Shown here: positions 1-64,000 of the stretch, in pieces | Layout: every line of letters starts with the position of its first letter | How positions within the stretch are numbered: the first letter of the stretch is position 1 | DNA from: Patescibacteria group bacterium | Lineage (GTDB): Bacteria; Patescibacteriota; Patescibacteriia; JACRDY01 | Length of the DNA: 64,000 nt | Assembly (NCBI GenBank): GCA_041650515.1 | Contig: JBAZLA010000002.1 | Location: forward strand, 103,659-167,658 | Direction of reading: 5' to 3' | Made by a program: the position numbers and the translations under genes | Notes under the pieces: model-generated | Database searches by the model: none | Told to the model about the DNA's origin: nothing | Seen by the model: only the letters and a program-made list of their open reading frames with translations

Positions 1-598
1 ACCTAAAGTCCACATCATCCCCGATCAAGCCATTAATGCTTTTGCTACTGGCCGCGACCCTCAACATGCTTCAATTGCGGTCACTCAGGGAGCAATCGCC
101 AAACTAGAGAACGAAGAACTAGAGGGGGTCATCGCCCACGAACTTTCACATATCAAAAATTATGACATCCGCCTAATGATGATTATTATTGTTTTGGTTG
201 GCCTAGTCGGCATCCTGGCTAATTTTATGTGGCGCGGCCAAATGTTTGGCGGCCGACGATCCAATAGCGACAATAACCGCGGTGGCGGAATTTTGATACT
301 AGTTGGGCTAATTCTATTAATCCTCTCTCCAATCATTAGCCAACTAATTCAATTAGCAATTTCGCGCAAACGAGAATTTCTCGCTGACGCCTCTGGCGCG
401 CTACTAACCCGCTATCCTGAAGGCCTGGCCCGCGCTCTAGAAAAAATAAAAATGGAAAACTTGCCAGTAGCCCGCGCTTCCTCGGGTACGGCTCATCTAT
501 ATATCGCTAGTCCCTTAAAAGGTAAATTGCTAACCAAGCTTTTTGCCACTCACCCACCGATTGACGAACGAATCGCCACCCTAAGACAAATGGCTTAA
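1..598 (+). CDS. htpX: Zinc metalloprotease HtpX (peptidase M48), 5'-truncated by window edge
   Basis: Frame entering at nt 2 translates PKVHIIPDQAINAFATGRDP...GVIAHELSHIKNYD (HExxH) followed by hydrophobic segments and C-terminal THPPIDERIATL typical of HtpX; stop at 598. Confidence 0.85.
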   Translation, partial: PKVHIIPDQAINAFATGRDPQHASIAVTQGAIAKLENEELEGVIAHELSHIKNYDIRLMMIIIVLVGLVGILANFMWRGQMFGGRRSNSDNNRGGGILILVGLILLILSPIISQLIQLAISRKREFLADASGALLTRYPEGLARALEKIKMENLPVARASSGTAHLYIASPLKGKLLTKLFATHPPIDERIATLRQMA

Positions 599-614
599 TT
601 AAAATAAAAAAATT

Positions 615-1316
615 ATGGAGACAATCAACAACTCAACGCCAGGGATTAAACTAAATTCTCTCTACCAACTTTTTGGCGCTACTTGGACTGTTTTTACCAC
701 CCACTTAAAACCATTACTCCTGATTAGTCTGTTCACTATTAGCCCGGCTATTGCTAACCAAATTCTGCTATCGATCTTTGGTGAACAACCACCCAGACCG
801 ATCGGCCTGATTTCATCCATCTTGATTGTTTTGAGTATCGCCACTAGTATCTGGGGCTCGATTGCCTTAATCACTTTTTTGAAAGAAAATGGTCAACTCA
901 ATATCAGCGACGCTTTTAACAAAAACGCTAATCTTTTTTGGGCCTATCTTTGGTTGATGATTATTGTTAGTCTAATCGTTCTCGGCGGTTTTGTATTATT
1001 AATTATTCCTGGCATCATCTGGGCGATCTACTTTTGTCTGGCTTCCTACTCTCTGGTCTGTGAAGGTATCCGTGGTTATGCCGCGGCTAAAAGAAGCAAA
1101 CAACTAGTCAAAGGTTATTGGTGGGCTGTTTTTGGCCGATTGTTCCTGCTTGGGCTAACACTTATCGCGATCTTTTTTGTCTTTTCACCCTTTATTATTC
1201 TTGGTGAAATATTTTATTCAATATTTATCTTAATAATCTCAGTATTAATAACCCCATTCTCGACTATCTACAGCTACCAAATTTATCTCAATTTGAAAGC
1301 GATTAAAGGTAACTAA
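615..1316 (+). CDS. polytopic integral membrane protein, unknown function
   Basis: 233-aa ORF with 5-6 long hydrophobic segments; immediately precedes clpC; no recognisable motif. Confidence 0.55.
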   Translation: METINNSTPGIKLNSLYQLFGATWTVFTTHLKPLLLISLFTISPAIANQILLSIFGEQPPRPIGLISSILIVLSIATSIWGSIALITFLKENGQLNISDAFNKNANLFWAYLWLMIIVSLIVLGGFVLLIIPGIIWAIYFCLASYSLVCEGIRGYAAAKRSKQLVKGYWWAVFGRLFLLGLTLIAIFFVFSPFIILGEIFYSIFILIISVLITPFSTIYSYQIYLNLKAIKGN

Positions 1317-1321
1317 TCTTA

Positions 1322-3808
1322 ATGTCCAACCACTTAACCAGTAAATTTACCGACCGTTTTAAAATGGCTCTAATTGAAGCTCATAACTTAGCTTTGAGCT
1401 TGCAACATGTCAAAATTAATCCCGAGCATTTACTCCACTCTTTGGTCAATCAAAACGGCGCTCTTAGTGCTGAGATATTAAAAAAATTCCAACTCAAAAC
1501 TAGCCAAATTGAAACGATGATTATTGCCAAAAATAAACGAGATGATAACCATAATCTAGTACCGACTATTTCTCCTGAAACTAAAAAAATTATTCAAAAG
1601 TCAGCGCTACTCGCTAGCCGGCTTAGGCATAAATATATCGGCACCGAGCATCTTCTTTTTGCCTTACTCCAAAGCGAAGATAAAACTGTCAAAAATATTC
1701 TGACTCAAAATAACGTCAATCTCGAAAGCCTAAAACATCAGGTAGAAGTTATTCTAAAAAGTACTTCCAAATTTCTGGATATCACAGCCGGCTTTAATCA
1801 ATCGGCTAACGAAGCTGAAGACGAATTAGAAAAACTACTGATGGGTAGCCTCCCTAAAACCGTGGCTAGCTTGGACCTTTTTACTACCGATCTGACCGAT
1901 CTATCAATCCAACAAAAAATCGACCCGGTAATCGGCCGCGAAGATGAAATCGAGCGCCTGATCCAGATCCTCGGCCGGCGCACCAAAAATAATCCCGTAC
2001 TCTTGGGCGACCCAGGCGTTGGCAAAACCGCCATTGTTGAAGGCCTGGCCAAAAAAATCGTCCGTGGCCAAGTACCGGATATGTTAATCAATAAAAAAAT
2101 ATTAACCCTCGATCTGGGTCTGGTTTTAGCTGGCACAATGTATCGCGGCGAATTTGAACAACGACTAAAACAAATCATTGACGAAATTAAAAAAGATCCC
2201 GACATTATTATCTTTATTGATGAAATCCATACCCTCACTGGCGCTGGGGCCAGTGCTGGCTCGCTCGATGCCGCTAATATTCTAAAACCCGCCCTGAGCC
2301 GCGGCGATATTCGCTGCATTGGTGCCACGACTCTCGAAGAATACCGCAAACATATTGAGTCGGATCCAGCCCTAGAACGTCGTTTCCAACCAATTATTAT
2401 CGAAGAACCAAATAAAATAAAAACAGAAGAAATCCTGCGGGGAATCAAAGAAAACTACGAGAAATACCATCAAGTTATAATCACTGACGAAGCAATCACC
2501 GCGGCCGTCCGTCTATCGGCGCGCTATATTCAAAATCGCTTCTTGCCAGATAAAGCGATTGACCTAATCGACGAAGCGGCTGCCAAATTAAAAATTAAAA
2601 AGGCCAACACCGGTAATATCAAAAAAATCAAAAAAATTGAACAAGGTTTAGAACTCCTACATAAAAAAAAGAAAGATCTGATCTTAGCTGAAAATTTCTC
2701 CGAAGCTTTAGAAATAAAAGAAGAAGAAAACCGAGTCTACCAAGAATTGCAGCAGCTCCAGGCCGAGCTTCAAAAACAAAAGAAAAAAACTCTGGGTAAA
2801 ATCACCGACCAAGATATTGCCGTTGTTGTCTCTAAGATGACCGGCATTCCCCTAACCGAACTAATCACGACCGAAAAAGACAAAATTTTGAATTTAGAAA
2901 AATTACTAAAAGATAAAATTATTAGCCAAGATGAGGCGATCAGAGAATTAAGTGAATCAATCCAGCGCTCCAGGACTGGCGTTGCTAACCAACGTCGGCC
3001 GATCGGCTCTTTTATCTTTTTGGGACCATCGGGCGTTGGCAAAACTGAATTAGCTAAAGTGCTGGCACAGATTCTCTTCGAGGATCGCAACGCTTTAGTC
3101 AAAATTGACATGTCCGAATTTAAAGAAAGTTTTAATGTTTCCAAGCTGATCGGTTCGCCACCCGGCTATGTCGGCTATAAAGAGAGCGGCCAGCTGACCG
3201 AAGCAGTGCGCCGTCGACCTTACTCAGTGATTTTGTTTGATGAAATCGAAAAAGCTCATCCAGAAATATTTAACATCTTGCTCCAGGTGATGGAAGACGG
3301 TGAATTAACCGACGCCACCGGCAAAAAAATAAATTTTAGAAACACCATCATTATTATGACCTCAAATGTTGGACTAAAAGATTTTGTCCAACAACGCAAA
3401 ATCGGCTTTGATGCTATTGCCCAAAATGATGATCTTTATGAAGAAATGAAGGGCTACTTGGAAAAAAGCCTTGAGGACCAATTTCGTCCGGAATTTTTGA
3501 ATCGCGTTGACAAAATTATTGTTTTTAAACCGCTTGATCATAATAGTCTACAAAAAATCGTTAAACTCCAATTAGCTGAGCTTAATAATCGCCTCAGTGA
3601 GCAAAATCTCAAGGTTCAAGCTGATCAAAAAGTTGTTAGTTTACTGGCGAGCCGTAATTTTAGTCCCGCCCAAGGCGCTCGGGCCGTCCGCAAAAATCTA
3701 CAAGAGCTAGTTGAAGGCCCGATCTCGACTGCCCTACTTAAGAACAAATTCAAAAAAAATGCTATAATAAAACTAAGAACCCAAGCTAACAAAATTATCT
3801 TAAATTAG
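1322..3808 (+). CDS. clpC: ATP-dependent Clp protease ATP-binding subunit, ClpC-type class I AAA+ chaperone
   Basis: Two N-terminal Clp_N repeats; AAA1 Walker [16 protein letters not shown]; short middle domain (about 100 aa, ClpC-like rather than ClpB); AAA2 [15 protein letters not shown], sensor/arginine finger region, 828 aa. Confidence 0.9.
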
Positions 3809-3830
3809 CCATAAATTTTAATATTGACTT

Positions 3831-5057
3831 ATGGGCGAGGCCGCTCTAAAACTCGATCCCGAAGAAGATAAAGATGCTCTAGCTAAACAATACCAACGCG
3901 ATCTCAATAAAGAGCGTGGCGGTAAAGTTTTGAATATCCAAGTCAAAATAACTAAACGCTCGACCGACCAAAATACTCATAATACAGAAGGATATCAAGA
4001 AGAAGAAGAAAATGCTGATTCAATGCCTGATAATGTCACTGATTTAGCAGACTGGCGAGGCCGAAAACAACAACCAGCCAACGCGCCTCAACAACCAGCT
4101 GAATCATCCGATAATCAGTCCCCCCAGTCGGAAAAGCCAAACCCAGAATCACCCCAGGATCAACCTTCTCCAGGCGATCAATCTTCCCCGGAAAAGCCAA
4201 ACCCAGAATCAAAACCAGAACCCTCAGAAGAGCCGGAGCAAGAATCTCCTCAAAATCAACCGCCTCCAGGCAGTCAACCTGCTCCAGAAGAGCCAAACTC
4301 AAAACCAGAATCAGACAAAGAGAACAAAGAAGAGAAGCAAAAACCACCAGCAGAAGAAAGTGAACAAGTGACTAGTGCCGAGGAAGAAAAAGAAAAAGCT
4401 AGACAAGTAAGTACTGACCAAAAAAAATCTAGATCAAAGATCAAAGAAAAAGCCAGCCAAATAGCTCAAGAAGCTGGTAAGGTACTAAGGGCTATAACCG
4501 GTGAAGCCCTGCGCCAATCTTGGTTAAATCTTATTGACTCAATCGGTTTGACGCTACTCTATATTTGGTTTCACCATTTTATGTATTATTGTGGTGGCCC
4601 GTTCAAATGGGTGTTCATGCAGCCAGGCCAAGAATGGTTCGCTCAGCTTAAACAAGAATTGGGCTTAGGCGCCGCTGGCGCTGGCGCTGGCGCCACCACC
4701 GCTGGCAGCCAACCCAAAGTGGAAACAGCCACCAAAACCACCACGGAAACTAGCGGTAAAAGCAACGGCCAAAGTGGCGACCAGGGGGCTGAAGGTGGTG
4801 ATGAGAACGAAGATGCTGGTGACGGCGAAGAAGGCTCGGGTGAAAGTGGCGTTAGTGACGTAGCGGCCAAAGCTTTAGAATACACCGAAGTCGGCGCGGC
4901 CTGTTGTGTGGCCGTAATTATCGCGGGGCTATTGGCAATAATTGTTGTTTTTATTTATTACCTAGCTAACCCAGCAGCGGCCATATTAGATGCTATTAAT
5001 TTTAGTTTTTCAATAATCTCTGGTGGCGGTACTGCTGGCGCCAGTGGCAGTTACTAA
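3831..5057 (+). CDS. Pro/Glu/Ser/Gln-rich low-complexity protein with C-terminal hydrophobic segments
   Basis: Long ORF; repeated EKPNPES-like units, acidic disordered region, C-terminal TM-like stretches (AACCVAVIIAGLLAIIVVFIYY); start uncertain. Confidence 0.5.
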   Translation: MGEAALKLDPEEDKDALAKQYQRDLNKERGGKVLNIQVKITKRSTDQNTHNTEGYQEEEENADSMPDNVTDLADWRGRKQQPANAPQQPAESSDNQSPQSEKPNPESPQDQPSPGDQSSPEKPNPESKPEPSEEPEQESPQNQPPPGSQPAPEEPNSKPESDKENKEEKQKPPAEESEQVTSAEEEKEKARQVSTDQKKSRSKIKEKASQIAQEAGKVLRAITGEALRQSWLNLIDSIGLTLLYIWFHHFMYYCGGPFKWVFMQPGQEWFAQLKQELGLGAAGAGAGATTAGSQPKVETATKTTTETSGKSNGQSGDQGAEGGDENEDAGDGEEGSGESGVSDVAAKALEYTEVGAACCVAVIIAGLLAIIVVFIYYLANPAAAILDAINFSFSIISGGGTAGASGSY

Positions 5058-5085
5058 TAAATAATTATATAACTAAATTAAAAAT

Positions 5086-6324
5086 ATGAGTGAAAAAATT
5101 AAAAAAATCATCTACGCCGCCCTCTTTATACTACTAACCCTACTTTTGGGCTATTTCCTCTATCTTTTCTTTTTTAAAACTTCCGCCCCTACTCAAACGC
5201 CAACCAACTTAAATGCCTTAAATTATGCTGGCGGCCTGCCTCAGGCTGGGACTAATACTAATCAACCAACCTACATTAATACCAACGGCCAACTAGTGCC
5301 GGCCACTAATGTCAACGCTTCGGCGGCTGGCGTCTCATCGGTTGCCCGTGGCGGTTTGACCCAGGTTACCAGCCTAACTACTACTGCTGCCCAGGGTTTC
5401 ACTTTGGCTAAAGATGGATCAGGCGCGATATACTACAACCGAACCGAAGGTAAATTTTATAAAATCGGCGCCGATGGCCAAACGACTTTATTGACCGACA
5501 AAATCTTTCATGATGTCGAAGATATCTATTGGTCGCCAGACACGGAAAAAGCCGTCTTAGAATATCCCGATGGCTCTAATATTGTCTACGATTTTAAAAG
5601 TAAAAAACAGTACACCTTACCGAAGCACTGGGAAGACTTTAGTTTTTCACCCAAAAGCGACCAGTTGGTTTTTAAAAGCATGGCTCTAGACGAAGAAAAC
5701 CGTTGGCTAGCTATTTCCAAGCCAGATGGCTCGGGTGTCCAAGCATTAGAAACCCTGGGCGACAACGCCGACAAAGTCTATATTGACTGGTCGCCCAATA
5801 AACAGATCATTGCCACCAACACCGAATCCATTGATTTTGATCGCCAGTATCTTTATTTTGTTGGTACCCAGCATGAAAATTTCCGTAGTACAATTATCGA
5901 AGGCTGGGACTACCGCAGCGAGTGGTCCACTAACGGCGACCGACTACTCTATAGTGTCTGGAACCAAGATAGCGACCTTAAGCCCAATATTTGGATTGTG
6001 AACGGCTACGGCGAAAATATCGGCACCAACCGAACTAATCTAAACTTACAAACCTGGGCCGATAAATGCACCTTTTCGGATAACAGCACCGTCTACTGCG
6101 CCGTTCCCCAATATCTACCTCGTGGCGCTGGTATCGAACCAGACATTGCTGCCAGCACGCCGGATGACTTTTATAAAATTGACCTCAAAACCAACACCAA
6201 AAGCCTGATTGCCGTACCCGATGGCACCTATACTGCCAAAGATTTGTCGGTTAGTAGCGATGGCAAATATCTCTACTTTATTGACGGCGTGACTGGCCGG
6301 TTAAATAAAATAGGATTAAAATAA
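5086..6324 (+). CDS. N-terminally membrane-anchored PD40/TolB-type WD40-like beta-propeller protein
   Basis: N-terminal TM helix then repeated PD40-like blades (IYWSPDTEKAVLEYPDGS, FSFSPKSDQLVF, IDWSPNKQIIA, SVSSDGKYLYFID); first gene of a co-directional operon with the four paralogs. Confidence 0.6.
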   Translation: MSEKIKKIIYAALFILLTLLLGYFLYLFFFKTSAPTQTPTNLNALNYAGGLPQAGTNTNQPTYINTNGQLVPATNVNASAAGVSSVARGGLTQVTSLTTTAAQGFTLAKDGSGAIYYNRTEGKFYKIGADGQTTLLTDKIFHDVEDIYWSPDTEKAVLEYPDGSNIVYDFKSKKQYTLPKHWEDFSFSPKSDQLVFKSMALDEENRWLAISKPDGSGVQALETLGDNADKVYIDWSPNKQIIATNTESIDFDRQYLYFVGTQHENFRSTIIEGWDYRSEWSTNGDRLLYSVWNQDSDLKPNIWIVNGYGENIGTNRTNLNLQTWADKCTFSDNSTVYCAVPQYLPRGAGIEPDIAASTPDDFYKIDLKTNTKSLIAVPDGTYTAKDLSVSSDGKYLYFIDGVTGRLNKIGLK

Positions 6325-6330
6325 AAACCT

Positions 6331-7449
6331 ATGAAAAATTTGCCGCCACCGCGCGTCAAAATAATCTATTTAGTTCTGGGCGCGATAATCTTTGGCATAA
6401 CATTATTAGCCGCTCCAGCGCTCGCCGAATGGACCGAAGCTTCTTGTGTCCAATCCGGCGGCTGGTGGTATTCGGATAATTGCTGGGCTAATAACCCGAT
6501 GATTAATCTGGAGATACCTTTTGGCGGACTGCCCGCCAGCGGCCGTATTGGCATTGCTCAATATATCGGCGCGATTTATAAATTTGGCGTCACAACAGCC
6601 AGCGTCTTGGCAATTGTCATGATTATTATCGGCGGATTTATTTGGCTAACTTCAGCTGGCAGTCAGACCCGAATTACCCAGGCTAAAGGCTATATCGGTG
6701 GCGCTCTGATTGGTCTAGTGCTCGCGCTTGGCAGTTACACTATTTTAAGATTAGTTAATCCAGCTTTAACTGAATTTCGTCCGCTGCGAGTTTTATATTT
6801 AGAAGAAGAAAAGGTTGATTCCGGCGCTAACTTTTGTCCAGCCTCAACCGAAGATATGCCCTTATTTGATCTCAATAAAAAGAAACAAAAAGTTGGTGAT
6901 AAAGGCGAATGCGGGCAAGATTATAAAGTTGGCGATGCCGAAGCAACCGGCACCTGTCCGGGCTCTCACTGCAGCGGTGGCGGCATCTGCCTAATGGACG
7001 CCTCTAAAGATCCCAAAACCCTGCCTGACGGCCGTAAACAAGCAGTCATGGCTTGCCAATACCCAGAAGATGCTTGCAATAAAGTAGTTGATGAGAAAGT
7101 TGGTAATTTAAGCTTACCAACAAGTCAAGGTGCTTGTGATCAAATTAATAACCAAATAGCTTGGAGTGTTAGTAACCCTACCGGTACCTGCCATTGGGTC
7201 GATGAACCATATTCTGATGATGCTTGTTACTGGTGTCCTGAGGATAAAGAAAAGGTCGTAGCAGACGATTTAAAATCAGGAAAAACAAAATGTGAAGATT
7301 TGAGTGTTGGTCGATTCACTGGGACAAAAGAAGAAGATGCTTGCAATATAACAGTTTGTTCAAAGAGTTGCAGTGTTTATGTTGGCAGACCATTTTGGGA
7401 AGGAGTGACCGGCACTCTAGCGAGTGAAGCCCGCTCACTATGTAAATAG
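6331..7449 (+). CDS. Secreted Cys-rich protein with conserved two-helix hydrophobic hairpin (VirB2/TrbC-like topology), paralog 1; Cys-rich C-terminal domain of unknown function
   Basis: Signal peptide/TM (IIYLVLGAIIFGITLLAAPALA), Cys/Trp-rich N-domain, conserved block IAQYIGAIYKFGVTTASVLAIVMIIIGGFIWLTSAGSQTRITQAKGYIGGALIGLVLALGSYTILRLVNPALTEFRPL shared with the next three genes. Confidence 0.7.
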   Translation: MKNLPPPRVKIIYLVLGAIIFGITLLAAPALAEWTEASCVQSGGWWYSDNCWANNPMINLEIPFGGLPASGRIGIAQYIGAIYKFGVTTASVLAIVMIIIGGFIWLTSAGSQTRITQAKGYIGGALIGLVLALGSYTILRLVNPALTEFRPLRVLYLEEEKVDSGANFCPASTEDMPLFDLNKKKQKVGDKGECGQDYKVGDAEATGTCPGSHCSGGGICLMDASKDPKTLPDGRKQAVMACQYPEDACNKVVDEKVGNLSLPTSQGACDQINNQIAWSVSNPTGTCHWVDEPYSDDACYWCPEDKEKVVADDLKSGKTKCEDLSVGRFTGTKEEDACNITVCSKSCSVYVGRPFWEGVTGTLASEARSLCK

Positions 7450-7451
7450 AT

Positions 7452-8447
7452 ATGCTATCTAGAAATAAAAAGAAAAAATACACCGCTATTATCCTTGTTA
7501 TTTTTATTGGCTTATTTCTAGCCGCTAACCTTGTTTTAGCAACAGACGAAACTCCGCCCAAATGGACTAAGGACGGCTGTGACCAGGCTGGCGGCTGGTG
7601 GTTTGAAAGTAACTGTTGGGCTAATAACCCCACCATCAACCTGGCTGTACCTTTTGGTGGTCTAAAACCAAATACAACTATTGGCATCGCCCAATATATT
7701 GGTGCAATCTACCGTTTTGGCATCAGCGCGGCCAGTGTCTTGGCGATTGTGATGATTATTATCGGCGGGTTTATCTGGCTAACTTCAGCTGGTAATCCCA
7801 CGCGCGTCACCCAAGCTAAAGGCTACATCGGCGGCGCTCTAGTAGGTCTGGTACTAGCCCTCAGCAGTTATTCCATTCTCAGAACTATTAACCCAGCCCT
7901 AACTGAATTTAGGCCATTACACATTCTCTATGTCGGCGAAGCACCATTGGCGATTGCCACCTGCTGTGAAAAAGACGGCCAAATGAATATTATTTATGAG
8001 GCAAACCAAGAATGCCCCGAGGGTCAAAAAAAAGTCACTTGCCCGTGCAAAGAATTAGCCGCTAACGAATGCCAAGCTGGCATGGTAAAATCAACTAATT
8101 CTGATAAAATTAAAACTGGCTGTTACTCCACTGGCACTTGGATGAATATCGGCGGTGTTTATACTGCTGGCGGACTCCGAACTTGCGCCGAGATAGAATA
8201 CGGTGAAGATTGTTCCAACTTTGGCGGATTATTTGGCGGCCAGGCCTGCCGTAACTACGGCAAAACTTTTACTCACAAAGGTGGCACGGGCATCGTGCCG
8301 GACTATCCTGATCTCTTTAAAAATATCTGCACTTCTGATCCTTGCCAGATCGGCCCCTGTAAGTTTGTACAAACATCCAAAGATAAGGATGGCGTTCTTC
8401 AAAAACTAAACTGGTGTATTGGCGCCAATGAACAACCGCCAGAATAG
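7452..8447 (+). CDS. Paralog 2 of the hairpin family; Cys-rich C-terminal domain
   Basis: Start 3 nt after paralog 1 stop; near-identical N-domain motif GGWWFESNCWANNPTINL and conserved hairpin block IAQYIGAIYRFGISAASVLAIVMIIIGGFIWLTSAGNPTRVTQAKGYIGGALVGL...NPALTEFRPL; divergent Cys-rich C-terminus. Confidence 0.7.
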   Translation: MLSRNKKKKYTAIILVIFIGLFLAANLVLATDETPPKWTKDGCDQAGGWWFESNCWANNPTINLAVPFGGLKPNTTIGIAQYIGAIYRFGISAASVLAIVMIIIGGFIWLTSAGNPTRVTQAKGYIGGALVGLVLALSSYSILRTINPALTEFRPLHILYVGEAPLAIATCCEKDGQMNIIYEANQECPEGQKKVTCPCKELAANECQAGMVKSTNSDKIKTGCYSTGTWMNIGGVYTAGGLRTCAEIEYGEDCSNFGGLFGGQACRNYGKTFTHKGGTGIVPDYPDLFKNICTSDPCQIGPCKFVQTSKDKDGVLQKLNWCIGANEQPPE

Positions 8448-8476
8448 TCACCGGTAGCTACCAACTTAAAATAAAT

Positions 8477-9688
8477 ATGTTTATCAAAAAACAAAAAATA
8501 AAACTAAGCCTAGTCACTTTTATCGCTCTGGCTAGTATTTTTGTTTATTTAGCGCCAGCTCTAGCTCAAAGCGGCGAGAACTGTTGTGTTTGTACTGATT
8601 TTGGTGGTAAAGACGTAAAATACGCTCCGGGCGTACCTGATGCTAACGGTAAATGCGACCAACATATCACCTACTCTACTGAGTGCTACGGTGAGGGCTG
8701 CGCCACTACCCCGGATAAAGTTTGCTCAGTCAAAGGTGGCAGCTGCAAAAGCTGGCAAGCGGCCATTGATAAAGTCTCGGGTGAAGAAGCAGCCAAAAAA
8801 GAACTATTACCAGCGACTCCCCCAGTTTTGCAAGTTAATATCCCCGGCCTCACTTTTACCGGCGAAATCAAAGCCACCATGGAAGAAATGGGTCGACGTT
8901 ATTATAATATTCCCTGGCTAGCTGAATATATCGGCGCGGTTTACCGTTTTGGTGTTAGCGTGGCTAGCGTCCTAGCAATCGTTATGATAATTATTGGTGG
9001 CTTTATCTGGATGACCTCGGCTGGTAACCAGGCCCGGATCACCCAAGCTAAGGGTTATATTAGCGGCGCGCTGATTGGCCTCTGTATTGCTTTGGGTAGC
9101 TACGGCGTTTTAAAAGTGGTTAACCCGGCCTTGGTCAATCTCCGGCCACTTAAGATACTGATGATTGAGTTTGAAGACCTAACTGGCGTCTCCACCAATG
9201 ATGATACGGCAGCTGCTAACCTTAGCTTTTCTCCTTCTACGCCGACCGGCGATACTCAACTCCTAAAGTTAAATAATTATAAGGGTCGACCAATTATATT
9301 AGATAAATCAATCGCCAACACAGTTCAACAGATTTTACAACAATTGATTGATGGCGGTTTTCAGGTAAAAGATGCCTCTAGCCATCGCCCCAATCAAGCT
9401 GGTTTTTCTTGGCATAAGTCCGGACTAGCTATTGATATTAATCCAGCTGAAAATCCATGCCCATGTTGCTATACTGGCACAGACTATAAACAATGCTCCT
9501 CTGATAAGTGGAAACCGGGAGTGGGTGGTGCCGTGACTAAAGAAGTAGTGGATGCCTTTAAAGCGCAAGGTTTCTGCTGGGGGGGAGATTGGTGTCATTT
9601 TAAGGATTACATGCATTTTTCGAAACCATCAAATAGCGCCAGCAAAGAGTGCGGAAACGGCGGAAATGGTTGTCCTTATCAGTGGTAA
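8477..9688 (+). CDS. Paralog 3 of the hairpin family with C-terminal peptidase M15 (VanY/phage L-Ala-D-Glu peptidase-like) peptidoglycan hydrolase domain
   Basis: Signal peptide, CCVC Cys-rich N-domain, conserved hairpin block (EYIGAVYRFGVSVASVLAIVMIIIGGFIWMTSAGNQARITQAKGYISGAL), then SSHRPNQAGFSWHKSGLAIDIN ... GFCWGGDWCHFKDYMHF matching Zn-binding S-x-H...D and WGGxW...DxxHF motifs of M15 peptidases. Confidence 0.75.
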   Translation: MFIKKQKIKLSLVTFIALASIFVYLAPALAQSGENCCVCTDFGGKDVKYAPGVPDANGKCDQHITYSTECYGEGCATTPDKVCSVKGGSCKSWQAAIDKVSGEEAAKKELLPATPPVLQVNIPGLTFTGEIKATMEEMGRRYYNIPWLAEYIGAVYRFGVSVASVLAIVMIIIGGFIWMTSAGNQARITQAKGYISGALIGLCIALGSYGVLKVVNPALVNLRPLKILMIEFEDLTGVSTNDDTAAANLSFSPSTPTGDTQLLKLNNYKGRPIILDKSIANTVQQILQQLIDGGFQVKDASSHRPNQAGFSWHKSGLAIDINPAENPCPCCYTGTDYKQCSSDKWKPGVGGAVTKEVVDAFKAQGFCWGGDWCHFKDYMHFSKPSNSASKECGNGGNGCPYQW

Positions 9689-9698
9689 AAATATATCT

Positions 9699-10994
9699 AT
9701 GTTGAATAAATATTTAAAAATTGCGTTACTAACTATACTCTTTTGTTTAGCTCTAAGTCTCCAACCGGTTTTCGCCGGCGAGAGTTGCTGTGTTTGCAAC
9801 CCACTTAAAAATAAAGACAACCAAACTGCTAGTGGCGCGCCAACCGAGGGTAAATGCGACCAATATATTATTTATAGCACTCCAACTTGCCATGGCCAAT
9901 ATTGTCCACCTCAAGGACAACCAACTAATGAATGCCGAATTTTGGAATCTAGCTGCGCTAATGTTAGTAAAGCCATTTTAGAAAAAATCAACGGCCAAAA
10001 TAGCAAACAACCACTGCCTATTGAGGCACCCAATCTCCAAATCGCTATCCCCGGGCTAACTCTTACCCAACCAATCAGTGCTAAGGAAATGCCTAATACC
10101 GGTCGTTTATTCTATTCTATCCCCTGGATTGGCGAGTATATTGGGGCGATTTACCGCTTTGGGGTTAGCGCCGCCAGTATTTTAGCTATAGTGATGATTA
10201 TTATTGGCGGCTTTATCTGGCTCACTTCAGCCGGCAACCCGACCAAGATCACCCAAGCTAAGAGCTATATCAGCGGCGCCTTGCTCGGCTTAATGCTCGC
10301 TTTGGGTAGCTACACTATTCTAAGATTAGTTAATCCCTCGCTAGTCAATCTCAGCTCAATCAAAATTTTGATGATCGAATATGAACAAATGGAACAAGGT
10401 GGCCACGAATCGGATTATTTTCAAGTTAACTCTGGCGCCAAAGGTGCAGTTAGCGCCTATGATAGTGCTCCTTGTCCAACTAATGCTGAGGCGACTAACG
10501 GCTTTCAAGCCTTTATCACTGCTTACTATTCTCCGCCGCCCGGCGAAAAAGGTTTTTATAATAGTTTTGAATGTAACGTGGCGATGCAGTGCTCCTGCAC
10601 CCGCGATTCCAGTAAAACTTGCAGTCATAAATACGGCCCAGGTTGTCTGTTTAAAAAACCAGTAGAACAATTGATCCCTAATATCGACTACTGTACCAAA
10701 ACTGCCAGCGGTTCACCACCAACCTCCTGGGTCACTGTCGCCGCTGATGTTAAAAAGGGCACTGGCAAAGGCTGGGCGGATCATAAAGAATGTTGGAGTT
10801 TTGGCGACACTTTTGAAATTTATGACAGCGGCGGTAATAAAGTCGGCAATACGTGGGTGATTGGCGACCAAGGCTCAGCCATCAAAAGCCGCCACTTTGA
10901 TCTTTATGTCGGTACAGATTTATCCAAGGCTAGGAGCCTGGGTGGCGTTTATACAATCAAATTTACCAAGTGTACCAAATGTCCACTGCGTTAA
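9699..10994 (+). CDS. Paralog 4 of the hairpin family with C-terminal 3D-domain (MltA/YuiC-like) cell-wall hydrolase domain
   Basis: ORF track start 9552 overlaps paralog 3. ATG 9699 gives canonical signal peptide MLNKYLKIALLTILFCLALSLQPVFAGE; CCVC Cys-rich N-domain; conserved hairpin block; C-terminus AFITAYYSPP...CTKTASGSPPTSWVTVAADVKKG...WVIGDQGSAIKSRHFDLYVGTD matches TAY...ITASG...AVDP...DTGGAIKG.RIDLF pattern of 3D domains. Confidence 0.75.
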   Translation: MLNKYLKIALLTILFCLALSLQPVFAGESCCVCNPLKNKDNQTASGAPTEGKCDQYIIYSTPTCHGQYCPPQGQPTNECRILESSCANVSKAILEKINGQNSKQPLPIEAPNLQIAIPGLTLTQPISAKEMPNTGRLFYSIPWIGEYIGAIYRFGVSAASILAIVMIIIGGFIWLTSAGNPTKITQAKSYISGALLGLMLALGSYTILRLVNPSLVNLSSIKILMIEYEQMEQGGHESDYFQVNSGAKGAVSAYDSAPCPTNAEATNGFQAFITAYYSPPPGEKGFYNSFECNVAMQCSCTRDSSKTCSHKYGPGCLFKKPVEQLIPNIDYCTKTASGSPPTSWVTVAADVKKGTGKGWADHKECWSFGDTFEIYDSGGNKVGNTWVIGDQGSAIKSRHFDLYVGTDLSKARSLGGVYTIKFTKCTKCPLR

Positions 10995-11588
10995 ATGACT
11001 AACAAAATTCTCCAAACTTCTTTTTATAACCGACCAACACGTCAAGTTGCCCAGGATCTCCTGGGTAAAATTATTATCCGTCAAATCGGCCGCAAAAAAT
11101 ATTACGGCCTTATTACCGAAACTGAAGCTTATTGCGGGCCTCAGGACCAGGCCTCCCACGCTAGCAAAGGCCGCACCCCACGCACCGAGGTAATGTTTGG
11201 CCCAGCCGGCCACACCTATATCTATCTGATTTACGGTCTGTATCATTGTTTCAATATTGTCACCGAAAAAAAAGACTACCCAGCCGCGGTCCTGATCCGT
11301 GGCGCCCTCCCCTTACCAAAGGAATGGTTGGGTGGGGTTACTCTGCCCCTTTCCAAGAGGGAGATGGCCGAAGGCCAGAGGGGGTTAGCTAGTGGCCCAG
11401 GCAAACTCTGCCGTTATTTTAAAATTGATAAAACACTAAATAACCTCGATATTACTAAACCCAATAAACTTTGGCTGGTCGACAGCGGGCTAAAACCCCA
11501 AAGAATCATTCGCCGGCCTCGGGTCGGCGTTGATTACGCTGGTAAATACAAAGACAAAAAATGGCGGTTTATTACCCGATTTTCTTGA
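10995..11588 (+). CDS. mpg: DNA-3-methyladenine glycosylase (Mpg/AAG family)
   Basis: ATG overlaps TAA of upstream gene (taaATG); motifs GLITETEAYCGP, MFGPAGHTYIYLIYG, AVLIRGA, GPGKLC typical of Mpg family. Confidence 0.85.
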   Translation: MTNKILQTSFYNRPTRQVAQDLLGKIIIRQIGRKKYYGLITETEAYCGPQDQASHASKGRTPRTEVMFGPAGHTYIYLIYGLYHCFNIVTEKKDYPAAVLIRGALPLPKEWLGGVTLPLSKREMAEGQRGLASGPGKLCRYFKIDKTLNNLDITKPNKLWLVDSGLKPQRIIRRPRVGVDYAGKYKDKKWRFITRFS

Positions 11589-12168
11589 TACTATTTCTAT
11601 CTTCATCCCAATTTAAAGGATTATTGATAATATATTCGCTGATTTTTTGGTATTCTATTTGATTACGAATAATGTGTTCGTAATAATTTCGTTGCCATAA
11701 TCGTTGATCAAACGGCGACCAATTATTTTGTTTAACGTTTTTAATATATTCGTTGGTGGACATGGTTTTGAACCATTGCACCACCCGGGGTATTAATTGT
11801 TGGGAACGACGTAGGGGCAGACCCGGCGGTATTGGCAGACCTCTGTGTCTGCCCTGTTGGTTCGGGCAGACACAGAGGTCTGCCCCTACGTCGTCGATAA
11901 TTTCCACAATTCCATGAATATGATTTGGCATAACCACAAACACACCCAATCGAATGGTCAAAAATTTGTTCGGTAGTTTAGACCACCATTTTTGTGCCAT
12001 CCGACCCGCCGGATTTAAAATCATTCCCCCGTTTTCCACCCGACCGAATAAATAAACCATATTTTGGCTACAGATGGTAATGAAATATTGCCCCATTCCC
12101 GAATAATCATAATCGGGCAAGCGGATAGAACGACGGTGATGGTAATCGGGGTTATACATAGATAACAA
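11572..12168 (-). mobile_element. REP-associated tyrosine transposase (RAYT / IS200-like Y1 HuH transposase) gene with intragenic REP-like insertion
   Basis: HuH motif MPNHIHGIVEI and catalytic Tyr motif EYIINNP; about 30 extra residues (VGADLCVCPNQQGRHRGLPIPPGLPLRRS) between the two motifs are encoded by a GC-rich compound palindrome. Confidence 0.75.
11806..11894. repeat. GC-rich REP-like compound palindrome (BIME-like) inside the RAYT ORF
   Basis: Outer 18-bp perfect inverted arms acgacgtaggggcagacc / ggtctgcccctacgtcgt; inner units ggcagacctctgtgtctgccc and gggcagacacagaggtctgcccc are reverse complements of each other; GTAG/CTAC tetranucleotides flank the hairpins as in REP sequences. 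Confidence 0.8.
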
Positions 12169-12221
12169 AAGATAAGGCCTATCCTGACTCTATCATGGTG
12201 GACATTAAAGAAATCTAAAAT

Positions 12222-12245
12222 AAAAAAAGGGACGACGATCGTCCC
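12222..12245 (-). terminator. Rho-independent terminator candidate downstream of GC-rich island gene
   Basis: On minus strand GGGACGA-TCG-TCGTCCC (7-bp GC stem) followed by TTTTTTTATTTTAG; additional GC hairpins at 12275-12288 and 12300-12315. Confidence 0.5.
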
Positions 12246-12315
12246 CGACTAAGCTCGGACTAACCCACAAGGGTGGCTGGTCCCAGCCCAGTTAATTGTG
12301 CTGCTTGTAGGCAGC

Positions 12316-12681
12316 TTATTTTTTGGCTTTGGGCTTCTGGCGCGACTTGGGCCGACACCGGCTATTCAGCCAGTCGTCGAACGATCCGACGCTGGCAAAA
12401 TCCGCCTCGTTCGGCTTCTTGCCGTTGACGGCCATCAGATGACGCGCGGCCACCTGCATCACCCCGGTGCCTGACGGATGCCGGAAACGGGCTACCACAC
12501 CCGCTCCCTGCGAGTCGTGACCAAGGCCAATAATCTCCAGACGCTGCCCCAGGGCCGGCGCCAGATGGGCGATAGAGCCAATCGTGGCTCCGCCGCCAGC
12601 GCACGGGCTATTCCGGTTGATCTTGGCCACCACACCAGGATCAACCGATTCGAAAGTCACAGTAATGAATTCTCGACGCAT
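12316..12681 (-). CDS. Small basic protein of unknown function, GC-rich island gene B (paralog of 13047..13448)
   Basis: ORF track gives 12316..12765 but AGGAGG lies 8 nt upstream of ATG at 12681 (MRREFITVTF...); C-terminal basic tail KSRQKPKAKK; region is about 60% GC versus about 40% elsewhere. Confidence 0.55.
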   Translation of the reverse strand: MRREFITVTFESVDPGVVAKINRNSPCAGGGATIGSIAHLAPALGQRLEIIGLGHDSQGAGVVARFRHPSGTGVMQVAARHLMAVNGKKPNEADFASVGSFDDWLNSRCRPKSRQKPKAKK

Positions 12682-13046
12682 AGGGGCCCCTCCTACCAAA
12701 GATTGAGGCAATTGTTTAAAAAGAACCCACACCCCAGCCCGCCTCATTAGGCTAAGGTGATTCACTGATTATTTATTTAATTACCATATTTTCAGTCTTC
12801 AGTCAATAACAATATTCTAAATAAAACAAAATGGGGCAGACGCGTAGTCTTACCCCGGCGCAAGATCGTGGGCAGGCGGGCCTTTGAATCAGCGCAAATT
12901 TCCTCTTTTGGGTTTCCTTCCCCCCTTGTGTGACCGCGCCGCATTGCGGTCGAAGAATTCAACCCCCTTGAGGAAGACGATATCGCTTGGTCAGAAGAGA
13001 ACACAAGGTAGCTCATCTGGCGAAGCGACAAATGCAAAAGGACGTC

Positions 13047-13448
13047 TTACGACCGGCGACGAACTTTGCCGCTGCCGCCGGACTGCTTCTTCTTGCCGCT
13101 GCCGCCGTTGCAGTGGAGCAGAAGAAATTCGCCGAGAAACGTCTCGGCATCCGTCAGATGCTGCTCGGTCGGTTTGATCTTATCGGCGCTCATGACATGC
13201 TGCGCCATGACCTGCAGATCACCCGGATTGAGCCGGCCTTGCAGAGCCTCAGGCAGGGCGAATCGGATGATCGGTCTTCGCAACTTGGGGTGATCAGCGA
13301 TTTCCACCACCGTAAGCTCATGACCGATCAACTGACCGAGTCGTTCGTGGTGACGAGCCTTACTCGGTCGGCCATTCAACACGCATTCACTGTCGCCATT
13401 GAGACAAACAGTGAGCCCCTTCGGAACCTCAACAAACTGAAACTCCAT
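13047..13448 (-). CDS. Small basic protein of unknown function, GC-rich island gene A
   Basis: GAGGT 7 nt upstream of ATG; C-terminal Gly/Lys/Arg tail; segment LQVMAQHVMSADKIKPTEQHLTDAETF aligns with VMQVAARHLMAVNGKKPNEADFASVGSF of gene B; preferred over overlapping plus-strand ORF 12987..13451, which lacks an RBS. Confidence 0.55.
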   Translation of the reverse strand: MEFQFVEVPKGLTVCLNGDSECVLNGRPSKARHHERLGQLIGHELTVVEIADHPKLRRPIIRFALPEALQGRLNPGDLQVMAQHVMSADKIKPTEQHLTDAETFLGEFLLLHCNGGSGKKKQSGGSGKVRRRS

Positions 13449-13569
13449 TAGCGTTACCTCTTCTTTCAGGGCATAGGAGAATGAGCTTTTAGTTGGTCTT
13501 CCGCCTTAGACCTCTGTATAGCCCTAAACGCCAAGGATTCGCCCCGTTGATCCTGACGTAATTATTCGC

Positions 13570-13599
13570 ATTATAAACAAAAAGAATAGTTCTTGTCAA
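13570..13599 (-). promoter_or_regulatory. Perfect consensus sigma70 promoter TTGACA-N18-TATAAT reading into the GC-rich island genes
   Basis: Minus strand: TTGACA (13599..13594), 18-nt spacer, TATAAT (13575..13570), about 115 nt upstream of gene A start. Confidence 0.6.
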
Positions 13600-13613
13600 C
13601 TATCTTCTTAATT

Positions 13614-13715
13614 GTCATTGCGAGGCCCGACGTAAAGTCGGGCCGAAGCAATCTCATGATATATCCACCAGATTGCTTCGTCGCTCCGCCGGCTGGCGGA
13701 GCTCCTCGCAATGAC
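13614..13715. repeat. 102-bp nested compound palindrome (closing stem plus three internal hairpins, all perfect Watson-Crick)
   Basis: Outer gtcattgcgag/ctcgcaatgac (11 bp); hairpin 1 gcccgac-gtaaa-gtcgggc; hairpin 2 cgaagcaatc-17 nt-gattgcttcg; hairpin 3 gctccgcc-ggct-ggcggagc; linkers 0-2 nt. Confidence 0.8.
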
Positions 13716-13757
13716 GTGGTCAATAAATTTGCTTTATTGTTTTCTTGCTTTATTGAC

Positions 13758-15857
13758 CTATTCCCAATGCACTCGCTCGGCCATTTCCCTTACCTTATCT
13801 TTGAGTAAATAATATTTACTTAATTCTGGATCACTGTGGATAACTTTAGCTGCCCACTCACGCGCTTGCTTAATGGCTGCTAAATCAAACAAACTAGCTA
13901 GCCGTAAATTAGGCAAACCACTCTGCATGGTGCCTAGGGTCTCACCTGGCCCGCGAAATTCTAAATCTTTCTCGGCTAGTGCAAAACCATCCTGGCTAGC
14001 CACTAACGCCGCTAGACGCCTAGCGGTTATCTCACTAGCCGATTCGGTAAATAAAAAACAATAGGATTGGTGCTCTGATCGACCCACCCGACCGCGGAAT
14101 TGGTGCAACTGCGCTAAACCAAAACGCTCAGCCCCTTCGATCATCATCACCGTGGCATTAGGCACATCCATGCCCACTTCCACTACGGCCGTGGCGACCA
14201 AAACTTTAATTTTATTAACCAAAAAATCTTGTCGTACTCGCTCTTTCTCCGCCGATTTTAACCGACCATGCAAAATGCCAATCGCATGTTCTGGAAAAAT
14301 TTCTTTGTCTAGTTTAATAAATTCTTCTTCCGCCGACTTAACGCCTAATTTGTCTGACGGATCAATCAATGGACAGATCACAAAAGCCTGTCGACCAGCT
14401 TCAATCTGCTGCCTAATAAATTGATAAGCCGGCCGATACTTATTAGATTCAATAATTTTGGTGATAATTTTTTTACGACCCAGCGGCAATTCATCAATAA
14501 TTGATAAGTCTAAATCGCCATAGATAGTCAAAGCTAACGACCGCGGGATTGGGGTGGCGGTCATTGATAAAAAATGAGGCAATAAACCGCTATTACCCGC
14601 TCGTTCTTTAAGCGCCTGGCGCTGTTTAACACCAAAACGATGTTGTTCGTCAACGATCGCCAGAGCTAAGTTTTTAAATTCAATCTTTTCTTGGATCAAA
14701 GCGTGAGTGCCAATAATAACGTCAATTTTACCGGCTTTAAGCATCTTAATCACCTCTGAGTGCTTTTTATTTTCTGCTTCACCTAGCGAGCCAAAAAACA
14801 ACTTAACGCTACCCCGAGTTAATAAACCAATGTTAATATCCGCTCCGGACAAGAGTTTACTCACAGTTTGAAAATGCTGATTGGCTAGTATCTCGGTTGG
14901 GCAGAGCAAGGCGGCCTGATATTTGTTACTAACAACATTAAGCATCGCTAAAGTAGCCACCACGGTTTTACCCGAGCCAACATCACCTTCGAGCAGCCGA
15001 TTCATTGGCTGATTTTTTTGTAGATCCTTCAGAATCTCCCAAGCCGCTTTACGTTGAGCCGTCGTCAGTTTAAATGGTAAACTAGCGACAAAATTTTTAA
15101 TCACTCCCTCTTTAAATTCTAAGCTACTGGAGTGGCTTTTTTCTAGTTCGCGACGCGCGAGTTGGTTTTGCAGCTGAATAATAAAAAATTCGTCAAACTT
15201 AAGCCGACGCCGCGCCTGCTGCAGCCTGGCTTGGCTATCGGGAAAATGGATCTGCCTGATAGCCGCTATCAGGCCGGGAAATTTTAAAGCTAAAATAATC
15301 TCCGCCGGCAAATAATCCTTAATACTTTTTAATTGGGTCAAAACGATCTTAATCAGATAACGAATTTGTTTAGAAGTTATCCCCTTGGTCAAGGGATAAA
15401 CCGGTACCAGCCGAGCGGTATGCGTCGGCCCACTAGCGGCTTTAACCTTGGTAATCTTTTCATAGCTTGGCGAATGAAATAAAATTCCCTTATCAAAATC
15501 AACCTTACCAGCAATAAAAACCTCATCGTTCGGCTGTAAAATTTTACTCACAAAGGGTTGGCCGAACCAAATAACTTTTACTGAACCAGTAATATCAGTG
15601 ATAATCGCTTCGGTAACTATCCGTCGCGCTCGCCAAGAACGGAAATTTTTAATCAATTCTACTCTGCCACGAACGGTCGCCGTAACCCCCGGCGCCAAAT
15701 CCCGAATATCAACTACCTGACTAAAATCATCATAGCGAAACGGATAATAAAAAATGAGATCGGCTATCGTCTCAATTTCTAATTTTTTTAATTTTGGCGC
15801 TAATCTAGCGGCAATTTTATTAAGATAACTAACCGGCGTTTTTAAATTAATCAACAT
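13758..15857 (-). CDS. recG: ATP-dependent DNA helicase RecG
   Basis: 699 aa; N-terminal wedge/OB region, helicase motif I DVGSGKTVVA, DEQHRFGV (motif II), C-terminal helicase domain motifs; canonical RecG architecture. Confidence 0.9.
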   Translation of the reverse strand: MLINLKTPVSYLNKIAARLAPKLKKLEIETIADLIFYYPFRYDDFSQVVDIRDLAPGVTATVRGRVELIKNFRSWRARRIVTEAIITDITGSVKVIWFGQPFVSKILQPNDEVFIAGKVDFDKGILFHSPSYEKITKVKAASGPTHTARLVPVYPLTKGITSKQIRYLIKIVLTQLKSIKDYLPAEIILALKFPGLIAAIRQIHFPDSQARLQQARRRLKFDEFFIIQLQNQLARRELEKSHSSSLEFKEGVIKNFVASLPFKLTTAQRKAAWEILKDLQKNQPMNRLLEGDVGSGKTVVATLAMLNVVSNKYQAALLCPTEILANQHFQTVSKLLSGADINIGLLTRGSVKLFFGSLGEAENKKHSEVIKMLKAGKIDVIIGTHALIQEKIEFKNLALAIVDEQHRFGVKQRQALKERAGNSGLLPHFLSMTATPIPRSLALTIYGDLDLSIIDELPLGRKKIITKIIESNKYRPAYQFIRQQIEAGRQAFVICPLIDPSDKLGVKSAEEEFIKLDKEIFPEHAIGILHGRLKSAEKERVRQDFLVNKIKVLVATAVVEVGMDVPNATVMMIEGAERFGLAQLHQFRGRVGRSEHQSYCFLFTESASEITARRLAALVASQDGFALAEKDLEFRGPGETLGTMQSGLPNLRLASLFDLAAIKQAREWAAKVIHSDPELSKYYLLKDKVREMAERVHWE

Positions 15858-15865
15858 ATCTTATC

Positions 15866-15937
15866 CGCCCTCAGTAGGAATCGAACCTACATTACGAGAT
15901 CCGCAATCTCGCGTCCTATCCATTGAACGATGGGGGC
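15866..15937 (-). tRNA. tRNA-Arg (anticodon GCG as parsed)
   Basis: Minus-strand sequence GCCCCCATCGTTCAATGGATAGGACGCGAGATTGCGGATCTCGTAATGTAGGTTCGATTCCTACTGAGGGCG folds as cloverleaf: U8, A14, GG18-19, anticodon stem CGAGA/TCTCG, loop TTGCGGA (U33, G37), T-loop TTCGATT; 3' end abuts recG start. Confidence 0.7.
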
Positions 15938-16148
15938 TTAAACGAACTGGAAACTAAATTAGACTTCTGAAAACCAACTCCGATTTTATCCATTGTCACC
16001 CTCCGGGTGATCCGCCTTTGGCGGAAACGATGGGGGCTTAAACGAACTGGAAACTAAATTAGACTTCTGAAAACCAACTCCGATTTTATCCATTGTCACC
16101 CTCCGGGTGATCCGCCTTTGGCGGAAACGATGGGGGCTTAAACGAACT
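15926..16148. repeat. Tandem direct repeat, 100-bp unit x about 2.2, each copy containing the first 12 nt of tRNA-Arg plus 88 nt of its 5' flank
   Basis: Unit aacgatgggggcttaaacgaactggaaactaaattagacttctgaaaaccaactccgattttatccattgtcaccctccgggtgatccgcctttggcgga repeated identically at 15926 and 16026; third partial copy 16126-16148; unit contains hairpins tcaccc-tcc-gggtga and ccgcc-ttt-ggcgg. Confidence 0.85.
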
Positions 16149-16262
16149 AAACAAAATAAAGCAAAAAAATAGTCTCAGCTTCATTAGCTTTCCCGCCTAG
16201 ACTCGCGTCCGGCGAGGCTGGCCCAAGTATAGTAAAAAAGATAAATAAAATCAAGATTAAAG

Positions 16263-16751
16263 CTAAAGCTTAAGCAGTCGACTCATAGCATCAGAAAATG
16301 GCTCATTTTCTTTAGTCAGGTCCTCATTTAGATACTTAAGTAGAATCTGTCTAACCTTAACTGGGTTACGATCCTGAAGCGGAATCTGAACCCGAGGTAA
16401 TAATATACTGCCAAAACTAAAATACAAATTTTTAACAACCGGCGGCTCATAGATCAACCAAAAGTTTTGGATCTCCTTGTAATTATAAAATTTCTCACCA
16501 ACCATAATACCATCTTCAAATATTGAAAATTTAATTTCCTTAGCTTCATTTGAGCTACGTAAAAATAAAATGATAGCCGTAATCAGGACAATCAGCGCAA
16601 ACAAAAAATTAGCCACCAAAACTGAGTATAATAACAGTAAAGCCATAATAATAATAGCGCCAATATACCATCCCCGGCTCCTTTCATATTGCACAAACTC
16701 GGAAAAACTCCAAGTCATTAATTCCTGACCATAATCATTCTCTGTTGCCAT
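16263..16751 (-). CDS. Small membrane protein, unknown function
   Basis: 162-aa ORF with two adjacent TM helices (YIGAIIIMALLLLYSVLVANFLFALIVLITAIILFL); no recognisable motif. Confidence 0.5.
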   Translation of the reverse strand: MATENDYGQELMTWSFSEFVQYERSRGWYIGAIIIMALLLLYSVLVANFLFALIVLITAIILFLRSSNEAKEIKFSIFEDGIMVGEKFYNYKEIQNFWLIYEPPVVKNLYFSFGSILLPRVQIPLQDRNPVKVRQILLKYLNEDLTKENEPFSDAMSRLLKL

Positions 16752-16755
16752 ATAA

Positions 16756-16784
16756 TTGACAGTTATTGTTAAAAATATTATATT
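16756..16784 (+). promoter_or_regulatory. Near-consensus sigma70 promoter for the tRNA-Ser pair
   Basis: TTGACA (16756-16761), 17-nt spacer, TATATT (16779-16784); tRNA-Ser starts at 16805. Confidence 0.6.
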
Positions 16785-16804
16785 AAAGCAGTCTTTTACC
16801 CAAT

Positions 16805-16897
16805 GGAAGGATGGCCGAGTGGCTGAAGGCAGCGGTTTGCTAAACCGTTATAGGGGTTTTATAGCTCCTATCGAGGGTTCGAATCCCTCTCCTTCCG
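16805..16897 (+). tRNA. tRNA-Ser (anticodon GCT)
   Basis: GGAAGGATGGCCGAGTGG... long variable arm, anticodon loop TTGCTAA, T-arm GGTTCGAATCC; 93 nt. Confidence 0.85.
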
Positions 16898-16931
16898 AAT
16901 TGATTTAAATAAGCCTGGTCCGCACCAAGGC

Positions 16932-17021
16932 GGAGGGATGGCTGAGTGGTTGAAGGCGACGGTCTTGAAAACCGTTGTTCACTTTAGAAGTGAATCGTGG
17001 GTTCGAATCCCACTCCCTCCG
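16932..17021 (+). tRNA. tRNA-Ser (anticodon TGA)
   Basis: GGAGGGATGGCTGAGTGG... long variable arm, anticodon loop CTTGAAA, T-arm GGTTCGAATCC; 90 nt. Confidence 0.85.
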
Positions 17022-17066
17022 CTCTGGCGCGAGATCATAGCAAAATCGTTACCCACCTCAGACAAC

Positions 17067-17720
17067 TCAACCATGGGCCAAAACTAATCCTTCAACTCTT
17101 CTAACTCCGGCCTGTTTTAAGACTTTAGCAGCCTGATTAAGCGTTTGGCCAGTGGTCACTACATCATCCACTAAAATTATATTTTCAATCTTCCCTAGAC
17201 TCGTTTTATTAACAGTAAACGCATCCAAAATATTTACCTCTCGCTCGGCTTTATTCAGACTCATCTGTGGCCGAGTGTTTTTAGTTTTTAATAAAATATC
17301 AGTACGAACATCTAGATTAATAGCCTCGCTGGCTTGGCGTAAAATCAGCTCAACTTGGTTAAAATCCCGCCAACGATGACGAAAACGATGTAACGGAATC
17401 GGCACAAAAACCCACTGACTCGACCAACGACTGGCTGGTTCGACCAAAATCTTACCCAAAGGATAAGCCAAGTCACTGATAAACTGATATTTTAACAAAT
17501 GAATCGCTTGTCTAATGACCGGGTTACCATAATCGGCAGCAATGACAATTTGATCAAGATAATCGCCACTCAGGCTTGCTCGACCAGACCAACGTTTAAT
17601 TCTGGCTAAACACCGCGGACAAAGCCAATCCTGCCCCTCGGTTTGGCAATCTAAACAGTAGATAGGAAACAATAAATCCTGAAAAAATCGCCAATATTTT
17701 TTTAACTTTGGTTGATCCAT
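17067..17720 (-). CDS. comFC: ComF family competence protein (ComFC-like phosphoribosyltransferase)
   Basis: N-terminal zinc ribbon CLDC...CPRC, C-terminal PRTase-type motif ILVDDVVTTGQTL. Confidence 0.8.
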   Translation of the reverse strand: MDQPKLKKYWRFFQDLLFPIYCLDCQTEGQDWLCPRCLARIKRWSGRASLSGDYLDQIVIAADYGNPVIRQAIHLLKYQFISDLAYPLGKILVEPASRWSSQWVFVPIPLHRFRHRWRDFNQVELILRQASEAINLDVRTDILLKTKNTRPQMSLNKAEREVNILDAFTVNKTSLGKIENIILVDDVVTTGQTLNQAAKVLKQAGVRRVEGLVLAHG

Positions 17721-17759
17721 GCCTTAAGCATAACCAACCAATGATTAAAAAAATCTAAA

Positions 17760-18395
17760 CTATAATCGCGGTGTCTGCCATTCTATCCAGGATACTAACC
17801 AACTATCCCCTTGCTTGGAAAATTTTAATAAAAGATCTTGGTAGGTTATTTCCGGACCGGCCGCGCTCTGCGCTGTCTTGATCCGCTGAGTCGAAACAAC
17901 GACGGTCGCACTGTTGTCTGTTAGCTCTTGGATCTTGGTAGCCAAACCTTGAGTAGTTATACCCATCACCACCGAATCTTTATTTTTGGCTTTTTCTTGG
18001 GTAATATACTTTTCGCTCCACGTTTTGACCTCAGTGGTCATAAACAGCTGTAGATCGCGAATATTTTCATAGTTATTAGTGGTTGAATAACTACCAAAAC
18101 GCGAAGCAAAGTCAGTTGCCAGCCGCTCTAGATTAATCTCTGATTGTTGTTGTTCATCCAATACTGGAGCAGTGTCTTTAGTAATCGCCGCCGGCTGATT
18201 ATCAGCATTAATCACTAACCGATTGCCTGATTTGACGGACAAACTACCATTCATGCTATTGCCAGCCTGGTTAGCCAACTGTTCCGAATTTGGTACTGCC
18301 TCACTCCTCAAAACCACATACAAAATAATTCCTAGAACGATCACCAGAACGGCGATGCCCGCCAAAATTATTTTACCTCGGTTAGATATTATCAT
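17760..18395 (-). CDS. N-terminally anchored extracytoplasmic protein adjacent to VirB4; possible VirB8-like component
   Basis: Single N-terminal TM helix, about 180-aa soluble domain; position directly downstream of VirB4 as for VirB8/PrgL-like proteins; no sequence motif confirmed. Confidence 0.4.
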   Translation of the reverse strand: MIISNRGKIILAGIAVLVIVLGIILYVVLRSEAVPNSEQLANQAGNSMNGSLSVKSGNRLVINADNQPAAITKDTAPVLDEQQQSEINLERLATDFASRFGSYSTTNNYENIRDLQLFMTTEVKTWSEKYITQEKAKNKDSVVMGITTQGLATKIQELTDNSATVVVSTQRIKTAQSAAGPEITYQDLLLKFSKQGDSWLVSWIEWQTPRL

Positions 18396-18413
18396 ATTTT
18401 TATTAATAAATTA

Positions 18414-20291
18414 TTAATTTGGTGTTGCGGTTGCGCCGATAGATTGGTCTTCTCCAGTAGCCACCCGCTCATCAAACTCCTTTTTGGCAGCCTCAATCTC
18501 TAACAGCTGCCTTGGATCAGAAGTAATTAATTGATCCTCGGTATATGAGGCAACCACCTTAATCGCCGCATGACGGTTACCAGCAAAAAAGATACCCTCG
18601 CCGACGCCACATTCCAAAAGTAAATACTTTTCGCCCTCGGTAAGCAGAAAAGTTTTTTGAATATGATCAATGGATGATGGCGACTGTTTCATTAATATCT
18701 GCAAAGCTGAATTATTAACAATCGCTTGGCCATAAGGTGACAACAAAAAGTCATTAACATCCTGCGTAATAGTAGTCACCCCTAAATAATATTTACGACA
18801 ACGTTTTACCAGGGCAAAAATAAACCGCGCCGAATCTTCATTCTGCATCAACCACCAGCCTTCGTCAATAACCAAAATTCTTTTCTTGCGCTCAGAACGG
18901 ACGACATTCCAAATATAATTAACTAGATTATAAATAGCTAAAGGCCGCAGCTCGTCCTCTAGATCACGGACAGAAAAACAAACTAACTGATTATTAGTAT
19001 CAACATTAGTCGGACTATTAAACAAACCAGAAAAGGTACCCTCGGTAAACTTCTTAAACCGAGTGGCCATATCCGATCCGCCTTCCATACCCTCTAAAAT
19101 ATCAACCAAGTCTTGAATCAATGGCGGCTCGATGTCTTTAAGATTAGAATCAGCTGTAATGTCTTTTTTGGCATAGGTTTCCAATAGCGCCCGATCTAAA
19201 AGAGCGTCTTCTTTAGCGCTAATTTTGCCTAAAATTAGACGACACAGGCCTTTAATGGTAATAACGGCGCTGCGGATAATATCCTCCGTTTTAAAGTCTT
19301 TCTCCACTGGTCGCGGTAGGTCAAAAGGATTAACCTTGCTCTCAGAAGCGAGCGAAATATTAATATAAGTTCCGCCCACTGCGTCAGAGAGGTGTTTATA
19401 CTCTTTTTCTGGGTCAATAACAATAATATCCACCCCCAACATCAGACTCCTAAGTATCTCCAGTTTGATCGCGTAGCTCTTGCCAGCACCCGAGGTGGCA
19501 AAAACCACCATATTAGCATTCTGCAAACTAAATCGGTCGAACAAAATCAAACTGTTATTATGCCGGTTGATACCGTACATAATGCCATTGTCCGAGCTCA
19601 ACTCAAAAGAAATAAAAGGAAAGGACGAGGCACAGGGGGAGGTATTCATGTTGAAGGTAATTGCTAGTTCATCCAGACCCATTGGCAAAGTTGAATTGAA
19701 TCCTTGTTCGGCCTGATACAGAACTTGGCGAGAATAAACTAAACGCGAACCAAAAATATCTTCCATATCTTCGGTCAGCTCATCCAGCTCTTTCAAACTA
19801 TCGGCATAAATAGTGACATATAAAGCATATTGAAAAAAATGCTCAACACCTTGGGTTAAATCGTCACGCAGCTTCTCGATATCACGCAAAGCGGTTTCTT
19901 TGATCGGGTCACGAGGAGCACCCTTGTCGCGATCAGCAAAAATTTCTGCTTCTAGGTTACCCACTCTTTTTTTGAGCTGCTTGAGAATAAGCGCTGCCCT
20001 GACCGGATAAAAGAAGATCGAAACATCTAAAGGGTGGTTAAAGTTGATAATCGGCGAAAACCAACCAATAGTGATATAACGGGGATAGCTAATCACAAAC
20101 ATCGTCCGGACATATTTGGTGCCCAGAATAATATAGCTCGGCTTTACCTCTAAAGCAGCGGGAGCGATTAGATCAATAATCGAAATTTCGCCTTCGCGAT
20201 AACGACGCTCTTCTTCAATCACCTCCTTATTCAAAACGACCTGCGCCTGCTGTTCATTTTCTGGTTGTTTCTTTTTAAAAAATATCGACAT
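18414..20291 (-). CDS. virB4: VirB4/TrbE/PrgJ-family conjugative T4SS ATPase, C-terminal ATPase part
   Basis: Walker A VVFATSGAGKSYAI, Walker B ILVIDEGWWLMQ, typical VirB4 C-terminal domain; ATG in frame 3 nt after the TAA of the upstream ORF. Confidence 0.85.
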   Translation of the reverse strand: MSIFFKKKQPENEQQAQVVLNKEVIEEERRYREGEISIIDLIAPAALEVKPSYIILGTKYVRTMFVISYPRYITIGWFSPIINFNHPLDVSIFFYPVRAALILKQLKKRVGNLEAEIFADRDKGAPRDPIKETALRDIEKLRDDLTQGVEHFFQYALYVTIYADSLKELDELTEDMEDIFGSRLVYSRQVLYQAEQGFNSTLPMGLDELAITFNMNTSPCASSFPFISFELSSDNGIMYGINRHNNSLILFDRFSLQNANMVVFATSGAGKSYAIKLEILRSLMLGVDIIVIDPEKEYKHLSDAVGGTYINISLASESKVNPFDLPRPVEKDFKTEDIIRSAVITIKGLCRLILGKISAKEDALLDRALLETYAKKDITADSNLKDIEPPLIQDLVDILEGMEGGSDMATRFKKFTEGTFSGLFNSPTNVDTNNQLVCFSVRDLEDELRPLAIYNLVNYIWNVVRSERKKRILVIDEGWWLMQNEDSARFIFALVKRCRKYYLGVTTITQDVNDFLLSPYGQAIVNNSALQILMKQSPSSIDHIQKTFLLTEGEKYLLLECGVGEGIFFAGNRHAAIKVVASYTEDQLITSDPRQLLEIEAAKKEFDERVATGEDQSIGATATPN

Positions 20292-20294
20292 AGC

Positions 20295-20993
20295 TTATTC
20301 TTCAACTTTAATTTTATCAACCTCTATCATTTTTTCCGACTCCGATAACTGCGGGTTATAAGAATTATAATACAACTCAATCAAACTCTGGGTGTCGAGC
20401 GGCGTGGCTTGCAGGCCCATACTATTCAAACCGCCAATCACGTGACTAACCCGCTGATATAAATCTCGACGTCTCTGATTAAACCTTTCTTCGCCGAGTT
20501 TGATCAAACTCGTGGGAGTAAACAGCTCCAATAGCCTTGACCAAAAACCGCGTTGCTTGTCCGATAAGGGATTATAAGGCACAACAATATAAAACTTCTT
20601 AGTCATAATATCGCCAATTTTGACCAGTTCGGCCACAAAATTACGGTAGTCTTTAATCTGCATTTTTAGCAGTTCATTAATCTGTTCTTTCTCAAATTTT
20701 TTTAACCTATCTAAATAATCATCAATATCAAACCGACGCGACTGGATAACAATCTGAATAGGAAAATCAATTGAATTTAAAAAGCTCATATAAGCGGTAA
20801 CAATCGCTTGTTGCTCATCAGACGACTTAAGCGCAAAATTAATGCTAGCGACCATAACAACCGCTCGCAAAGTTCCATCTTTAAGCACCACGCAGTCATT
20901 ACGAACCTCGGCAATCGGTACGTACTTCTTGGTTGACGGAGTAGATTTGTTTGTTGCTCGCTTACTCTTCATAGATTGATTTATAAATACCAC
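20295..20993 (-). CDS. VirB4 N-terminal domain (CagE/TrbE/VirB N-domain) encoded as separate ORF
   Basis: PIAEVRNDCVVLKDGTLRAVVMVASINFALKSSDEQQAI matches N-terminal region of VirB4 proteins; 232 + 625 aa equals normal VirB4 length; same frame as the ATPase ORF, separated only by TAA-GCT. Confidence 0.65.
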   Translation of the reverse strand: MVFINQSMKSKRATNKSTPSTKKYVPIAEVRNDCVVLKDGTLRAVVMVASINFALKSSDEQQAIVTAYMSFLNSIDFPIQIVIQSRRFDIDDYLDRLKKFEKEQINELLKMQIKDYRNFVAELVKIGDIMTKKFYIVVPYNPLSDKQRGFWSRLLELFTPTSLIKLGEERFNQRRRDLYQRVSHVIGGLNSMGLQATPLDTQSLIELYYNSYNPQLSESEKMIEVDKIKVEE

Positions 20994-21399
20994 CAGTATT
21001 AACTACCAACGATAGCTCCTCCAGGTGTGAACTCGACATTAATTTTTTGGGCGCAATTTTTCTGACCGAACTAACCGCCACTGGACGCTGTAAAATTTCT
21101 CTAATCTCTTGATCGGTTAAACTTTTATCCCAAACTTTAAGCTTCGGTTTTTTAAATGTCTCGATAACATTAAGTAAAAAATAATGAAACGGTCGCCCAT
21201 TAATCTTAGCAAAAGCAATAGTGCCAAAGATAGCAAAAATCAACACCGTCGACACAACAAAAGTCCAAAAATCAAACAACTTATAACAAACAAAAATCAG
21301 CATCAAGGCAACAATACTAATAATAAACTGACGGACGGTAATCGGACCAAACACCCGCGGCTCAACCTCGATAAATTGGGGAACAAGAAACTGTTCCAT
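20962..21399 (-). CDS. PrgI/VirB3-like small membrane protein
   Basis: FGPITVRQFIISIVALMLIF followed by a second TM helix, matching the GLTxRQ + two-TM signature of PrgI-family VirB3 analogues; overlaps VirB4-N start. Confidence 0.6.
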   Translation of the reverse strand: MEQFLVPQFIEVEPRVFGPITVRQFIISIVALMLIFVCYKLFDFWTFVVSTVLIFAIFGTIAFAKINGRPFHYFLLNVIETFKKPKLKVWDKSLTDQEIREILQRPVAVSSVRKIAPKKLMSSSHLEELSLVVNTGGIYKSIYEE

Positions 21400-21418
21400 A
21401 ACAAATATTTAAAATGCC

Positions 21419-22675
21419 CTAATATTCTAACATTTTATTCAATTTAACTAAAGCCCGCCACTCGGCCGTGTCTAGGGTCGGTAGTCCTTGTTTTTGTCGA
21501 TTACTAATAATCGCTTCTACCGACACGCCCTGCTCCATGCTGTCTTTGCCTAATGATAAATAAGTCCGATAAACTTCACTTTGTTTCCAGGCTTCGATTC
21601 CCATGATCCGCTTAGAAAAAGAGTCAGCTTCTAACAAATCAATCTTTTCCCTGATCCTTATAATTGCTCGGTCTGGGTCTCGATCTAACTGCTTAAAATC
21701 AATCAATCTCAAGGTGCGTAACTCATCAACTGGTCCAATCAACCGAGTTGGAATTTTAACGTCGGTAATTTTTTCGCCTTTAGCCAAAGATACACCAACT
21801 GGTGGCTTAGACTGATTAACTGACGGTTCAACCTTTTGATCAGATTCGACTACTTTTTTAGGTCTTAACCAAGCCAAAAATTTTTTCTTGGTCGGCATAA
21901 TCTTTGACTTTTGAGGGGCAATAAACGGTTTAACCTCTTTAGAAATATATCGATCCGACTCAGCCTTTTTAACTGACATTTTATTCTCTGCCGCTTGGGG
22001 TTTAGCGGTCAAAATTTCGGTGACGCTTTTAACAATCGGCTTAGCCGCAGTAATAAGCGGCTTGGCAACTACCGGCTTAATATCAACAACTTTCGGCGCT
22101 GGGTTGAGTTGATTAATCGACGATACTGGCGGAATTTTGACCGACGATGGAACATTGGCTTTAGTTTTAATCACTACTGGTGGCGGAGGAGCGATCTCGT
22201 GGTCTAGCTCAGACTGAGAAAAAATATGCACTTGATCATTTGGTGAGCTACGCTCAATCTTTGGCAATACAGGGGCGGCTGATCGTTGGGTGGGTAAAAT
22301 AGCACCTTGTCCCCGACTATTAACGGTCGACTGTTTTCTAAATAGATTGATAATTTGATCAGCCACCTGACTAGTTAAACCCAAACCACCGACTGTTACC
22401 TCTTTAATTAAAACGTCTTTAGTCTGTAGATCGGTCCGAATACCCTTAGCACCAGCCAAAATAGCATTTTTAAAACGACGATCCAAAACTTCGTCCTCGA
22501 ATCGTAAATTAAGTTTTTGACTAATCTCGTTACTTAGACGTGAATATTGATCTTCAGGTTGATTAATCGAACTAACCAACGACCCAGCTTGGCTCCCCAA
22601 AACTTTGTAACCACCGGTTGATTCTTTAACTAGAATTTCGTCTTGGTCGGAAATGTTTTTTTGATTATTAATCAT
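21419..22675 (-). CDS. Hypothetical protein with central Pro/Lys/Val-rich region
   Basis: 418-aa ORF, no TM, PPPPVVIKTKANVPSSVKIPPVSS low-complexity centre, conserved-looking C-terminal domain; in T4SS-like cluster. Confidence 0.5.
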   Translation of the reverse strand: MINNQKNISDQDEILVKESTGGYKVLGSQAGSLVSSINQPEDQYSRLSNEISQKLNLRFEDEVLDRRFKNAILAGAKGIRTDLQTKDVLIKEVTVGGLGLTSQVADQIINLFRKQSTVNSRGQGAILPTQRSAAPVLPKIERSSPNDQVHIFSQSELDHEIAPPPPVVIKTKANVPSSVKIPPVSSINQLNPAPKVVDIKPVVAKPLITAAKPIVKSVTEILTAKPQAAENKMSVKKAESDRYISKEVKPFIAPQKSKIMPTKKKFLAWLRPKKVVESDQKVEPSVNQSKPPVGVSLAKGEKITDVKIPTRLIGPVDELRTLRLIDFKQLDRDPDRAIIRIREKIDLLEADSFSKRIMGIEAWKQSEVYRTYLSLGKDSMEQGVSVEAIISNRQKQGLPTLDTAEWRALVKLNKMLEY

Positions 22676-22713
22676 AGAAAAATCTTTTACCTAATAACCC
22701 TCGCGGGTTAGAT

Positions 22714-23895
22714 CTACTTTAAACCAGCTTGTTTTTTTAATATTTCAGCTTTATCAATTTTTTCCCAAGGGAAACAACCGTCTTTGGGCGCTCGGCCAAA
22801 ATGACCATAGGTAGCGGTTTTTTTATAAATCGGCCGTAATAAATCAAGACTGGTAATAATCCCCCGCGGCGTCAATTCAAAATTATTTTTTATCAATTCT
22901 AACAGTTTGGTCTCTTCCACTTTGCCAGTACCAAAGGTATTAACCATAATAGAAACTGGCTCAGGATAGCCAATAGCATAGGCTAGCTGAACTTCACAAC
23001 GATTCGCTAACCCCGCCGCTACTATATTCTTGGCAATGTAGCGCGCCATATAAGCACCAGAGCGATCTTGTTTGTTAGGGCCCTTACCCGAAAAACAACC
23101 ACCACCGTGCGCCCCAACCCCGCCATAAGTATCAACAATAATCTTACGACCAGTCAGGCCAGTATCGCCATGAGGACCACCAATGACAAAACGTCCGGTT
23201 TCGTTGATATAATAATGAGTCTGGTCATCAAGATATTTACCGCCGATCGGCTTAATCACTTTTTCAATAATTGACTCGCGTAGATCTTCCAGCTCAATTT
23301 CTGGATCATGCTGAGCGGCAATAACTACGGCCTCAATTCTGGTAGGTAAATTATCAACATACTCAACTGTTACTTGCGATTTACCATCCGGCCGTAAAAA
23401 GGGCAATTCACCATTATGACGCACTTCAGCTAGCTTTTTAGTCAACTGGTGAGCCAAAACGATCGGCAAGGGCATTAACTCTGGAGTTTCACTAGTAGCA
23501 TAACCAAACATCATTCCCTGATCCCCCGCTCCCATCTCTTGGTGTAAACCTCCGCCCACTTGCTCACCTTGAGCGATATCCGGGCTTTGTTCATGAATAA
23601 CATTAATTACGGCGCAGCTTTTATAATCAATGCCATAATCAGCATTGTCATAACCAATCTCTTTAAGCGTATCACGAACAATCGTCTGAATATCAACGTA
23701 AGTCTGAGTAGTCACCTCGCCGCCGACTAAAACCATGCCGGTCGTAGTAAAACATTCACAGCAACAATGACCCCCTGGGTCCTCTTTTAAAATCGCATCC
23801 AGCACAGCGTCAGAGATTTGATCGCAGATTTTGTCTGGATGCCCTTCGGTTACTGATTCTGATGTAAATAAATGTTTCCCACTCGGTCCCCGCAT
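22714..23895 (-). CDS. metK: S-adenosylmethionine synthetase
   Basis: [47 protein letters not shown] signature motifs. Confidence 0.92.
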
Positions 23896-23904
23896 AACTA
23901 ATAA

Positions 23905-23977
23905 TTATTTGTTATTTGTTATTTGTTATTTGATGGAGGTTAAAACTTTCAAATACCAGATACCAAATACCAAATAA
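23905..23977. repeat. Four tandem TTATTTG heptamers and, 17 nt away, four tandem CAAATA(C/A) heptamers (inverted orientation) in metK leader
   Basis: 23905-23932 (TTATTTG)x4; 23950-23977 CAAATAC CAGATAC CAAATAC CAAATAA; arms are imperfect reverse complements (about 25/29). Confidence 0.7.
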
Positions 23978-23979
23978 TT

Positions 23980-25272
23980 TTATCTCTTCCAACGAAACTC
24001 GCCAGCGCCCATGTCAAAATAAGCAATGTTGGTATAATTACTGTTGCCATTGCGTTTTAGAATATTGGCTAATTTTAGCCCAAAACGAGCCGCATTATGT
24101 TCGGATAGTTTCATCTTATCCATCAACACCCAAGCCAAAAAGCGTTGCAAATAAGCGGGCGACGCTGGTGAAAAATGAAAATGATTAGCTTCTTCCGTCT
24201 GGCTCTGGCTGGCCAAATATTGATCAAACAAATCATAAAAGCGATGATCCTCTTTTAAAATATCAACTAATTTGTTATTTGTCGCTAACAGCTGCAAGCT
24301 GGCCAAAACATCAGTCCCTTCTAGTCTCGCATCAACCGATCTTTTACTAACCAAAAGATAGAGCTGATCAATAATTTTGGCGCTATTATTTTGGGTGGTT
24401 GATTTAATCTGTTCCAAACGGTCATCAATCTGCTGCTGCTCGGCCGGGTCGCCTTGATATAAGCGGTATATTTCTTCATTGGAATAAATTTTGACCGGTT
24501 GAGCTTGTACCTTATTGACAGAACCTAAACCGCTGAGTGCGCCAAGGGTTGTTGGTAAAACGTGTTGCGGCGTAACAGTTTTGATCAAACCACCCTCCTG
24601 GTTGGCTGGATATTTAAATAAATCATAAATTTCCAAAACTTTTAACAATATTTTTTTATTCTCCACTGAGAGTGATCGAACATTGGCTGACGAATTAATA
24701 AAACTAGCCCGATCAAGCTCGGTCCGACGCGGTTTATTAATATCGGAAAAATTATCATAATCAATCAGCCAATTAGCTAATGTGGGTCTAATTTCACCAC
24801 CATCAACAGAAATCTTCTGACGGCCGATTTCTTCCTGGTTATTTTTAATATTCTTTAAAAGTTCCCGTGATAAAGAATAAAAATCTTCTCTAGATATAAC
24901 GTGAAAATCAAAATACATCTGCAATCTTTCTACAAAATCTACTCCCGAACTAATTGCCCTTGCCATTTTAGTACGGGCTATCTCCATCAATTCTTCTTTA
25001 CTAGAAATCGGCAAACGCAGAAAAATAAGATGATTAATTAGCGCCAGACATTTATCATACAAACCAAAATTATTTTGATCACGCTTTAATTCTAAAGACA
25101 GTTTTTCTAAATGATTCTTGACTCTTAAATTATCAGAAAACTCTGACTCATATTGCGGGTCGCCCATAATAGTATTGCTTAACCTCTCAAAAACGTCCGG
25201 ATCTTTTAGATCATCGGCTTTGAGCGCCAAAATTTCTTCCACCAAATAATTTTGATTATAATCAATCGCCAT
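23980..25272 (-). CDS. Hypothetical protein
   Basis: 430-aa ORF, no TM or motif recognised; between metK and VirB6-like gene. Confidence 0.5.
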   Translation of the reverse strand: MAIDYNQNYLVEEILALKADDLKDPDVFERLSNTIMGDPQYESEFSDNLRVKNHLEKLSLELKRDQNNFGLYDKCLALINHLIFLRLPISSKEELMEIARTKMARAISSGVDFVERLQMYFDFHVISREDFYSLSRELLKNIKNNQEEIGRQKISVDGGEIRPTLANWLIDYDNFSDINKPRRTELDRASFINSSANVRSLSVENKKILLKVLEIYDLFKYPANQEGGLIKTVTPQHVLPTTLGALSGLGSVNKVQAQPVKIYSNEEIYRLYQGDPAEQQQIDDRLEQIKSTTQNNSAKIIDQLYLLVSKRSVDARLEGTDVLASLQLLATNNKLVDILKEDHRFYDLFDQYLASQSQTEEANHFHFSPASPAYLQRFLAWVLMDKMKLSEHNAARFGLKLANILKRNGNSNYTNIAYFDMGAGEFRWKR

Positions 25273-25288
25273 AAATTAAATATCTCTA

Positions 25289-28285
25289 TTATTTACCCTT
25301 GCCAAAATATTTTCGGAATAAACTTGATAAAGAACCGTATAAATCAGTACCTTGTTTATTCTTAAGCGAAGCTATCTCCTGAGCCAAACGTTCGCCCTCG
25401 GCACTACCCATTTTTTTGGCCATATTCTCCATATTCTTAGCTAATTCTTGGGCTAATCGACTAGTCTGGGCGTTAGAGTCGCCTCCTTTTAGATCTTTAA
25501 TTGCGTCAGTTAATTTGCCGACATTTTCTTCCATTTTGGTTAATAATTCTCTGCTGCCTTCTGGATAGGTCTCTCTTGACCGAGGTTCTCTGGCTTCAGA
25601 TTTGGTTCCACCGGCTGTTTCTTCTTCATCTTCAGTAAACGGTCTATTAGTTGCTGGATTAATAATTCGACTTCCCGCCGGCTCGGGCTTACCACCTTCA
25701 GGAGTTTTATTACTACTTAATAATCCGCCTAAAACTTTACTAAACCGTTCAGCATCTCCATCACTAAATTTCCCACCTTTCAATATTGGCTCTAATTTAG
25801 CCTGTATATCTTTACTCCCAGTTCGGCCGAAATATTGATAATTTAAAACATCCATCAAAAGCTTTGGATTTTTCTTATGCTCAAGTTGTAACCTTCTGAG
25901 TGTTTCCCCTTTACTGCGGTAATTTCCATCGGGATCTGTCCCATCCATAATCTCACCGGTCTTACGATCAATCCAACCCGACTCATTCTCTGCAATACTA
26001 CCTTGACGTAAAACATGTCGCCCAAAACGGGTCTGACCGCGATGGAGTTCAGCGGAAAACTCTGGACCCAAATATTTATACATCGCCCGATTATACATGC
26101 TCCCGCCTTCGTAACCTCTAGTATCGATGGAGGAATCACCAGTTTCCTTATTATAAGCCCTATTGACAACATTATGAGAAGCAAAAGATTTTCTAAAAGT
26201 CGCTGTATCCATCTTGGCAGCGTTGCCCTGTACATCTTTTATTTTCGCTATATTATTTAGTAATAATGGCAAGCCGCTTTGAGAATCCTTAAGTACTGTT
26301 GACTGCTCCCAATGGCCAATTTTTCTGGCGGTTTGGGTCATAGTCTGCATCCGCCACAAACCGCGCTTTTCATCCTCAGAAGCATTTTGAGTATTATCGA
26401 TTTGTTTTTGCTTGACTTTAGCCCCATATTGTCCCCATAGTTCCTCCCGAGCAGCATCTTCAGCATCAACTCGGGTGTCATATTCCCCACTTTTAAATTT
26501 ATTCTCAATTAGTGCCTGTAAATCAACTTTATTTTCACTGAGCATATCCTCAAAAATCTTTTCCGGATCAAATTTTTCCCTACCCAAATCAAGTAATTTC
26601 ATATCCATAATCTTATAAGTCTCATCAGTACCCTTTAGGGCGTGATTATAATCATCAAAACCCCACGATTTAGCCGTTGCTTCTCTTTCTTCTGGGTTTA
26701 ATTTAGCCCATTTTTTAATAACAGCATCATAAACATCATCCTTATTGCCTTCCCGAGTAGCTAAACCTAAATGGCCAGATGTCCGGTCATAACCTTCCCG
26801 GGTTTTGTCTTGCATCGCCCGCAATACGCCCTCAACCATATTTTCCAGGTTAAGGTCGCCGCCTAATTCTTCTTCGGCTTTTTTCTCCGCGGCGGCCTGG
26901 ATCTTCAACTCAGTCATCTGCTCGATCGGCGGCATGGCTTTCTCTCCCACCATCGCCTTCTGCCACCATTTATTACCTCTACCTTCGGCACGCTGCTTGG
27001 ACTTTTCATACATTTCATCACCACGCTTGCCGACGCCTTTCCAAAAACTCGGCGTTAGAAAAGCCAACCGACTCTCACCCACGGACGAAGCAATACGCTG
27101 ACCGATTCTTTTAGATCCTAGAACCAAGCCGGCCAACGGCGCACCAGCTACCTTCGTTCCCAACCCCTGCGCCTTAGCCACAAAAGCCGAACCGAGTTTG
27201 CCACCAGCGACACCCAGCTGGCCAGTCATCGACATACCCGCTACCAGCATACCAATCGAAATAATAAATTTTCCCATAAAACCCCAGCTGCCGGCATCAG
27301 TCGAACCAGCCTGAGGCACTTGGTCACCACCCGTTATCGGCGTACTGGCATCGCCACCCGGACTTTTTAGATCAGCATCAATACTACCAAAAACCGCTAG
27401 CGATAACCAAATAAAGAAGGCTAGGATCGGGCCAGTAATAACATATTTAGTAAACTGCTGCGACCACTGCCGGGCATAACTCTGACCCGAGGGAAAAGAC
27501 ATCAGTAAGAAAAAGACTGGGGAAAGAATAATCAAGAACCAAAGCATAATCACCCGAAAAGCCAGAATAATCACCATAATAACCAGAATCGCCAACAAAA
27601 ACACCGAGTAAATTAAAGCCAAAAACATTGAACCGGCAATACCCGATGGTGTTAATTGAGCATCGGTGACGTTACCACTCACCGACTGGGTAAGAGCAGC
27701 GCTGGCGCCCGACATGCTTAATAGCTTAGTAATACCGGTGGCGTTAATAAAATTACCTGGCCCGACATCTTTAAAAGCATTAACAAAGGTCAACATCACC
27801 ACCTGGGAAGCATCAATGGCTAAGCCGCAAATCGTTTTGGAAAAATTAACCAAAATCGCCAGAATAATCATCTTGGGCAGTAAACGCTTATAATTATAGC
27901 TTTCGATTTTAAGAATCGTGGCAAAGGCAATGATCAGGAAAATCAAAACAAAAAACATATTAACCACATCACGAACCACCACCCAGCCGATTACGACCGC
28001 CCCGGAGCTGATAAAAGTATTATACTGAGCAATCCATAGTAGCACCCAAAAAACCACCATGATCAACCCACCGATCAGCGCCACGAAGATCATTAGAATC
28101 ATCGCTACCACCAAAGCCACTACTAAGCCCGGCACGCCGCTACTTTGCGCGCCAGCTGATGACATATTAAGCAAAACGGCTGACAAAACTACTGCCAACA
28201 CTATACCAGCTAGCCGATAACGACTCCCAAGTACCAATAATTTCTGAGTAAACCGATCAAATATTTTTTTGATTGAGTTGATCAT
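25289..28285 (-). CDS. VirB6/TrbL/PrgH-like polytopic membrane protein with about 600-aa hydrophilic C-terminal extension
   Basis: Seven or more TM helices in first about 380 aa, Gly/Ser-rich loop, long charged C-terminal domain; location between VirB4 and giant secreted protein. Confidence 0.5.
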   Translation of the reverse strand: MINSIKKIFDRFTQKLLVLGSRYRLAGIVLAVVLSAVLLNMSSAGAQSSGVPGLVVALVVAMILMIFVALIGGLIMVVFWVLLWIAQYNTFISSGAVVIGWVVVRDVVNMFFVLIFLIIAFATILKIESYNYKRLLPKMIILAILVNFSKTICGLAIDASQVVMLTFVNAFKDVGPGNFINATGITKLLSMSGASAALTQSVSGNVTDAQLTPSGIAGSMFLALIYSVFLLAILVIMVIILAFRVIMLWFLIILSPVFFLLMSFPSGQSYARQWSQQFTKYVITGPILAFFIWLSLAVFGSIDADLKSPGGDASTPITGGDQVPQAGSTDAGSWGFMGKFIISIGMLVAGMSMTGQLGVAGGKLGSAFVAKAQGLGTKVAGAPLAGLVLGSKRIGQRIASSVGESRLAFLTPSFWKGVGKRGDEMYEKSKQRAEGRGNKWWQKAMVGEKAMPPIEQMTELKIQAAAEKKAEEELGGDLNLENMVEGVLRAMQDKTREGYDRTSGHLGLATREGNKDDVYDAVIKKWAKLNPEEREATAKSWGFDDYNHALKGTDETYKIMDMKLLDLGREKFDPEKIFEDMLSENKVDLQALIENKFKSGEYDTRVDAEDAAREELWGQYGAKVKQKQIDNTQNASEDEKRGLWRMQTMTQTARKIGHWEQSTVLKDSQSGLPLLLNNIAKIKDVQGNAAKMDTATFRKSFASHNVVNRAYNKETGDSSIDTRGYEGGSMYNRAMYKYLGPEFSAELHRGQTRFGRHVLRQGSIAENESGWIDRKTGEIMDGTDPDGNYRSKGETLRRLQLEHKKNPKLLMDVLNYQYFGRTGSKDIQAKLEPILKGGKFSDGDAERFSKVLGGLLSSNKTPEGGKPEPAGSRIINPATNRPFTEDEEETAGGTKSEAREPRSRETYPEGSRELLTKMEENVGKLTDAIKDLKGGDSNAQTSRLAQELAKNMENMAKKMGSAEGERLAQEIASLKNKQGTDLYGSLSSLFRKYFGKGK

Positions 28286-28315
28286 CTGTAGATAAATTAA
28301 TTATCTTACTGCTGA

Positions 28316-31300
28316 TTAATAATCGGCTTTAATTACCGCAATCACACCGTTGTAGCTGGTCCAAACTTTATTCTGATCGATAAATGCTGACGCTGAACAA
28401 TTGTGTGTGCCAGAACCAGCGCCTAGCCAATAATCTTCGACACAAGCTTTGCCATTGCCGGGAGTTGTCGCCCCACAGTCAGCACCGCAGATTCCCCAGT
28501 TATCAATCACCTGCACCCGCGGCTTGTAAACGCAACAAGGATTATGATTTTCTGGCAGGTCCTCTAAACCAACAACATGCGCATAGCAGTCATCCCAATA
28601 ATAAAGAGCACCGTCATCAACTATACAATCCGGATTATAAATATAAAGATTATCAAACGACCAAGGTGAAGCAACACAAGCATCACCAGAACTACCAAAA
28701 TTGGTACCATCACAACTTGATCGATGATTTTGGTAAGAGTCACCTAGCTGTCCCAAACCCAAACTACCTAGGTCCGCTTCATAATCCTTACCGCCCCAAT
28801 CAATATTTATATATCGTAATGGCATCTGACTACCATTAGAGTTATAAGCATAGAAGGAAAGGCTGGCCCAATACTGGCCGTAGCCAACCTCTGGCTCTGC
28901 CGCGTCGCCTTGAAAATAATTAACCGAAATACTCCGAGCACTGTGCTCTTTCCAACCGCCGATCGTTTCATCAAAAACTGCGGCCCTAACCACTGGCGCC
29001 TGACCCATTGTCGCCCGATTATCCCAGCCATAGAGCGAGAATGTCGGCGCAAAAGCTATTCCACCGGATGTTGGAATACCTAGATAAGAAAAAGGAGAAC
29101 TCATGGCAAATAGCTTAGAAATTTTATCATCAATAATTGCCATACGACCAGTAGGCGATAATAAATCATTAGCAGTCATTATGCCAGGAGGATTAAGACC
29201 AAGACAATAAGCACCATCACCGCAATCAGCGGCCTCAGAACAATCACTATCACTATAGTAATCAAAACCGTCACCCCCAAAACAAGTTGCTTTACCACAA
29301 TAAACAAGTAACGGAACACCAGGACGTGGGTGACAACTATAAGGTGATCCCCCTTCTCGCTGATCTGCTCCTTCTGGCGCTCTCTGTATATACCATCCTC
29401 CCAGAGCAGCAACAGAATCTAAATCGGCTTTGCCAAAGGGTTCATTATTCTGAGGATAACGATATTCTAATGTAGGGACATCAAAATCTTCAAACTCTTT
29501 TAGGTAGTTGGTGTTGGCGGCATGAATATAAGTCGAATCAACCTCTTGCGTTACCTGCACAGCTATCTCGCAATATTCTTTAAAAACAAATACTGGATTA
29601 AGTGCGATAGCACCATTCCAACCATTAACCCCACCTTTAGACTCACAATCGTTTGCTGGCCCTCCCGCCCCATCTTTATGTTCAACCTTAATCTGAATAT
29701 ATTCCAAATCATCACCTGACCAATTAATAACAACTTCTAAGCAGATATTACTCTGCCTTGTCGGATTAGAAAATAAAACTTTTTCCATATTGGGCGCATA
29801 AAACCAATCACCATTGGGTAGGTAAACATAAGCTTGGTAAGCATACAGTGGTGATCCTCCCTCCGATACCGCTATGTTCCACCAAGCATCATAAGCAGAC
29901 GTGTTGTCATTATAATACTTATCGTCTGGTTTATAATAAATAACTCGATCTTCATAATCATTAAAGAAAACGATAGCTCCATCACCCTCGACACCAGTAA
30001 AAATATTTTGAGGTGTTGGTCTAACTGGACAACCAGCATCCCCTAAACAACCGATTTCATCTAAAATTAGAGCCTTCACTTCACTTTTTCTAATTTTTCG
30101 GCCGCTCGGTTTAAGAGTGTATTTATAACCACAATGAGTATCATAGCTAGTAGTTTCTGGAAAAACACTTAAAGCGTACTTATATTTACTCCAATCCCAA
30201 CCTGCATCGCCGTGATGGCCACTCTCACCTAAATACCTCTCATATCGACACTCGCTCCAAGAAACATCGCCAGAAGCATAGGAGATATTGTAAGGTGGAT
30301 CTTCCATCCAGGTATCACTTTCGGTCTTAGCCCACTGGTTGACATATGGAGCATTACCCTTTTCTTGCAAACAATAAAGTTGGTCTTCCGACGGTTGCCA
30401 ACCAGCGGCTGGAACACTATTAAAGACATCAGGCTCATTAGCCACCAAATCCAAGGGCATCCATAATAAGCAGGCTAATTTATTTGGATCAGCATTAACC
30501 GCTTTTCTTCTATCGCTTTGTAAACAATACCCTCGCCAACCAACATATAAATCTTGTCGACTAGGTTTGACACAAACATCATTATCTGAAGGTGTTGCCC
30601 CCACTGGGTTACCACCACTATCATAATAATTACCTTGATCCGGTGACAAATACCCAGGTTCATTGATTTCAGCCATACATTCTTGATCATTAGCACAAGA
30701 ATCACCAGCCGCCTTACCCGATGTTTCGTCGACTTCAGTACAATAATGATCACTATTTGTGTCTAGATCAAAATAAGCGGTGGGGCCAGAATCTCCCTGC
30801 CATTTTTCATAAAAACAGTCACAATCATTACCATCAATTTCAGAACAGAAATTAGATCCCGCAAAAGATGAATTACCTTTCAAAGTTTCGGTACCAGGGA
30901 AGGGCGAGGTAGTTTCTGGATAACCACGACAACTTTTAGTGGCTTTACCAATAACCAACCCACTAGAATTTTCACCCAAGCCCAAACTCTTCCCAGTATC
31001 AGAAAGATGGGTCAAATAATAATCACCAGAACTTTTATCGCACTTACCGCTCGAACAATCACTATTATTTATACAACTTTGATATGGCGATACAGTACAT
31101 TTACCGAATGGCACCTGCTGCAGGCTCCAAGTCGGATAGAGCCAAGGCACCGAGTAACCAGAATAATCATAACCAGCCCAACCCAGATCGCGCTCCGTAT
31201 ATTTATCTATACTCAGATTATCATAAGCGCTAAATCCCGGCTCAGCACTGATCGGCTTAGCACTAATACATTGTAGGGTCGAACTAGTTCCCTGATCGAA

Positions 31301-34300
31301 ATTTTGGAAGCGAGAACAAGCTGTTGTGGACATACATAGCTGACGATAAGACCCAGAATTAGCATCAAAAACATCAAACGATCGACTACAATCAACCCAT
31401 TCAGCGCAGACCCGGTCGCGCCGGACTTTTAAGATCTGGTTAGTATTGTTTTTATAAATTTTACTTATAGCCATCGGCGGACTACTGCCGGGTATCACCT
31501 CAAAATATTGACATTCAGTTGGCGTTGGCGTCATGCTACAATCGATCGGCCCAACCAACGAATTACTCTGGTTCTCACTACTAATATAAGTTGCATCGCT
31601 GCTCCATTCCACCGGCGGTAACCAATTGCCATCACCGTTTGCCTGAGCCGCGGCCCAATCAGTCTTGTTATAATCAGCAAACAAAACACAACCTTCTTTA
31701 AGCGAAACCTGGCCATTGCAGCTCTGGGTGTCCAAAGCATTATTGTCTAAATAATAATACTCATTATTACCTTGTTCGGCGCTGCCATTAGGATCAATAA
31801 ACTTAGTGCAGCTGCTATATTGCGACGGACACAGCTGGGCCCAATATTTCTGACTGCTGCTGGTCTGGTTGTCTTCGCCGCAGGTATAATTTACATAAGT
31901 ATTTGTCCCCGGATCCCAAACTTTTATCGGACAAATGACATCAGCGCCCTTCTGGTACCAACAAAATTCTTGCTGGCCGGTTAGCTGCCGATATTCACAA
32001 ACCTTATCGCGCGGATCTTTAAAATAGATTGGATTAAGATTACCGCCGCCGTTATATTCTTCACAGCCAAAACCATTAGTAGTACATAAATCAGTAGTAT
32101 ACCGAGTCGGCTGGTTGAGGAAATAAACTAAATTTTCCGAACCGCCTTGTTCGGTATTATAGTCAATAACCGTATCATCCTGAGCTAGCCGCGGGAGAGC
32201 AAACTTAGTGCAGCCCTTGCTCTGTGACTGGCAACTAAAGTCGGGGTTATTCACGGCGTAAATAAACTGGTCTCCAGTGACACTTACTTCATCCGCAGAG
32301 CCGTCGCTAGCGGCCATCATCCAACCTGGATAATCAGCATACTGTTCGGTCAGGGTTAAATTGTAACGACAAGTCCGCTCGCCAGCGTTAACCTGACAAG
32401 CCAGTACTTTAATCGTTGGAGCATAGGTCCCTGGTGTGTAAGTACAATCGCAAGTCGTGGCTGGCGGAGTCGGGATACAAGTATTAGCCGGCAGAGTACA
32501 AACTCGGCTAAAGTCTTGCTTAAACGGCGAGGGCGAATTGTAAGTATTAATCAGCGCTTCGCAGCCCACTACCCCCTCCGAACAGATCCGAGTAAACGAC
32601 TTGAGATATTGAACATTGGCATTGCTGTCTTGGTAGGCTTCGCAACCCAGCATGTACTGCGGCGCGGCGGCCCCGGAATGATTTTGGTCGCAGCTAGCCG
32701 GCGTGGACCACGAATTTTGGACCAAAAATTGAACATCGCGAACTTCTTCTAGCTGGACGTTGTCGACATAAAATTTCTTACCTTGCGCTGAGTAGAATAA
32801 TAGTTTGTCATTGGCATTAGTCCAATTAATAAACACCGGACCCAGACGATAGAATCGCCAATCAGTAGCTAGATCGTTTTGATAGCTAAAATAATTAGCT
32901 GGCTGATCTTCTGGCGAACCGACATTAATTCCCGAGAATCTAATTTTGAGAGTATTAGCCACCTGCTGATCTGATTTGGCCCAAACGGTCAGAATGTAAG
33001 CTCGGCCCGGTTGGACTTTATCAGTCATATCCCAAGCCAGACCCGCTGATCCTACTCCGCTGGTAAACGAATGGCCGCCGACCGTAAAAGCTTCTGACGA
33101 TAAAACGCCATAGTAACCAGCATAAGGGCCAATCGGATCGGGAATCCACTCATCCAAAAGGCTGCCTTCAAACCCTTCAAAACCCACTACAAAGCCACTG
33201 CCAGAAAAATTACCCCGATATTCCTGACAGCCCGACTGGCCACAAGGCACGCTATTAGCCGGGTTAGCCAGAAAAATACACTGATTATTATAACTAGTAA
33301 ATTCTAAACCACTGCCTGAGCACTGGCCAGGTAATAGATTATAGCAAATACCGTTTTGCCAAAAACCGCCCTGGCTGTTGCAAGAAGCTAAATTCAGGCC
33401 TTCGCACTGAGTAACAAAACCGCCAGACTTAGCACAATCCGAGATGCCGTACCAATTACTCATCCGATAATTATGACAATCCTGCGTACACAATACTGTA
33501 TCGGCGTATAAACGATATCTAATCTGACCCGTAGCCGAATAGAACTGACGACAGTTGGGGGTATTATACGGATCATAAAATGGATCACCCGGATTTTGAG
33601 CATAAATCGGCTCACAGCTAGCTGGATCACCAGGAACCGCTGGCACCCCAGGAATTGAATAAACCGGATTTCTGATCACGAACGGTGCGTCATGATCAGT
33701 GGCGCTTCTCTTTAATTGATAAAGTTTTAATTGATAGCCAGTTCGGTCGCTGCCTTCCCAAGTATAAAAAGCCGCGCAATCCTCATCAGCGCTACCCGGG
33801 TTAGGTTTCTGACAACGACGCAAAAATGAATAATTTTCCAAACTTTCACCGCCCGCTTCGGCGCTATCTAGATTAGTAAACTCTTCACAGCCAGAATCGT
33901 TAGCTGTACAGCTCTGAGCCGTTGGCGCCATAAAATATAAGGGCACCAGTTCTGACTGGAATCTAGAAGCCATGCGTTTATAAGTCCGATAGCCAACGCA
34001 TTCAGCCGGACAATAATCCTCAGGCTTAACAATACCCGGGACAATAATACCGCTAGCTAAAGCCGTATATTTTTGGCAGCCAACATCATCTGGACCGCAA
34101 CTTTTGGCATAATTGCTACATTCGGCTGGGTCGCTCGGCGTACCCGGACAATTAAGATAATCCGGCTTAATCTTGAGATAAGTCGTGTTAATTGCCCCAT
34201 AATCTTTATAGCCGGAATCGGTGTTAGCTTCTTCTAATTGAACAGCGTCAAATAAACAACCAGCCGTAGCGAGCCAAGTCGCCGGCTGAAAAGCCAGACC

Positions 34301-36625
34301 AATTGATTGATCCGAGACCGAACTTGGAAAAGTATAAGTAAAATAATAACTATTCCATTGCGTCCCGTCCCAAATACTAGGATCTTGAATTAGTTCACTC
34401 AACGCAATATATTCTGTCGTGCCGCTCAGTGGCCCAAAATGAACCTTGGTGCTATTCTGATCACAATTTTTGGCCGCAAAAGACAGAGTAAACGTCCGGC
34501 TGCCCAAGGCATAGCCGGTCGGAATAGTTTGGCTAATCAAGCCACCGCCAGTTGGTATTAATATTGATGTTTGGCCAACTAAAGCATCGGTGCTGGCCGA
34601 GGTTTTTAAAACAGTCGCGCTGGTCTTCCAGCCAGGAAAATAATTGGCTACAGAATTGACTGTCAAATAATCTTCAAAACTGCCATTTTTGACTAGATTA
34701 GTACCCGAGCTAGGATAAGTTTTAATCAATTCGGTACAACCGACATCATCGCTAGAACAAGCCTGAACATCGCGATCAAAATAAAACCGTGGTTCTTGGC
34801 CTAGCATATCAGCGCCCAACCACTGGCCAGCCGCGTTTTTGACCCCGGCGTACCATTTACAGCCTTTATTATTACTGTCGCAACCTTGATAGTTTAAACT
34901 GGTCTTAAGAAAACTAGCTTCCTGACCGTCGATTATTTTAACAAAACTCTGACAAGTGGCATAATTAGACGGACATTCATCACCATCAAACCACCAGATA
35001 TTCCGCTCGCGGGTGCAGTGCCCCCAAGCTTTACAACTGCCATCTTCGCTCTCCAAAACACAGTCCTGACTCTCGGCGCACCACTCTTCTCGCGTACCGC
35101 CGCCAATATTAATTGGACCCGGCACCCGAGCCGTACATTTTTGCTGCGGCGCTTTGAGCACCCAATTAGGATCAACTAGGCCGTAAAACTGAGAACTCGG
35201 GTTATTAAAGTCGCTAATTAAAGAATTTAAATTATAACTACTACCGCCAAAAGTCGATTTGCCGCCAATAAGTTCTGCCGCAAATTCCCAACCCGCTGGC
35301 ACAATTCGAGCTTTACGCAACCGCCGAATGGCACTCATCGAGTAGCCCTCTTCTGGTCCAGGCTCATTAGCGCCCTGCGGCGAGGAATAACCAAATGACC
35401 AATTACCATTCAATAAATCTTGATCAATCGCCTCTTGGACAGTCAGTTTATTATAAATCGCATCAGCAAAATCTTGATTAATCGTACAATTATTAAAACC
35501 AGGATTTTCTGCTGGACAAGCCACAAATTCGGCCACGATATCATACTCGCCGCCGATTTTAACTTTGGTTTGTAATAAGTCGGCAAAACTGCTGTCAGCT
35601 GACTCGGCAATATAAGTGCCATAAGGTGTACCGCCGCCGCCGCTACCGCCATCCGGCCGGGTGAGCTCGGTACAAAAATCAAAACCGTTACCTGGGATAT
35701 CGCAAACATCTTTAACTCCCCACAGACCTTGCAGCCATTTACTCATTAGCTCGGCGACTAAAGTATTTAAAAATTGATCAACAAAAGGAATTAATAACGA
35801 GCCGGTCATAATCGCGCCTATTTCACTAAGGCCCGCCTTGGTAAAGGGATCTTCTATCAACCCCTTCTCAACGTATTTTTTGACAGCATCGCGCGAACTC
35901 TTTTTGTAGCCACTTAGCGGATCCACCACATCATGAAAATCAGCATTAAGCTTAAGCGGGTCAAACTCGGTTTTGACTTTTTCATTTTTGACTCTTTCCA
36001 ACTCCCAAGTGCTGGAAATAAAAGCGCCGGCATCACTCTGGGTGGGTGAAAAAGAAGCTTGCGCTCGTAGCAAAATCTCGCCGCTCTGAAATTCAGCGCC
36101 CAGCTTATTCCAATTATCTTGAATCTCCCGCCAGTTACAAATCGGCGTTGGCTCTTGTGATTCAAACAAGGCAATCCCCAACATAAAACGAATATTGGGG
36201 TTGGGATTACACAGAATACTGGCATCGCCAAAAAAGTTTTCCGAAAAAGAACCAATAAACTCGCCAGCGGCCGACTCCGACGCGTCCAGCAGAATTGCTT
36301 TTTGGGTTCGCCATTCAGTCAGCGACTGCAGACCATTCTTGCCTTCGGCGACCGCCTTAGCTAGGCTGACCGCCAATTTACGCGAGAGCATCTGGCCGGA
36401 GCGAATAATTGAATAGCGTAACGAAGCCAAAATTTCATCCCAAATGGTGGTTTTAATCTCTTTTTTGACTATTATCCCTTCCAGAGTCGGATAAGAAGTT
36501 ACCTCAACCGGGGCAGCCTCAACCCTTTGCGGCATTAAAAAAGCAGGAACCGCCACGCCAAACAAAAAAGCTATCAAAACCAAGCCGGTAATTATCTTTC
36601 TCTGTTTCCCGCTTTTACTTAACAT
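28316..36625 (-). CDS. Giant (2769 aa) secreted Cys/Trp/Tyr/Asn-rich surface protein
   Basis: N-terminal signal anchor ITGLVLIAFLFGVAVPAFLMPQRVEA; uninterrupted 8.3-kb ORF, hundreds of Cys in CxxC/CxC contexts; no enzymatic motif recognised. Confidence 0.7.
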   Translation of the reverse strand: MLSKSGKQRKIITGLVLIAFLFGVAVPAFLMPQRVEAAPVEVTSYPTLEGIIVKKEIKTTIWDEILASLRYSIIRSGQMLSRKLAVSLAKAVAEGKNGLQSLTEWRTQKAILLDASESAAGEFIGSFSENFFGDASILCNPNPNIRFMLGIALFESQEPTPICNWREIQDNWNKLGAEFQSGEILLRAQASFSPTQSDAGAFISSTWELERVKNEKVKTEFDPLKLNADFHDVVDPLSGYKKSSRDAVKKYVEKGLIEDPFTKAGLSEIGAIMTGSLLIPFVDQFLNTLVAELMSKWLQGLWGVKDVCDIPGNGFDFCTELTRPDGGSGGGGTPYGTYIAESADSSFADLLQTKVKIGGEYDIVAEFVACPAENPGFNNCTINQDFADAIYNKLTVQEAIDQDLLNGNWSFGYSSPQGANEPGPEEGYSMSAIRRLRKARIVPAGWEFAAELIGGKSTFGGSSYNLNSLISDFNNPSSQFYGLVDPNWVLKAPQQKCTARVPGPINIGGGTREEWCAESQDCVLESEDGSCKAWGHCTRERNIWWFDGDECPSNYATCQSFVKIIDGQEASFLKTSLNYQGCDSNNKGCKWYAGVKNAAGQWLGADMLGQEPRFYFDRDVQACSSDDVGCTELIKTYPSSGTNLVKNGSFEDYLTVNSVANYFPGWKTSATVLKTSASTDALVGQTSILIPTGGGLISQTIPTGYALGSRTFTLSFAAKNCDQNSTKVHFGPLSGTTEYIALSELIQDPSIWDGTQWNSYYFTYTFPSSVSDQSIGLAFQPATWLATAGCLFDAVQLEEANTDSGYKDYGAINTTYLKIKPDYLNCPGTPSDPAECSNYAKSCGPDDVGCQKYTALASGIIVPGIVKPEDYCPAECVGYRTYKRMASRFQSELVPLYFMAPTAQSCTANDSGCEEFTNLDSAEAGGESLENYSFLRRCQKPNPGSADEDCAAFYTWEGSDRTGYQLKLYQLKRSATDHDAPFVIRNPVYSIPGVPAVPGDPASCEPIYAQNPGDPFYDPYNTPNCRQFYSATGQIRYRLYADTVLCTQDCHNYRMSNWYGISDCAKSGGFVTQCEGLNLASCNSQGGFWQNGICYNLLPGQCSGSGLEFTSYNNQCIFLANPANSVPCGQSGCQEYRGNFSGSGFVVGFEGFEGSLLDEWIPDPIGPYAGYYGVLSSEAFTVGGHSFTSGVGSAGLAWDMTDKVQPGRAYILTVWAKSDQQVANTLKIRFSGINVGSPEDQPANYFSYQNDLATDWRFYRLGPVFINWTNANDKLLFYSAQGKKFYVDNVQLEEVRDVQFLVQNSWSTPASCDQNHSGAAAPQYMLGCEAYQDSNANVQYLKSFTRICSEGVVGCEALINTYNSPSPFKQDFSRVCTLPANTCIPTPPATTCDCTYTPGTYAPTIKVLACQVNAGERTCRYNLTLTEQYADYPGWMMAASDGSADEVSVTGDQFIYAVNNPDFSCQSQSKGCTKFALPRLAQDDTVIDYNTEQGGSENLVYFLNQPTRYTTDLCTTNGFGCEEYNGGGNLNPIYFKDPRDKVCEYRQLTGQQEFCWYQKGADVICPIKVWDPGTNTYVNYTCGEDNQTSSSQKYWAQLCPSQYSSCTKFIDPNGSAEQGNNEYYYLDNNALDTQSCNGQVSLKEGCVLFADYNKTDWAAAQANGDGNWLPPVEWSSDATYISSENQSNSLVGPIDCSMTPTPTECQYFEVIPGSSPPMAISKIYKNNTNQILKVRRDRVCAEWVDCSRSFDVFDANSGSYRQLCMSTTACSRFQNFDQGTSSTLQCISAKPISAEPGFSAYDNLSIDKYTERDLGWAGYDYSGYSVPWLYPTWSLQQVPFGKCTVSPYQSCINNSDCSSGKCDKSSGDYYLTHLSDTGKSLGLGENSSGLVIGKATKSCRGYPETTSPFPGTETLKGNSSFAGSNFCSEIDGNDCDCFYEKWQGDSGPTAYFDLDTNSDHYCTEVDETSGKAAGDSCANDQECMAEINEPGYLSPDQGNYYDSGGNPVGATPSDNDVCVKPSRQDLYVGWRGYCLQSDRRKAVNADPNKLACLLWMPLDLVANEPDVFNSVPAAGWQPSEDQLYCLQEKGNAPYVNQWAKTESDTWMEDPPYNISYASGDVSWSECRYERYLGESGHHGDAGWDWSKYKYALSVFPETTSYDTHCGYKYTLKPSGRKIRKSEVKALILDEIGCLGDAGCPVRPTPQNIFTGVEGDGAIVFFNDYEDRVIYYKPDDKYYNDNTSAYDAWWNIAVSEGGSPLYAYQAYVYLPNGDWFYAPNMEKVLFSNPTRQSNICLEVVINWSGDDLEYIQIKVEHKDGAGGPANDCESKGGVNGWNGAIALNPVFVFKEYCEIAVQVTQEVDSTYIHAANTNYLKEFEDFDVPTLEYRYPQNNEPFGKADLDSVAALGGWYIQRAPEGADQREGGSPYSCHPRPGVPLLVYCGKATCFGGDGFDYYSDSDCSEAADCGDGAYCLGLNPPGIMTANDLLSPTGRMAIIDDKISKLFAMSSPFSYLGIPTSGGIAFAPTFSLYGWDNRATMGQAPVVRAAVFDETIGGWKEHSARSISVNYFQGDAAEPEVGYGQYWASLSFYAYNSNGSQMPLRYINIDWGGKDYEADLGSLGLGQLGDSYQNHRSSCDGTNFGSSGDACVASPWSFDNLYIYNPDCIVDDGALYYWDDCYAHVVGLEDLPENHNPCCVYKPRVQVIDNWGICGADCGATTPGNGKACVEDYWLGAGSGTHNCSASAFIDQNKVWTSYNGVIAVIKADY

Positions 36626-36674
36626 ATTTATTTTACTTAATTATAAAATAAATCTTAAAAATAGACAAAAACTA

Positions 36675-37727
36675 TTAGCTCTTACCACCCAGAGCACCCA
36701 ACAGCATATCCTTTAGAGTGGCTTCATTATATTTATCCAAAATACCTTGGCTAAAACCAGCATTTTTGAGCAGGGTTTTAACTTCTTCGGGCGACATTTT
36801 CTGAATCTCTTCATAAAGCTGCGGATTAGTCACTGTACCACTCGTTGTCTGACTTTTAGTCCCATTCTGACTAATGGACTGCTTATACATTGCTAATAGC
36901 TCGGCATCAGTAAACTGACTTAATACTTCAGCGGAGACACCAGCCGCTTTGAGCGCGTCTTTAAGCTGGGCCGAGGTAATACTATTAGGATCAACATTAG
37001 TCAGATCCGCTGTTGTGCCAGACGCACTAGCGCCGGTAGTAGTGGTGCCGCTAGCGTCGGTGGTCGTCCCCTCGGTCTGAGCTAAAGCGGTTTGATAGAG
37101 CTGCAATAACTCGGCATCACTAACCTGGCTAAGAGCCGACTCGGAAATACCAGAATCAATTAGAATTTTTCTAATATCCTCAATAGTCTGCGGTGTTTCG
37201 ACATCTTCGTAATCAGTAATAACGTCGCTGCTCAAACCCACTCCAGTCGATTGCAACGTGGCGGCCGCGGCCGTACCATAACAATCCCGGCCTTCATAGC
37301 ACACTGGATCAGTACCCTGAGCCAATTCTTGACTATCGTTAAGACCGTCGGAATCGCTATCTTCTAAATAGGGACTGGTTTGATAAACATACAGCTCATC
37401 AAAATCAGACACCCCGTCACCATCGGTATCTTTATTCTGCAGCGCCAGTAGGTCGTCTGCTTCATTTAAATTAATATTCAATGTTTCTCCACTGCTAGCC
37501 AGCTCAAAAGGTAAATTGATATGACGCGAAAACTGCCAGCTACCTAGGCCGACAGCAATAAAAGTAATAGAAAGCATCAAAATAAATAGACTCTTTTCAC
37601 TTCGAGTCAACTTTTTATTTTTGTTTTCCAAAACCGGGATTTGATCCTCAAAATCATTGGGCCAATTTTCCTGGTTTTTAGGCATAAGCCAATATTTAAA
37701 ATTTTTGAAATCGATTACTAATTTCAA
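36675..37727 (-). CDS. Membrane-anchored protein with thrombospondin-type-3-like Ca-binding motifs and repeated helical SxxxLSQxxDAELLxxY units
   Basis: TM FILMLSITFIAVGLGSW; DTDGDGVSDFDE and DSDSDGLNDSQE motifs; three helical repeats; Thr/Ser/Gly-rich linker. Confidence 0.55.
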   Translation of the reverse strand: MKLVIDFKNFKYWLMPKNQENWPNDFEDQIPVLENKNKKLTRSEKSLFILMLSITFIAVGLGSWQFSRHINLPFELASSGETLNINLNEADDLLALQNKDTDGDGVSDFDELYVYQTSPYLEDSDSDGLNDSQELAQGTDPVCYEGRDCYGTAAAATLQSTGVGLSSDVITDYEDVETPQTIEDIRKILIDSGISESALSQVSDAELLQLYQTALAQTEGTTTDASGTTTTGASASGTTADLTNVDPNSITSAQLKDALKAAGVSAEVLSQFTDAELLAMYKQSISQNGTKSQTTSGTVTNPQLYEEIQKMSPEEVKTLLKNAGFSQGILDKYNEATLKDMLLGALGGKS

Positions 37728-37782
37728 GCTCCAAAACTCACTGATTACTTTAACACTATTATATAAAGAATAAACTATCTTG

Positions 37783-38619
37783 TCAAAAAATAGTGCTTAA
37801 TTTTAGCCAATCACCTACCCCCAGATCCTGCGCTCGAATCAGTGGGTCTAATTTTGCCTTAACTAAGCCATTTTTTACCTCAGCGGAGCTTAATTTGAGA
37901 CCGGCCACCAGGTTATTCTGGAGCTGTTTTCGACGGCTGGCAAAACCAATTTTAGCTAATTGCCAGAATCGCTTTTCTATTTGCGGAGTAAACTGCCAAA
38001 TCTGGTCGATCTGACTAATTTTTAAAATCGCCGAATCCACTGCCGGTTCTGGATAAAAACTCTGACGGCTGACCACTGACACAATCTCCGGCTGGCCATA
38101 TAATTGCACGGCCAAAGCCACTAAACTCAGCTGCCCCGGCAAAGCCGTCACCCGCTCGGCCACTTCTTTTTGCACCATCAAAACCATCTGCTGCGGCTTG
38201 GGCGTATAACTGAGAAATTTTCGCAAAATCTGAGCGGTAATATTGTATGGTAGATTGGCTACTACCTTATAAGGCTGACCTAAGTCCTGGGCTAAATCCG
38301 AATTTTTGATTTTTAAAATATCACCAGCTAGAATTTGCAAATTCTGGCAATCTTTTAAATTATTTTCTAAAACTTTGACCAGTTGCCGATCTAACTCGAC
38401 CGCCAAAACATTTTTAGCCCTTTTAACTAATTCTTGAGTTAGAACACCCAGCCCCGGTCCGATTTCTAAAACTAAATCCTCACTATCCAGATCCGCGGCC
38501 GCTATTATTTTGTCTAAAACTTCCTGGTCAATTAAAAAATTCTGACCCTTCTCTTTGGTGGGCCAAATCCGGTAACGGGTTAATAATTGATTAATTGTTG
38601 CCAAATCAGTTAAATCCAT
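37783..38619 (-). CDS. rsmA: 16S rRNA (adenine1518/1519-N6)-dimethyltransferase
   Basis: GQNFLID, LEIGPGLGVLTQEL SAM-binding motif, NLPYNI motif. Confidence 0.9.
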   Translation of the reverse strand: MDLTDLATINQLLTRYRIWPTKEKGQNFLIDQEVLDKIIAAADLDSEDLVLEIGPGLGVLTQELVKRAKNVLAVELDRQLVKVLENNLKDCQNLQILAGDILKIKNSDLAQDLGQPYKVVANLPYNITAQILRKFLSYTPKPQQMVLMVQKEVAERVTALPGQLSLVALAVQLYGQPEIVSVVSRQSFYPEPAVDSAILKISQIDQIWQFTPQIEKRFWQLAKIGFASRRKQLQNNLVAGLKLSSAEVKNGLVKAKLDPLIRAQDLGVGDWLKLSTIF

Positions 38620-38666
38620 AAATAAATCAAAAGTTAAAAATCAAAAGGCAAAAGTTAAATTCAAAA

Positions 38667-39278
38667 TTAAAAATTAATAACTTTTGACTTATGATTCACA
38701 ATTTTGACTTTTGAATTTTGACTTTTGAATTTAATCGGGCCAACTCGCAGCACTTCGACTCGACCACGGACAACTTTAACCAAAGTTGAAGGTTTAACTC
38801 GTTTCAGCGTGCCGCTAGCCAAAATTAAATCTGGCTGTTGTTTTTGGTGACTAAATTCTTTAATTATTTTTTTTACTTGATAAATATTATTGCGGCCGGT
38901 GATGTTAGCTGAAGTGGCAATCAACGGCCGACCAACCCGACGAGCTAACAACTGCGCCACCCCATTTTGGGGCACCCGAATAGCAAACCGACTGCTGACT
39001 ACCACCGACAACGGTCCGGGCCAATGTTTCTCAGCTAAACTCTCGGCGGTTGGATCTAATTTAAAAAACTTTTTTACTTGGGCCAAATTAGCGGCCACTA
39101 GGGTAAATTTTTTATCTTGGCGTTTTTTAATTTTTAAAATTCGTTTAGTTACTGCCGGGGAATCAAAAATACCGCCCAAACCATAAGCCGTGTCGGTAGG
39201 ATAAAAAATCACCCCACCGGATTTCAAAATTTTCACCGCTTGCTCAATCCCCTTTTTATTGGCTTTAACCACTAACAT
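38667..39278 (-). CDS. tsaC: L-threonylcarbamoyladenylate synthase (YrdC/TsaC)
   Basis: GGVIFYPTDTAYGLG, SANITG motifs of YrdC/Sua5 fold; C-terminal KSQNSKVK repeats encoded by ttttgac tandem repeats. Confidence 0.85.
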   Translation of the reverse strand: MLVVKANKKGIEQAVKILKSGGVIFYPTDTAYGLGGIFDSPAVTKRILKIKKRQDKKFTLVAANLAQVKKFFKLDPTAESLAEKHWPGPLSVVVSSRFAIRVPQNGVAQLLARRVGRPLIATSANITGRNNIYQVKKIIKEFSHQKQQPDLILASGTLKRVKPSTLVKVVRGRVEVLRVGPIKFKSQNSKVKIVNHKSKVINF

Positions 39279-39280
39279 AA

Positions 39281-39345
39281 TTACAAATTAATAATTACGA
39301 ATTACAAATTAAAATTTAATATTTACCAATTCGTAATTCGTAATT
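39281..39345. repeat. AT-rich inverted repeat built from tandem heptamers between epimerase and tsaC
   Basis: taattacgaattacaaatt ... 17-nt loop ... aattcgtaattcgtaattt (18/19 complementary); similar looser symmetry at 38626-38728 spanning tsaC stop. Confidence 0.6.
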
Positions 39346-39346
39346 T

Positions 39347-40270
39347 TTAATTATTTTTAAACCAATCAACCGTCAACTTAATTCCCTGATCTAAATTAAC
39401 TCTTGGCTGCCAGCCTAGCTCTCGGCTAATTTTGGCAAAACTTAAACAACTCCGTCGCTGTTCCCCCACTTTAGCTGGACCATGAACCTCTTTGATTTTA
39501 ACATTTAAAGCCTGACTAACTTTAGCAAAAATCTGGTTAACACTAGTTTGCTTAGCCGCCCCCACATTATAAATACCAATTTTTTTACTCTTCAAAGCCA
39601 AAAGATTGGCCCTAACGACGTCACCAACATAGACATAATCGCGAGTCTGTAAACCATTGCCATTAATAATCGGCTGCTGACGCTGTAAAATTTTATTAAT
39701 AAAAATTGCCACCACCCCGGCTTCACCCAGGGCATTTTGGCGCGGGCCATAAACATTGCCATAACGCAAGACGGTATAGGCTAAACCAAAAATCTGCTGA
39801 TAATAATTAAGATAATGCTCTACCGTTAACTTATTCAGGCCATACGGCGCTAGCGGCCAGGTGGGCTGGTTTTCTTTGGTTGGCAATTTATTTAACGGTA
39901 AATCGCCATAGATCGCGCCACCCGTAGAAGCAAAAATTATCTTTTTAACTCTGAACTGACGACAGTTTTCTAATACATTTAGCGAACCCAAAATATTAGT
40001 CTTGGCATCCCAAACCGGATCATCAACTGACTTACGCAAGTCAATCTGCGCCGCGAGGTGAAAAACAATGGCTGGTTTTTCTTTTTTAAAAATCTGACCC
40101 AGCTTTTTGTCCTGAATATCTAGCCTATAAAATTTAGCTTTAGAATTTATAAACTCCCTCCGACCGGTCGACAAATTATCCACCACGACAACTCGGTGCT
40201 GCTGTTTAATTAAGGCATCAACAATATGAGAGCCAATAAATCCCGCACCGCCAGTAACTAAAATTTTCAT
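39347..40270 (-). CDS. NAD-dependent sugar epimerase (UDP-glucose 4-epimerase-like SDR)
   Basis: MKILVTGGAGFIGSH Rossmann motif, YxxxK catalytic region (YGLNKLTVEHY). Confidence 0.8.
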   Translation of the reverse strand: MKILVTGGAGFIGSHIVDALIKQQHRVVVVDNLSTGRREFINSKAKFYRLDIQDKKLGQIFKKEKPAIVFHLAAQIDLRKSVDDPVWDAKTNILGSLNVLENCRQFRVKKIIFASTGGAIYGDLPLNKLPTKENQPTWPLAPYGLNKLTVEHYLNYYQQIFGLAYTVLRYGNVYGPRQNALGEAGVVAIFINKILQRQQPIINGNGLQTRDYVYVGDVVRANLLALKSKKIGIYNVGAAKQTSVNQIFAKVSQALNVKIKEVHGPAKVGEQRRSCLSFAKISRELGWQPRVNLDQGIKLTVDWFKNN

Positions 40271-40286
40271 ATTATTATAGTTAATT

Positions 40287-41391
40287 CTAACTTTTCTTTA
40301 GCCACTTCAAATATGCCTCAATTAAAGGTTGCAGCTCACCGTCCAAAACTTGATCAACATCAGTAGTTTCATATTCACTCCGGTGATCTTTAACCAGTTG
40401 ATAAGGATGAATAACGTACGACCGAGTCTGATTACCCCAGGCCGCTTCAGTGAATTCGCCGCGGAGACGCTGTTTTTCTTCTTCCTTTTCCGCTTGATAA
40501 TATTGATACAACTTGGATTTTAAAATTTTTAGAGCCGTTTCTTTATTCTGATGCTGGCTACGCTCGTTCTGGCAAGCGACAGTAATGCGCGTGGGTAAAT
40601 GAACAATCCGCACCGCCGAGTCAGTGGTGTTGACCGATTGACCGCCGTGACCCGAGGCGCGAAAAACATCAATTCGCAAATCTTCGTCTCTAATTTGAAC
40701 TTCTTTGGCTTCTTCCAACTCAGGAATAACTTCAATCAGAGCAAAAGAAGTATGCCGCATTTTTTCAGCGTCAAACGGCGAAATCCGCACCAAACGATGA
40801 ACACCGTTCTCCGATTTTAAATAGCCATAAGCATAGCGACCGACTACTTCCAAAAAAACGCTTTTGATCCCCGCCTCACCGCCACGCGATTCATCTAAAA
40901 TATTGACTCTAAATTTTTTACTTTCGCAAAAACGTAAAATCATCCGCAATAGCATCTCGGCCCAATCTTGAGCATCAACCCCACCGGCGCCGGCGTGGAT
41001 AGCCACCACAGCGTTATTCTGATCGTATGGCTGATTGAATAAAACAAAAAATTCTAATTCCGCAAACTGCCCAGCCAGATCAGCTAATTTTTGCTCTGCT
41101 TCCGGCCGCAAGCTGACACTTTGATCGGCGCTATCCAAACTAGCGATAGACAATAGATCATCAGTTTCTTGCTTTATTTTTTCCCATTGGCTAACTTGCT
41201 CCTGGAGTTGCGCTAAATTCTGGGTGACTGCCCTCGCCTGATCTTGGTCAACCCAAAAATCAGGCTGACTAGCTTTTGTCTCTAGATCAACAATCTGTTT
41301 TTTTACTTGGTCAAGGTCAAAGTAACCTCCAAGTGTTGAGGATTTTACTTTGCAAATCCTCAATCTGATCAATTAGTTCTTTCTCCTTCAT
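40287..41391 (-). CDS. prfB: Peptide chain release factor 2 with programmed +1 ribosomal frameshift
   Basis: True start ATG 41391: MKEKELIDQIEDLQSKILNTWRLL then CTT TGA C (41322..41316) preceded by internal SD GGAGG; +1 shift continues DLDQVKKQIV... (the frame the ORF track reports from TTG 41372); SPF and GGQ motifs present. Confidence 0.85.
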
Positions 41392-41437
41392 AAAAATTAT
41401 TCTTTAAGACTGATTAAACCGCCGACCGACTAAAAAA

Positions 41438-41689
41438 TCATAATCCCGGTATTATTTTTCTTAATTCATTTGGCGCCTCTAACATACTATTATATTGCGC
41501 CCAAAAATCTTTAAAATAAGGCGGCAGATAAATTATTGCCAAAATAATCGGCGCCACAATCAACAAAATCTTAACCACCCCGATAATCTGGAAATACAGA
41601 ATATAATTATTAACCTTACGAACTTGTTTTTCCAAGGCCGTAATCCTAATGGAAATATCGGCTAATTGTTTTGTGGTTTCTTCTTCCAT
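41438..41689 (-). CDS. Small membrane protein, unknown function
   Basis: 83 aa, N-terminal coiled region, one TM helix (VVKILLIVAPIILAIIYL). Confidence 0.45.
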   Translation of the reverse strand: MEEETTKQLADISIRITALEKQVRKVNNYILYFQIIGVVKILLIVAPIILAIIYLPPYFKDFWAQYNSMLEAPNELRKIIPGL

Positions 41690-41705
41690 AAAGTTATCTT
41701 TATTT

Positions 41706-44700
41706 TTAACTTAAATTTGCGCTCTCCCCTTCTAGCTCAATCTTCTCTCGGATCACGGGCTCAGCTTGGCTAGCTAGATTAAGGTGGGCTGATTGGTATT
41801 TTTGATAACCAGGCTTAGAAGCGGTTAAATAGTATTCACCCTTAGAAACCAGGAAACAATATTGGCCCAAAGAGTTGGTAATCTCCGTACCCAGGAGTTT
41901 GTTGTACTGGGTGTCAAAAACGCGGATGATCGTATTCTTAATTGGTTTCTGACTCGCCCGATCACGAGTTTGACCAGGGTTAGAAAACATTATTGGCTTA
42001 ATCATTAAACGGTGAAATAGGACAAACAGGATAAGATGGACTACCAATAGACTAATCATTAGTCTAGTTGGGTAAATAATCACCGAGAGTAAAGAAAGAA
42101 CTGGACCTAAATAAGCAACGGCGTGTTGAAATTTTTTAAACCGGTGCTGGTGTAAAATAGCCAAATCGGACTGCTCCGGCAGATTGGGATCCAGAGGGAT
42201 ATTAAAATTAATAATATTACTCTCAGGCGTGGTCGTAATTGATTCGGCGTGATAAAGATTGACATAGACTTCATCTTCTTCTTTACCTTGAGTAAATTTA
42301 GAAGGATAGATAAAATTTGGCTTGGTCACAGTTAAATAATAATTGGTACCCGGTTCGGTAACAAAATAATAACGACCCAAACGATCAGTCACCTTGGTAC
42401 CCATTAGTTGGCCCATAAATTCGGGGTGAGCCAAATCTTTTTTGTATAACCGGACGATCGCTAGATCAACTGGTTGTTTGGAAAGCGAATTATAAACTAC
42501 GCCCCAGGTTTTTCGACGTTTACGGAATAAGAAAAATAGCGGCTCAGTAAAAAGATAAGGCAAATAAGGCAAAAAGCCGATAACCGAGGCAGCAGCCAGA
42601 ACATTGACGACCGACAAAGTGATAATAACCGGAGCGGCAATTCTTCGGGTGTCTCTTTCGACAACGGGGTTATTCAAGACTTTAGTCTGTAACACTCTAA
42701 TCGGCATTGAATTGATGATCTGTTTAATACCTGGGGCTTCCTTAATCTGCTGAGCGAAAGTAGCCAAAAATGATTCACCGGTTTGCCCAGCTATATTGAT
42801 ATTTAATAAACCATCAAATCGACAAAGATTCGAACAGCCATCGTCGTCGATTAAATTGCCATCATCGCATTGTTCACCCGATTCTAGAATATGATTGCCA
42901 CAAATCGGATTAGAAGTAATTAATTGTAGCTGACAGCTAACCGTGCAAGTATAGCCACTAGCTACACCATCAGTACCATCGCACTCCTCACTGCCTTCTC
43001 GGCGATTATCACCACAAACGGCTTGACCAGGTGGTATGATGCCCTCCAACTGACAAGCAGCCGAACAACCATCGCCGTTGTTCAGATTACCATCGTCGCA
43101 CTCTTCGCCTGATTCTAGATTACTATTACCACAAAATGGAGTAGAGGTGATCGGTTGTAGCTGACAAGCAACAGTACAGGTGTAGCCACTGATCACGCCA
43201 TCAGTGCCGTCGCACTCTTCGCCTGATTCCAGGATATTATTACCGCAGAATGGCGTCGAAGTGATCTTTTGAAGCTGACAACTGGCCGTGCAAGTATAAT
43301 CACTAACTAGACCATCAGCACCATCGCACTCCTCACTGCCTTCTTTAATATTATTGCCACAGACTGGAATATCGGTTTCATCATTATCACCAGCGGATGA
43401 GCAACCAGGGTCAGCCGGATAATCAATCTTGGTATCGCCATCATTATCAAGACCATCGGCACACTGGGCTGTGGGTGGTGGAGTAACAGTATCGGTTTCG
43501 TCGTTATCACCAGCGGATGAGCAACCTGGATCAGCCGGATAATCAATCTTGGTATCGCCATCATTATCAAGACCATCAGCGCATTCCGCGGGAGCCGTAC
43601 CAGACTCGGAATCATCATCCCAACTATTACAATCTGGATCAGCTAAGTCGCCAATACCGTAATCACGGTAGCCATCGCCATCATTATCCACCCCATCATT
43701 ACATTGATAACTGCCAATGATGGTAAAACTAAGCGGGGCCGAAGCGCTAGAGATCAGGCTGGTGATGGGATTCTGAACTTGAGCGATAATAGTATGAATA
43801 CCAGTTGGTAAAATAAGTGAACCAGAAAAGCTCCAGCTAGGACCAACAATTGGACCAAAACCAAAAACAAAAGGGTCGGAATAAATCGTCAAAAGAATAT
43901 TATGGCTACCATCGTCTTTAAGGCCATTAGCGCTAAAATCAACTCGCCGATAGTCTAAAGAATTATCATCATTACCAATACTGGCAACTTGATCTAAGTA
44001 GTGGCCATAACCAGTGTCGTAATAGCCAGGGGCTAAAGCAAGAATATTAATTATGGAAAAACCTGAAACCACGGGTGGGTTTAAGATTGAATCAGTCTCA
44101 ATATCATCCCAGCTCCCTTCACAACCCGGGTCAGCTAGGTCGATTTTACCATCTAAATCATTATCCAGACCATCGGCGCACTGGGATAATTCAGTACTAT
44201 CACTAGCCATCGAACAGCCGGGGTCAGCCGGATAATCAATCCGACCATCGCCATCATTATCCACCCCGTCTGAACATTGAGGTAAAGTGACCGGGTTAGT
44301 TTCATCATCATCAATGACACTACTGCAACCCGGGTCAGCCAAATCAATCTGACCATCTAAATCATTATCTAGACCGTCGGAACACTGATAAACTGGCGGC
44401 GGGGTAGAATCGTTCTCGTCATTATCCGTGGGGCTGCTACAACCAGGATCAGTGAGGTCAATCTTGCCATCACTATCATTGTCTATTTCATCGGAACATT
44501 GATAAATCGGGGGTACAATGATCGGGGCATTATATTCGTCCCCATCATTACCATCAACACAGCCTGGATCAGCTGGGTAGTCAACTAAGCCATCGCCATC
44601 ATTATCCACGCCGTCAGCACAAACGGGATGATGCCCACCACCTGAAGTAATTGCAAAAGATCCATCACTAAAATCAACCACGTTAGCATCAGGATAATCA

Positions 44701-47700
44701 GCCACCGCCCACCAGACAGTATCACTTTCTGCTTCAGCTGGGATGGTCCAGGTGTAGCTGCCGGTGTTGGGCGCACCAGTACCAGGGTCAGCGATAAAAT
44801 ATGGTTCATCATCACCAGAGCAATCAGCCGTAAAACAATAGACCAAATAAACACTGTCTGGTGAATCATCTCCTTCGGTAGTCCATTGAAAATCAACTTC
44901 ATCGCCAACAGTTAATGTTTCTTCACCGTTGGGGGAGGTGATGGTAAAGCTATAATCATAATCAACAACGTTGATACTAAACGCCGATGACTCAGCATAA
45001 TAGGTGCAGGTAGCTGCTCCATCAACACAAAGACGAATTTTATAATTATCGCTCGGCCCTATCCCCCCGGGTAAGACAGCTGACCACTCGCCGTCATTAT
45101 CCTGCTCCTGAGCTAGGGTGGTAGAATCAACAAAATCATTATTACTAATAATAATTGACAAACCGTCCGGACCAGCGCCAACCCAAGTAACATCAAAAGC
45201 ATCACCTGATTGGTATTCTTGTCCCTCGGTCGGCGAAGTAATAGCCAAAGAGTGGCTAATCACCGTGATACTGCTATCCGACATGTCATAATCGGAAATA
45301 GGAGCTGGATAATTAGCTACGGCCCATTGGAAGTCATCACTAATGGCCTCAACCGGCACCTGCCAAGTATAACTGCCGTCATCGGGTGTACCTTCGGTGA
45401 GAGTATCGTCCATCCAGTTGGGGTCGTCGCCCCAGTCAGCGCCACTAGTTACCCAAGCTAGGGAGACATCTCCAAAACTACCGTCACTGTTCCATTGAAA
45501 AATAACACTTTGTCCGACATAAAGAGTTTCCCCACCATTAGGCGAAGTAATGGTGAACTCATCATCTCCACCGTCGCTATTAAAAGAAAAAGTGCCTGAC
45601 TCGGCGTAATAGACGCAAGTGGCGGCATTATCAATACAGAGTCTAATCTGGACGTTGTCACTAGTGGGGCTACCTGGACCTAGTGGAACATCATAGGAAC
45701 CATCGTTGGGTGTGCTCGCAGTTATTACATAATTTTCATCATCTATTACCGCGACTACTCCAATATTATCTGGCCCGTTACCAGTCCAGGTGATAGGCAG
45801 AGTATCCCCAGTATTGAAATTTTGTCCCTCGGTGGGCGAAGTGATAACTAAAGAATGATTAGCCACGATTATATCAGTATCCGACATATCAAAATCAACA
45901 AATGGCGCTGGCCACTGCAGGACTCCCCATTGGAAGTCATTACTCACGGCTCCAGCTGGCACCTGCCAAGTGTAATGGCCGTCATTGGGTGTCCCCTCGG
46001 CTATATAATCCGGGGCACCCCAACCAGCACCAAAATGGGCTACCCAGCCTAGAGCAACATTTTCATAATCAGTACCACCACTCCATTGCAAATCTATACT
46101 CTCTCCAACATAAAGAGTCTCGCCACCGTTAGGATCAGTCACAGTAAAGTCCACGTCGCCGGGGGTAATAGTAAAAGTATGTTCGGGATAAGCACAAACT
46201 GTTCGAGGGGTATTACAAACACGGACCAGATGATTACCGCCAGGGTCATTAGGTATAGTCCAAGAATAACTGTTGGGGCTGATGGCATTAGCCCAAACGT
46301 CAATAATAATTGTGTAAGTGGCAAACCAATCGTCCGAGTAATCTAGGGCCACCTGATCTGGATAGCCCACCCCTAAATTAGTCCAGGTAATATCTTGGCT
46401 ACTACCAACTTGATACTCTTCGTCGCTTTCACCGCCTGGCTCAGCTATTTCAAATCCCCAGGTTTCATAAGTTAATAAAGCGCCTTTAAACGCTGGCGTA
46501 ATAGTGCTATCCGTTGTCAGCAGATAGGTAGCCAAATGTAACTCTGGTCCAGCGTCAGTGGCATTAATACAAAGACCGTTGTCAATGGTCACTGGGCTAT
46601 AAGGCAGGCCATCGGCTTCACCAGTACCTATAGAATAACCAATAGTGGTGTCAACTGGTTCAAAAATATTCTCTTCGGTTAATTGAGCACAATAAATTGT
46701 ATCATCCGTGCCATCCACTTCTCGGGAGATAGCTGCATAAGTGGTACCACTATCAGTCGGGAAATTGCCCCGCCGCCAGGAGATATAATTCGTTCCGCCG
46801 TGATTACCCTCAATTAAATCCATCAAGCCGTCGTTGTTAAAGTCAGCACTAGCTGTGTTGGTAGTGTTGCCGTTACTACCGGCAATCATTGAGGTAAAAT
46901 GACCAGTACCGTTGTTAATATAAAGATGATTTTGTAACTCCGTTGCACCAACGTAGACATCAACATCGCCATCACCATCAATATCACTCACGCTGGTGCA
47001 GCCGGCCCATTCAGCCGCCCCACCTAAGGCATCTTCTTGAGTAAAATTGCCCGTACCATCGTTACGAAAAATATATCGACCATAATGAATTAAATCTAGG
47101 TCGCCATCACCATCAATGTCAGCGGAAATAATATCGGTATGCAAAGTGTCAGCCAGCGTCTCTTGGGTAAAAGTTGGTTCTGATCCGTCGCCATTATTCC
47201 ACCAGAGATAAAGGTGCCAACCGCCCAGATTATATGAGTAAGTGATAACATCAACGTCGCCGTCCTGATCATAGTCACCGCTAGTCATATCATGACTAAT
47301 ATTATCATGAAACCGGTCATATTCCGTAAAGTTGCCCGTGCCGTCATTAAGCCACATTTTATCTTGATAGTCGCCATCATCACGGTCGCCCCGGCAAGGC
47401 ATCAAGACATCAATAGTGCCGTCATCGTTAATATCAGTAGTAATGATTCGATAAGCATTACAAGTGCTAAACTCTAGTGTTTCGGTAAAATTACCCGCGC
47501 CATCATTCAGATAAAGAATGTTTTCATTGGGGTCACCAGGCGGTGCGCCGCCTTCATCAGTATGGCTGACGATTAAATCTTGGTCACCATCCCCATCAAC
47601 ATCAGCCGCGGCTGAGGCGATACAAAAAGGATAGCCCAAACTAAAATCAACGCTACTGGTAGTAAATGTTTCATCCTGATTATTAAGATAGAGATTTTGG

Positions 47701-50700
47701 CTGCCATTATTACAGAGGAAAAAATCTTGCCAACCATCATCGTTAAAGTCGGCGATAGTAATATCGTAGTTGGTATCGCCGCCAAGGCCACCTTGTTCGT
47801 AGTCAACCACATTGGAAAGATTAAAACTCAGACGAGTAGTCGAGATAATACCGGGGCTAGTAGTTAGAACATCCACATCGCCGTCCTGATTAAAATCAGC
47901 AAAATAGGCTTGGCTGGTCACCGGAAAACCTAAGGTAAGACTAGCATCAAGTAAGGTAAAACTACTAGCAAGACCTAGGCCTTTATAATTAGAATAAAAA
48001 TAAAAATTATTATTATCGCCGATCAAAAGATCAATACTTTCATCACCAGTATAGTCAGCGGCGGCAATTGTGGCAGCCGACAGCACAGTATGAATCAAAC
48101 TCGCCGGCGAAAAAGTGCCATCATTCTTGCCCAAATAAGTGTAAACTGCGTTGGAATCGTTGACTACTACATCTAGATCACCGTCACCATCCAGATCGGC
48201 CAGTAGAATATCTTGGGTGTTGCCAGTACCCAGGGCATTAGTCTCAATAAAATCATCATCCAAGGCAGTAGAGTTATTGATATAAATATGATTCTGTGGG
48301 CTAGCCCCATCATCACTACAGCCGACCACGACATCTAACCAGCCATCATCATTCATGTCGCCCAAAGCTAACCCTTGAATATAATCGTCATCATTTAGTG
48401 AAGTTGGGGAACCAAAAGTACCATTGCCATCAGCATTGTTGGAGATGACATATAAACCGCCGTCCGAACAACTAGCCACGAGGTCTAAATAACCGTCGTT
48501 ATTTAAATCCCCCACTTCTACTTGATCCTCAATACAACCCAAGTCAAAAGTATCGCCGGCAGTATAGCCATCATCGCCATTATTCTTAAGAAAAACTTGG
48601 TTTTCCAAAAGCCAATCATCACTATTGAGCGCAATTAAGTCAATATCGCCATCATTATCAAAATCGCCATAGCCAATATCTGAGGTGCCACCACATTGGC
48701 CAGGGTTACCAATGCCTTCGCCCGAATCAGGAAAACCACCATCGCCGTCATTACGAAAAATTTCGCAGCCACCTTGCTTGGCTAAAATTACATCAGTGTC
48801 TTGGTCTAGATCAGCGTCTAGTAGCACGGCCCGATTAACAATATCTGAACCGAATTCTTCTAAACTATTTTGAAAATAAGCCCCACCGCTCTCAGTCAAA
48901 GTACCGGGTAGACGGTAAAGATTATTTTTTAAATCAAAATTAGTCCCTAGACCGGTGGTGCCGCCGCCCGGGTACCAGTTGTTAGCCGTACTTTGAAGCG
49001 GCTGGTCGCCCGAAGTGGTCAAAAGTCTGGTTTCGCTATAGTCAGAATATTTGCCGGTCTTATCAACGGCGCGAACCCGCCACCAATAATTATTATTCGA
49101 GTTCAAAGTTAAATTGTCTGGCAAGGTAAAAGAAGCCGTTTCGTCGCTGTCGTAATAATTACTCTGTGACCAACCAGCTGGGTCTTTGGTTTGATCAAAA
49201 GTCAGGGTCGAGATGTAAAACTGTTGGTAGTTATTAGTGATTTCCAGAATATATTTAATACCATCGCCAGCATCAGTGCTGCTAAATTCAAAAGTGGGGT
49301 TGAGTGACACGCCGGTGGCCGAGTTGTCTGGTGAAATTAAAGTTGGGGTGCTGGGCGGTGCGCCATAGGTATACTCAATACTCAAACCACTCAGGCTGGG
49401 GGTAACTGTACCATCGGTGGTAATCAAGATTGCCCGCCAGCGCAGATCAGAGCCACTGTGAGTAAAGGTATGAACTTCTCCGGGCGTAGCCGCTTCCCAG
49501 TTACTGCCGCCGTCAGCGGATAAATAATAAGTGATGTCGGTATTAATTGGTTTATCTTCGTCAGTCAGGGTCAGGAGGGCAGCAGCAATAGTTTCATCAG
49601 TAGTATCAATAGTAATTGACTGGGCCAAACTGTTGGCGAAATATTGATTGCTATCATTCTTCTTGGTTAGGCTAACTTTATAGGGAGTGCCTAATCTGGC
49701 AAAACCAACATAATAATTATCAAGGTCATCCAGCAGTCCAACAGTAGCATAGTCGCTAGCTTCATATTCAAGTGTAATATTTTCATCGCCGGCGGTGGCG
49801 TCGTCACTTTGCACCCAGTTAGCGCCATTCCAGTGGGTAAAACAAACACTACCATAGCTGCTACCGCCGCTCCGGCCCATAAAAATCACCCAGGGGTTAT
49901 CTCCAGAGTCGAGATCTAAATTGGCAAAGTAACTACTGATAGCCGCAGGAACACAATTACTGTCCAAAGTGTCATAATCAGCTACCCCACCCATGCCAGT
50001 CCAGCTAGCTCCATCCCAGTGGGTAAAATAGACATGACCATTTTCTTGGGCAATAACATAAGGATAGTCATTAGTATCTAACTTTAATTGATGTTGTTGA
50101 ACCGAACCAGCCACTGCCAGGGCCGGTTCGTCACCAGCCACCTCGGCCATACTTTCCCACTCCGCTCCGTCCCATTTAGTAAAATAAACATCCTCAGTAT
50201 CGTCCTCATCAATAGTTTGAATCCAAGAAACAAAGGGATAGCCATTACTATCTACTTCTAAATGGGGAGCGGAAATAAAGTTAACATAAGTTGTGTTTAG
50301 ACCGTCATACCAATTTGGTCCAGCTGCCTCCATAGTTGTCCAGCTGCCCGTGACCGTGTCCCAACGACGGAAGATTGGATTAACATCGCAAGTAGCAGCG
50401 ATATATGGTATATCATTGTAGAGCTCAAGAGTGATGCCGTCGCATTCAACCATGCCGCCGGGTTTTAAAGTGTCATAGCCTGGGTCATCACCAGGCATCA
50501 TTGCCCATTCGGAACCATCCCAGCGAGCATGATAGATTTCTTGGTCACCATCAACATCATCAGTCCAAACCACATGGGGTTTGCCAGTCGAATCAATTTG
50601 TAGAGAATCTTCATTAGTTAAGACGACAGATCTATCAATAAATTCAGTAATATGATCCGGGTTATCGCCTGTTAAACCATCCCAAGAAGCATCAACCGAA

Positions 50701-51269
50701 TCCCAATAAACAAAAAAGGCATTAGATTCATGCTCTCCATATAGCGAGGTATCATTCCAATAGATGTAAGGGATGTCATTGATCCCATCATTATATATTT
50801 TTAAATAAGGACGGCCGTAAGTAGCAGCACCATGACCAGTCACTTCTTCCGGGTCTGCCCCGCCCATACCTACCCAATCATCCACGCCATTCCAACGGGC
50901 AAAATAAATACCCGCATCGGGTTGAACCCACACCACCCAAGGGTTGCCATCACTGTCTAGGGCCACGTCATAAGGACCAATATGGTTTTCAGCTGGATTA
51001 CTGATAGTGTCATAACCGCCCACCGTGCCAACCATACCTGACCAGTAGCTTTCCGGAGCTTGTATCATGCCAGCATCAGTATCCCAGTTGACCGTAGAGT
51101 TAGCGTCTCGATAGTCCGTAGTTGAAAAATCTTCACTAAAAGTTGAAGAGCCGCTACCCAAAGTATCGAGCGGCCAGTAGCTCAAACTGCAAGTTAAGAT
51201 CAAACCAAAAATAACCAGTGGAGTTATTAACCATTTGTTTTTCTGCGCTCTTTTAATTATTTTAGCCAT
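41706..51269 (-). CDS. Giant (3187 aa) surface protein: FG-GAP/VCBS-type repeats, three about 100-aa beta-sandwich repeats, DNDxDG Cys-rich repeats, five Myxococcus-type cysteine-rich repeats, C-terminal TM helices with CarboxypepD_reg-like domains
   Basis: Signal anchor; repeated DxDGDGDxD calcium-binding FG-GAP motifs; TSPNGGETLYVG...W repeats x3; CADGVDNDGDGxxDYPADPGC x8; CGNxxxExGEECDDGN...DGCSxxCQLE x5; YNSLSKQPVDLAIVRLY / VTKPNF carboxypeptidase-regulatory-like domains. Confidence 0.75.
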   Translation of the reverse strand: MAKIIKRAQKNKWLITPLVIFGLILTCSLSYWPLDTLGSGSSTFSEDFSTTDYRDANSTVNWDTDAGMIQAPESYWSGMVGTVGGYDTISNPAENHIGPYDVALDSDGNPWVVWVQPDAGIYFARWNGVDDWVGMGGADPEEVTGHGAATYGRPYLKIYNDGINDIPYIYWNDTSLYGEHESNAFFVYWDSVDASWDGLTGDNPDHITEFIDRSVVLTNEDSLQIDSTGKPHVVWTDDVDGDQEIYHARWDGSEWAMMPGDDPGYDTLKPGGMVECDGITLELYNDIPYIAATCDVNPIFRRWDTVTGSWTTMEAAGPNWYDGLNTTYVNFISAPHLEVDSNGYPFVSWIQTIDEDDTEDVYFTKWDGAEWESMAEVAGDEPALAVAGSVQQHQLKLDTNDYPYVIAQENGHVYFTHWDGASWTGMGGVADYDTLDSNCVPAAISSYFANLDLDSGDNPWVIFMGRSGGSSYGSVCFTHWNGANWVQSDDATAGDENITLEYEASDYATVGLLDDLDNYYVGFARLGTPYKVSLTKKNDSNQYFANSLAQSITIDTTDETIAAALLTLTDEDKPINTDITYYLSADGGSNWEAATPGEVHTFTHSGSDLRWRAILITTDGTVTPSLSGLSIEYTYGAPPSTPTLISPDNSATGVSLNPTFEFSSTDAGDGIKYILEITNNYQQFYISTLTFDQTKDPAGWSQSNYYDSDETASFTLPDNLTLNSNNNYWWRVRAVDKTGKYSDYSETRLLTTSGDQPLQSTANNWYPGGGTTGLGTNFDLKNNLYRLPGTLTESGGAYFQNSLEEFGSDIVNRAVLLDADLDQDTDVILAKQGGCEIFRNDGDGGFPDSGEGIGNPGQCGGTSDIGYGDFDNDGDIDLIALNSDDWLLENQVFLKNNGDDGYTAGDTFDLGCIEDQVEVGDLNNDGYLDLVASCSDGGLYVISNNADGNGTFGSPTSLNDDDYIQGLALGDMNDDGWLDVVVGCSDDGASPQNHIYINNSTALDDDFIETNALGTGNTQDILLADLDGDGDLDVVVNDSNAVYTYLGKNDGTFSPASLIHTVLSAATIAAADYTGDESIDLLIGDNNNFYFYSNYKGLGLASSFTLLDASLTLGFPVTSQAYFADFNQDGDVDVLTTSPGIISTTRLSFNLSNVVDYEQGGLGGDTNYDITIADFNDDGWQDFFLCNNGSQNLYLNNQDETFTTSSVDFSLGYPFCIASAAADVDGDGDQDLIVSHTDEGGAPPGDPNENILYLNDGAGNFTETLEFSTCNAYRIITTDINDDGTIDVLMPCRGDRDDGDYQDKMWLNDGTGNFTEYDRFHDNISHDMTSGDYDQDGDVDVITYSYNLGGWHLYLWWNNGDGSEPTFTQETLADTLHTDIISADIDGDGDLDLIHYGRYIFRNDGTGNFTQEDALGGAAEWAGCTSVSDIDGDGDVDVYVGATELQNHLYINNGTGHFTSMIAGSNGNTTNTASADFNNDGLMDLIEGNHGGTNYISWRRGNFPTDSGTTYAAISREVDGTDDTIYCAQLTEENIFEPVDTTIGYSIGTGEADGLPYSPVTIDNGLCINATDAGPELHLATYLLTTDSTITPAFKGALLTYETWGFEIAEPGGESDEEYQVGSSQDITWTNLGVGYPDQVALDYSDDWFATYTIIIDVWANAISPNSYSWTIPNDPGGNHLVRVCNTPRTVCAYPEHTFTITPGDVDFTVTDPNGGETLYVGESIDLQWSGGTDYENVALGWVAHFGAGWGAPDYIAEGTPNDGHYTWQVPAGAVSNDFQWGVLQWPAPFVDFDMSDTDIIVANHSLVITSPTEGQNFNTGDTLPITWTGNGPDNIGVVAVIDDENYVITASTPNDGSYDVPLGPGSPTSDNVQIRLCIDNAATCVYYAESGTFSFNSDGGDDEFTITSPNGGETLYVGQSVIFQWNSDGSFGDVSLAWVTSGADWGDDPNWMDDTLTEGTPDDGSYTWQVPVEAISDDFQWAVANYPAPISDYDMSDSSITVISHSLAITSPTEGQEYQSGDAFDVTWVGAGPDGLSIIISNNDFVDSTTLAQEQDNDGEWSAVLPGGIGPSDNYKIRLCVDGAATCTYYAESSAFSINVVDYDYSFTITSPNGEETLTVGDEVDFQWTTEGDDSPDSVYLVYCFTADCSGDDEPYFIADPGTGAPNTGSYTWTIPAEAESDTVWWAVADYPDANVVDFSDGSFAITSGGGHHPVCADGVDNDGDGLVDYPADPGCVDGNDGDEYNAPIIVPPIYQCSDEIDNDSDGKIDLTDPGCSSPTDNDENDSTPPPVYQCSDGLDNDLDGQIDLADPGCSSVIDDDETNPVTLPQCSDGVDNDGDGRIDYPADPGCSMASDSTELSQCADGLDNDLDGKIDLADPGCEGSWDDIETDSILNPPVVSGFSIINILALAPGYYDTGYGHYLDQVASIGNDDNSLDYRRVDFSANGLKDDGSHNILLTIYSDPFVFGFGPIVGPSWSFSGSLILPTGIHTIIAQVQNPITSLISSASAPLSFTIIGSYQCNDGVDNDGDGYRDYGIGDLADPDCNSWDDDSESGTAPAECADGLDNDGDTKIDYPADPGCSSAGDNDETDTVTPPPTAQCADGLDNDGDTKIDYPADPGCSSAGDNDETDIPVCGNNIKEGSEECDGADGLVSDYTCTASCQLQKITSTPFCGNNILESGEECDGTDGVISGYTCTVACQLQPITSTPFCGNSNLESGEECDDGNLNNGDGCSAACQLEGIIPPGQAVCGDNRREGSEECDGTDGVASGYTCTVSCQLQLITSNPICGNHILESGEQCDDGNLIDDDGCSNLCRFDGLLNINIAGQTGESFLATFAQQIKEAPGIKQIINSMPIRVLQTKVLNNPVVERDTRRIAAPVIITLSVVNVLAAASVIGFLPYLPYLFTEPLFFLFRKRRKTWGVVYNSLSKQPVDLAIVRLYKKDLAHPEFMGQLMGTKVTDRLGRYYFVTEPGTNYYLTVTKPNFIYPSKFTQGKEEDEVYVNLYHAESITTTPESNIINFNIPLDPNLPEQSDLAILHQHRFKKFQHAVAYLGPVLSLLSVIIYPTRLMISLLVVHLILFVLFHRLMIKPIMFSNPGQTRDRASQKPIKNTIIRVFDTQYNKLLGTEITNSLGQYCFLVSKGEYYLTASKPGYQKYQSAHLNLASQAEPVIREKIELEGESANLS

Positions 51270-51331
51270 GACTAATTAAAAAATATATAACAAAATAAAT
51301 TCGCTACTAACCAACTTTAGTAATTGCTTAT

Positions 51332-51340
51332 ATTATAACA
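51332..51340 (-). promoter_or_regulatory. Extended -10 promoter element TGTTATAAT upstream of the giant gene
   Basis: Minus-strand TGnTATAAT about 60 nt upstream of ATG at 51269; no clear -35. Confidence 0.4.
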
Positions 51341-51395
51341 TAAAAAGAGCCAAAAAATAACTCCTGACTCTTTCGGCTGTGGAAAAGAAATTGGT

Positions 51396-52619
51396 TTAAA
51401 TTAAGCCAAAAATTGACTCTAAATACTTACCCAAACCCAAGTCTGTTTTAGGCTCCAAATTTAGCGGTTGCTGGCTTGCTGAACTAATCACTTTTTGTAG
51501 ATCGCCACTATCTCCAGCAGTAAAAAGAAAACCATTAACTCCGTCTTGAATCATCTCTCCAATTCCCCCGATCGCCGCGCCAATCACCGGCAAACCGTAA
51601 CTTAGACTTTCACTAATCACTCGAGGCGAATTTTCATAACACAACGACGGCACGACCAAAAAATCAGCACCGAGCAATTTATCAGCTAATCCTTGGTGAT
51701 TAACCCAGCCACTAATCTTGAACCGAGGATTATTTCGCGTTAACTCTTTAACCTCATCCAGCGCTGTGCCATCACCAACAATATCTAGCTGCCAATCCTT
51801 ACCATCGGCTGATCCCAGACCTTTCAAAGTTTCAATCAAAAAAATGATGCCCTTAGCTTTTTGTATTTGACCGACATAAAGTAACCGCCAGCCGCTCCCC
51901 TGTTTTGGCGGTCTAATGATAACGGCTGGTAAATTGGGCAACGGGTTAGTCAAAACTATTTTTTTGGCTTTGGTAAAAAATTCTCTCTGTTGATAAAAAT
52001 CTAATAGCCATTTTGATGGTGATATAATCACCGACACCGAATTAAACAACCGCCGACAAACCAACTGATAAATTTTATTTAACCAACTGTCAGCTCGTTT
52101 TTCGTCGCCCTTGATTAATAAACCAGACGGCACCGCCAATTGAACATCATGCACGGTCTGAAAATATTTTTTAATCCCCGATTTTTTAATAGCTAACGGG
52201 ATTAAGTAGCCTAAACCTTTTAAATTATGCCCCAAAACTAAATCCGGTTGTTCATTCCTTAAAATTTCCTTAATTACAAAATAACTATGCCAGTTAAAAA
52301 TATCAATCAAATGCCACGGATAACGTAGCCACTTGGGCTGACGGTTAATATTAATAAAAGAAAATAAATTTAACGGATAGAAACGATAAACCTTGATCTC
52401 ATTGACGACTTCAATTTGGGGTTTTAAAGATTGCCGACCCCGCCACGGACCATTGGTAATGACAAAAACATCGTGGTTAAGGTTTTTTAAACCAGCCACA
52501 ATTGTTTCGGTCACCCGCTCAGCGCCACCCCGATTATATGGCGAGTATAAACTATTGAGAACGGCTATCTTCATAAATGGCGATAAACTTCGTCGATTCT
52601 TTTGGCGATGCTTTGCCAA
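51396..52619 (-). CDS. Glycosyltransferase family 4 (GT-B fold)
   Basis: C-terminal GT1/GT4 motif region (EGxxxxxxEAxxxGxPVI-like: ENSPRVISESLSYGLPVIGAAIGGIGEMI). Confidence 0.75.
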   Translation of the reverse strand: MAKHRQKNRRSLSPFMKIAVLNSLYSPYNRGGAERVTETIVAGLKNLNHDVFVITNGPWRGRQSLKPQIEVVNEIKVYRFYPLNLFSFININRQPKWLRYPWHLIDIFNWHSYFVIKEILRNEQPDLVLGHNLKGLGYLIPLAIKKSGIKKYFQTVHDVQLAVPSGLLIKGDEKRADSWLNKIYQLVCRRLFNSVSVIISPSKWLLDFYQQREFFTKAKKIVLTNPLPNLPAVIIRPPKQGSGWRLLYVGQIQKAKGIIFLIETLKGLGSADGKDWQLDIVGDGTALDEVKELTRNNPRFKISGWVNHQGLADKLLGADFLVVPSLCYENSPRVISESLSYGLPVIGAAIGGIGEMIQDGVNGFLFTAGDSGDLQKVISSASQQPLNLEPKTDLGLGKYLESIFGLI

Positions 52620-53710
52620 TTATATCTTTCTTTAACTTTAGCCAAACCCGCTTGACCAAAACGATCAGCCAACTCGGGATTATCTAAAATTTTCATAATT
52701 TTCTCTTTTAGATCTTCAACGTTTTGGGGCTCGGTTAACAGACCATTAACACCATCATCAACCACGCTGCGTACACCAGCCAAATTAGAAGCAATCACCG
52801 GCTTGCCGCAAGCCATCGCCTCCACTAGCACTAAACCAAAAGCTTCGGACTTATCAATTGATGGCAGAACAAACAGGTCGCTGAGATTATAATGTTTAAC
52901 CAAATCTTCATCATTCACATAACCAACAAAATTAACTTGATCACGGATATTAAAATCAACGGCGAGCTGCTCATAATCTTTCTTTAAATTACCTCGCCCA
53001 ACAACTAATAATTTGATATTCTGATCCTTAATTTGACTCAACACTTCAAGTAAAAAACTCAGACCCTTAAAATAGTGGGCTGAATCAAGCGCCGCCACGA
53101 ATAAAATCACTTTTTGTTCAGTAGTGATCTGATATTTTTCTAATAAATTTTTATCTTTGGCAGCTGGCTTAAATTGCTTTAGATCTACTCCCAGCGGAAT
53201 TTCGATAAATTTATCAGGATATTTATTAGCTAATTCTTTGATATTTGAACTTTGGATATAATCCGAAGAAGTAACTATCACTTTATCAGCCACCTTGATT
53301 ATTTGTGGTAATAAATATCGGCCATGCCAATAAAAATATCTTGCCAACAGTCCCTGGCCAACAACATCCATATGATAAGTCAGAACTAGCTTGGTATTCT
53401 TGGGTCGCAGTTTTTTCAGCCAATAGAGCGGCCAAGCCGTGCCAAAAAAAGGGCAATGGAGATGAATAATATCAAAATGGCGTAACTGCCATAATAATTG
53501 AGGCAAATAAGCCGCCTGGCCATGACTTAGCCAAGGCACAAAACTCTTGAGCTGAAAATTCATATAGGGCATCTCCCGCTCTTTATAGTGTGGCACCACG
53601 ACCGTAATCTTATGACCTAATTTAGCCAATTCTAAACTATAATGGAGGGCCACGTTGCCCATTCCACCTTTATAGGGCGGAAAACTGCAAACCACTTGAG
53701 CGATTTTCAT
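52571..53710 (-). CDS. Glycosyltransferase family 4
   Basis: N-terminal GGMGNVALHYSLELAKLGH, C-terminal EAFGLVLVEAMACGKPVIAS motif. Confidence 0.8.
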   Translation of the reverse strand: MKIAQVVCSFPPYKGGMGNVALHYSLELAKLGHKITVVVPHYKEREMPYMNFQLKSFVPWLSHGQAAYLPQLLWQLRHFDIIHLHCPFFGTAWPLYWLKKLRPKNTKLVLTYHMDVVGQGLLARYFYWHGRYLLPQIIKVADKVIVTSSDYIQSSNIKELANKYPDKFIEIPLGVDLKQFKPAAKDKNLLEKYQITTEQKVILFVAALDSAHYFKGLSFLLEVLSQIKDQNIKLLVVGRGNLKKDYEQLAVDFNIRDQVNFVGYVNDEDLVKHYNLSDLFVLPSIDKSEAFGLVLVEAMACGKPVIASNLAGVRSVVDDGVNGLLTEPQNVEDLKEKIMKILDNPELADRFGQAGLAKVKERYNWQSIAKRIDEVYRHL

Positions 53711-53719
53711 AAAGTTAAC

Positions 53720-54841
53720 TTACCAAAAAATCAGCCTTCTGACTACTTGCCAATATAGATTAAATATCGGATTAGCCACTTTAAGCGCTAAATTATTAAC
53801 CTCTTGAAATTTAATTTCCCCGGTTAAATATTTTACTATCTCCCTATCTTTAACCTGCCGCAGCTGAGAGATTTTCTTTTTGCGCCTAATTAAATATGAC
53901 CAGCTGCTCGGCTTTAAGAACCAACCATATACTCGCATTTTCTCAATCAAAAACCCTCGAAGTAAAGCAAAAAATAGCAAACCCAATTCCATTATTATTA
54001 AAGCTGGTAAAATTAAAATTCCAGTTGCTAGTTTATAATTAGTTAACAAACAAATAAACCGGTTATGTTCCATCCAATAATACTGCTGAATACTTTTACT
54101 AAATTGGTACTTGTGGTAAACCACCGATAACGGCGCCAAGTAAATTTGATAACCAGCCAAACGCAGCCGCCAGCTTAGATCTAAGTCATCATGATACATC
54201 CAAAATTCTTCATCAAACAAGCCAACTTTATCTAAGGCTTCTTTTTTAAGCAAGACCGCCGCGCCGGAGAAATAAGTAATTTCGCTAGCCATCGGCTCGC
54301 CTCGCTTTCGCTCCGGCGAAGCGGACCATCGGCTCCTGCCCTGAGCGAAGCCGAAGGGATCGGCCATCGGCCATTTTTGATAACCACCAGCTGAATAACC
54401 AAAACCTAAATAATGCAAACTATTACCCACACTATTAATTTTCTCCTTCTCTGGCCAAAGCATCAACCGTGATTGAATCGCTCCCCAATTTGGCGCTTGG
54501 TCAGCAGTTCTAGTTAATTCGCTTAGCCAATTTTCTTCGACTACTGTATCCAAATTTAACAAAACGAAATATTCAAAACCTTGGGTGATTGCTCTTTTAA
54601 TACCATCGTTATTGCCCTTGCACCAACCGTCATTTTCTTTATTAGTGATCACCTCGGCCTCCGGCGCATTAGTGGCTAAATAGTTCACTGTCTTGGCGGT
54701 GGCCTCATTATCAACGATAAAAATTTTGGAAGTACCAATAAAATCTTGTCGCCGCAAGCTAGCTAAACAATCTGCCAAATATTGCTCAGCGTAATCACGG
54801 TAATTAACCAGAATAATTGCAACCTTATTTATCATAATCAA
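53720..54841 (-). CDS. Glycosyltransferase family 2 with in-frame GC-rich repeat insertion
   Basis: N-terminal VAIILVNYRD, DNEATA, DxD-like region; central PMADPFGFAQGRSRWSASPERKRGEPMAS encoded by GC-rich tandem repeat. Confidence 0.75.
   Translation of the reverse strand: MIMINKVAIILVNYRDYAEQYLADCLASLRRQDFIGTSKIFIVDNEATAKTVNYLATNAPEAEVITNKENDGWCKGNNDGIKRAITQGFEYFVLLNLDTVVEENWLSELTRTADQAPNWGAIQSRLMLWPEKEKINSVGNSLHYLGFGYSAGGYQKWPMADPFGFAQGRSRWSASPERKRGEPMASEITYFSGAAVLLKKEALDKVGLFDEEFWMYHDDLDLSWRLRLAGYQIYLAPLSVVYHKYQFSKSIQQYYWMEHNRFICLLTNYKLATGILILPALIIMELGLLFFALLRGFLIEKMRVYGWFLKPSSWSYLIRRKKKISQLRQVKDREIVKYLTGEIKFQEVNNLALKVANPIFNLYWQVVRRLIFW
54289..54374. repeat. GC-rich tandem repeat (about 37-bp unit x 2.3) inserted in-frame in GT2 gene
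   Basis: ccatcggctcgcctcgctttcgctccggcgaagcgga / ccatcggctcctgccctgagcgaagccgaagggatcgg / ccatcggccat; about 65% GC inside a 38% GC gene. Confidence 0.7.
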
Positions 54842-54850
54842 AAAAAGGAG

Positions 54851-55231
54851 TTATTCCAATTTGTTTTCTTGCCCTTCGACTCCGCTTAGGGCAGGTTTTA
54901 TTGCTTTCTTGTTTTCTTGATCAAGCGCCACATGACGAGTAATTTTAGTTATCTGATGCTCAAGCCGCTCTAGCCGAACCAAGATTCTAAAAACCAAATA
55001 AAACAAAGCTAAAACTGAAATATAAACCAATAGATCAGCGCCCCGGCTCACCCCAACTTGAGCCGCCAAGAGATCAGTTGTCTGGGGCAAAACTACCGCC
55101 ACGCCAACTAATAACCAAAAGACTAACCAAGTTATCAACTCTTTGACCGTGATCTCTCGACGATAGAAACGGCTGATCACTCGATAAACAACGAACAGGA
55201 TAAAAACGATGAGAAATAATTTAATCAACAT
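54851..55231 (-). CDS. DUF2304-like small membrane protein (glycosyltransferase-associated)
   Basis: Three TM helices plus C-terminal coiled tail; conserved position beside GT2 in such clusters. Confidence 0.55.
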   Translation of the reverse strand: MLIKLFLIVFILFVVYRVISRFYRREITVKELITWLVFWLLVGVAVVLPQTTDLLAAQVGVSRGADLLVYISVLALFYLVFRILVRLERLEHQITKITRHVALDQENKKAIKPALSGVEGQENKLE

Positions 55232-55232
55232 A

Positions 55233-55892
55233 TTATTTTAATATCTTCTTAAGAATTAAATCTTTTAAAATTTTCCAGCCGGCCCCAAACCCTTGGCCAT
55301 ACCGATGGTAAATAATATCCACCGGCACTTCTTGATACCGCAGCCGATTTTTTCTCACCTGGGCCAAAATCTCCGAAGCATGAGCCATCTCATCATGAGT
55401 AATATTAATCAGTCGGGCGGCCTTAGCCGATAGCGCTCGCAGACCATTATGAGCATCAGACAACTTAACACCAGTAAATAACCAATTAAACAAAATCGCC
55501 GGTTTAAGAATCAACCATTTTTTAGTCCAAGGTACTCGGCTATTACCCAAAAAGCGTGAACCAAAAACTATATCGGCTCTACCTTCGACAATCGGTTCTA
55601 TTAATCTAGCGATTTCCGCTACTTGATGCTGACCATCCGCATCAAAATGAATAATAATATCAGCACCATTTTTTAAAGCGTACTCATCACCAGTCTGCAG
55701 TGCCGCCCCTTGGCCACGATTAATCAAATGGTTTAAAACCACCAATCCCCGGCCGGCAGCAACTTGAGTGGTATTATCTACCGAACCGTCATCGACAACT
55801 ACTACATTTTGATATTGATTTTTGAGTTGATCTAAACTATTGCCTAGTCGTGATTCTTCATTCCAAGCCGGCACAACAACAAAAATTTTCAT
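55233..55892 (-). CDS. Glycosyltransferase family 2 (polyprenyl-phosphate sugar transferase-like)
   Basis: KIFVVVPAWNEE, VVVDDGSVDNT, HFDADGQH (DxD) motifs. Confidence 0.85.
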   Translation of the reverse strand: MKIFVVVPAWNEESRLGNSLDQLKNQYQNVVVVDDGSVDNTTQVAAGRGLVVLNHLINRGQGAALQTGDEYALKNGADIIIHFDADGQHQVAEIARLIEPIVEGRADIVFGSRFLGNSRVPWTKKWLILKPAILFNWLFTGVKLSDAHNGLRALSAKAARLINITHDEMAHASEILAQVRKNRLRYQEVPVDIIYHRYGQGFGAGWKILKDLILKKILK

Positions 55893-55896
55893 AAAT

Positions 55897-56925
55897 TTAT
55901 TTCTGGTCTGATTGAAAGTCAGCTCGTTCTAGAGTCAGCAACCCTTTATGAGCTTTAGTATAATCAATCGTCTTTTGTAAACCATCTTCTAACCTAACCA
56001 CCGGCAGCCAGCCCAATTTTTCCTTAGCCAAGGTGATATCCGGCAAACCCAACGGAGTCATAAAAAGTAATGGATCTTTAAAAACAATCTGGGATTTTGA
56101 CCCGGTCATCTTAATAATCGATTGAGCAATATCATAGAGCCGATAATCTTCTTCTGAACCAAGATTAATCGGGCCGCTTTCCTCAGACTCCATTAATTTG
56201 ATAGCGCCATCTAAGATATCAGAAATATAACAAAGTGAACGTGAAAAAGTCTGATCACCATAAATTACTAAATCTCTATTTTCCAGAGCATCAACAATAA
56301 AATCAGGCAACATCTGGCCATCAAAAAGTTTCATCCGCGGCCCATAAGCAGTAAAAATCCGCGCAATCTTGGCATCTAGGTTATAAACCTGACGATAGGT
56401 CGCCACAATCGCTTCGGCAAATCGCTTACCTTCATCATAACAGGCGCGGGGCGACAGGAAATCGACTTGCCCAAGATAGTCTTCTCTAAACTGAGAACCA
56501 TCAACTGGCCGTGGGCCATAAACCACCGAAGAAGAAAAATGTAGAAACCTGGCCTTAAATTTTAAGGCTATCTCTAGAGCATTCTTAGTACCAATGGCAT
56601 TGGTATCGACAGTTTGAATTTTGTATTTCTCAAAATCCTTAGCCGACGTTGGGCAAGCTAAGTTATAAACTTGAGCAATACCGCGGGCCTTAATTTTGAA
56701 TTTTCGCAATTCGGGTAACGACTCTAAATCAATCGGCTGGCTAATATCATGCTTAATAAATTCAAAATTAGGGTTCCGAAGTAAATGGTCAATGTTCTCT
56801 TGAGCTCCAGAAATAAAATCGTCCAAAGCAATCACGTGGTGATGCTCGACTAAATAATCGCAGAGATGAGAGCCCATAAAACCAGCTCCGCCAATTACCA
56901 AAATATTTTTTCGCTCGATAACCAT
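55897..56925 (-). CDS. NAD-dependent epimerase/dehydratase (UDP-glucuronate decarboxylase-like)
   Basis: ILVIGGAGFMGSHL Rossmann motif; YDEGKR catalytic YxxxK. Confidence 0.8.
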   Translation of the reverse strand: MVIERKNILVIGGAGFMGSHLCDYLVEHHHVIALDDFISGAQENIDHLLRNPNFEFIKHDISQPIDLESLPELRKFKIKARGIAQVYNLACPTSAKDFEKYKIQTVDTNAIGTKNALEIALKFKARFLHFSSSVVYGPRPVDGSQFREDYLGQVDFLSPRACYDEGKRFAEAIVATYRQVYNLDAKIARIFTAYGPRMKLFDGQMLPDFIVDALENRDLVIYGDQTFSRSLCYISDILDGAIKLMESEESGPINLGSEEDYRLYDIAQSIIKMTGSKSQIVFKDPLLFMTPLGLPDITLAKEKLGWLPVVRLEDGLQKTIDYTKAHKGLLTLERADFQSDQK

Positions 56926-56993
56926 ATCCTTTTTAAAATTAAGAATTAAAAACTAAGAATTAACAACTAGCTTCTTGACACCACTATAAGTTA

Positions 56994-57419
56994 TTAATTC
57001 TTAATTATTAATCGTTTGAATGTCCAATAACGGTGCACCAAAAAGCTCCAAGCTAAAGAAATTGCAATGCCCACCATTTTAGCTAATAGATCATAGAATC
57101 CGAAGTGTTCAACCAAAATATACAAGGTTGATTCCACAATTGCCAAAGCCACCAAACTAACTACCAAAAACTTGCCATACTGACGGTAAAATCTTCCCGG
57201 TTCACGATTTTCAAAGGTCCAAAATTTGTTAACCCAGAAACTAAAAAAATTAGCAACTAAGAAAGATATAATGTTAGCGACCAGGTAATTTTTGGCCCAA
57301 AATGGCCAAATTCTAGTTAAACTGATATACACTGAAAAATCAACCCCTGTATTAAGTAAACCAATTAGACAGAATTTGGTCAATTGTTTGAAAGTACTAG
57401 TATTGATCAGGCTATTCAT
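56994..57419 (-). CDS. GtrA-family membrane protein
   Basis: KFCLIGLLNTGVDFSVY GtrA signature, 4 TM helices, 141 aa. Confidence 0.75.
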   Translation of the reverse strand: MNSLINTSTFKQLTKFCLIGLLNTGVDFSVYISLTRIWPFWAKNYLVANIISFLVANFFSFWVNKFWTFENREPGRFYRQYGKFLVVSLVALAIVESTLYILVEHFGFYDLLAKMVGIAISLAWSFLVHRYWTFKRLIIKN

Positions 57420-57421
57420 CT

Positions 57422-59512
57422 CTATTCAATTATAGCTAATTTTAGACCAAAATTATAGCTGGGACCAAAAACGGAAAACTCTTTCTCAACTTGACCTAGA
57501 TAATCGAAAATCTTAACTGCTCGTCCAGTCCGTCGCTGACTTAAAACTAGATCTGCCCAACCATCTTTATCATAATCACCAACGGCCAAATTAGCGCCGC
57601 CTAAAAACTGCTGATCGTAAGCCAAAAATTCTTTTTTTAGATTACCAGCGTTATCAAAAATCTTTACCCAAGGAGCTGATTGACCAGCCGGAACAGTAAC
57701 AATTTCCACCCGCTGATTAGCATCAACGTCACCGGCCGCAATTTTGACTCCGCCCAAAAAACTTCGATCATAGGCAAAAAACTGAGCCAAGACTTTACCG
57801 GTGGCATCAAAAATCCGAACATGCGGTCCACCACCAATATTAGCCGCGGTAATTATTTCTTTACTGCCATCTAGGTTAATATCACCAACCGCGAGGTTAA
57901 CGCCACTAGTCATTTTTTTATCATAGGCCAAAAATTCTTTTTTTAGATTACCAGCGTTATCAAAAATCTTCACCCAGGGCGCCAAGTCGCTAGCTGGAGC
58001 GGTAACAATTTCTACCCGCTGATCAGCATCAACATCACCGGCAACCACATTTACTCCGCCCAAAAAATTTCGATCATAGGCAAAAAACTGAGCTAAGACT
58101 TTGCCATTAACATCAAAAATCCGAACATGCGGTCCACCACCAATATTAGCCGCGGTAATGATTTCTTTGACACCATCAAGGTTGACATCGCCGACCGCTA
58201 AGTTAACCCCGCCACGAAAAGATTGCTGATAAGCCAAAAATTCTTTTTCTAGGACACCGCTTTGATTATAAACCTGGACCATTGGTTCATAACCGGTCGT
58301 CGGGGCAACGATCAATTTACTATCTAGACTAAAAGTAGGTTGACTATTAACTAACGGCGGCTGGACAACCGTCTCTTTTCTATTCTTATTATATTCAATC
58401 GCCGCCCAAACCGCTTTACCAACATTTAACCGACCAGCACCAATTCGCCCATTTTTAAAAACCGGGTTAAGTTGATCAATATTATCAGTGTTATCAGTTA
58501 GTAAATCAAGAACTTCTGTCGGGGTAAATTCTTTATTTATTGACTTGAGTAAGGCCGCCGCACCTGAAACCAGTGGCGCCGCTAATGAGGTCCCCTCCCA
58601 ACCACCACCATAGTATTGATTAAAATCTTTATTATTAGGTATATAAATCTGAGTCGAATAGATCTCTTGACCAGGGGCGGATAGGTCTAAGCACTTTGAA
58701 CCATAATTAGAAAATGTTGATCGATAGTCTCGTTCATCGGTCGATCCGACACCAACCACCATCTTTTTGCCAGCTAAAGTTTTATAACAGACCGGATAAA
58801 ACGGCGTAACATCCAGATCTAAACCACCGGCCAACGGCGCATTGCCAGAAGCAGCAACCACAACTACACCAGCCCGATGAGCTCGTTCGATGGCCGCCTG
58901 CAGATCAGAATAAGGAAAATTGCCTTGAAAACTCAAATTTAAAACATCAGCACCATTGTTAATCGCATAATCAATAGCCTCAACTGTCGGACCGATTGAA
59001 GCCATTCCATTATTATCCAAAACCTTTAAAGACATTATCTTGCTCTTCCAGGTCACGCCAGTTATCCCCCAGAGATTATCACCTTGGGCGGCGATCAAAC
59101 CAGCAATCAGCGTACCATGGTTTGCCCCTTCAAAAGAATAATCCTTGGAAAAATCAACCCAAGGCTGGTTGTTCTTATCAACAAAGTTCCAACCGTAAAT
59201 GTCATCGGCATAACCATTATTATCATTATCAATACCATCGCCATCAACCTCATCATAATTAATCCAAATATTACCGCTGAGATCAGGGTGATCAATATCA
59301 ACACCCGTATCCAAAACGGCCACAATCACCTCTTCTGAACCAACTGTATAGTCCCAAGCTTGCGGTAAATTGATCTTCTCAACGTACCACTGCAAAAAAT
59401 AATCAGGATCGTTGGGTCTCAGCGCTGCCGCCGGGGACAAAAAAATAACCAAATTAAAAGTAATAATTAAAAAAGAGATTAAAAACTGGCTTTTTCTCTT
59501 GCTAAAACGCAT
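57422..59512 (-). CDS. Secreted subtilisin-like serine protease (S8) with five C-terminal FG-GAP-type repeats
   Basis: Signal peptide; catalytic D (VAVLDTGVD), H (NHGTLIAG), S (GTSLAAPLVSGAAALL); C-terminal repeats AVGDVNLDGVKEIITAANIGGGPHVRIFD x5. Confidence 0.85.
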   Translation of the reverse strand: MRFSKRKSQFLISFLIITFNLVIFLSPAAALRPNDPDYFLQWYVEKINLPQAWDYTVGSEEVIVAVLDTGVDIDHPDLSGNIWINYDEVDGDGIDNDNNGYADDIYGWNFVDKNNQPWVDFSKDYSFEGANHGTLIAGLIAAQGDNLWGITGVTWKSKIMSLKVLDNNGMASIGPTVEAIDYAINNGADVLNLSFQGNFPYSDLQAAIERAHRAGVVVVAASGNAPLAGGLDLDVTPFYPVCYKTLAGKKMVVGVGSTDERDYRSTFSNYGSKCLDLSAPGQEIYSTQIYIPNNKDFNQYYGGGWEGTSLAAPLVSGAAALLKSINKEFTPTEVLDLLTDNTDNIDQLNPVFKNGRIGAGRLNVGKAVWAAIEYNKNRKETVVQPPLVNSQPTFSLDSKLIVAPTTGYEPMVQVYNQSGVLEKEFLAYQQSFRGGVNLAVGDVNLDGVKEIITAANIGGGPHVRIFDVNGKVLAQFFAYDRNFLGGVNVVAGDVDADQRVEIVTAPASDLAPWVKIFDNAGNLKKEFLAYDKKMTSGVNLAVGDINLDGSKEIITAANIGGGPHVRIFDATGKVLAQFFAYDRSFLGGVKIAAGDVDANQRVEIVTVPAGQSAPWVKIFDNAGNLKKEFLAYDQQFLGGANLAVGDYDKDGWADLVLSQRRTGRAVKIFDYLGQVEKEFSVFGPSYNFGLKLAIIE

Positions 59513-59588
59513 CGATTCATTTTTAAGATTAATGACTCTATTTTACACTAAATAGAGTCAAAAGTAAACCAGATTTTACTTAAAAAAA

Positions 59589-59610
59589 ACCCGACTCTGA
59601 CGAATCGGGT
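59589..59610 (-). terminator. Rho-independent terminator of proC
   Basis: Minus strand ACCCGA-ttcgtcagag-TCGGGT followed by TTTTTTTT, 7 nt after proC stop. Confidence 0.5.
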
Positions 59611-59616
59611 AGATCC

Positions 59617-60444
59617 TTAAGCACCAAGAAGCTGGGCTTTATCAAAAGCCGCTTTGATGCCTTCTTTGAGGCAAGCGGCCAAGCCGCGACGGTCAAAGAC
59701 ATAAAGGGCCTCAACCGTTGTTCCGCCGGGCGAGGTGACTTCATCACGAAGCTGGGCCAAATGTTTTTCCGGCGCCAATTCAGCTAGTGCCAAAGCGCCT
59801 TTGAAAGTTTGGATCACCAACTCGCGCACCCGGCTCCAGGGAAAGCCGAGCATGACTGCCCCATCGATGACTGATTCAACGATTTGGCAGACATAGGCTG
59901 GTCCGGAACCGAAGACGGCAGTGGCAACATCAATCAGCTTTTCCTTCTGGACTTCGCACTCTTTGCCCCACAAAGCAAAGATTTGGCGCGCCAATTTAAG
60001 CTGTTCTTGGGTCACCTCGGCTGAACGCAACCAAACCGTCACGCCCTGACCGATTCGCGCTGGCGTATTAGGCATTGAACGGATGATCCGTTGATGCTCA
60101 AAACCAGCTTGCAGCGACTGCAATTTAATACCGGCCGCGATAGAGATCACTAAAGTTTCCGCCGAAATCCGGCCCCGCAGTTGTGGGTAGAGATCAGGCA
60201 CGTTTTGCGGCTTAACAGCTACGATGATCACTTGAACCGTTGCCAGATACTCGCGGCTGCCCACCACCACCTCGACTTTGGGCAAAAAGATATTGGCTAG
60301 CGCCTGCTGCTGTTTGCGGTTTTTAACCGCCAAAATCACCCGACCAGCCCAGCCGTTCTGGGACAAAATTTGGGTAATCGCTTTGCCCATATTGCCGCCG
60401 CCGATGATCAGAACATTAATCGCTGACTGTTTTTTGGAAGCCAT
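59617..60444 (-). CDS. proC: Pyrroline-5-carboxylate reductase
   Basis: INVLIIGGGNMGKAI NADP-binding motif, full-length P5CR fold motifs (VKPQ, GSGPAY); strong SD AAGGAG; GC content visibly higher (about 52%) than neighbours. Confidence 0.85.
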   Translation of the reverse strand: MASKKQSAINVLIIGGGNMGKAITQILSQNGWAGRVILAVKNRKQQQALANIFLPKVEVVVGSREYLATVQVIIVAVKPQNVPDLYPQLRGRISAETLVISIAAGIKLQSLQAGFEHQRIIRSMPNTPARIGQGVTVWLRSAEVTQEQLKLARQIFALWGKECEVQKEKLIDVATAVFGSGPAYVCQIVESVIDGAVMLGFPWSRVRELVIQTFKGALALAELAPEKHLAQLRDEVTSPGGTTVEALYVFDRRGLAACLKEGIKAAFDKAQLLGA

Positions 60445-60479
60445 GGCCTCTCTCCTTTGGTTGGTGTTAAGGAACGAAA

Positions 60480-60501
60480 AATCAGCCTTGATTGGCTGAT
60501 T
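60480..60501. promoter_or_regulatory. Perfect 8-bp inverted repeat AATCAGCC-ttgatt-GGCTGATT upstream of proC (operator candidate)
   Basis: 36-57 nt upstream of proC start; followed by direct repeat GCTGATT GCTGATC. Confidence 0.35.
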
Positions 60502-60635
60502 GCTGATCCTTATTCACCAAAAAGGGAAAAATTAAATATAAGACCAACCAACAGCCAACCAAGTTAGCTTAGGTGGTCGAGTCAAAAAATTATTTTTTAA
60601 ATAAATTAAAATCATAAATTAATAAATTAAAAAAC

Positions 60636-60663
60636 CGGCTATTCCAGAGCCGGCTACCCAAAA
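60636..60663 (-). terminator. Rho-independent terminator candidate downstream of flavodoxin gene
   Basis: Minus strand AGCCGG-ctggaat-CCGGCT... wait stem ccggct/agccgg with 7-nt loop followed by TTTTTAATTT. Confidence 0.4.
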
Positions 60664-60746
60664 TCTAAACTGACACCATTAGGTGCTTTGGGTAACCGTT
60701 AATTTTGGGGGTAATATTTGTCTCATACTCTTTAGATAATAGCAAA

Positions 60747-61241
60747 CTAAGTGGAACTAGTCAATAAATCAATCTCTCTGGCCCACTGGCTAACTTTTCG
60801 GGTCGCTGACTCAACACCTTCCTTCAACGGCTCATCAAAATCAATCTGACCGAGGATAATATTACCAACCAGCCGTTTTTTAAGATTTTCTAATGTTTTC
60901 CGCGGACTACCGCCGTGGCAACACCAAAGAGCAATCTTTTTATTTTCTAACTTAATCTGCGCCAAAAAACTGCTTACCACCGGCGAATAAGTATAAGACC
61001 AAACCGGCGTACCCAAAAATATTAAATCATAATCTAGCGGATTCTTGTCTAATGGCAACAACTCTGGCTTTTCCTTTAAAACCACCTGCTTGCCGCCCCA
61101 AAAATATTTTAGAAAACCTTCTTGAGCGATCTCTTTTTTGGGCTTTAATTTTAAAACATCAGCCCCAATACAGGTAGCAATAGTTTGGGCAATAAAACGA
61201 GTATTGCCGGTCAAAGAATAAAAAACAACTATTTTTTTCAT
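60747..61241 (-). CDS. Flavodoxin-family protein
   Basis: KIVVFYSLTGNTRFIAQ FMN-binding T/SxTGxT motif, about 160 aa. Confidence 0.75.
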   Translation of the reverse strand: MKKIVVFYSLTGNTRFIAQTIATCIGADVLKLKPKKEIAQEGFLKYFWGGKQVVLKEKPELLPLDKNPLDYDLIFLGTPVWSYTYSPVVSSFLAQIKLENKKIALWCCHGGSPRKTLENLKKRLVGNIILGQIDFDEPLKEGVESATRKVSQWAREIDLLTSST

Positions 61242-61252
61242 TTATCGATATT

Positions 61253-61681
61253 TTACTGAGTAGACTGACTAGTTGGACACTCACCCGTCAAATATCCCCA
61301 ATTAATATAGGTCGCGCTGCCCACACTACGCTGGCCAGTCGGGCCATAGAACTGACACAGAAAACAAGGATTATTATAAGTTAAATTAGTAATCATTTCT
61401 TGACCGCTCGATGAAATAATCTTGTAATAATTACAGACTAACTCTTGGGGCAAAGTACTACAGTCCAAAAATCGACCCTGCGTATCGGGCGTAACATACT
61501 GGGGATTACAAGCATTCAAACTGCCTAAAGTACCTAGATCTAGCTCTAGACCTAGAGACTGATTAATATCATTGGTAATCACTGGCCCGGGATTATTAGC
61601 CACAGAATTGCGCCAAAGCCAAAAAACAAAAACCGCCGCTAGAATCAAGATCACTACAATGATAACTAAACGTTTTTCCAT
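61253..61681 (-). CDS. Small secreted Cys-containing protein, unknown function
   Basis: N-terminal signal anchor IIVVILILAAVFVFWLW; 8 Cys; no motif. Confidence 0.45.
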   Translation of the reverse strand: MEKRLVIIVVILILAAVFVFWLWRNSVANNPGPVITNDINQSLGLELDLGTLGSLNACNPQYVTPDTQGRFLDCSTLPQELVCNYYKIISSSGQEMITNLTYNNPCFLCQFYGPTGQRSVGSATYINWGYLTGECPTSQSTQ

Positions 61682-61740
61682 ATATTTTGATATTAATCTA
61701 AGTTTATTATAGCACTTCTAGCCTAAATAATGCCAATTCC

Positions 61741-62115
61741 CTACTTATCTATCCCGGTTATTCTGCTACAAATTGCCTCAATATCCGAAACAACTCCCAT
61801 CGTATTTTTAAAAACTTCTCTGGCGGTATATCTTCTAACAACCAAACCTAAACTACACAAATATTTTTCTCGTTCTCTGTCTTTTTTATAAACCACTGGG
61901 TCATCGTGATACTGACCGTCAACTTCGATCACCAGTTTTAATTCTGGGCAATAAAAATCAACCACGTAATTGCCGATCCCTTGCTGTCTTCTAAATTTAT
62001 ATCCTAGCTGCCGATTGTTTATCTTATACCACAATTTGTTCTCGACTTTAGTGGAACTGTGACGTAGTTTAGAACGTAAATTTTTAAATTTTTTTCTATT
62101 AAATGTCTGACCCAT
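61741..62115 (-). CDS. DUF559 (Vsr-like endonuclease fold) domain protein
   Basis: NRQLGYKFRRQQGIGNYVVDFYCPELKLVIEVDG...HDD...RREREKYLCSLGLVVRRYTAREV matches DUF559 consensus. Confidence 0.75.
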   Translation of the reverse strand: MGQTFNRKKFKNLRSKLRHSSTKVENKLWYKINNRQLGYKFRRQQGIGNYVVDFYCPELKLVIEVDGQYHDDPVVYKKDREREKYLCSLGLVVRRYTAREVFKNTMGVVSDIEAICSRITGIDK

Positions 62116-62128
62116 AACTTAGATATTC

Positions 62129-62220
62129 ATCTCCAGCACCCCACCCTGTCCCTCCCCTTAGCAGGGGAGAATGCGTCTCCTCCCCTGCTAAGGGGAGGGA
62201 CAGGGTGGGGTGCTGGAGAT
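62129..62220. repeat. 92-bp perfect GC-rich palindrome (41-bp arms, 10-nt spacer)
   Basis: atctccagcaccccaccctgtccctccccttagcaggggag / aatgcgtctc / ctcccctgctaaggggagggacagggtggggtgctggagat; arms are exact reverse complements; 14 nt upstream of DUF559 start. Confidence 0.9.
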
Positions 62221-62281
62221 CGTTTTGAAAATACAAAAATAGAGTCTATCTCAACTCTACTATCTTAAAGATTAAATTTTT

Positions 62282-63094
62282 CTAAAGTTTCACCACCTGG
62301 CGCTGCCGTTTGGTGAATTGAATATATTCGCTGTAGCCGACTGCCTTAGCCAGAGCCAAGGCTTGGTCAAAATATCGCCCAATCCGATCTGGGCTGTGCG
62401 CATCCGAGCCAAAAGTAATCGGCACCCCGGCTTTAAATAGCGCAATTAAAAATCCTTTACTCGGATAAATCTCCTGACACGGCGCTTCCAACCCGCTGGA
62501 ATTAATCTCAACCACTACCCCGGTTTCTTTAAACACTTTAGCGGTTTGGTTAAATACGTCAGTCAAATCACCCTTGGGTTTGGGCGCATATTTTTTAATC
62601 AAATCCGGATGAGCCATAATATCAAACAGCCCGGTCCGCGCTGCGTCTTGCAGTAATTGGTGATAAGTTTGAAACAATTTATCCGGATCCAAGAGAGCAA
62701 TTTTATCCCGTTCATAATAATAATGCCCGTTATCAAGATAATTTTTCTCATCATCGCACTGCCAATTACCAATATAGTGAATCGCGCCCAAAATATAATC
62801 CAGCTCAGACAAATATGGCTCGAGTATTTTCACCACTTGGGAATGATAATCGGGCAAATAATCCACTTCCATCCCCCATTTGATACTGAGCTTGCTTGTT
62901 TGTCTAGTTTGTTTAACTTTTTCCAAAATCTGCGATATCTCGCTAGCTTTACCCGACCACTCTGGCTCATCAAAAGAAAAATGATCAGAAAACCCAATTT
63001 CCGTCATTCCTTTTTCTTTAGCTCCGACCACCATTTCAAGGTGACTATTGTAACCATCGGAAAAAGTGGTGTGCATGTGATAATCAGCAAGCAT
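62282..63094 (-). CDS. PHP-family histidinol-phosphatase-like protein
   Basis: MLADYHMHTTFSDG PHP motif, further His/Asp metal ligands (GFSDH, HPD, GSDAH). Confidence 0.75.
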   Translation of the reverse strand: MLADYHMHTTFSDGYNSHLEMVVGAKEKGMTEIGFSDHFSFDEPEWSGKASEISQILEKVKQTRQTSKLSIKWGMEVDYLPDYHSQVVKILEPYLSELDYILGAIHYIGNWQCDDEKNYLDNGHYYYERDKIALLDPDKLFQTYHQLLQDAARTGLFDIMAHPDLIKKYAPKPKGDLTDVFNQTAKVFKETGVVVEINSSGLEAPCQEIYPSKGFLIALFKAGVPITFGSDAHSPDRIGRYFDQALALAKAVGYSEYIQFTKRQRQVVKL

Positions 63095-63104
63095 ACTTAT
63101 TTTT

Positions 63105-63530
63105 TTAAACTACACTTCGACAATTTTTGCTCCCACATTTGCATTTCATACCTTTAATAGTACTATATTCTTGAAAATAATTTCCGGTTATTTCTTCGCC
63201 TTTTCTAATCTTTTTAACTGCCACATCGCAAAAATTCTTAACATGCGTATTGGGATCACAAGAATGATTAATAAATCTTTCTGGCGACCGCAAAATAGCA
63301 TATTTACCACGACCCAAACAAATTGTGTGCTCTTTTTGCCAAGTTGAGAGATTATTTCTTTGTTGCTTAGAAACTATCCTATTTAAATTCCATCGTAAAA
63401 TCACTTCCCCCTTTTTGTACTCTCGCGCGGCAAATACTCCTCGCCCACTAATTTTTGATTTTTTAACTATCACATCAGACATATTTTTTCTTAACTCAAG
63501 TCCCTGGTTAATCACCATCTGCCCTCTCAC
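63105..63530 (-). CDS. SET-domain protein (putative protein-lysine methyltransferase)
   Basis: GRGVFAAREYKKGEVI, RFINHSCDPN, GEEITGNY and post-SET CKCGSKNC; true start may be the internal MSDVIV (63482). Confidence 0.7.
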   Translation of the reverse strand: MRGQMVINQGLELRKNMSDVIVKKSKISGRGVFAAREYKKGEVILRWNLNRIVSKQQRNNLSTWQKEHTICLGRGKYAILRSPERFINHSCDPNTHVKNFCDVAVKKIRKGEEITGNYFQEYSTIKGMKCKCGSKNCRSVV

Positions 63531-63928
63531 TATTTTGAAATATATTTTTTCTTTATCTCCCTAGCTAAACCATGAATAACTCCAAACATTAAACCCCAAA
63601 ACAATGGCGCGACCACTAAACCTACTATAGCAAAACTATAAGCTACCGCCGCCCTTCCCATCCCTATAATACCAAACAAACGTGCTACCGGCACAAATAT
63701 AATAAGGGGAGGGCCAAATATCACCCAACCATAAATATGATCTATGGCATCGGGATCTCCACCTGTAAGCATAACAATAACCAAAGGAAGGATATATCCC
63801 AAGGTGAATGCACCCCTTGATATCCATTTTGATTTGATCCTATTTACCCCATAAAGAGACAAAATAAAAACAGTTACTGGCACGGTTAGCATCTCAAAAA
63901 TCGCAATCGGCCAATAGATATCGTCCAA
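63530..63928 (-). CDS. Membrane protein, unknown function
   Basis: 132 aa with 4 hydrophobic helices; overlaps SET gene start by 1 nt. Confidence 0.45.
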   Translation of the reverse strand: MDDIYWPIAIFEMLTVPVTVFILSLYGVNRIKSKWISRGAFTLGYILPLVIVMLTGGDPDAIDHIYGWVIFGPPLIIFVPVARLFGIIGMGRAAVAYSFAIVGLVVAPLFWGLMFGVIHGLAREIKKKYISK

Positions 63929-64000
63929 CCAAGATCCCCGTTCAGGAAAATAAAAATAGGTTGCAAACGGCAGAGCAAAAAGTAAAATTTGGATAATGCC

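Follow-up and report, generated by a model that had tools for sequence, protein, structure and literature searches.

The closest described relatives of the locus analysed here are the T4SSs of Patescibacteria. As set out by Quinonero-Coronel et al. 2025 (PMC12102498), this clade is characterized by a FATA-derived VirB4, a separate TrsD, PrgI, VirB6, and arrays of VirB2-like pilins, and it has no relaxase. The same paper describes comF, recG, and ksgA as adjoining the T4SS in class ABY1, VirB8-like proteins as detected almost only in ABY1, and VirD4-like genes as lying far from virB4 in many Patescibacteria. A review (PMC12857230) treats the system as a new T4SS subgroup. Wang et al. 2023 (PMC10633639) showed for Saccharibacteria that epibiotic growth requires the T4SS with its pilins, while ComEC, ComF, and DprA do not count among the fitness genes. 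The question at stake is the cargo of a system that is near-universal in a huge radiation and essential in the one species tested.

The whole stretch of DNA that we analysed (64 kb; hereafter the window) is from an uncultivated MAG. It very probably carries a chromosomal and vertically inherited T4SS of the Patescibacteria clade, descended from monoderm MPF-FATA conjugation machinery, in the arrangement typical of ABY1 (here Falkowbacteria, Buchananbacteria, Magasanikbacteria, and Kerfeldbacteria), and serving host-contact exchange as opposed to conjugation.

Gene order and chromosomal context

In order of transcription, the minus-strand genes of positions 17067-37727 are as follows; the original prediction had listed them in the same order and with the same coordinates.

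36675-37727, minus strand: TSP3 Ca-binding bitopic membrane protein, 350 aa (TSP3_bac, PF18884)
28316-36625, minus strand: Cys-rich giant, 2769 aa, secreted or anchored, directly upstream of virB6
25289-28285, minus strand: VirB6/TrbL-like polytopic membrane protein, 998 aa (TrbL, PF04610)
23980-25272, minus strand: h430, a 430-aa cytoplasmic orphan, no family match
22714-23895, minus strand: metK (S-adenosylmethionine synthetase), complete, three domains
21419-22675, minus strand: h418, a cytoplasmic orphan of the ABY1 T4SS cluster (synteny, AF2)
20962-21399, minus strand: PrgI/VirB3-like small membrane protein (PF12666; 77 of 80 loci)
20295-20993, minus strand: TrsD-like protein, 232 aa, the detached N-terminal part of VirB4 (sub-cut-off family matches)
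18414-20291, minus strand: VirB4 ATPase, 625 aa (conju_CD1110, PDB 4AG5, Walker motifs)
17760-18395, minus strand: VirB8-like bitopic protein, 211 aa (AF2 fold)
17067-17720, minus strand: ComF/ComFC-family protein (TIGR00201, Pribosyltran)

For comparison, we used 80 related ABY1 loci from species-level genomes, with VirB4 proteins that are 70-78% identical. The conserved core across these loci is virB6 ... h418-prgI-trsD-virB4-virB8, with trsD found in 78, prgI and h418 in 77 each, and the VirB8-like gene in 69. In the window, housekeeping genes (ksgA, tsaC, prfA/B, recG, and tRNAs) flank the cluster, and the GC content of 0.38-0.47 across the cluster is like that of the flanks, with no compositional island. 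A Pfam search of window ORFs of at least 100 aa, and of 7 kb left of the window, gave no match to relaxase, T4CP, or integrase families. Within the window, the span free of such genes extends from -17 to +44 kb around virB4, in agreement with the lack of VirD4 and relaxase in the window noted earlier. With Rfam, three tRNAs were the only matches in the whole window, also in a more sensitive scan of positions 11500-13800. A promoter and terminator scan of positions 16000-35900 gave counts no higher than those of shuffled sequences, and no operon boundaries could be called.

An alternative is that the cluster forms part of an ICE, the relaxase, coupling protein, and integrase of which would be located outside the window. 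The best model for VirB4, CD1110, derives from a CTn2-type ICE, tRNA genes, which are common integration sites, adjoin comF, and the window encodes a single HUH protein:

11572-12168, minus strand: IS200-like Y1 HUH transposase

This Y1 gene is missing from all related loci, however, while 80 species-level genomes share both the core and its housekeeping neighbours. There is no GC island, no integrase, relaxase, or T4CP was found from -17 to +44 kb around virB4 or in the 7 kb left of the window, and PMC12102498 reports relaxases near virB4 in only 15 genomes. We consider the ICE reading largely refuted, and its probability as very small.

VirB4 and the TrsD-like protein

VirB4 is the motor of the system. 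The protein scores 346 bits against the NCBIfam model conju_CD1110 (cut-off 325), covering model positions 183-730 of 752, and also matches P-loop_TraG (1e-26), AAA_10, and DUF87, as well as the VirB4 C-terminal domain structure PDB 4AG5 (3.8e-49). On the basis of these profile matches, VirB4 is assigned to the MPF-FATA type. The nearest relatives that carry a name are all Patescibacteria (Falkowbacteria, Buchananbacteria, Kerfeldbacteria, and Magasanikbacteria; 70-82% identity), and the protein very likely falls inside a monophyletic Patescibacteria clade. VirB4 is also the most conserved protein of the neighbourhood, with a median identity of 72.5% compared with 52.7% for RecG and 60.9% for MetK, which fits a strongly selected core function.

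The 232-aa ORF upstream of virB4 has a probable true start at the ATG at position 20972. All its family matches are below the curated cut-offs: TrsD (E 1.6e-7), VirB4_plasma positions 91-233 (E 4e-13), VirB4_CagE positions 3-175, and CD1110 positions 4-81. Among orthologues of the protein, 28 of 45 are matched by TraC_F_IV; a profile search with the TrsD-like alignment against PDB sequences returned nothing meaningful.

The two genes share a reading frame in this genome, and only TAA-GCT separates trsD from the virB4 ATG. Together with the presence of metK inside the cluster, this arrangement could be taken to mean that the locus is a decaying, non-functional remnant in which VirB4 is split by an in-frame stop codon and the cluster is interrupted by a housekeeping gene. 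Such a reading is contradicted by the relatives, where the two-gene state is universal, with the genes in frame in only 18 of 78 and spacers that range from -8 to 450 nt; the same observations rule out programmed readthrough or pseudogenization at the junction. Moreover, VirB4 has more than 8000 homologues, and the best matches listed are all about 600-670 aa long. The ATPase motifs are intact (Walker A ATSGAGKS, Walker B ILVIDE), as is every ORF of the cluster, and VirB4 identities across the class amount to 70-78%. The split is a genuine two-gene state and not a pseudogene, and decay of the locus is highly improbable.

PrgI, VirB6, and the VirB8-like protein

A complete monoderm membrane translocon is encoded, consisting of the two-gene VirB4, PrgI/VirB3, an extended VirB6, and a VirB8-fold scaffold. 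PrgI had been assigned from a GPITVRQ motif followed by two TM segments. The motif starts at residue 18, two hydrophobic helices follow, and the match to PF12666 (31.8 bits) is above the gathering score of 27.

As for VirB6, about 6-7 TM segments are located in the first 300 aa, and are followed by a hydrophilic K/E-rich tail of about 700 aa. The earlier VirB6-like assignment holds for the membrane part: residues 1-360 alone match TrbL (PF04610) with 30.2 bits, above the gathering score of 25.9, while the full-length protein scores 20.6 bits and is sub-threshold. A further match is to the Mbov_0396 family of ICE membrane proteins (E 1.6e-4). A profile search of PDB sequences with the VirB6 alignment gave nothing meaningful. 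The gene was detected in 52 of the 80 loci, many of which are incomplete.

The VirB8-like protein, tentatively proposed as an anchor in the original prediction, has an N-terminal TM helix, a disordered linker, and an NTF2-like domain, and its gene directly follows virB4 in 69 of 80 loci. No match was obtained at the sequence level with Pfam, NCBIfam, or a profile search of PDB sequences, and support for the assignment comes from the fold. The AF2 model has a pLDDT of 83.9 (above 90 for the domain comprising residues 80-211), and the top Foldseek matches in the PDB are CagV (E 3.4e-5, TM 0.71), IcmL-like, Rickettsia VirB8, PrgL, TraE, Brucella VirB8, TrwG, and TcpC. Other NTF2-like folds, such as ARC6 and the CaMKII hub, are also among the matches. 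According to the model, the 211-aa protein is a VirB8-fold scaffold, whether through homology or through convergence of the fold.

The predicted pilin array

A second group of genes that appears to belong to the system is found on the plus strand, and is headed by two further genes:

3831-6324, plus strand: pA and pB, head of the pilin array (synteny)
6331-10994, plus strand: four predicted VirB2-like pilin paralogues (PF18895 T4SS_pilin, sub-threshold)

Each paralogue has a signal peptide, a Cys-rich region (16-20 Cys per protein), a conserved two-helix hairpin, and a variable C-terminal domain. The hairpin is matched by PF18895 in four of four paralogues, with scores of 17.5-25.4 bits that are all below the gathering score of 26.6. 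One paralogue contains Peptidase_M15_4 (4.3e-19) and another a 3D domain (7.6e-4). In 24 related loci, the array is located directly after the VirB8-like gene and on the same strand, which agrees with the earlier suggestion that these hairpin-hydrolase paralogues belong to the T4SS. We predict that they are the VirB2-like pilins of this T4SS, and that two of them are fusions of a pilin and a cell-wall hydrolase.

At the head of the array, pA is acidic and of low complexity with a C-terminal hydrophobic segment, and is present in 5 loci. An N-terminal anchor and a possible β-propeller, the latter from faint family hints only, characterize pB, which 32 of 80 loci share as part of the array (35-53% identity).

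The comF neighbourhood

The ComF protein matches TIGR00201 (E 5.6e-23) with 82 bits, below the cut-off of 233, and Pribosyltran with 35.6 bits. Two CxxC motifs (CLDC and CPRC) are present together with the PRTase motif IILVDDVVTTGQT. Downstream of comF is the following group:

13758-16751, minus strand: h162 (small membrane protein), tRNA-Arg, and recG (RecG wedge, DEAD, and Helicase_C domains)

Based on the position of comF, the T4SS could be assumed to act together with ComFC and RecG in the import of host or environmental DNA, by analogy with archaeal Ced or Helicobacter ComB. The comF gene lies 39 nt downstream of the VirB8-like gene, a placement shared by 46 of 70 classifiable relatives, recG is found a few genes further on, and about 30 loci have their genes in the order comF-h162-recG. 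Like the ComB and Ced importers, the system is without relaxase and T4CP, the CedB model matches VirB4 weakly (E 1.2e-12), and a 'functional coordination' in ABY1 is proposed in PMC12102498.

These points must be weighed against the arrangement in the other 24 relatives, where the pilin array occupies the position of comF, and the recG-h162 block is inverted and located beyond the array. In this alternative arrangement, a search at relaxed E-value found comF beside recG/h162 in a single locus (L062). Because the array takes the place of comF and the recG-h162 block is inverted, the adjacency seems to have arisen through a block inversion, a model that rests mainly on the orientation of recG/h162. 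Nor is it very informative that comF has the same orientation as the cluster, as the original prediction correctly noted, since all genes of positions 11572-63928 are on the minus strand, a stretch of about 50 kb. No ComEC, ComEA, DprA, or ComFA was found in the window, the CedB match amounts to 47 bits against a cut-off of 700, the CedD model scores 19 against a cut-off of 600, and there are no CedA-like genes in the window. S. epibionticum requires its T4SS but can do without ComEC, ComF, and DprA, and it needs ComEC for transformation (PMC10633639). Accordingly, the DNA-uptake role that had been derived from the comFC adjacency gains little from it, and we regard DNA import as unlikely. Both comF and metK are neighbours of the T4SS genes through gene-order history, and not demonstrated components. 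In this respect, the locus gives reason to attach less functional weight to the adjacency of comF.

metK, the orphans h430 and h418, and the upstream genes

The metK gene encodes all three S-AdoMet synthetase domains (E 2e-44 to 2.5e-65). It does sit between h430 and h418, as had been pointed out as unusual, but only 15 of 80 loci have it there, and these belong to the closest relatives, of the Falkowbacteria/Buchananbacteria type. It is a housekeeping passenger that was inserted in a sub-lineage, as opposed to a property of the system itself.

The two genes on either side of metK show a different distribution. No TM segment was found in h430, and no match in Pfam, NCBIfam, or the PDB; homologues with 21-39% identity occur in 33 of 80 loci. 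In contrast, h418 immediately precedes prgI in 77 of 80 loci, and consists of two helical domains (residues 40-122 and 312-418, both with pLDDT > 90 in the AF2 model) separated by a disordered, Pro-rich linker of about 190 aa. Searches with h418 gave no match in Pfam, NCBIfam, PDB sequences, or Foldseek-PDB, and nothing consistent was obtained with Pfam over its orthologues. The family comprises 2618 representatives at E<=1e-3. In four loci (L027, L046, L076, and L077), the h418 orthologue carries residues ~66-229 of h430 as an in-frame N-terminal fusion; h430 was not detectable at the N-terminus of P0193 and P0195, two long (600-700 aa) members of the h418 family.

The giant contains 108 Cys, corresponding to 3.9% of its residues, and an N-terminal hydrophobic segment (residues 11-29). 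Its sole family match is a weak one to CBM_4_9, and no match was found among PDB sequences. By tblastn, homologues are present in 10 loci at 25-37% identity. Of 36 relatives that could be assessed, 19 have a large ORF rich in Cys (3-8%) that terminates shortly before virB6. We propose the giant as a candidate surface adhesin or substrate. The TSP3 gene heads the co-directional run, and is more than 10 kb from virB4. Its 350-aa product matches PF18884 with 31.4 bits (gathering score 25), and has thrombospondin-type-3 repeats, three short helical repeats, and a hydrophobic segment at residues 46-64.

A more speculative idea, which we hold to be doubtful, is that h430 and h418 replace the missing coupling protein as a substrate-recruiting platform at the VirB4/VirB6 base, the giant being a pilus-associated adhesin or the main secreted substrate. 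If true, the ABY1 T4SS would own a hitherto undescribed accessory module (h430, h418, and the giant). In any event, h418, together with h430, represents a large unannotated family that accompanies the core, and would be a sensible target for structural and interaction studies.

Proposed mechanism and significance

We infer the function of the T4SS from its genes. A VirB4 hexamer would dock on PrgI, VirB6, and VirB8 in the membrane, and drive the formation of a pilus or conduit of the VirB2 type. The fused hydrolases may open a path for this conduit through the cell's own wall, and perhaps also through that of the host. Rather than in plasmid conjugation, the machine would then act in an exchange of macromolecules that depends on contact between the cell and the host bacterium it lives on. 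As lineage-specific accessories, h430 and h418 may act in substrate recruitment, and the Cys-rich giant may be a surface adhesin or a substrate.

Compared with the original prediction, the interpretation as a monoderm (Gram-positive-type), relaxase-less T4SS, chromosomal and with no coupling protein nearby, stands and fits the proposals made for CPR bacteria, as does the inclusion of the pilin paralogues, whereas DNA uptake based on comFC has little support. The system and the main points of that interpretation, including the comF/recG context in ABY1, are already published (PMC12102498). The window is a further ABY1 instance of this system, and opens the cargo question in no new way. Its value is as a well-resolved reference, with what appears to be a complete VirB2/3/4/6/8 set that includes a clear VirB8-fold protein.

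Comparison with known systems

The Patescibacteria-clade T4SS and the present locus have in common the FATA-type VirB4, the separate TrsD-like gene, PrgI/VirB3, VirB6, a VirB8-like protein, and, in the present locus by prediction, arrays of VirB2-like pilins, as well as the chromosomal context of ksgA, comF, and recG with no relaxase or T4CP nearby; relative to the available part of PMC12102498, nothing essential is different. Four details go beyond that part of the account: h418 is near-universal and in some lineages fused to h430, a Cys-rich giant recurs before virB6, metK has been inserted, and the VirB8-like gene is followed by comF in one arrangement and by the pilin array in the other.

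The T4SS of Southlakia epibionticum ML1 (SEML1_0006-0019; PMC10633639) is similarly Gram-positive-like, with a pilin array (essential there, predicted here), hydrolases, and no recognizable relaxase or coupling protein in the cluster. Unlike the present genome, S. epibionticum belongs to the class Saccharimonadia, and no structural VirB8 homologue was reported there, as opposed to the VirB8-fold protein found here. Of the two, essentiality has been tested in S. epibionticum ML1 only (PMC10633639).

Saccharibacteria genetics separates the T4SS from competence (PMC10633639), which sets the system apart from the Helicobacter ComB and archaeal Ced importers. The similarities to these are the absence of a relaxase and an uptake role proposed from the gene neighbourhood; there is no CedA- or ComB-specific component in the locus, and CedB is far below its cut-off.

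With the MPF-FATA systems (pGO1/pSK41, pCF10, and C. difficile CTn2 CD1110), the locus shares a VirB4 above the CD1110 cut-off and the lack of outer-membrane parts. The order VirB6...VirB3-(TrsD)-VirB4-VirB8-like presumably mirrors PrgH-PrgI-PrgJ-(PrgK)-PrgL of pCF10 and TrsC-TrsD-TrsE of pGO1/pSK41. Unlike these conjugative systems, the locus is not on a mobile element, and has no relaxase, oriT, T4CP, or PrgB-type adhesin. Conversely, it encodes predicted VirB2-like pilins, which are absent from the Gram-positive systems, and the hydrolase domains appear to be fused to these pilins instead of residing in a separate protein of the PrgK/TraG type.

Core components of the secretion system

The cluster at 17067–37727 is a true, intact and strongly conserved Patescibacteria T4SS in the ABY1 arrangement. 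The original prediction of a Gram-positive-type T4SS-like cluster was right in its structural description, its gene set and coordinates hold, with all genes on the minus strand where so placed, and most of its family assignments are confirmed by family searches.

Genes of the system and its neighbourhood, with matches (tblastn of the window proteins) among 80 related VirB4-bearing loci

6331–10994, plus: four putative pilin paralogues; about 35 loci
Within 13758–16751, minus: unnamed protein h162
recG; 39 loci
17067–17720, minus: comF; 47 loci
17760–18395, minus: VirB8-like gene; 69 loci
18414–20291, minus: virB4
20295–20993, minus: trsD; 78 loci
prgI; 77 loci
21419–22675, minus: unnamed protein h418, the hypothetical before prgI; 77 loci
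metK; 15 loci
23980–25272, minus: unnamed protein h430; 33 loci
25289–28285, minus: virB6; 52 loci, many loci being truncated
28316–36625, minus: 2769-aa Cys-rich giant protein

The PrgI assignment is borne out by a Pfam match of 31.8 bits (threshold 27) and by the signature GPITVRQ at residue 18, which is followed by two hydrophobic helices. VirB4 (625 aa) can likewise be accepted as the ATPase, since it scores above the curated cut-off of the NCBIfam CD1110 family (346 against 325 bits, model positions 183–730 of 752), matches the solved VirB4 C-terminal domain 4AG5 over residues 233–590 (3.8e-49), and carries both Walker motifs (A, ATSGAGKS; B, ILVIDE). The 998-aa VirB6-like protein has about 6–7 hydrophobic segments and then a hydrophilic tail of ~700 aa. 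Its proposed identity is supported by residues 1–360, which alone reach 30.2 bits against a gathering score of 25.9; over the full length the TrbL/VirB6 match is sub-threshold (20.6 bits). The comF product belongs to the ComF family (E 5.6e-23) and has both CxxC motifs and the PRTase motif, the TSP3 repeat of the Ca-binding repeat protein scores above threshold, and the giant protein contains 108 cysteines.

Family and profile searches with the 211-aa protein encoded 3' of virB4 gave no sequence-level family. Its AlphaFold model, built with 47 homologues, has a mean pLDDT of 83.9 (above 90 for the domain 80–211), and shows a transmembrane helix, a disordered linker, and three helices against a four-stranded sheet. 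VirB8 homologues rank first in a Foldseek comparison with the PDB, the best being CagV (E 3.4e-5, TM 0.71), and the top matches include IcmL-like, Rickettsia VirB8, PrgL of pCF10, TraE, Brucella VirB8, TrwG (R388 cryo-EM structure), TcpC and Agrobacterium VirB8. Because other NTF2-like folds (ARC6, CaMKII hub) are interspersed in the list, homology based on fold, topology and position falls short of proof. The tentative VirB8-like anchor is thus retained on these three grounds, but not as a member of a sequence-level family.

A two-gene VirB4

The 232-aa ORF upstream of virB4 matches solely the N-terminal ends of VirB4 models (VirB4_plasma 91–233, E 4e-13; VirB4_CagE 3–175; CD1110 4–81), in addition to NCBIfam TrsD (E 1.6e-7), so that the 232-aa and 625-aa ORFs make up one VirB4 between them. 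In the window the two genes are in the same frame with only TAA-GCT between them, a layout that might point to a pseudogene or to readthrough. Of 78 relatives, however, just 18 have the genes in frame; at one extreme the genes overlap by 8 nt, at the other they lie 450 nt apart, and each of the three stop codons occurs. A pseudogene is effectively excluded, and because frame, spacer and stop codon vary in this manner, the two-gene state is ancestral and genuine. TrsD and TrsE of pGO1 are likewise two genes.

In several relatives (L001, L015, L025, L030, L021, L065) the spacer contains palindromic repeat elements, e.g., TTAGCTTTTAGC...GCTAAAAGCTA, and the 450-nt insert of L001 (9542–9995) possibly contains its own small ORF. 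Judged from sequence, this suggests miniature mobile elements targeting the trsD–virB4 junction.

Conservation and two alternative arrangements

More than 8000 VirB4 homologues are present in the protein collection; the best matches listed measure about 600–670 aa, and wherever a source is named it belongs to Patescibacteria. A scan of species-representative genomes gave the 80 loci, in which VirB4 is 69.5–78% identical to that of the window. The loci bear the labels Falkowbacteria, Buchananbacteria, Magasanikbacteria and Kerfeldbacteria, which belong to GTDB class ABY1. No other protein of the neighbourhood is as conserved as VirB4, whose median identity is 72.5% compared with 52.7% for recG and 60.9% for metK.

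Two arrangements are found. In the first, which is that of the window, comF directly follows the VirB8-like gene (46 loci), and h162 and recG come after comF where the locus extends far enough. In the second (24 loci, including all five labelled Kerfeldbacteria), the VirB8-like gene is followed on the same strand by the pilin array, beyond which recG and h162 lie in inverted orientation; here, comF is detectable beside h162/recG in a single locus, L062. On the simplest reading, one block, [pilin array ... mpg, recG, h162, comF], would have been inverted between the two arrangements. The comF adjacency is no constant of the system, and with the pilin array in its place in 24 loci, a DNA-uptake role deduced from comF is weak. 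The pilin array, in contrast, is part of the system.

The four proteins at 6331–10994 have in common a near-identical two-helix hairpin, YIGAIYRFGVSAASVLAIVMIIIGGFIWLTSAGN...GALIGLVLALGSY, that scores 17.5–25.4 bits with Pfam T4SS_pilin (PF18895), just below the gathering score of 26.6. Each has a signal peptide and 16–20 cysteines; the C-terminal end is an M15 peptidase domain (4.3e-19) in one and a 3D domain in another. These hairpin-hydrolase paralogues had been proposed as parts of the machine, and their position after the VirB8-like gene in the 24 loci, along with the PF18895 matches, supports this. They probably correspond to the VirB2-like pilin arrays described for Patescibacteria T4SSs in a published survey (PMC12102498). 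The mechanical ORF of the fourth paralogue (9552–10994, plus) overlaps the third by 137 nt, and public annotation has a 442-aa product (locus L081, 9067–10395). As the signal peptide starts at MLNKYLK, translation must actually begin downstream of 9552.

At the comF end, the sole near-consensus sigma-70-like promoter of the scanned region (16756–16784, plus; TTGACA, 17 nt, TATATT) lies just upstream of two plus-strand tRNA-Ser genes facing comF, and transcripts of the minus-strand cluster probably need to terminate right after comF. An IS200-like Y1 (HUH) transposase-type gene (11572–12168, minus; PF01797, 23.7 bits, just above gathering) is absent from all 80 loci. Next to it, 12169–13757 (~1.6 kb) lacks any credible ORF; its GC reaches 0.66, where the background is about 0.42, it matches no Rfam family, and the 80 loci yield just two matches to it, both short and weak. 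Lying between mpg and recG, the region has the look of an insertion specific to this genome.

Accessory genes

The metK gene is complete and does lie inside the cluster, as had been remarked as unusual, but it is a passenger rather than a feature of the system: it is found between h430 and h418 in 15 loci only, in each of which comF follows the VirB8-like gene, and most of these bear the label Falkowbacteria or Buchananbacteria. No family, PDB-sequence or fold match was obtained for h418, and no family or PDB match for h430. The h418 model has two confident helical domains separated by a disordered, proline-rich linker of ~190 aa, and its profile, run against 1.84 billion cluster representatives, gave 2618 members at E<=1e-3. 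In four relatives (L027 7301–8776, L046 6877–8778, L076 6004–8070, L077 1575–3467), one ORF encodes all of h418 together with the N-terminal half of h430, with h430 residues ~66–229 fused in frame at the N-terminus of the h418 orthologue. This implies a functional link between the two proteins, and metK thus splits a pair that is a single gene in these loci.

In 19 of the 36 loci that could be assessed, virB6 is immediately preceded by the end of a large Cys-rich ORF, so the giant protein is a recurrent, not universal, neighbour of virB6. A second giant surface protein (41706–51269, minus; 3187 aa) contains FG-GAP repeats, Kre9/KNH Ig-like domains, DUF4215 and CarboxypepD_reg; near it is an S8 subtilase with FG-GAP repeats (57422–59512, minus), and a block of glycosyltransferase and GtrA genes lies between the two. 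A DUF559/REase_MTES_1575 endonuclease-like gene (61741–62115, minus) is found amid housekeeping genes.

Conjugation genes and comparison with known systems

When all window ORFs of 100 aa or more were scanned against Pfam, no relaxase, VirD4/TcpA coupling protein or integrase was detected, and no com gene beyond comF. The predicted absence of relaxase and coupling protein consequently holds for the 64-kb window, and the 7 kb to its left (Logan contig) contain housekeeping genes only. GC is 0.38–0.47 in the cluster and alike in the flanks. For the DNA covered here, the window and the 7 kb to its left, a conjugative element is effectively excluded. Co-orientation of the cluster with comF is little informative, because all coding from 11572 to 63928 is on the minus strand.

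The components make up a monoderm translocon powered by VirB4, with a probable pilus of the VirB2 type that would act at the host interface; the mechanism beyond that can only be inferred. In Southlakia epibionticum, Tn-seq shows the T4SS and its pilins to be essential, ComEC, ComF and DprA are not fitness genes, and transformation requires ComEC (PMC10633639). A 2026 preprint describes tubular structures, possibly T4SS pili, at a parasite–host interface and puts forward the acquisition of RNA from the host. A review treats the Patescibacteria systems as a new T4SS subgroup (PMC12857230). According to the survey of 3035 Patescibacteria genomes (PMC12102498), VirB4 forms a monophyletic clade nested in MPF-FATA, the commonest associated component is TrsD, PrgI and VirB6 are also present, VirB8 homologues are almost confined to ABY1, relaxases are near-absent, T4CPs are rarely near virB4, ksgA is found near virB4, and the ABY1 locus also holds comF, recG and radA. 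Because the system, including its ABY1 comF/recG context, is thus already published there, novelty is low. Relative to that text, the present analysis makes incremental additions: in ABY1 a VirB8-fold protein that is near-universal, h418 and h430 as an accessory pair, a giant that recurs upstream of virB6, the insertion of metK, and the two alternative arrangements.

What the first reader, a model, noticed from the sequence alone, without database searches (positions are those of the whole stretch)
20283..20300. VirB4 is split into N-domain and ATPase ORFs by a single in-frame TAA followed by a reinitiation ATG
The 232-aa ORF encoding the VirB4 N-terminal domain ends ...KIKVEE-TAA. Exactly one codon later (GCT), in the same frame, ATG starts the 625-aa ATPase ORF (minus strand 20297..20289: TAA GCT ATG). 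Together they equal a normal VirB4 length. The options are a deliberate two-polypeptide VirB4 made by termination-reinitiation, UAA read-through to give a full-length fusion, a recent nonsense mutation (incipient pseudogene), or a sequencing error. The position at a domain boundary and the adjacent ATG favour a functional split.
Basis: seen in the sequence. Interest (0 to 1): 0.65.

Follow-up and report, generated by a model that had tools for sequence, protein, structure and literature searches.

The report
Conserved two-gene VirB4 (TrsD-like plus ATPase)
The stop codon that seems to cut the secretion-system ATPase VirB4 in two is the normal boundary between two old, separately conserved genes found across Patescibacteria and in Gram-positive plasmids, so it is real but ordinary and already published.

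Summary
On the minus strand, a 225-aa ORF (232 aa from an upstream GTG) ends ...KVEE-TAA (20297-20295). GCT follows, then the ATG (20291-20289) of a 625-aa VirB4-type ATPase. An independent assembly has the same junction.

It is not a lesion or a recoding site. All 120 best homologues of the small ORF are stand-alone proteins of 212-251 aa at 58-74% identity. In 79 related loci holding both genes, none is fused. All three stop codons occur. The relative frame is random (24/29/26). Spacers run from an 8-nt overlap to 509 nt, with a median of 9 nt. The in-frame layout here simply follows from a 3-nt spacer.

The pair matches TrsD/TrsE of staphylococcal plasmid pSK41, with the same order: VirB3-like, TrsD, ATPase. 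The same split occurs in Bacillota and haloarchaeal plasmids. A 2025 paper reports TrsD, a remote homologue of the VirB4 N-terminus, as the most abundant T4SS component in Patescibacteria and usually next to virB4.

A functional split is supported. Nonsense mutation, sequencing error and read-through are rejected. Translational coupling is plausible but untested and not special to this junction. Low interest.

The parts
20295..20972 (-). TrsD-like gene (Pfam PF26593 'TraC-like'), 225 aa. It is a stand-alone homologue of the first ~180-230 residues of fused VirB4/TraC ATPases. Stop TAA at 20297-20295.
   Evidence: Searches give the sequence and ORF; 100% identical public protein P0001 of 225 aa, and all top 120 homologues are 212-251 aa; matches VirB4_CagE profile positions 3-175/792, VirB4_plasma 91-233/894, CD1110 4-81/752 and TrsD/TraD 9-142/201; hhalign against pSK41 TrsD gives probability 81% and E 1.2e-5 over 180 columns; the AF2 model (pLDDT 81) has its top 14 PDB fold hits all on TrwK/VirB4 of R388.
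20289..20297 (-). Gene junction TAA-GCT-ATG: stop of the TrsD-like gene, a 3-nt spacer, then the start of the VirB4 ATPase gene.
   Evidence: The junction is identical in independent assembly L089. Four of 79 orthologous loci also have a 3-nt spacer, 11 have 1 nt and 8 have 2 nt. The local RNA is no more structured than shuffled sequence (z +1.19).
18414..20291 (-). VirB4-type T4SS ATPase gene, 625 aa, equivalent to TrsE. Walker A GAGKS is at residues 268-272 (19490-19476). Walker B LVIDEGW is at residues 473-479 (18875-18855).
   Evidence: Pfam P-loop_TraG 1.1e-26, AAA_10, DUF87. CD1110-family VirB4 at 346 bits against a cut-off of 325, covering profile positions 183-730/752; 4AG5 VirB4 C-terminal domain E 3.8e-49 (query 233-590); TrwK 446-741. 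BLASTP against pSK41 TrsE E 1e-48, aligned 39-579 to 35-617; motif positions.
20962..21399 (-). PrgI family (VirB3-like) small membrane protein gene, 145 aa. It overlaps the start of the TrsD-like gene by 11 nt.
   Evidence: PF12666 PrgI E 2.1e-7, 31.8 bits against a cut-off of 27. A PrgI gene sits immediately upstream of the N-module in the locus of the fused relative (L090-L092), and a small VirB3-sized ORF occupies that position in pSK41.
25289..28285 (-). Possible VirB6-like polytopic membrane protein gene, 998 aa. Its membership in the same T4SS-like cluster is weakly supported.
   Evidence: PF04610 TrbL/VirB6 E 4e-4, 20.6 bits, below the gathering score of 25.9.
21419..22675 (-). 418-aa ORF of unknown function directly upstream of PrgI. 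Possible T4SS accessory component (inferred from position only).
   Evidence: no family hit. The same 418-aa gene precedes PrgI in L089.
17760..18395 (-). 211-aa ORF of unknown function, 18 nt downstream of the ATPase gene. Its N-terminus is hydrophobic by inspection (no transmembrane prediction was run). Possible T4SS accessory component (inferred from position only).
   Evidence: no family hit.

Best explanation
This is the normal boundary between two conserved genes of the Patescibacteria type IV secretion-like system. The first gene is TrsD-like: the N-terminal module of VirB4 encoded as its own polypeptide. The second is a VirB4/TrsE-type ATPase that lacks that module. The operon order is PrgI(VirB3)-TrsD-VirB4. 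The split is ancient and shared with pGO1/pSK41-type monoderm conjugation systems. It is maintained by selection and falls where a fused relative has a disordered linker. Inferred mechanism: both proteins are made from one mRNA. The 3-nt stop-start spacing, an A/U-rich unstructured leader and a genome almost without Shine-Dalgarno motifs make it likely that ribosomes finishing the TrsD-like ORF often restart at the adjacent ATG (translational coupling), alongside independent initiation. The two products then assemble non-covalently at the membrane with PrgI/VirB3 and reconstitute the N-terminal region that fused VirB4 proteins carry in one chain.
For: Shown here:
- The junction is real and reproduced in an independent assembly.
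- All 120 best homologues of the small ORF are 212-251 aa at 58-74% identity.
- Among the best 150 representatives at 50% clustering, only one is full-length.
- 79 of 79 related loci with both genes are split. Stops are TAA 57, TAG 15, TGA 7. Relative frames are 24/29/26. Spacers run from -8 to +509 nt with a median of 9.
- The two ORFs cover VirB4 profiles colinearly and in complementary fashion.
- The N-module model has TrwK/VirB4 as its only significant fold matches.
- The N-module profile aligns over its full length with pSK41 TrsD. The ATPase aligns end to end with pSK41 TrsE. pSK41 has the same gene order.
- The same split is present in a Pontibacillus plasmid and a Halobacterium plasmid.
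- The alignment of 43 homologues has 9 invariant and 27 nearly invariant columns.
- Walker A and B motifs are intact.

From the literature: PMC12102498 reports 2,272 TrsD homologues in 2,221 Patescibacteria assemblies, 1,664 of them next to VirB4. It describes TrsD as remotely homologous to the N-terminal part of VirB4 and lists the TrsD homologue of S. epibionticum ML1 as essential. PMC10633639 reports that the T4SS cluster is essential for epibiotic growth.
Against: - No direct evidence here, or in the papers read, that the two proteins bind each other.
- No direct evidence that translation of the ATPase is coupled to termination of the upstream ORF.
- 29 of 79 orthologues have spacers over 30 nt, so coupling cannot be a general requirement.
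- The match to NCBIfam TrsD/TraD is far below its cut-off (31 against 200 bits), and hhalign probability is only 81%. Homology to TrsD proper is remote.
- The local Pfam scan gave no hit for the small ORF, although precomputed annotation lists PF26593.
- In Peribacteria and Peregrinibacteria loci (L005, L006), the TrsD-like gene has no VirB4 within 4 kb downstream. The module may therefore also act apart from VirB4.
Confidence: 0.9

Rival explanations
1. Obligatory termination-reinitiation. The ATPase can be translated only by ribosomes that have just terminated at the TAA of the TrsD-like ORF, which fixes a 1:1 or lower stoichiometry.
For: The spacer is 3 nt here. 42 of 79 orthologous junctions have spacers of 10 nt or less, including 11 with TAA-N-ATG and 3 overlaps. 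There is no Shine-Dalgarno motif before the ATPase ATG.
Against: Almost no gene in this window has a Shine-Dalgarno motif, so its absence carries no information. The junction RNA is unstructured (z +1.19), so the ATG is open to independent initiation. 29 of 79 orthologues have spacers over 30 nt and 13 have over 100 nt. Short spacers are common throughout this window, with 15 of 43 pairs at 10 nt or less.
Confidence: 0.15
2. Recent nonsense mutation, making this an incipient VirB4 pseudogene.
For: The stop is in frame with the downstream ORF, and the summed length (225 + 625 aa) equals that of a normal VirB4.
Against: 0 of 79 orthologous loci are fused. Homologues down to about 35% identity are stand-alone proteins ending at the same position. 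Both ORFs are intact with conserved motifs. The same split is found in pSK41 and other plasmids.
Confidence: 0.01
3. Sequencing or assembly error that created a false stop.
For: None beyond the a priori possibility in a metagenome-assembled genome.
Against: The junction is identical in an independent Logan assembly of SRR8542065. The protein end coincides with the conserved end of hundreds of homologues.
Confidence: 0.01
4. Programmed UAA read-through, or a reassigned UAA, producing a full-length VirB4 fusion in addition to the two separate proteins.
For: The arrangement is in frame with only one intervening codon. Rare natural fusions exist: P0247, 898 aa, found on 5 contigs from at least 3 samples.
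Against: The frame is not conserved (24/29/26) and all three stop codons are used in orthologues. TAA is the commonest stop of long ORFs in the window, 26 of 46. A class-I release factor gene is present. There is no stable downstream RNA structure. The natural fusion carries a linker of about 100 aa rather than a direct join.
Confidence: 0.03

Closest known systems
TrsD/TrsE (TraD/TraE) of Staphylococcus aureus conjugative plasmids pSK41/pGO1 (MPF_FATA type IV secretion, pGO1 subclass)
   Same: The gene order is the same: a small VirB3-like membrane protein, then a ~225-aa TrsD, then a ~625-670-aa VirB4-like ATPase, with overlapping or closely spaced genes. The N-module profile aligns with TrsD over 180 columns. 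The ATPase aligns with TrsE from its very N-terminus to its end (39-579 against 35-617, E 1e-48), so the cut is at the same place.
   Different: Sequence similarity to TrsD is remote: 31 bits against the NCBIfam cut-off of 200, and 23% identity in the hhalign alignment. The locus here is chromosomal in a Patescibacterium. The part of the window I scanned showed no relaxase or coupling protein, but the ORFs between about 60.7 and 63.9 kb and a few small ORFs elsewhere were not scanned against any family library. In Patescibacteria the system is thought to serve the epibiotic lifestyle rather than plasmid transfer (PMC10633639, PMC12102498).
TrsD-VirB4 pair of the Patescibacteria T4SS as described by Quinonero-Coronel et al. 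2025 (PMC12102498)
   Same: This is the same thing: a TrsD homologue encoded next to virB4 and prgI/virB3 in a Patescibacteria genome. The paper reports 2,272 TrsD homologues, of which 1,664 are associated with VirB4.
   Different: Nothing substantive. The junction statistics compiled here (frames, stops, spacers) and the rare fused variant with a linker do not appear in the passages I read.
Single-chain VirB4/TraC/TrwK ATPases (for example R388 TrwK, PDB 7O41/8RTB; the CD1110 family)
   Same: The N-module plus the ATPase ORF together cover these profiles colinearly. The fold of the N-module matches TrwK. The ATPase domain matches 4AG5 and TrwK.
   Different: Here the first ~180-230 residues are a separate polypeptide. 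VirB3-VirB4 fusions found in some systems are the opposite trend.

Membership tests
VirB4-family T4SS ATPase (625-aa ORF) | P-loop NTPase domain homologous to the VirB4 C-terminal domain, with Walker A and Walker B motifs | tested here: met
   4AG5 E 3.8e-49; TrwK E 4.5e-6. CD1110-family VirB4 at 346.4 bits against a cut-off of 325. GAGKS at 268-272 and LVIDEGW at 473-479.
VirB4-family T4SS ATPase (625-aa ORF) | Complete N-terminal region in the same polypeptide (profile covered from position ~1) | tested here: not met
   the ATPase ORF starts at profile position 183/752 (CD1110), 241/792 (VirB4_CagE) and 292/894 (VirB4_plasma). The missing part is supplied by the upstream ORF.
VirB4-family T4SS ATPase (625-aa ORF) | Encoded next to a VirB3/PrgI-type small membrane protein | tested here: met
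   PrgI (PF12666) at 31.8 bits against a cut-off of 27, located at 20962-21399 two genes upstream.
TrsD/TraD family (NCBIfam NF041427) | Score at or above the curated family cut-off | tested here: not met
   31.4 bits, E 1.6e-7, against a cut-off of 200. It is a remote relative and not a member of the narrowly defined family.
TrsD/TraD family (NCBIfam NF041427) | Full-length homology to prototype TrsD of pSK41 | tested here: met
   hhalign probability 81%, E 1.2e-5, 180 columns, covering 23-219 of the profile against 31-217 of 227. The homology is remote but spans the full length.
TrsD/TraD family (NCBIfam NF041427) | A ~200-230-aa protein encoded between a VirB3-like gene and a VirB4-like ATPase that lacks the N-module | tested here: met
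   for the window. for pSK41 (trsD 227 aa, then a 672-aa ATPase aligned from residue 35).
Pfam PF26593 (TraC-like) | Significant match to the family model | tested here: inconclusive
   Precomputed annotation lists PF26593 for the identical protein P0001 and for all 120 homologues. The local Pfam-A hmmscan at E <= 0.01 returned no family, possibly because the local copy lacks the model.
Programmed stop-codon read-through / recoding site | In-frame arrangement and stop identity conserved among orthologues | tested here: not met
   relative frames 24/29/26; stops TAA 57, TAG 15, TGA 7.
Programmed stop-codon read-through / recoding site | Stimulatory RNA structure at or after the stop | tested here: not met
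   MFE -11.1 kcal/mol against a shuffle mean of -14.4, z +1.19.
Pseudogene by nonsense mutation | Orthologues carry an uninterrupted gene, and the interrupted copy shows relaxed constraint | tested here: not met
   0 of 79 fused; strong conservation of the stand-alone protein.
Translational coupling by termination-reinitiation | Stop and start within a few nucleotides or overlapping | tested here: met
   3-nt spacer.
Translational coupling by termination-reinitiation | Tight juxtaposition conserved in orthologues | tested here: inconclusive
   42 of 79 at 10 nt or less, but 29 of 79 above 30 nt. Short spacers are also generally common in this window.
Translational coupling by termination-reinitiation | Downstream translation depends on upstream translation | not testable with these tools
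   This needs reporter or ribosome-profiling experiments.

The most novel reading that the evidence does not exclude
The most novel reading not excluded concerns why the split exists. Splitting VirB4 into a TrsD-like docking module and a detachable ATPase may be a functional adaptation of pGO1-type and Patescibacteria systems. The N-module would stay bound to PrgI/VirB3 in the membrane while the ATPase hexamer cycles on and off. Tight stop-start coupling (spacer of 10 nt or less in about half of lineages) would set their stoichiometry. Lineages with TrsD-like genes far from virB4 (Peribacteria, Peregrinibacteria, Gracilibacteria) may have recruited the module for another partner.
Probability: 0.2. 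Interest if true: 0.35.

Novelty: already known. Interest (0 to 1): 0.12.

Why it matters
This matters mainly for annotation. Automated pipelines and human readers can mistake this junction for a broken VirB4. It should instead be annotated as a TrsD-like gene followed by a VirB4/TrsE-type ATPase gene. The T4SS-like system of Patescibacteria is essential for epibiotic growth in the one species tested (PMC10633639), so knowing that its VirB4 N-module is a separate polypeptide helps anyone modelling or purifying the complex. The arrangement itself is already published (PMC12102498) and has a long-known counterpart in pGO1/pSK41.

Tried and rejected
- Local Pfam-A scan of the small ORF gave no hit. 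NCBIfam and the precomputed Pfam annotation were informative instead.
- Profile search of the small-ORF alignment against PDB sequences found nothing at E <= 1. The fold search was needed.
- The genome-contig scan with a single protein returned only 6 loci. The metagenome scan with an alignment gave the 80 loci used for the statistics.
- A literature search for the phrase 'split VirB4' returned nothing. The relevant term is TrsD.
- I considered stop-codon reassignment and rejected it. TAA ends 26 of 46 long ORFs, and a release-factor gene is present.
- I considered an mRNA hairpin that would sequester the ATPase start codon, a classic coupling device, and rejected it. The region folds less stably than shuffled sequence.
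- I considered whether the missing Shine-Dalgarno motif argues for reinitiation and judged it uninformative. Nearly all genes in the window lack one.
- In the automatic junction table, two loci (L036, L041) got a spurious upstream ATG. I corrected them by eye to the ATG 1 nt after the stop before tabulating.
Full report
**1. The observation**

The minus strand reads ...AAA GTT GAA GAA TAA GCT ATG TCG ATA TTT.... TAA lies at 20297-20295, GCT at 20294-20292 and ATG at 20291-20289. The mechanical ORF list gives 20295..20993(-) as 232 aa from a GTG, and 18414..20291(-) as 625 aa.

The realistic start of the small ORF is the ATG at 20972. This gives a 225-aa protein that is 100% identical to a public protein annotated in a Patescibacteria MAG (P0001). 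With that start, the small ORF overlaps the upstream PrgI gene by 11 nt.

An independent Logan assembly of run SRR8542065 carries the same gene pair and the identical junction.

**2. What the two ORFs are**

The 625-aa ORF is a VirB4-type ATPase.
- Pfam gives P-loop_TraG, AAA_10 and DUF87.
- NCBIfam gives the CD1110-family VirB4 above its curated cut-off, at 346 against 325 bits.
- The crystallised VirB4 C-terminal domain 4AG5 matches at E 3.8e-49 over residues 233-590.
- Walker A (GAGKS, 268-272) and Walker B (LVIDEGW, 473-479) are intact.

The small ORF is the VirB4 N-terminal module encoded separately.
- It matches the beginning of VirB4 family profiles: VirB4_CagE positions 3-175 of 792, VirB4_plasma 91-233 of 894, and CD1110 4-81 of 752.
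- The ATPase ORF starts where those matches end: CD1110 position 183, VirB4_CagE 241 and VirB4_plasma 292.
- An AlphaFold model built from 43 homologues (pLDDT 81.3) has TrwK/VirB4 chains of the R388 system as its 14 best PDB fold matches (probability 0.96-1.0, E 1e-3 to 5e-2). Nothing else is comparable.

One correction applies. About 230 residues of the ATPase ORF precede the region equivalent to the VirB4 C-terminal domain. The cut is inside the canonical N-terminal region and not at the boundary between the N-terminal domain and the ATPase domain.

**3. Is it a lesion, an error, a recoding site or a gene boundary?**

Homologues are stand-alone proteins.
- The small ORF has 5,715 homologues. 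The best 120, at 58-74% identity, are all 212-251 aa.
- In an exhaustive search of 50%-identity representatives there are 2,696 hits. Of the best 150, down to about 35% identity, all but one are shorter than 450 aa.

I collected 6 loci from species-representative genomes and 80 metagenome loci, then located both genes in each. In the 79 loci that hold both genes:

| Property | Result |
|---|---|
| Fused genes | 0 of 79 |
| Stop codon | TAA 57, TAG 15, TGA 7 |
| Frame of ATPase ORF relative to small ORF | 0 / +1 / +2 in 24 / 29 / 26 loci |
| Spacer range | 8-nt overlap to 509 nt, median 9 nt |
| Spacer of 1 / 2 / 3 nt | 11 / 8 / 4 loci |
| Spacer of 10 nt or less | 42 loci |
| Spacer over 30 nt | 29 loci |

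The in-frame stop-codon-ATG layout in this window is just one draw from an ordinary distribution of operon junctions. In the window itself, 15 of 43 same-strand neighbouring gene pairs are 10 nt or less apart.

These results reject the alternatives.
- **Recent nonsense mutation:** rejected by the uniformly split orthologues.
- **Sequencing error:** rejected, also by the independent assembly.
- **Programmed read-through:** rejected. It would need a conserved frame. In addition, TAA is the commonest stop in the window (26 of 46 long ORFs), a class-I release factor gene is present, and the junction RNA is less structured than shuffled controls (z +1.19).

**4. Relatives outside Patescibacteria**

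A translated search of PLSDB found stand-alone homologues of the small ORF in 114 plasmids. Most are from Bacillus, Clostridium, Geobacillus and Paenibacillus, with some from haloarchaea.
- In a Pontibacillus plasmid, a 274-aa homologue overlaps the start of a 621-aa CD1110-family VirB4.
- In Halobacterium pSTJ001, a 369-aa homologue abuts an 853-aa ATPase.

NCBIfam also gave a sub-threshold match to the TrsD/TraD family. In S. aureus pSK41 the order is a small 135-aa ORF, then trsD (227 aa), then a 672-aa DUF87 ATPase (TrsE).
- The profile of the window's N-module aligns with TrsD over 180 columns (probability 81%, E 1.2e-5).
- The window's ATPase aligns with TrsE from residue 39 to 579 against 35 to 617 (E 1e-48).

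The two systems are therefore cut at the same place.

**5. Fused relatives exist but are rare**

P0247 (898 aa) is a genuine fusion. It was recovered on 5 contigs from at least 3 samples, with PrgI upstream. The window's N-module aligns to its residues 1-223 and the ATPase to residues 323-892. Between them lies a Pro/Ala/Gly-rich linker of about 100 residues.

Other homologues carry long low-complexity C-terminal tails: P0152, P0155 and P0158. The cut therefore coincides with a flexible linker, which explains why both split and fused forms can work.

**6. Literature**

Quinonero-Coronel et al. 2025 (PMC12102498) make several relevant statements.
- TrsD is present in the pGO1 subclass of MPF_FATA.
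- TrsD was the most abundant T4SS component in Patescibacteria: 2,272 homologues in 2,221 assemblies, with 1,664 associated with VirB4.
- Gracilibacteria are an exception to that association.
- The homologue in S. epibionticum ML1 is listed as essential.

Wang et al. 2023 (PMC10633639) showed that the T4SS cluster is essential for epibiotic growth and resembles Gram-positive conjugative systems. The finding is therefore already known.

My loci L005 and L006 (Peribacteria and Peregrinibacteria) have a TrsD-like gene but no VirB4 within 4 kb downstream. This fits the exception noted in the 2025 paper.

**7. How it most likely works**

- **Shown:** these are two conserved genes in the order PrgI, TrsD-like, VirB4, with both reading frames intact.
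- **Inferred from the R388 structures, in which the VirB4 N-terminal region contacts VirB3 (my own knowledge, not tested here):** the TrsD-like protein provides the membrane-proximal, VirB3-contacting part of VirB4 in trans.
- **Inferred from the sequence:** the 3-nt spacer makes translational coupling likely, given the A/U-rich unstructured leader and a genome in which almost no gene has a Shine-Dalgarno motif. Long spacers in many orthologues show that coupling is not obligatory for the system.

**8. Context of the window**

The neighbouring genes on the minus strand, in order of decreasing coordinate, are:
- a weak VirB6/TrbL-like 998-aa ORF (25289-28285);
- a 430-aa ORF of unknown function;
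- metK;
- a 418-aa ORF of unknown function;
- PrgI;
- the TrsD-like gene;
- VirB4;
- a 211-aa ORF of unknown function;
- a ComF-type phosphoribosyltransferase.

The nearest named homologues come from Buchananbacteria, Falkowbacteria and Magasanikbacteria.

**9. Verdict**

The supposedly special features (in-frame stop, reinitiation ATG, domain boundary) are incidental or imprecise. The arrangement is published and has a long-known counterpart in pGO1/pSK41. Interest is low and the novelty rating is 'already known'.

Noticed in passing
window 22714-23895 (-): A metK (S-adenosylmethionine synthetase) gene sits inside the T4SS-like cluster. On one side are the weak VirB6-like 998-aa ORF and a 430-aa unknown ORF. 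On the other is the block of 418-aa unknown, PrgI, TrsD-like and VirB4. metK is called from the translation only; the ORF was never scanned against a family library.
   Followed up: no
window 28316-36625 (-) and 41706-51269 (-): Two giant ORFs of 2,769 aa and 3,187 aa. The first has only a weak CBM_4_9 hit. The second has nine FG-GAP_3 repeats plus Kre9_KNH, DUF4215 and CarboxypepD_reg domains, so it is presumably a surface protein.
   Followed up: partly
whole window (gene starts listed): Almost no gene has a Shine-Dalgarno-like motif. Leaders are A/T-rich, which suggests mostly SD-independent initiation in this genome.
   Followed up: partly
window 3831-8447 (+): Four consecutive, tightly packed ORFs (408, 412, 372 and 331 aa) have no Pfam match at E <= 1e-5.
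   Followed up: no
P0247 (loci L090-L092); P0152, P0155, P0158: P0247 is a rare true fusion of the TrsD-like module and VirB4 (898 aa), with a Pro/Ala-rich linker of about 100 aa, seen in at least 3 samples. Several stand-alone TrsD-like proteins carry disordered low-complexity C-terminal tails of about 200 aa.
   Followed up: partly
L005 4001-4696 and L006 4001-4678: Peribacteria and Peregrinibacteria genomes have a TrsD-like gene but no VirB4 ATPase within 4 kb downstream. This fits the Gracilibacteria exception mentioned in PMC12102498.
   Followed up: partly
L088 (Halobacterium hubeiense pSTJ001 145118-148788): A haloarchaeal plasmid has a 369-aa homologue of the TrsD-like module directly abutting an 853-aa ATPase annotated as 'TraM recognition domain-containing protein', next to a type I-B CRISPR-Cas locus. 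The split architecture therefore also occurs in archaeal plasmids.
   Followed up: no
window 15866-15937 (-), 16804-16897 (+), 16932-17022 (+): tRNA-Arg(GCG), tRNA-Ser(GCT) and tRNA-Ser(TGA) genes lie just downstream of the ComF-like gene that ends the cluster.
   Followed up: no
window 8477-9688 (+) / 9552-10994 (+): Two long same-strand ORFs overlap by 137 nt. The start of the second is probably further downstream than the first ATG.
   Followed up: no

Follow-up and report, generated by a model that had tools for sequence, protein, structure and literature searches.

A probable composite insertion of two small GC-rich repeat units, in frame within a glycosyltransferase gene of a Patescibacteria group bacterium

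A GC-rich segment inside a GT2-family glycosyltransferase gene from a Patescibacteria group bacterium probably arose when two distinct and very short GC-rich units, here called U1 and U2, were inserted in frame as a composite into a tolerant loop of the enzyme. The segment (54289-54374 of the window, by which we mean the whole 64,000-nucleotide stretch of DNA analysed) has a GC content of 68.6%, against 37.2% in the remaining part of the gene, a value attained by 0.08% of the 86-nt intervals across the 64 kb. As the initial annotation had stated, the open reading frame is uninterrupted across the segment, and the peptide encoded in this region is the one quoted there (...WPMADPFGFAQGRSRWSASPERKRGEPMASE...). 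The insert resolves into the following features, where T stands for a putatively duplicated target word.

53720..54841, minus strand: host gene, GT2-family glycosyltransferase of 373 aa (open reading frame; Pfam PF00535/PF13641/PF13632)
54288..54374, no strand assigned: whole composite insert, layout T-U1-T-U2-T-T' (GC contrast, absence from the closest ortholog, low pLDDT)
54289..54298, plus strand: putative target copy 1, CCATCGGCTC (repeat search)
54295..54325, plus strand: U1, GCTCG CCTCGCTTTCGC TCCG GCGAAGCGG A (hairpin in MFE and centroid folds; family match)
54326..54335, plus strand: putative target copy 2, CCATCGGCTC, separating U1 from U2 (repeat search)
54335..54358, plus strand: U2, CCTGCCCTGAGCGAAGCCGAAGGG, a copy of a cross-phylum motif (exact core 54339-54358; nhmmer E=2e-8)
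54359..54374, plus strand: putative target copies 3 and 4, ATCGGCC ATCGGCC AT (Tandem Repeats Finder, period 7, 2.3 copies, 100%)

The host gene belongs to a cluster for cell-envelope glycosylation (epimerase, GT2, DUF2304, GT2, GT4, GT4), whose gene order is identical in another locus, L124. Its product matches at 100% a protein of an NCBI Patescibacteria MAG on a 243.5-kb contig, and since NCBI, JGI, ENA and Logan all list an identical protein (these four are not necessarily independent assemblies), an assembly artefact is unlikely.

The repeated word of the insert is 9-10 nt long, CCATCGGC(T/C), and its 10-nt form stands as an exact repeat on either side of U1, the final four bases of the first copy (GCTC) overlapping the conserved 5′ end of the unit. 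The core ATCGGC is present four times, starting at 54291, 54328, 54359 and 54366, and the last two copies abut as a 7-nt tandem with no unit in between. The sub-spacings of 37, 31 and 7 nt are all indivisible by 3, while the net addition, counted between copies one and three of GCCATCGGC, comes to 75 nt (25 codons).

The segment had initially been read as 2.3 copies of a 37-38-bp tandem unit, which would make it a product of local tandem duplication or replication slippage within the gene. The two copies of CCATCGGCTC are indeed spaced by 37 nt and the three of GCCATCGGC by 37 and 38 nt, and a 7-nt tandem is found at the 3′ edge. However, Tandem Repeats Finder (minimum score 30) detects no period-37 array, its sole report at the insert being ATCGGCC x2.3 at 54359-54374, and the bodies between the repeated words are unrelated in direct register (with the 10-nt word removed, a fraction of 0.36 of shuffles scores at least as well). 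The element 'cgaagc.ga', thought to be shared by the tandem copies, is out of register, with an offset of 29 rather than 37, and each body independently matches a different family dispersed in other organisms. We consider tandem duplication extremely unlikely, and the composite of two unlike units is the reading followed below.

The closest ortholog (P0002, 350 aa, 62% identical by BLASTP and 66% in the alignment) confirms that the segment is an insertion, as had been proposed, having SAGGYQKLPFQLEVQPIT in place of the 40 residues encoded at this point in the window. No ortholog contains the residues of the GT2 insert, so the refutation put forward in the initial annotation does not apply. A search of the protein collection for a close relative with an empty site found none, the next match being 62-66% identical, so that we infer the unit boundaries, the sequence of events, the mobility of the units and the duplication of target sequence. 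The insert codes for about residues 159-183, within a loop running from GFGY to YFSGAAVL, which is mostly 15-22 aa long among 120 homologs (median 20, against 40 aa in the window) and reaches at least 26 aa in 24 of the 120 sequences (the window and 23 homologs). DNA was read for seven orthologs with an expanded loop: six hold a GC-rich palindromic element there, and the seventh a tandem 8-mer. Other GC-rich elements occur in this loop in about 20% of the orthologs. The AlphaFold model of the protein has a GT-A fold with an overall pLDDT of 92.7, and its sole low-confidence segment comprises residues ~161-180 (pLDDT 64 for residues 161-170 and 52 for 171-180, falling below 50 at residues 170-176). 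The insert lies in a loop, as the initial annotation had suspected; this loop varies in length and is probably disordered.

U1 and U2 both belong to dispersed repeat families with members in frame within other genes, which agrees with the earlier suggestion of a repeat family. U1 is a hairpin unit of ~31 nt with the stem CGCTT(T)CGC / GCGAAGCG and the consensus gCTCG-CCTCGCTT(T)CGC-loop-GCGAAGCGG-g, and its family comprises more than 120 loci in low-GC groundwater-type metagenome contigs. The copy in the window is detected by nhmmer with E=0.004 and forms a hairpin of 8 bp interrupted by a single bulge. An exact 25-mer of U1 occurs in 9 copies at 8 metagenome loci (L171, L175 twice, L207, L208, L216, L227, L274 and L283), and a scan of viral contigs returned no U1 match.

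The U2 family is defined by the 26-nt motif AGCCTGCCCTGAGCGnAGyCGAAGGG (the first A is optional; the units measure 24-26 nt), and its copy in the GT2 gene reads PFGFAQGR on the opposite strand. The motif occurs across many phyla, in no fewer than 120 genome loci (including loci of Nostoc, Nodularia, Leptolyngbya and Microcoleaceae), and in 44 IMG/VR viral contigs, with sharp edges, unrelated flanks and near-identical sequence across phyla. Within U2 lies GCGnAGC, centred on the variable base, and DNA of the form d(GCGNAGC) folds into a mini-hairpin of very high stability. The term palindromic, used in the initial annotation for insertions of this kind, holds for U1 and fits U2 weakly, since the U2 stem has 4 bp (CCCT/AGGG; z = +0.73 relative to shuffles for the window copy); related loops with covarying stems occur. 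Because neither unit folds significantly better than shuffles, we base no claim on folding energy; for the whole insert z = -1.38. We also considered U2 as a conserved loop on a variable lower stem and set this organisation aside, complementary flanks of at least 6 bp being weakly enriched (9.5% vs 3.8%); it is a minority feature in U1 too.

Searches of Rfam 15 around the locus (53000-56000, E up to 10) gave no relevant match, those of 12 motif loci at the gathering threshold gave none at the motif, and in the whole window Rfam detected three tRNAs, a riboswitch and one sRNA, all away from the insert. A full-text literature search with the motif strings returned no paper, and nothing specific was found in the literature on palindromic or in-frame inserts of Patescibacteria/CPR.

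Profiles of U1 and U2 detect three units in the 64-kb window with nhmmer, a count that gives no sign of a high copy number in this genome, the third being a second U2 (copy B) located 500 bp from the GT2 insert, in the adjacent DUF2304 gene (54851..55231).

54872..54908, minus strand: second insertion, U2 copy B together with the 13 nt that precede it on the coding strand (3-mismatch match, 0 expected; nhmmer E=1.4e-5)
54872-54895, part of the second insertion: U2 copy B, CCTGCCCTAAGCGGAGTCGAAGGG (motif search and nhmmer)
54909..54919, minus strand: upstream copy of the direct repeat CAAGAAAACAA flanking the DUF2304 insertion (sequence and codon layout)
54861..54871, minus strand: downstream copy of CAAGAAAACAA (sequence and codon layout)

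This insertion is situated in the C-terminal tail of the DUF2304 protein, where it reads KAIKPALSGVEG and adds 16 codons, with the open reading frame intact. The Pfam model of DUF2304 stops at residue 106 of 126, and the L124 ortholog, with 108 aa, is devoid of the tail insertion. The flanking repeat is exact over 11 nt, and its copies are 48 nt, or 16 codons, apart (QENK...QENK). A parallel to the GT2 layout is found in a metagenome miaA gene (L228), which reads tttttcatt-U1-tttttcatt-U2-tttttcatt-tttcatt, with the same unit order and orientation as in the window, another target word and an unrelated host gene. Across the families, flanking direct repeats are seen in a minority of copies and measure 6-14 nt: those of at least 8 nt accompany 5.4% of U1 copies (0.6% in controls), and those with at least 9 matching bases 3.2% of U2 copies (0.6% in controls).

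About one third of the U1 and U2 copies in low-GC, Patescibacteria-like contigs are within real genes. In contigs of at most 50% GC, long open reading frames contain 20 of the 58 copies of U1 and 4 of the 14 of U2, compared with 54% of random positions, and seven host genes were confirmed with Pfam (DNA ligase, ComM, PolX, GatB, PurT-like, epimerase and TrpRS). A further candidate in the window, an in-frame insert in an Mpg glycosylase (11270-11413), was rejected as unproven, the segment aligning gap-free to human AAG.

The presence of U2 in both the GT2 and DUF2304 genes, adjacent in one operon, could suggest that the hairpins were selected for a local function, in mRNA stability or translation pausing, as a protein-binding DNA site, or as a peptide loop, and REPs do act as RNA elements elsewhere (PMC3733652). 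Against this, the same loop bears unrelated elements or none in the orthologs, the units are found in many unrelated genes and may face either way with respect to the host, the insert peptide is modelled as disordered, and Rfam offers no matching family. Selection for such a function is very unlikely in our judgement. Rather than parts of the enzyme, U1 and U2 look like selfish or neutral passengers, whose effect is the addition of some 25 flexible residues.

A different origin, a REPIN-type doublet of inverted REPs moved by a RAYT-like Y1 transposase, has to be weighed, given that a RAYT-like gene is encoded in the window at 11572..12168 (PF01797, E=5e-5, with a weak match to E. coli TnpA-REP 4er8). 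Over 20 nt, U1 is 75% complementary to U2, and inverted doublets are clear at the same loop in three orthologs (L122, L123 and L289). However, the complementarity is marginal (a fraction of 0.08 of shuffles scores at least as well in inverted register), and the units match different families, so that the insert does not consist of two inverted copies of one REP. Neither strand of 54288-54374 holds a GTAG or CGTC tetranucleotide, and no U1 or U2 is found in the flanks of the RAYT-like gene. When 120 U2 loci were searched by tblastn with the window's RAYT-like protein, no RAYT homolog was detected within 8 kb of the motif, and no candidate mobilising gene was found at U2 loci. Y1 transposases (IS200/IS605) are not known to make target duplications, which also counts against a REPIN. 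The RAYT-like gene has an insert of its own, which the initial annotation had grouped with that of GT2; it is instead a GTAG-tagged REP doublet of another family (GTAGGGGCAGACC...GGTCTGCCCCTAC) and fits the class of intragenic REP dimers (Di Nocera, De Gregorio & Rocco 2013, PMC3733652). Intragenic REP dimers of 20-30 aa are documented in that study and do lend the REPIN explanation some precedent; overall we find it unlikely for the GT2 insert.

The composite most likely came about through the integration of short units at staggered breaks, either in a single compound event or in a small number of serial ones. Gap filling would then have duplicated 6-11 nt of target per integration. An extra 'empty' target copy follows at the end of the array, giving T-U1-T-U2-T-T'. 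Serial events would need non-functional intermediates, because the 37-, 31- and 7-nt sub-units each break the frame. The allele may have survived because 75 nt preserves the frame, the units are free of stop codons in the frame in which they are read, and added residues are tolerated in the loop.

Against this history, the flanking repeats accompany a minority of family copies and vary in length from 6 to 14 nt, unlike those of a classical transposase. Some flanks also lie within short tandem repeats (ATCGGCC x2.3; GTTTTCTT x3.1, by Tandem Repeats Finder), so that slippage-prone targets could mimic target-site duplications. An alternative is a non-transposase origin, in which polymerase template switching would copy short templated insertions from elsewhere, or stable GC-rich hairpin oligonucleotides would be captured in break repair; microhomology would yield the repeated flanks. 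The variable flank length, the 'empty' extra target copy in both the window and the miaA locus, the association of copies with short tandem repeats (window, L105 and L284), their frequent nesting in other palindromic elements (L216, L223, L287 and L292) and the GCGnAGC of U2, generally known as a very stable mini-hairpin sequence, are all consistent with such an origin. In contrast, the sharp edges and cross-phylum near-identity suggest that a defined unit is recognised and not that sequence is copied at random; a donor locus did not emerge, and the mechanism is speculative. We regard it as somewhat unlikely.

Returning to integrated units, it is possible, and we propose it tentatively, that U1 and U2 represent a class of ~25-31-nt integrating modules new to description. 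Such a class might be characterised, taken together, by sharp ends, near-identical sequence across bacterial phyla and phage contigs, lack of GTAG/CGTC tags or a RAYT link, variable short target duplications, mini-arrays, and high-rate colonisation of protein-coding genes in Patescibacteria. If this is true, the rate of integration would be high enough to place a GC-rich element in about a fifth of the orthologs of one GT2 loop, and the modules would contribute significantly to the new peptide segments of these reduced genomes and imply an as yet undescribed integration activity. Palindromic inserts that keep the reading frame have mostly been treated as a peculiarity of Rickettsia or as something that seldom happens to REPs; here, a single enzyme loop has been struck repeatedly by unrelated elements in different lineages. 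Were the phenomenon genome-wide, it would help to explain many lineage-specific insertions in the proteins of these bacteria and the recurrent odd metagenomic peptides SPRFAGEAGG, PASPAKRGE, LRLRSGQA, PSTSLRA and ALSGVEG, and the T-U-T-U-T-T layout would point to an insertion mechanism outside the tagged REP/RAYT and MITE models. In annotation, such segments are best labelled as repeat-derived, and not as protein features.

In-frame palindromic repeats are already known, as Rickettsia palindromic elements (RPEs) and as intragenic REP dimers, from which U1 and U2 are set apart by the lack of GTAG/CGTC tags, the lack of a RAYT link and the duplicated flanks. RPEs, reportedly described by Ogata et al. 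in 2000 and 2002, are said to be GC-richer sequences in frame in housekeeping genes of a small AT-rich genome. Like U1 and U2, they add short peptides at tolerant sites of hosts that stay intact, as the GT2 and DUF2304 reading frames do here. RPE-1 spans ~100-150 bp, whereas U1 and U2 measure 24-31 nt, occur in many phyla (with U2 extending to viral contigs) and have putatively duplicated target sequence on their flanks here. RPE-4/6 are CGTC-tagged and classed as CGTC REPs (PMC3733652), while U1 and U2 have no CGTC. Intragenic GTAG/CGTC REPs measure 20-40 nt each, over half of the inserts being dimers or groups that code for 20-30 amino acids, and different REPs are found at about one recB site in two Xanthomonas species (PMC3733652). 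The GT2 insert differs from REP dimers in having no tag, no RAYT association, two unlike units, and duplicated flanks both around and between them. The initial remark that in-frame insertions of this kind are rarely reported outside Rickettsia was too strong, as intragenic REP dimers are documented in several phyla (PMC3733652) and intragenic small repeats have been reviewed (PMC3184786).

The small dispersed repeats (SDRs) of Nostocaceae, reportedly described by Elhai et al. in 2008, are presented (PMC5861425, PMC4390886) as 'very small mobile repeated elements', smaller than MITEs and treated as mobile modules. They insert precisely at short defined targets, SDR5 doing so inside HIP1, directly after its third base. 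U2 resembles SDRs in its very small size and is also present in loci of Nostoc and other cyanobacteria, but spans many phyla, whereas SDRs are reported only in Nostocaceae. MITEs have IS-derived terminal inverted repeats, are typically longer than 100 bp and make duplications of fixed length; U1 and U2, in contrast, are each below 35 nt, have no terminal inverted repeats and show flanks of 6-14 nt. The mobile G+C clusters of yeast mitochondrial DNA, which Weiller et al. are said to have described in 1989, reportedly include in-frame GC clusters in VAR1. They belong to an organellar system and are unrelated in sequence, and like U1 and U2 they are short GC-rich palindromic units in an AT-rich genome, present as single units or as arrays with repeated target in between.

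The window, part of a Patescibacteria (candidate phyla radiation) MAG, contains a GT2 glycosyltransferase gene (53720..54841, minus strand; Pfam PF00535, PF13641 and PF13632) within a gene cluster that runs epimerase, GT2, DUF2304, GT2, GT4, GT4; the Falkowbacteria contig L124 has the same arrangement. The GT2 protein matches at 100% identity one recorded in NCBI for a 'Patescibacteria group bacterium' (243.5-kb contig), and the identical GT2 sequence is present in NCBI, JGI, ENA and Logan. Positions 54289-54374 have 68.6% GC, against 37.2% in the remainder of the gene and 42.9% in the window, and equally GC-rich 86-nt windows make up 0.08% of all those in the 64 kb. The reading frame is uninterrupted across this segment, which bears out the GC-rich in-frame stretch described in the initial annotation, and the ORF translation gives the same peptide. 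The segment is best read as a composite insertion that keeps the frame and places two tiny dispersed repeat units, U1 and U2, in a tolerant loop. A second U2 copy, with 3 mismatches, lies 500 bp away (0 expected by chance).

54295-54325, U1, reads GCTCG CCTCGCTTTCGC TCCG GCGAAGCGG A
54335-54358, U2, reads CCTGCCCTGAGCGAAGCCGAAGGG
54872-54891, second U2 copy, on the other strand from the first, where the DUF2304 gene encodes its C-terminal tail

The segment had been described as a tandem repeat of a 37-38-bp unit, but Tandem Repeats Finder (minimum score 30) found no array of that period and reported only ATCGGCC x2.3 at 54359-54374. A repeat search detected the 10-nt word CCATCGGCTC twice and the 9-nt GCCATCGGC three times, with spacings of 37 and 38 nt. 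Once the shared word is removed, the bodies show no excess similarity in the direct register (0.36 of shuffles score equally well) and marginal similarity in inverted orientation (0.08 of shuffles). ATCGGC starts at 54291, 54328, 54359 and 54366, and the distance from the first to the third GCCATCGGC, 75 nt or 25 codons, is made up of 37 + 31 + 7 nt. On this evidence the tandem repeat is rejected: only a 9-10-nt word recurs, and the bodies belong to two different dispersed families.

In the closest ortholog, P0002 (62-66% identical, 350 aa), the corresponding loop is SAGGYQKLPFQLEVQPIT, compared with 40 residues in the window GT2. Among the best 120 homologs the median length of this loop, between GFGY and YxSGAAVL, is 20 residues, and it reaches 26-57 residues in 24 sequences, the window's own among them. 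For seven orthologs whose loops are expanded we inspected the DNA: L122, L123 and L289 contain inverted doublets that belong to other GC-rich families, and single cases show one hairpin (L291), a U1-like unit in opposite orientation (the syntenic Falkowbacteria gene, L124), a U1-like unit nested within another hairpin (L292) and a tandem 8-mer (L290). In an AlphaFold2 model built with a 120-sequence alignment (pLDDT 92.7, pTM 0.91; predicted GT-A fold), the only low-confidence stretch is the insert, residues ~161-180, with pLDDT <50 at 170-176. We infer that the GC-rich segment was inserted and that its loop has been struck repeatedly, and we consider both the insertion and the family assignment quite probable.

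The fold of U1 is an 8-bp hairpin interrupted by a single bulge, and its consensus is sharp-ended (gCTCG...GCGAAGCGGg). The U1 family comprises at least 120 metagenome loci and, among the matches listed, is found chiefly in groundwater-type samples, on contigs with 33-50% GC; these matches include nine copies of the window's exact U1 25-mer on eight loci (L171, L175 twice, L207, L208, L216, L227, L274 and L283). The U2 pattern, GCCCTNAGCGNAGNCGAAGGG, scanned in one genome per species, gave at least 120 loci, those listed including Acidobacteriota, Chloroflexota, Cyanobacteria, Patescibacteria, Planctomycetota, Bacteroidota, Proteobacteria and others, and a stricter pattern is present in 44 IMG/VR contigs. 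The first N of the pattern is G in 129/129 matches listed, in which conservation reaches 5 nt leftward (AGCCT, 53-80%) and then ends abruptly on both sides. L040, L046, L047, L080, L084, L116, L135 and L153, which are Acidobacteriota, Chloroflexota or viral contigs, have two or three U2 copies within a few kb. Acidobacteriota frequently have the motif embedded in other local repeats (tgtcatcctgagcg...gaag-motif-atctc; ctccgtg...-motif-...tctgtggtgaa). A profile search of the window returned three units only (U2, E=2e-8 and 1.4e-5; U1, E=0.004). Rfam holds no family for either unit, and a full-text search of the literature did not find their motif strings.

The centre of U2, GAGCGnAGyCGA, is loop-like and bounded by CCCT/AGGG. 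U2 alone folds no better than shuffles, and it is therefore treated as a possible hairpin only. Its variable base is the centre of GCGnAGC, presumably the very stable d(GCGNAGC) mini-hairpin, which we note as a lead. A related centre found in U2 loci, GAGCGNAGCGA, was not among the sequences selected by the scan; complementary flanks of at least 4 bp bound it in 43% of its 21 occurrences (3.4% in controls), and its stems vary (ATGCT/AGCAT, ATCCC/GGGAT, ATTCC/GGAAT, TCGGT/ACCGG). This enrichment around differing stems suggests that both centres may belong to a wider group of small hairpins sharing a conserved loop.

On the plus strand the GT2 insert reads CCATCG-GCTCG...GCGGA-CCATCG-GCTCCTGCCCT...GAAGGG-ATCGGCC-ATCGGCC-AT, that is, T-U1-T-U2-T-T', where T is the local target word and T' an extra empty copy. 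The same order and orientation, also on the non-coding strand and ending in an extra empty copy, is found with a different target word in an unrelated metagenome contig, L228 (Ga0265296_1053237, ~440-545): tttttcatt-U1-tttttcatt-U2-tttttcatt-tttcatt, inside a putative miaA (tRNA dimethylallyltransferase, assigned from translation alone). In the DUF2304 gene, CAAGAAAACAA at 54909-54919 and 54861-54871, 48 nt (16 codons) apart, encloses 37 nt with the U2 motif, and the protein ends ...DQENK-KAIKPALSGVEG-QENK-LE*. Its Pfam domain stops at residue 106 of 126, and the Falkowbacteria ortholog (108 aa) lacks the tail. Family-wide, direct repeats of at least 8 nt flank 5.4% of U1 copies (0.6% in controls) and repeats with at least 9 matching bases flank 3.2% of U2 copies (0.6% in controls); they are enriched, yet only a minority of copies have them, clear single cases being L105 (11 nt), L284 (14 nt) and L285 (8 nt). 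The flanks look like target duplications; the chance that each unit is bounded by a true one is about even, and template switching or repair capture is a serious rival as the origin of the insert.

Both units often reside within genes. On contigs with ≤50% GC, 20/58 U1 copies and 4/14 U2 copies lie inside ORFs (≥150 codons, with ≥50 codons on either side of the unit); random positions do so in 54% of cases. Seven hosts were confirmed by Pfam matches flanking the unit on both sides (ATP-dependent DNA ligase, ComM-type Mg-chelatase, PolX, GatB, a PurT-like ATP-grasp enzyme, NAD-epimerase and TrpRS), and both orientations relative to the host gene are seen. The broader pattern (26-nt units shared across phyla, frequently residing in coding sequences of Patescibacteria, and T-U-T-U-T-T arrays) would merit more attention should a genome-wide census support it.

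In-frame palindromic repeats are known from Rickettsia (RPEs), and the GT2 insert is likewise in frame. Intragenic GTAG or CGTC REPs are likewise known, in several phyla (PMC3733652; review PMC3184786), and dimers or groups that encode 20-30 residues account for more than half of these intragenic inserts (PMC3733652). The insert in the RAYT-like gene (11572..12168, minus strand; Pfam PF01797) matches this class (PMC3733652): an in-frame, GTAG-tagged inverted doublet at 11808-11895, GTAGGGGCAGACC...GGGCAGACACAGAGGTCTGCCCCTAC, translated as VGADLCVCPNQQGRHRGLPIPPGLPL, encodes part of the ~40 residues by which the HUH-Tyr motif spacing exceeds that of E. coli TnpA-REP (4er8). The GT2 insert falls outside the class, because it has no GTAG or CGTC tag, consists of two unlike units, shows no RAYT near any of the 120 U2 motif loci listed, and has duplicated flanks, which Y1 transposases are not known to produce. 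The mobile GC-rich mini-element family proposed initially is thus supported in part: units of two dispersed families sit in a loop, and the RAYT insert is of a different family. In size and behaviour the units come closest to the mobile GC clusters of yeast mitochondria and to the 'very small mobile repeated elements' (SDRs) of cyanobacteria, as later papers describe the latter.

An intergenic GC-rich element lies at 13662-13725, downstream of recG (AGATTGCTTCGTCGC-TCCGCCGGCTGGCGGA-GCTCCTCGCAATGAC). Its outer arms, GAGATTGCTTCG...CTCGCAATGACA, surround U1 in metagenome loci L216, L223 and L287 and, in ortholog L122, build the inverted doublet that sits in its GT2 loop, which suggests that small elements nest within one another.

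Within the Mpg glycosylase gene (10995..11588, plus strand), 11270-11413 is GC-rich, encodes PLPKEWLGGVTLPLSKREMAEGQRG and resembles an in-frame element; a further insertion was not upheld there, as the segment aligns gaplessly to human AAG (1bnk), and it may be a replacement or merely GC-rich. A ~1.1-kb block at 12316-13450 has 55-66% GC (~43% in the genome), reaching the level of the GT2 insert at 12421-12633; no Pfam model matches its minus-strand ORFs, 12316..12765 and 13047..13448, and no Rfam model matches the block, which could be either a non-coding feature or DNA of foreign origin. An exact 100-nt tandem repeat at 15926-16148 (2.2 copies, 100% identity, including GTCACCCTCCGGGTGATCCGCCTTTGGCGGA) begins within the 5' end of the minus-strand tRNA gene 15866-15937, just upstream of recG. 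Imperfect tandem repeats occur at 43094-43331 (114 nt x2.1, 75% identity) and 57614-58207 (306 nt x1.9, 85% identity). Finally, 62129-62220 is a perfect intergenic palindrome (41-nt arms, each holding the hairpin CTCCCCT-TAGC-AGGGGAG, and a 10-nt loop), with a small ORF (61741..62115) on one side and a PHP-domain gene (62282..63094) on the other; Logan contig L293, with the PHP gene, stops ~90 nt beyond the gene, roughly at the palindrome, which suggests that assemblies break there.

Follow-up and report, generated by a model that had tools for sequence, protein, structure and literature searches.

A perfect palindrome of paired triplex-type repeats upstream of a DUF559 gene in a Patescibacteria genome

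We find that a perfect palindrome upstream of a DUF559 gene in a Patescibacteria genome consists of two head-to-head repeats, each arm of which is, by its sequence pattern, a complete three-block G/C-rich intrastrand triplex motif of the class known as BoxC, PIT element, or TM. By comparing loci, we show that such motifs are associated with DUF559 genes in an oriented and position-constrained manner, and that motif module and gene are inherited together beside unrelated neighbors. Our leading interpretation, held with about as much confidence as doubt, is that the palindrome is an inverted TM pair that would form the upstream end-module of a DUF559 gene-plus-repeat unit and whose arms have been homogenized. 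The palindrome does not represent a novel kind of repeat, since both the motif class and its pairing in inverted orientation have been described before. What we did not find described is its oriented association with DUF559: no report of a link between DUF559 and these repeats appeared in the searchable open-access papers and preprints, or in Holder et al. (PMC4666352).

Palindrome structure and motif class

The window, which is the whole 64-kb stretch of DNA analyzed here, carries the palindrome between a PHP-family gene and the DUF559 gene, both on the minus strand (Table 1). Its arms (62129-62169 and 62180-62220, 41 nt each) are 100% complementary, bearing out the exact palindrome with 41-bp arms and a 10-nt spacer reported in the initial annotation. 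That annotation also placed it correctly beside the DUF559 start, although we count 13 nt to the ATG and not 14, and correctly described a GC-rich palindrome in an AT-rich intergenic region (64% GC, compared with 23% in the remainder of the region). Each arm contains an inner hairpin, CTCCCCT-TAGC-AGGGGAG. A 22-nt arm core occurs twice in the window, both times as a palindrome arm (chance expectation, 0), and the same two arms are the only G-quadruplex-type runs in the 64 kb. No second copy of the palindrome was found in the window, and the sequences flanking it (...GATATTC / CGTTTTG...) share no direct repeat that would mark a target-site duplication. When only Watson-Crick pairing is considered, the palindrome folds as RNA with an energy of -111 kcal/mol (z = -14.6 relative to shuffled sequences) and as DNA with z = -15.2. 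The best homolog of the PHP-family neighbor is 49% identical and lies on a 1.4-kb contig. Just upstream of the PHP-family gene is a gene for a SET-domain protein (PF00856, E = 1.6e-14; 63105-63530, minus strand).

Table 1. Coordinates of the palindrome, its parts, and the adjoining features within the 64-kb window
Feature	Position	Strand	Remarks
DUF559 gene, Vsr-like PD-(D/E)xK, 124 aa	61741..62115	-	Sole DUF559 gene in the window
Perfect 92-bp palindrome: head-to-head pair of intrastrand-triplex-type repeats	62129..62220	.	41-nt arms, 10-nt spacer
Outer arm extension past the triplex motif	62129..62137	.	ATCTCCAGC, pairs with GCTGGAGAT at 62212-62220
Gene-proximal triplex motif	62138..62170	-	Three-block finder, 0 triplex mismatches; G4-type run
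Palindrome spacer, non-palindromic, 10 nt	62170..62179	.	AATGCGTCTC on plus strand
Gene-distal triplex motif	62178..62211	+	Exact inverted copy of the proximal motif
AT-rich leader from boundary motif to palindrome	62221..62267	-	Aligns with locus L257 despite different upstream genes
19-nt TTTAGAAAAATTTAATCTT over the PHP stop codon	62268..62286	-	Identical at the start of the L257 intergenic region (about 1299-1317)
PHP-family histidinol-phosphatase-like gene	62282-63094	minus	Upstream of DUF559

Perfect arms of this length might be created during assembly as an inverted-repeat chimera, since short-read assemblers can mis-join inverted repeats. The inner hairpins and spacer are supported by the metagenome-assembled genome (MAG) alone, while the joins between arms and flanks are supported by two assemblies. 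In the MAG, the DUF559 protein comes from a contig of 243.5 kb. In the Logan assembly of SRR8542065, the contig carrying the PHP-family gene stops 30 nt into one arm and the contig carrying the DUF559 gene begins 30 nt into the other, and the two terminal 30-mers are reverse complements of each other. Contigs from a de Bruijn (k-mer) graph end like this where a genuine inverted repeat exceeds k in length. This second assembly joins each arm to its own flank. In addition, the palindrome is internal, with a different unique sequence on each side, and homologous paired modules occur in independent genomes. An artifact, which had been named at the outset as one outcome that might undo the observation, is thus hardly credible.

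The palindrome is also very unlikely to be an intrinsic transcription terminator of the PHP-family gene, another option raised at the outset. It does offer a GC-rich hairpin 61 nt past the stop codon of that gene. However, the minus strand has no T-run after the palindrome (the sequence there is GAATATCTAAGTT), a scan for promoters and terminators made no call at the palindrome, and a 41-bp stem far exceeds terminator size. Earlier work in E. coli, as summarized in PMC4666352, likewise found neither promoter nor terminator activity for TM elements. In Rfam 15, no family reached its gathering score for the palindrome; at a permissive threshold, generic miRNA-hairpin models alone were returned, on both strands and far below their cut-offs.

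We assign the arms to the triplex class using our own three-block finder, which searches for three successive blocks, a C-rich stem followed by its G-rich complement and then by the G-rich mirror stem (stems of 6-15 nt, loops of 1-6 nt, at most one mismatch). It detected one motif in each arm (stems of 8-9 nt, loops of 4 and 3-5 nt, 0 triplex mismatches) and none elsewhere in the 64-kb window. Shuffled sequence yields one motif per 215 kb. On the DUF559 strand, the proximal motif comprises a C-stem CCCTCCCC(T), a loop, G-stem 1 (A)GGGGAGGG, the loop ACA, and G-stem 2 GGGTGGGG. G-stem 2 mirrors G-stem 1, with T opposite A as an allowed triad. The motif has the same orientation as DUF559 and ends 22 nt from its ATG.

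Holder et al. 2015 (PMC4666352) described the three-block pattern 5'-CCCTCNCCC-N3-6-GGGNGAGGG-N3-GGGNGAGGG under the name TM, with TMECO for the E. coli motifs; BoxC and PIT element are earlier names (Bachellier, Hoyne and Maher, as cited there). In the ITxF scheme, G/C-rich repeats of this kind are class II. These repeats have been known since the 1990s and are abundant in enterobacteria and cyanobacteria; the triplex class is described from E. coli and cyanobacteria, inverted pairs included (PMC4666352). TMs are intergenic and number 23 in E. coli MG1655, where five pairs are in inverted-repeat configuration. They fold to triplexes in vitro (CD and NMR for TMECO), and mark unusually variable regions with local rearrangement and a "palindrome effect" at inverted pairs (PMC4666352). 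In E. coli, Holder et al. found no tie between TMs and gene classes or mobile elements (PMC4666352).

The strict TMECO consensus, searched as a regular expression, has no match on either strand of the window, and the arms therefore belong to the general class and not to the narrow TMECO family. A BLAST search with the palindrome against 5,426 E. coli genomes returned no match, because the E. coli motif is too divergent in sequence. As in the class at large, the window motifs are intergenic and form a closely spaced inverted pair, although the dispersal typical of the class is absent from the 64-kb window, which holds this pair alone. The REP-like half of the initial proposal of a MITE/REP-type element is thus supported by the class membership of the arms; the MITE half is not, given the lack of a target-site duplication and of a second copy in the window.

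Repeats of other kinds are also present in the window. A 198-aa IS200-like Y1 transposase or RAYT-like ORF (11572-12168, minus strand) has a weak Pfam Y1_Tnp match to its C-terminal half alone. Inside its reading frame lies a palindrome (11829-11889; 26-nt arms, 92% complementary) that is translated as ...GADLCVCPNQQGRHRGLP.... This GC-rich palindrome differs in sequence from the one upstream of DUF559, as had been noted. The accompanying idea of a second family of GC-rich palindromic inserts in this genome finds no support, with one pair alone in the 64-kb window. AT-rich inverted repeats of AATTACGAATTAC-like units (20-30-nt arms, 79-92% complementary) are found at 38622-38705, 39274-39357, and 56932-57012.

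Association of the motifs with DUF559 genes

By sequence, the protein encoded next to the palindrome is a member of the DUF559 family (PF04480, 103 bits) and not Vsr proper. It scores 19.1 bits in the Vsr test (TIGR00632, cut-off 97.85) and 60 bits with the E. coli YcjD model (cut-off 218). Its alignment has twelve invariant columns across 43 homologs, and its nearest solved structure is the uncharacterized 3HRL. The DUF559 clade includes Vsr and the group I intron homing endonuclease I-Bth0305I (PDB 3R3P; PMC3424549). A PADLOC check for defense systems returned weak nuclease-domain similarity alone. Ten DUF559 homologs (P0015, P0021, P0025, P0029, P0061, P0078, P0098, P0105, P0111, and P0118) have N-terminal extensions that resemble translated GC-rich hairpin repeats (e.g., PLPRGGREG and SPLSRGERDRVR). 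This suggests that their start codons have been called too far upstream, a small consequence for annotation.

We compared 80 DUF559 loci from many phyla, representing the best matches to one DUF559 subfamily. Short hairpins cluster next to these genes, with pyrimidines in the 5' arm and purines in the 3' arm (about CCYCYCCTT-loop-AAGGRGRGG). Each is adjoined by a third block, which either resembles GGGTGAGG and lies 3' of the hairpin or resembles the complement and lies 5' of it. At least one motif is present near DUF559 in 59 of the 80 loci. Motifs within 200 nt of DUF559 number 143 (4.53 per kb), compared with 48 in the other 383 kb (0.125 per kb). Similarly, 92 of 142 DUF559-adjacent intergenic regions bear a motif (65%), compared with 11 of 152 other intergenic regions of the same loci (7%; odds ratio 24, Fisher P about 1e-26).

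The motifs are strongly oriented relative to the gene. The nearest upstream motif within 45 nt points towards DUF559 ('+') in 28 cases and away from it ('-') in 3. On the downstream side, again within 45 nt, the nearest motif faces the gene ('-') 39 times and the opposite way ('+') 5 times. An inward layout, [TM->] gene [<-TM], is found in 28 of the 80 loci. The third, purine block is often at the position of a ribosome-binding site; in 21 loci it ends 0-15 nt ahead of the likely start codon, commonly with the sequence GGAGG or GAGG. The two motifs of one locus are 79% identical, compared with 66% between loci, and in 22 loci a motif's own partner ranked 1-3 of 29. Long repeats, direct or inverted, also flank DUF559 on either side at several loci. 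A tie between the palindrome and the adjacent nuclease-fold gene, proposed from the single site, thus recurs as an association across these loci, while action of the nuclease on the repeat would be a further step.

Similar repeats do flank other DUF559 genes, as had been suggested for checking, but the motif is far commoner than the gene, much as REP elements outnumber their transposase. DUF559 lies within 900 nt of a motif at 2 of 83 metagenome sites among the matches listed, and at 0 of 57 viral sites. In motif-rich contigs and genomes, motifs bracket many unrelated genes. The form CCYCACCC-NNN-CCCTCYCCTT occurs 57 times in IMG/VR contigs (L082-L135), mostly with a complementary arm; this set includes a very uniform ...CCCATCCCCACCCCNNCCCTCCCCTTGAAGGGGAGGG type, and none of the 57 adjoins DUF559.

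Some loci have further features. In L008, L034, and L044, DUF559 and its motifs appear, from reading frames and translations alone, to lie inside type I restriction-modification operons, between the apparent methylase and specificity genes. L025 has flanking DNA in common with L008 and L034. In one deltaproteobacterial MAG, a 1.8-kb segment recurs on two contigs with 99.6% identity (L023, 557-2373; L036, 3-1819). Downstream of this segment lie two DUF559 paralogs with just 70% identity between them.

The association might be a passive by-product of fragile DNA. That is, horizontally acquired DUF559 genes would land or survive at fragile repeats, and a functionless palindrome would arise there by template switching at hairpins during replication. 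Rearrangement and the "palindrome effect" reported at inverted pairs (Holder et al., PMC4666352) are consistent with such a process, as is the variety of genes that adjoin motifs in motif-rich genomes. Near-perfect inverted pairs (35-38 of 41 positions) are also common in some metagenome lineages. However, the tight constraint on orientation and distance relative to DUF559 is not expected of chance landing. The window contains no other motif, and therefore no local pool of target sites is visible. In addition, homologous module and leader sequences are retained beside unrelated neighbor genes, with a distal arm that is better conserved than the protein (see below). We thus regard a by-product as an unlikely explanation.

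Closest relatives, E. coli ycjD, and possible mechanism

We examined the surroundings of the DUF559 genes whose proteins are most similar to that of the window (51-59% identity). In L257, another Patescibacteria genome, the DUF559 protein is 58% identical. Here, an unrelated upstream gene is followed by the 19-nt TTTAGAAAAATTTAATCTT, an AT-rich leader, an inverted motif pair with imperfect arms, and then ATGGGTCAG. Over about 40 nt, the distal arms of the window and L257 agree at about 90% of positions. Both local hairpins are retained, as is the outer stem, the latter with a compensated change (CCGGC/GCCGG in L257, CCAGC/GCTGG in the window). The purine block ends about 40 nt from the ATG. 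Because the 19-nt TTTAGAAAAATTTAATCTT is identical at the start of this homologous intergenic region, the DUF559 unit may have its left end there, although the string may instead be a promoter. Strings similar to it are present in L258 and L259.

The other relatives exhibit a range of layouts. L264 has a '-+' inverted pair with imperfect arms and a 15-nt spacer (24-25 nt in L257), located 13 nt from the ATG, and has no downstream motif. L258 and L263 have a split layout with one motif on each side of the gene, L262 has an upstream pair of opposite polarity, and L259 has tandem truncated units upstream of DUF559. In L259 (890-1020), a truncated 52-nt unit, AACCCCACCTGTCCTCCCCTTGGAAG..., is repeated three times in tandem, and the last copy alone has a complete hairpin. 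The neighbor genes differ in every relative, and therefore the module goes with the DUF559 gene.

The initial annotation had read the perfection of the arms as a sign of very recent origin or active maintenance. We find a recent origin of the pair unlikely, since this inverted-pair module, though with imperfect arms, also lies upstream of the DUF559 genes of L257 and L264, whose proteins are only 52-58% identical to that of the window. If the pair is old, its perfect arms point to homogenization or maintenance. In a survey of 166 inverted pairs from all sequences fetched, a match at 41 of 41 arm positions is unique to the window, and the next best pair has 38. This uniqueness, together with the age of the paired form, leads us to prefer homogenization of the two ends over a new duplication.

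The module might instead act at the RNA level, which we also judge improbable, to about the same degree as a passive by-product. The transcript shared with the PHP-family gene would fold into a 41-43-bp hairpin, or into two small hairpins and an outer stem. It could separate or insulate the cistrons, for example, as a site for a double-strand RNase or as a 5' stabilizer, and the purine block ahead of the start codon would set the translation of a potentially toxic nuclease. The great stability of the fold supports this view, as do the placement of the purine block in the 21 loci described above and the retention in L257 of the local hairpins and outer stem with one compensated change. However, a 5' leader does not explain the mirror-orientation downstream motifs (39 of 44 within 45 nt). 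Mismatches compatible with G-U pairing on the sense strand are not clearly in excess (19 vs 12), and a recurrent G-A mismatch tracks the strand of the element itself in both orientations. The purine block is also far from the ATG, ending 22 nt away in the window and about 40 nt away in L257. Finally, no Rfam family reached threshold, and neither promoter nor terminator activity of TM elements was found in E. coli (as summarized in PMC4666352).

We therefore return to the gene-plus-repeat unit as our leading interpretation. In such a unit, the module would travel with DUF559 as the terminal repeats of a selfish cassette. The nuclease may act at the motifs, whether as duplex, hairpin or cruciform, or triplex, and so copy or insert the unit. 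Gene-less [TM->][<-TM] pairs, the classic BoxC arrangement, could be derivatives of the unit or its target sites. The window layout, [<-TM][TM->] gene, might be a circular permutation of the usual layout in which the two ends abut, and conversion between these ends, as opposed to a new duplication, could have made the arms perfect. The proximal arm probably also provides the 5' leader and ribosome-binding region of DUF559. Several observations weigh against such a unit. The motif is far commoner than the gene and brackets many unrelated genes in motif-rich genomes, and in E. coli Holder et al. saw the repeats tied neither to mobile elements nor to classes of genes (PMC4666352). The window itself has neither a downstream motif nor a target-site duplication. 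Two further objections come from the DUF559 gene of E. coli.

In E. coli K-12 (NC_000913.3; locus L260, 1351200-1351830), this gene is ycjD (1351407-1351760). TMECO no. 9 (1351204-1351239) lies about 170 nt downstream of it, the ycjD stop codon is inside a degenerate motif-like hairpin, and a roughly 40-nt duplicate of the ycjD 3' end lies between the stop codon and TMECO no. 9. ycjD is present in 3,378 of 5,426 complete E. coli genomes and is single-copy in nearly all of them; it is therefore not visibly mobile in E. coli, which argues against a mobile unit. According to a published survey, ycjD is found in phylogroups A, B1, and C, and the eefRABCD operon occupies that site elsewhere. Among 60 evenly spaced E. 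coli records, ycjD-positive genomes have 12-31 motif-type places and ycjD-negative genomes have 1-20 (ST131, 1). Published motif counts are 19-30 in K-12-, B-, and 55989-type strains and 0-2 in strains including CFT073, UTI89, and IHE3034 (PMC4666352), with 6-15 in others including 042, UMN026, IAI39, SMS-3-5, and Xuzhou21 (Holder tables, PMC4666352). The relationship between ycjD presence and motif number fits a partnership of nuclease and repeat. However, the comparison is confounded by phylogroup and ancestry, and thus is not independent evidence; moreover, ycjD-negative genomes keep motifs, at up to about 20 loci, which also weighs against such a unit.

A broader proposal is that DUF559 proteins are the cognate nucleases of BoxC/PIT/TM repeats. 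In this case, [TM->] DUF559 [<-TM] would be an autonomous selfish element, gene-less BoxC pairs would be its derivatives or homing sites, and nuclease action on the folded repeats would lead to the genome instability reported around them. We offer this proposal tentatively, as a possibility that the comparative data leave well short of probable. Under it, a Vsr-like correction of T:G to C:G on fold-back arms might keep the arms GC-rich and perfectly matched.

The oriented, cross-phylum association with DUF559 suggests a candidate enzyme for repeats whose origin, spread, and function are unexplained, and may help to explain how the long-puzzling BoxC-type repeats arise. For DUF559 itself, a large family whose function is unknown, the association would offer an initial clue to function.

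Comparison with known systems

Several known systems share features with the arrangement described here. Like integron cassettes, it involves small ORFs separated by imperfect palindromic sites, in an order that looks circularly permuted. In contrast to attC sites, however, the repeat sequence is conserved across cassettes. We rejected an integron attC, as the palindrome ends ATCTCCAGC...GCTGGAGAT (ATCTCC...GGAGAT) lack the GTTRRRY / RYYYAAC core sites.

The Vsr-like homing endonucleases, such as I-Bth0305I, belong to the same structural clade and are likewise small, selfish nuclease genes at varying intergenic sites. The window DUF559 gene differs in having no intron or intein and no defined cleavage site. 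To our knowledge, the known homing endonuclease genes are not bounded by repeats.

Inward terminal inverted repeats of about 35-40 nt and gene-less pairs are shared with insertion sequences (IS) and MITEs, and the abutted ends with their short spacer resemble an IS circle junction. We know of no case in which a 120-aa nuclease alone transposes. Unlike IS and MITEs, the unit has no target-site duplication, no recognized transposase, and no multi-copy identical units that we could see. A classical MITE was rejected: inverted arms are present, but a target-site duplication and a second copy in the window are not.

There is also a parallel in organization with REP/RAYT systems, where short palindromic repeats are likewise much more numerous than the single small nuclease gene. 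That gene lies between inverted repeats in REP/RAYT systems and in 28 of 80 DUF559 loci, although in the window both motifs are upstream of DUF559 and none is downstream. The enzymes differ, as DUF559 has a PD-(D/E)xK Vsr-like fold and RAYT an HUH Y1 transposase fold. An HUH Y1 (IS200-like) enzyme was rejected for the palindrome, since the adjacent protein is DUF559 (PF04480). The repeats also differ: three-block motifs here, compared with a hairpin and GTAG tetranucleotide in REP.

The closest match is to BoxC/PIT/TMECO, despite some differences. The window stems are 8 nt (GGGGAGGG / GGGTGGGG) compared with the 9-nt GGGNGAGGG of the E. coli consensus, and the window arms are identical whereas every E. 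coli pair joins a type A motif to a type B motif. The window has a single site in 64 kb of AT-rich Patescibacteria DNA, while TMECO is a dispersed family, and the DUF559 link is absent from Holder et al. (PMC4666352). The two nevertheless share the three-block plan, in which short loops separate a C-rich stem, its G-rich complement, and the G-rich mirror stem, and in both the G-rich part fits the G-quadruplex pattern. Both are also intergenic, G/C-rich in any genome background, and found as closely spaced inverted pairs.
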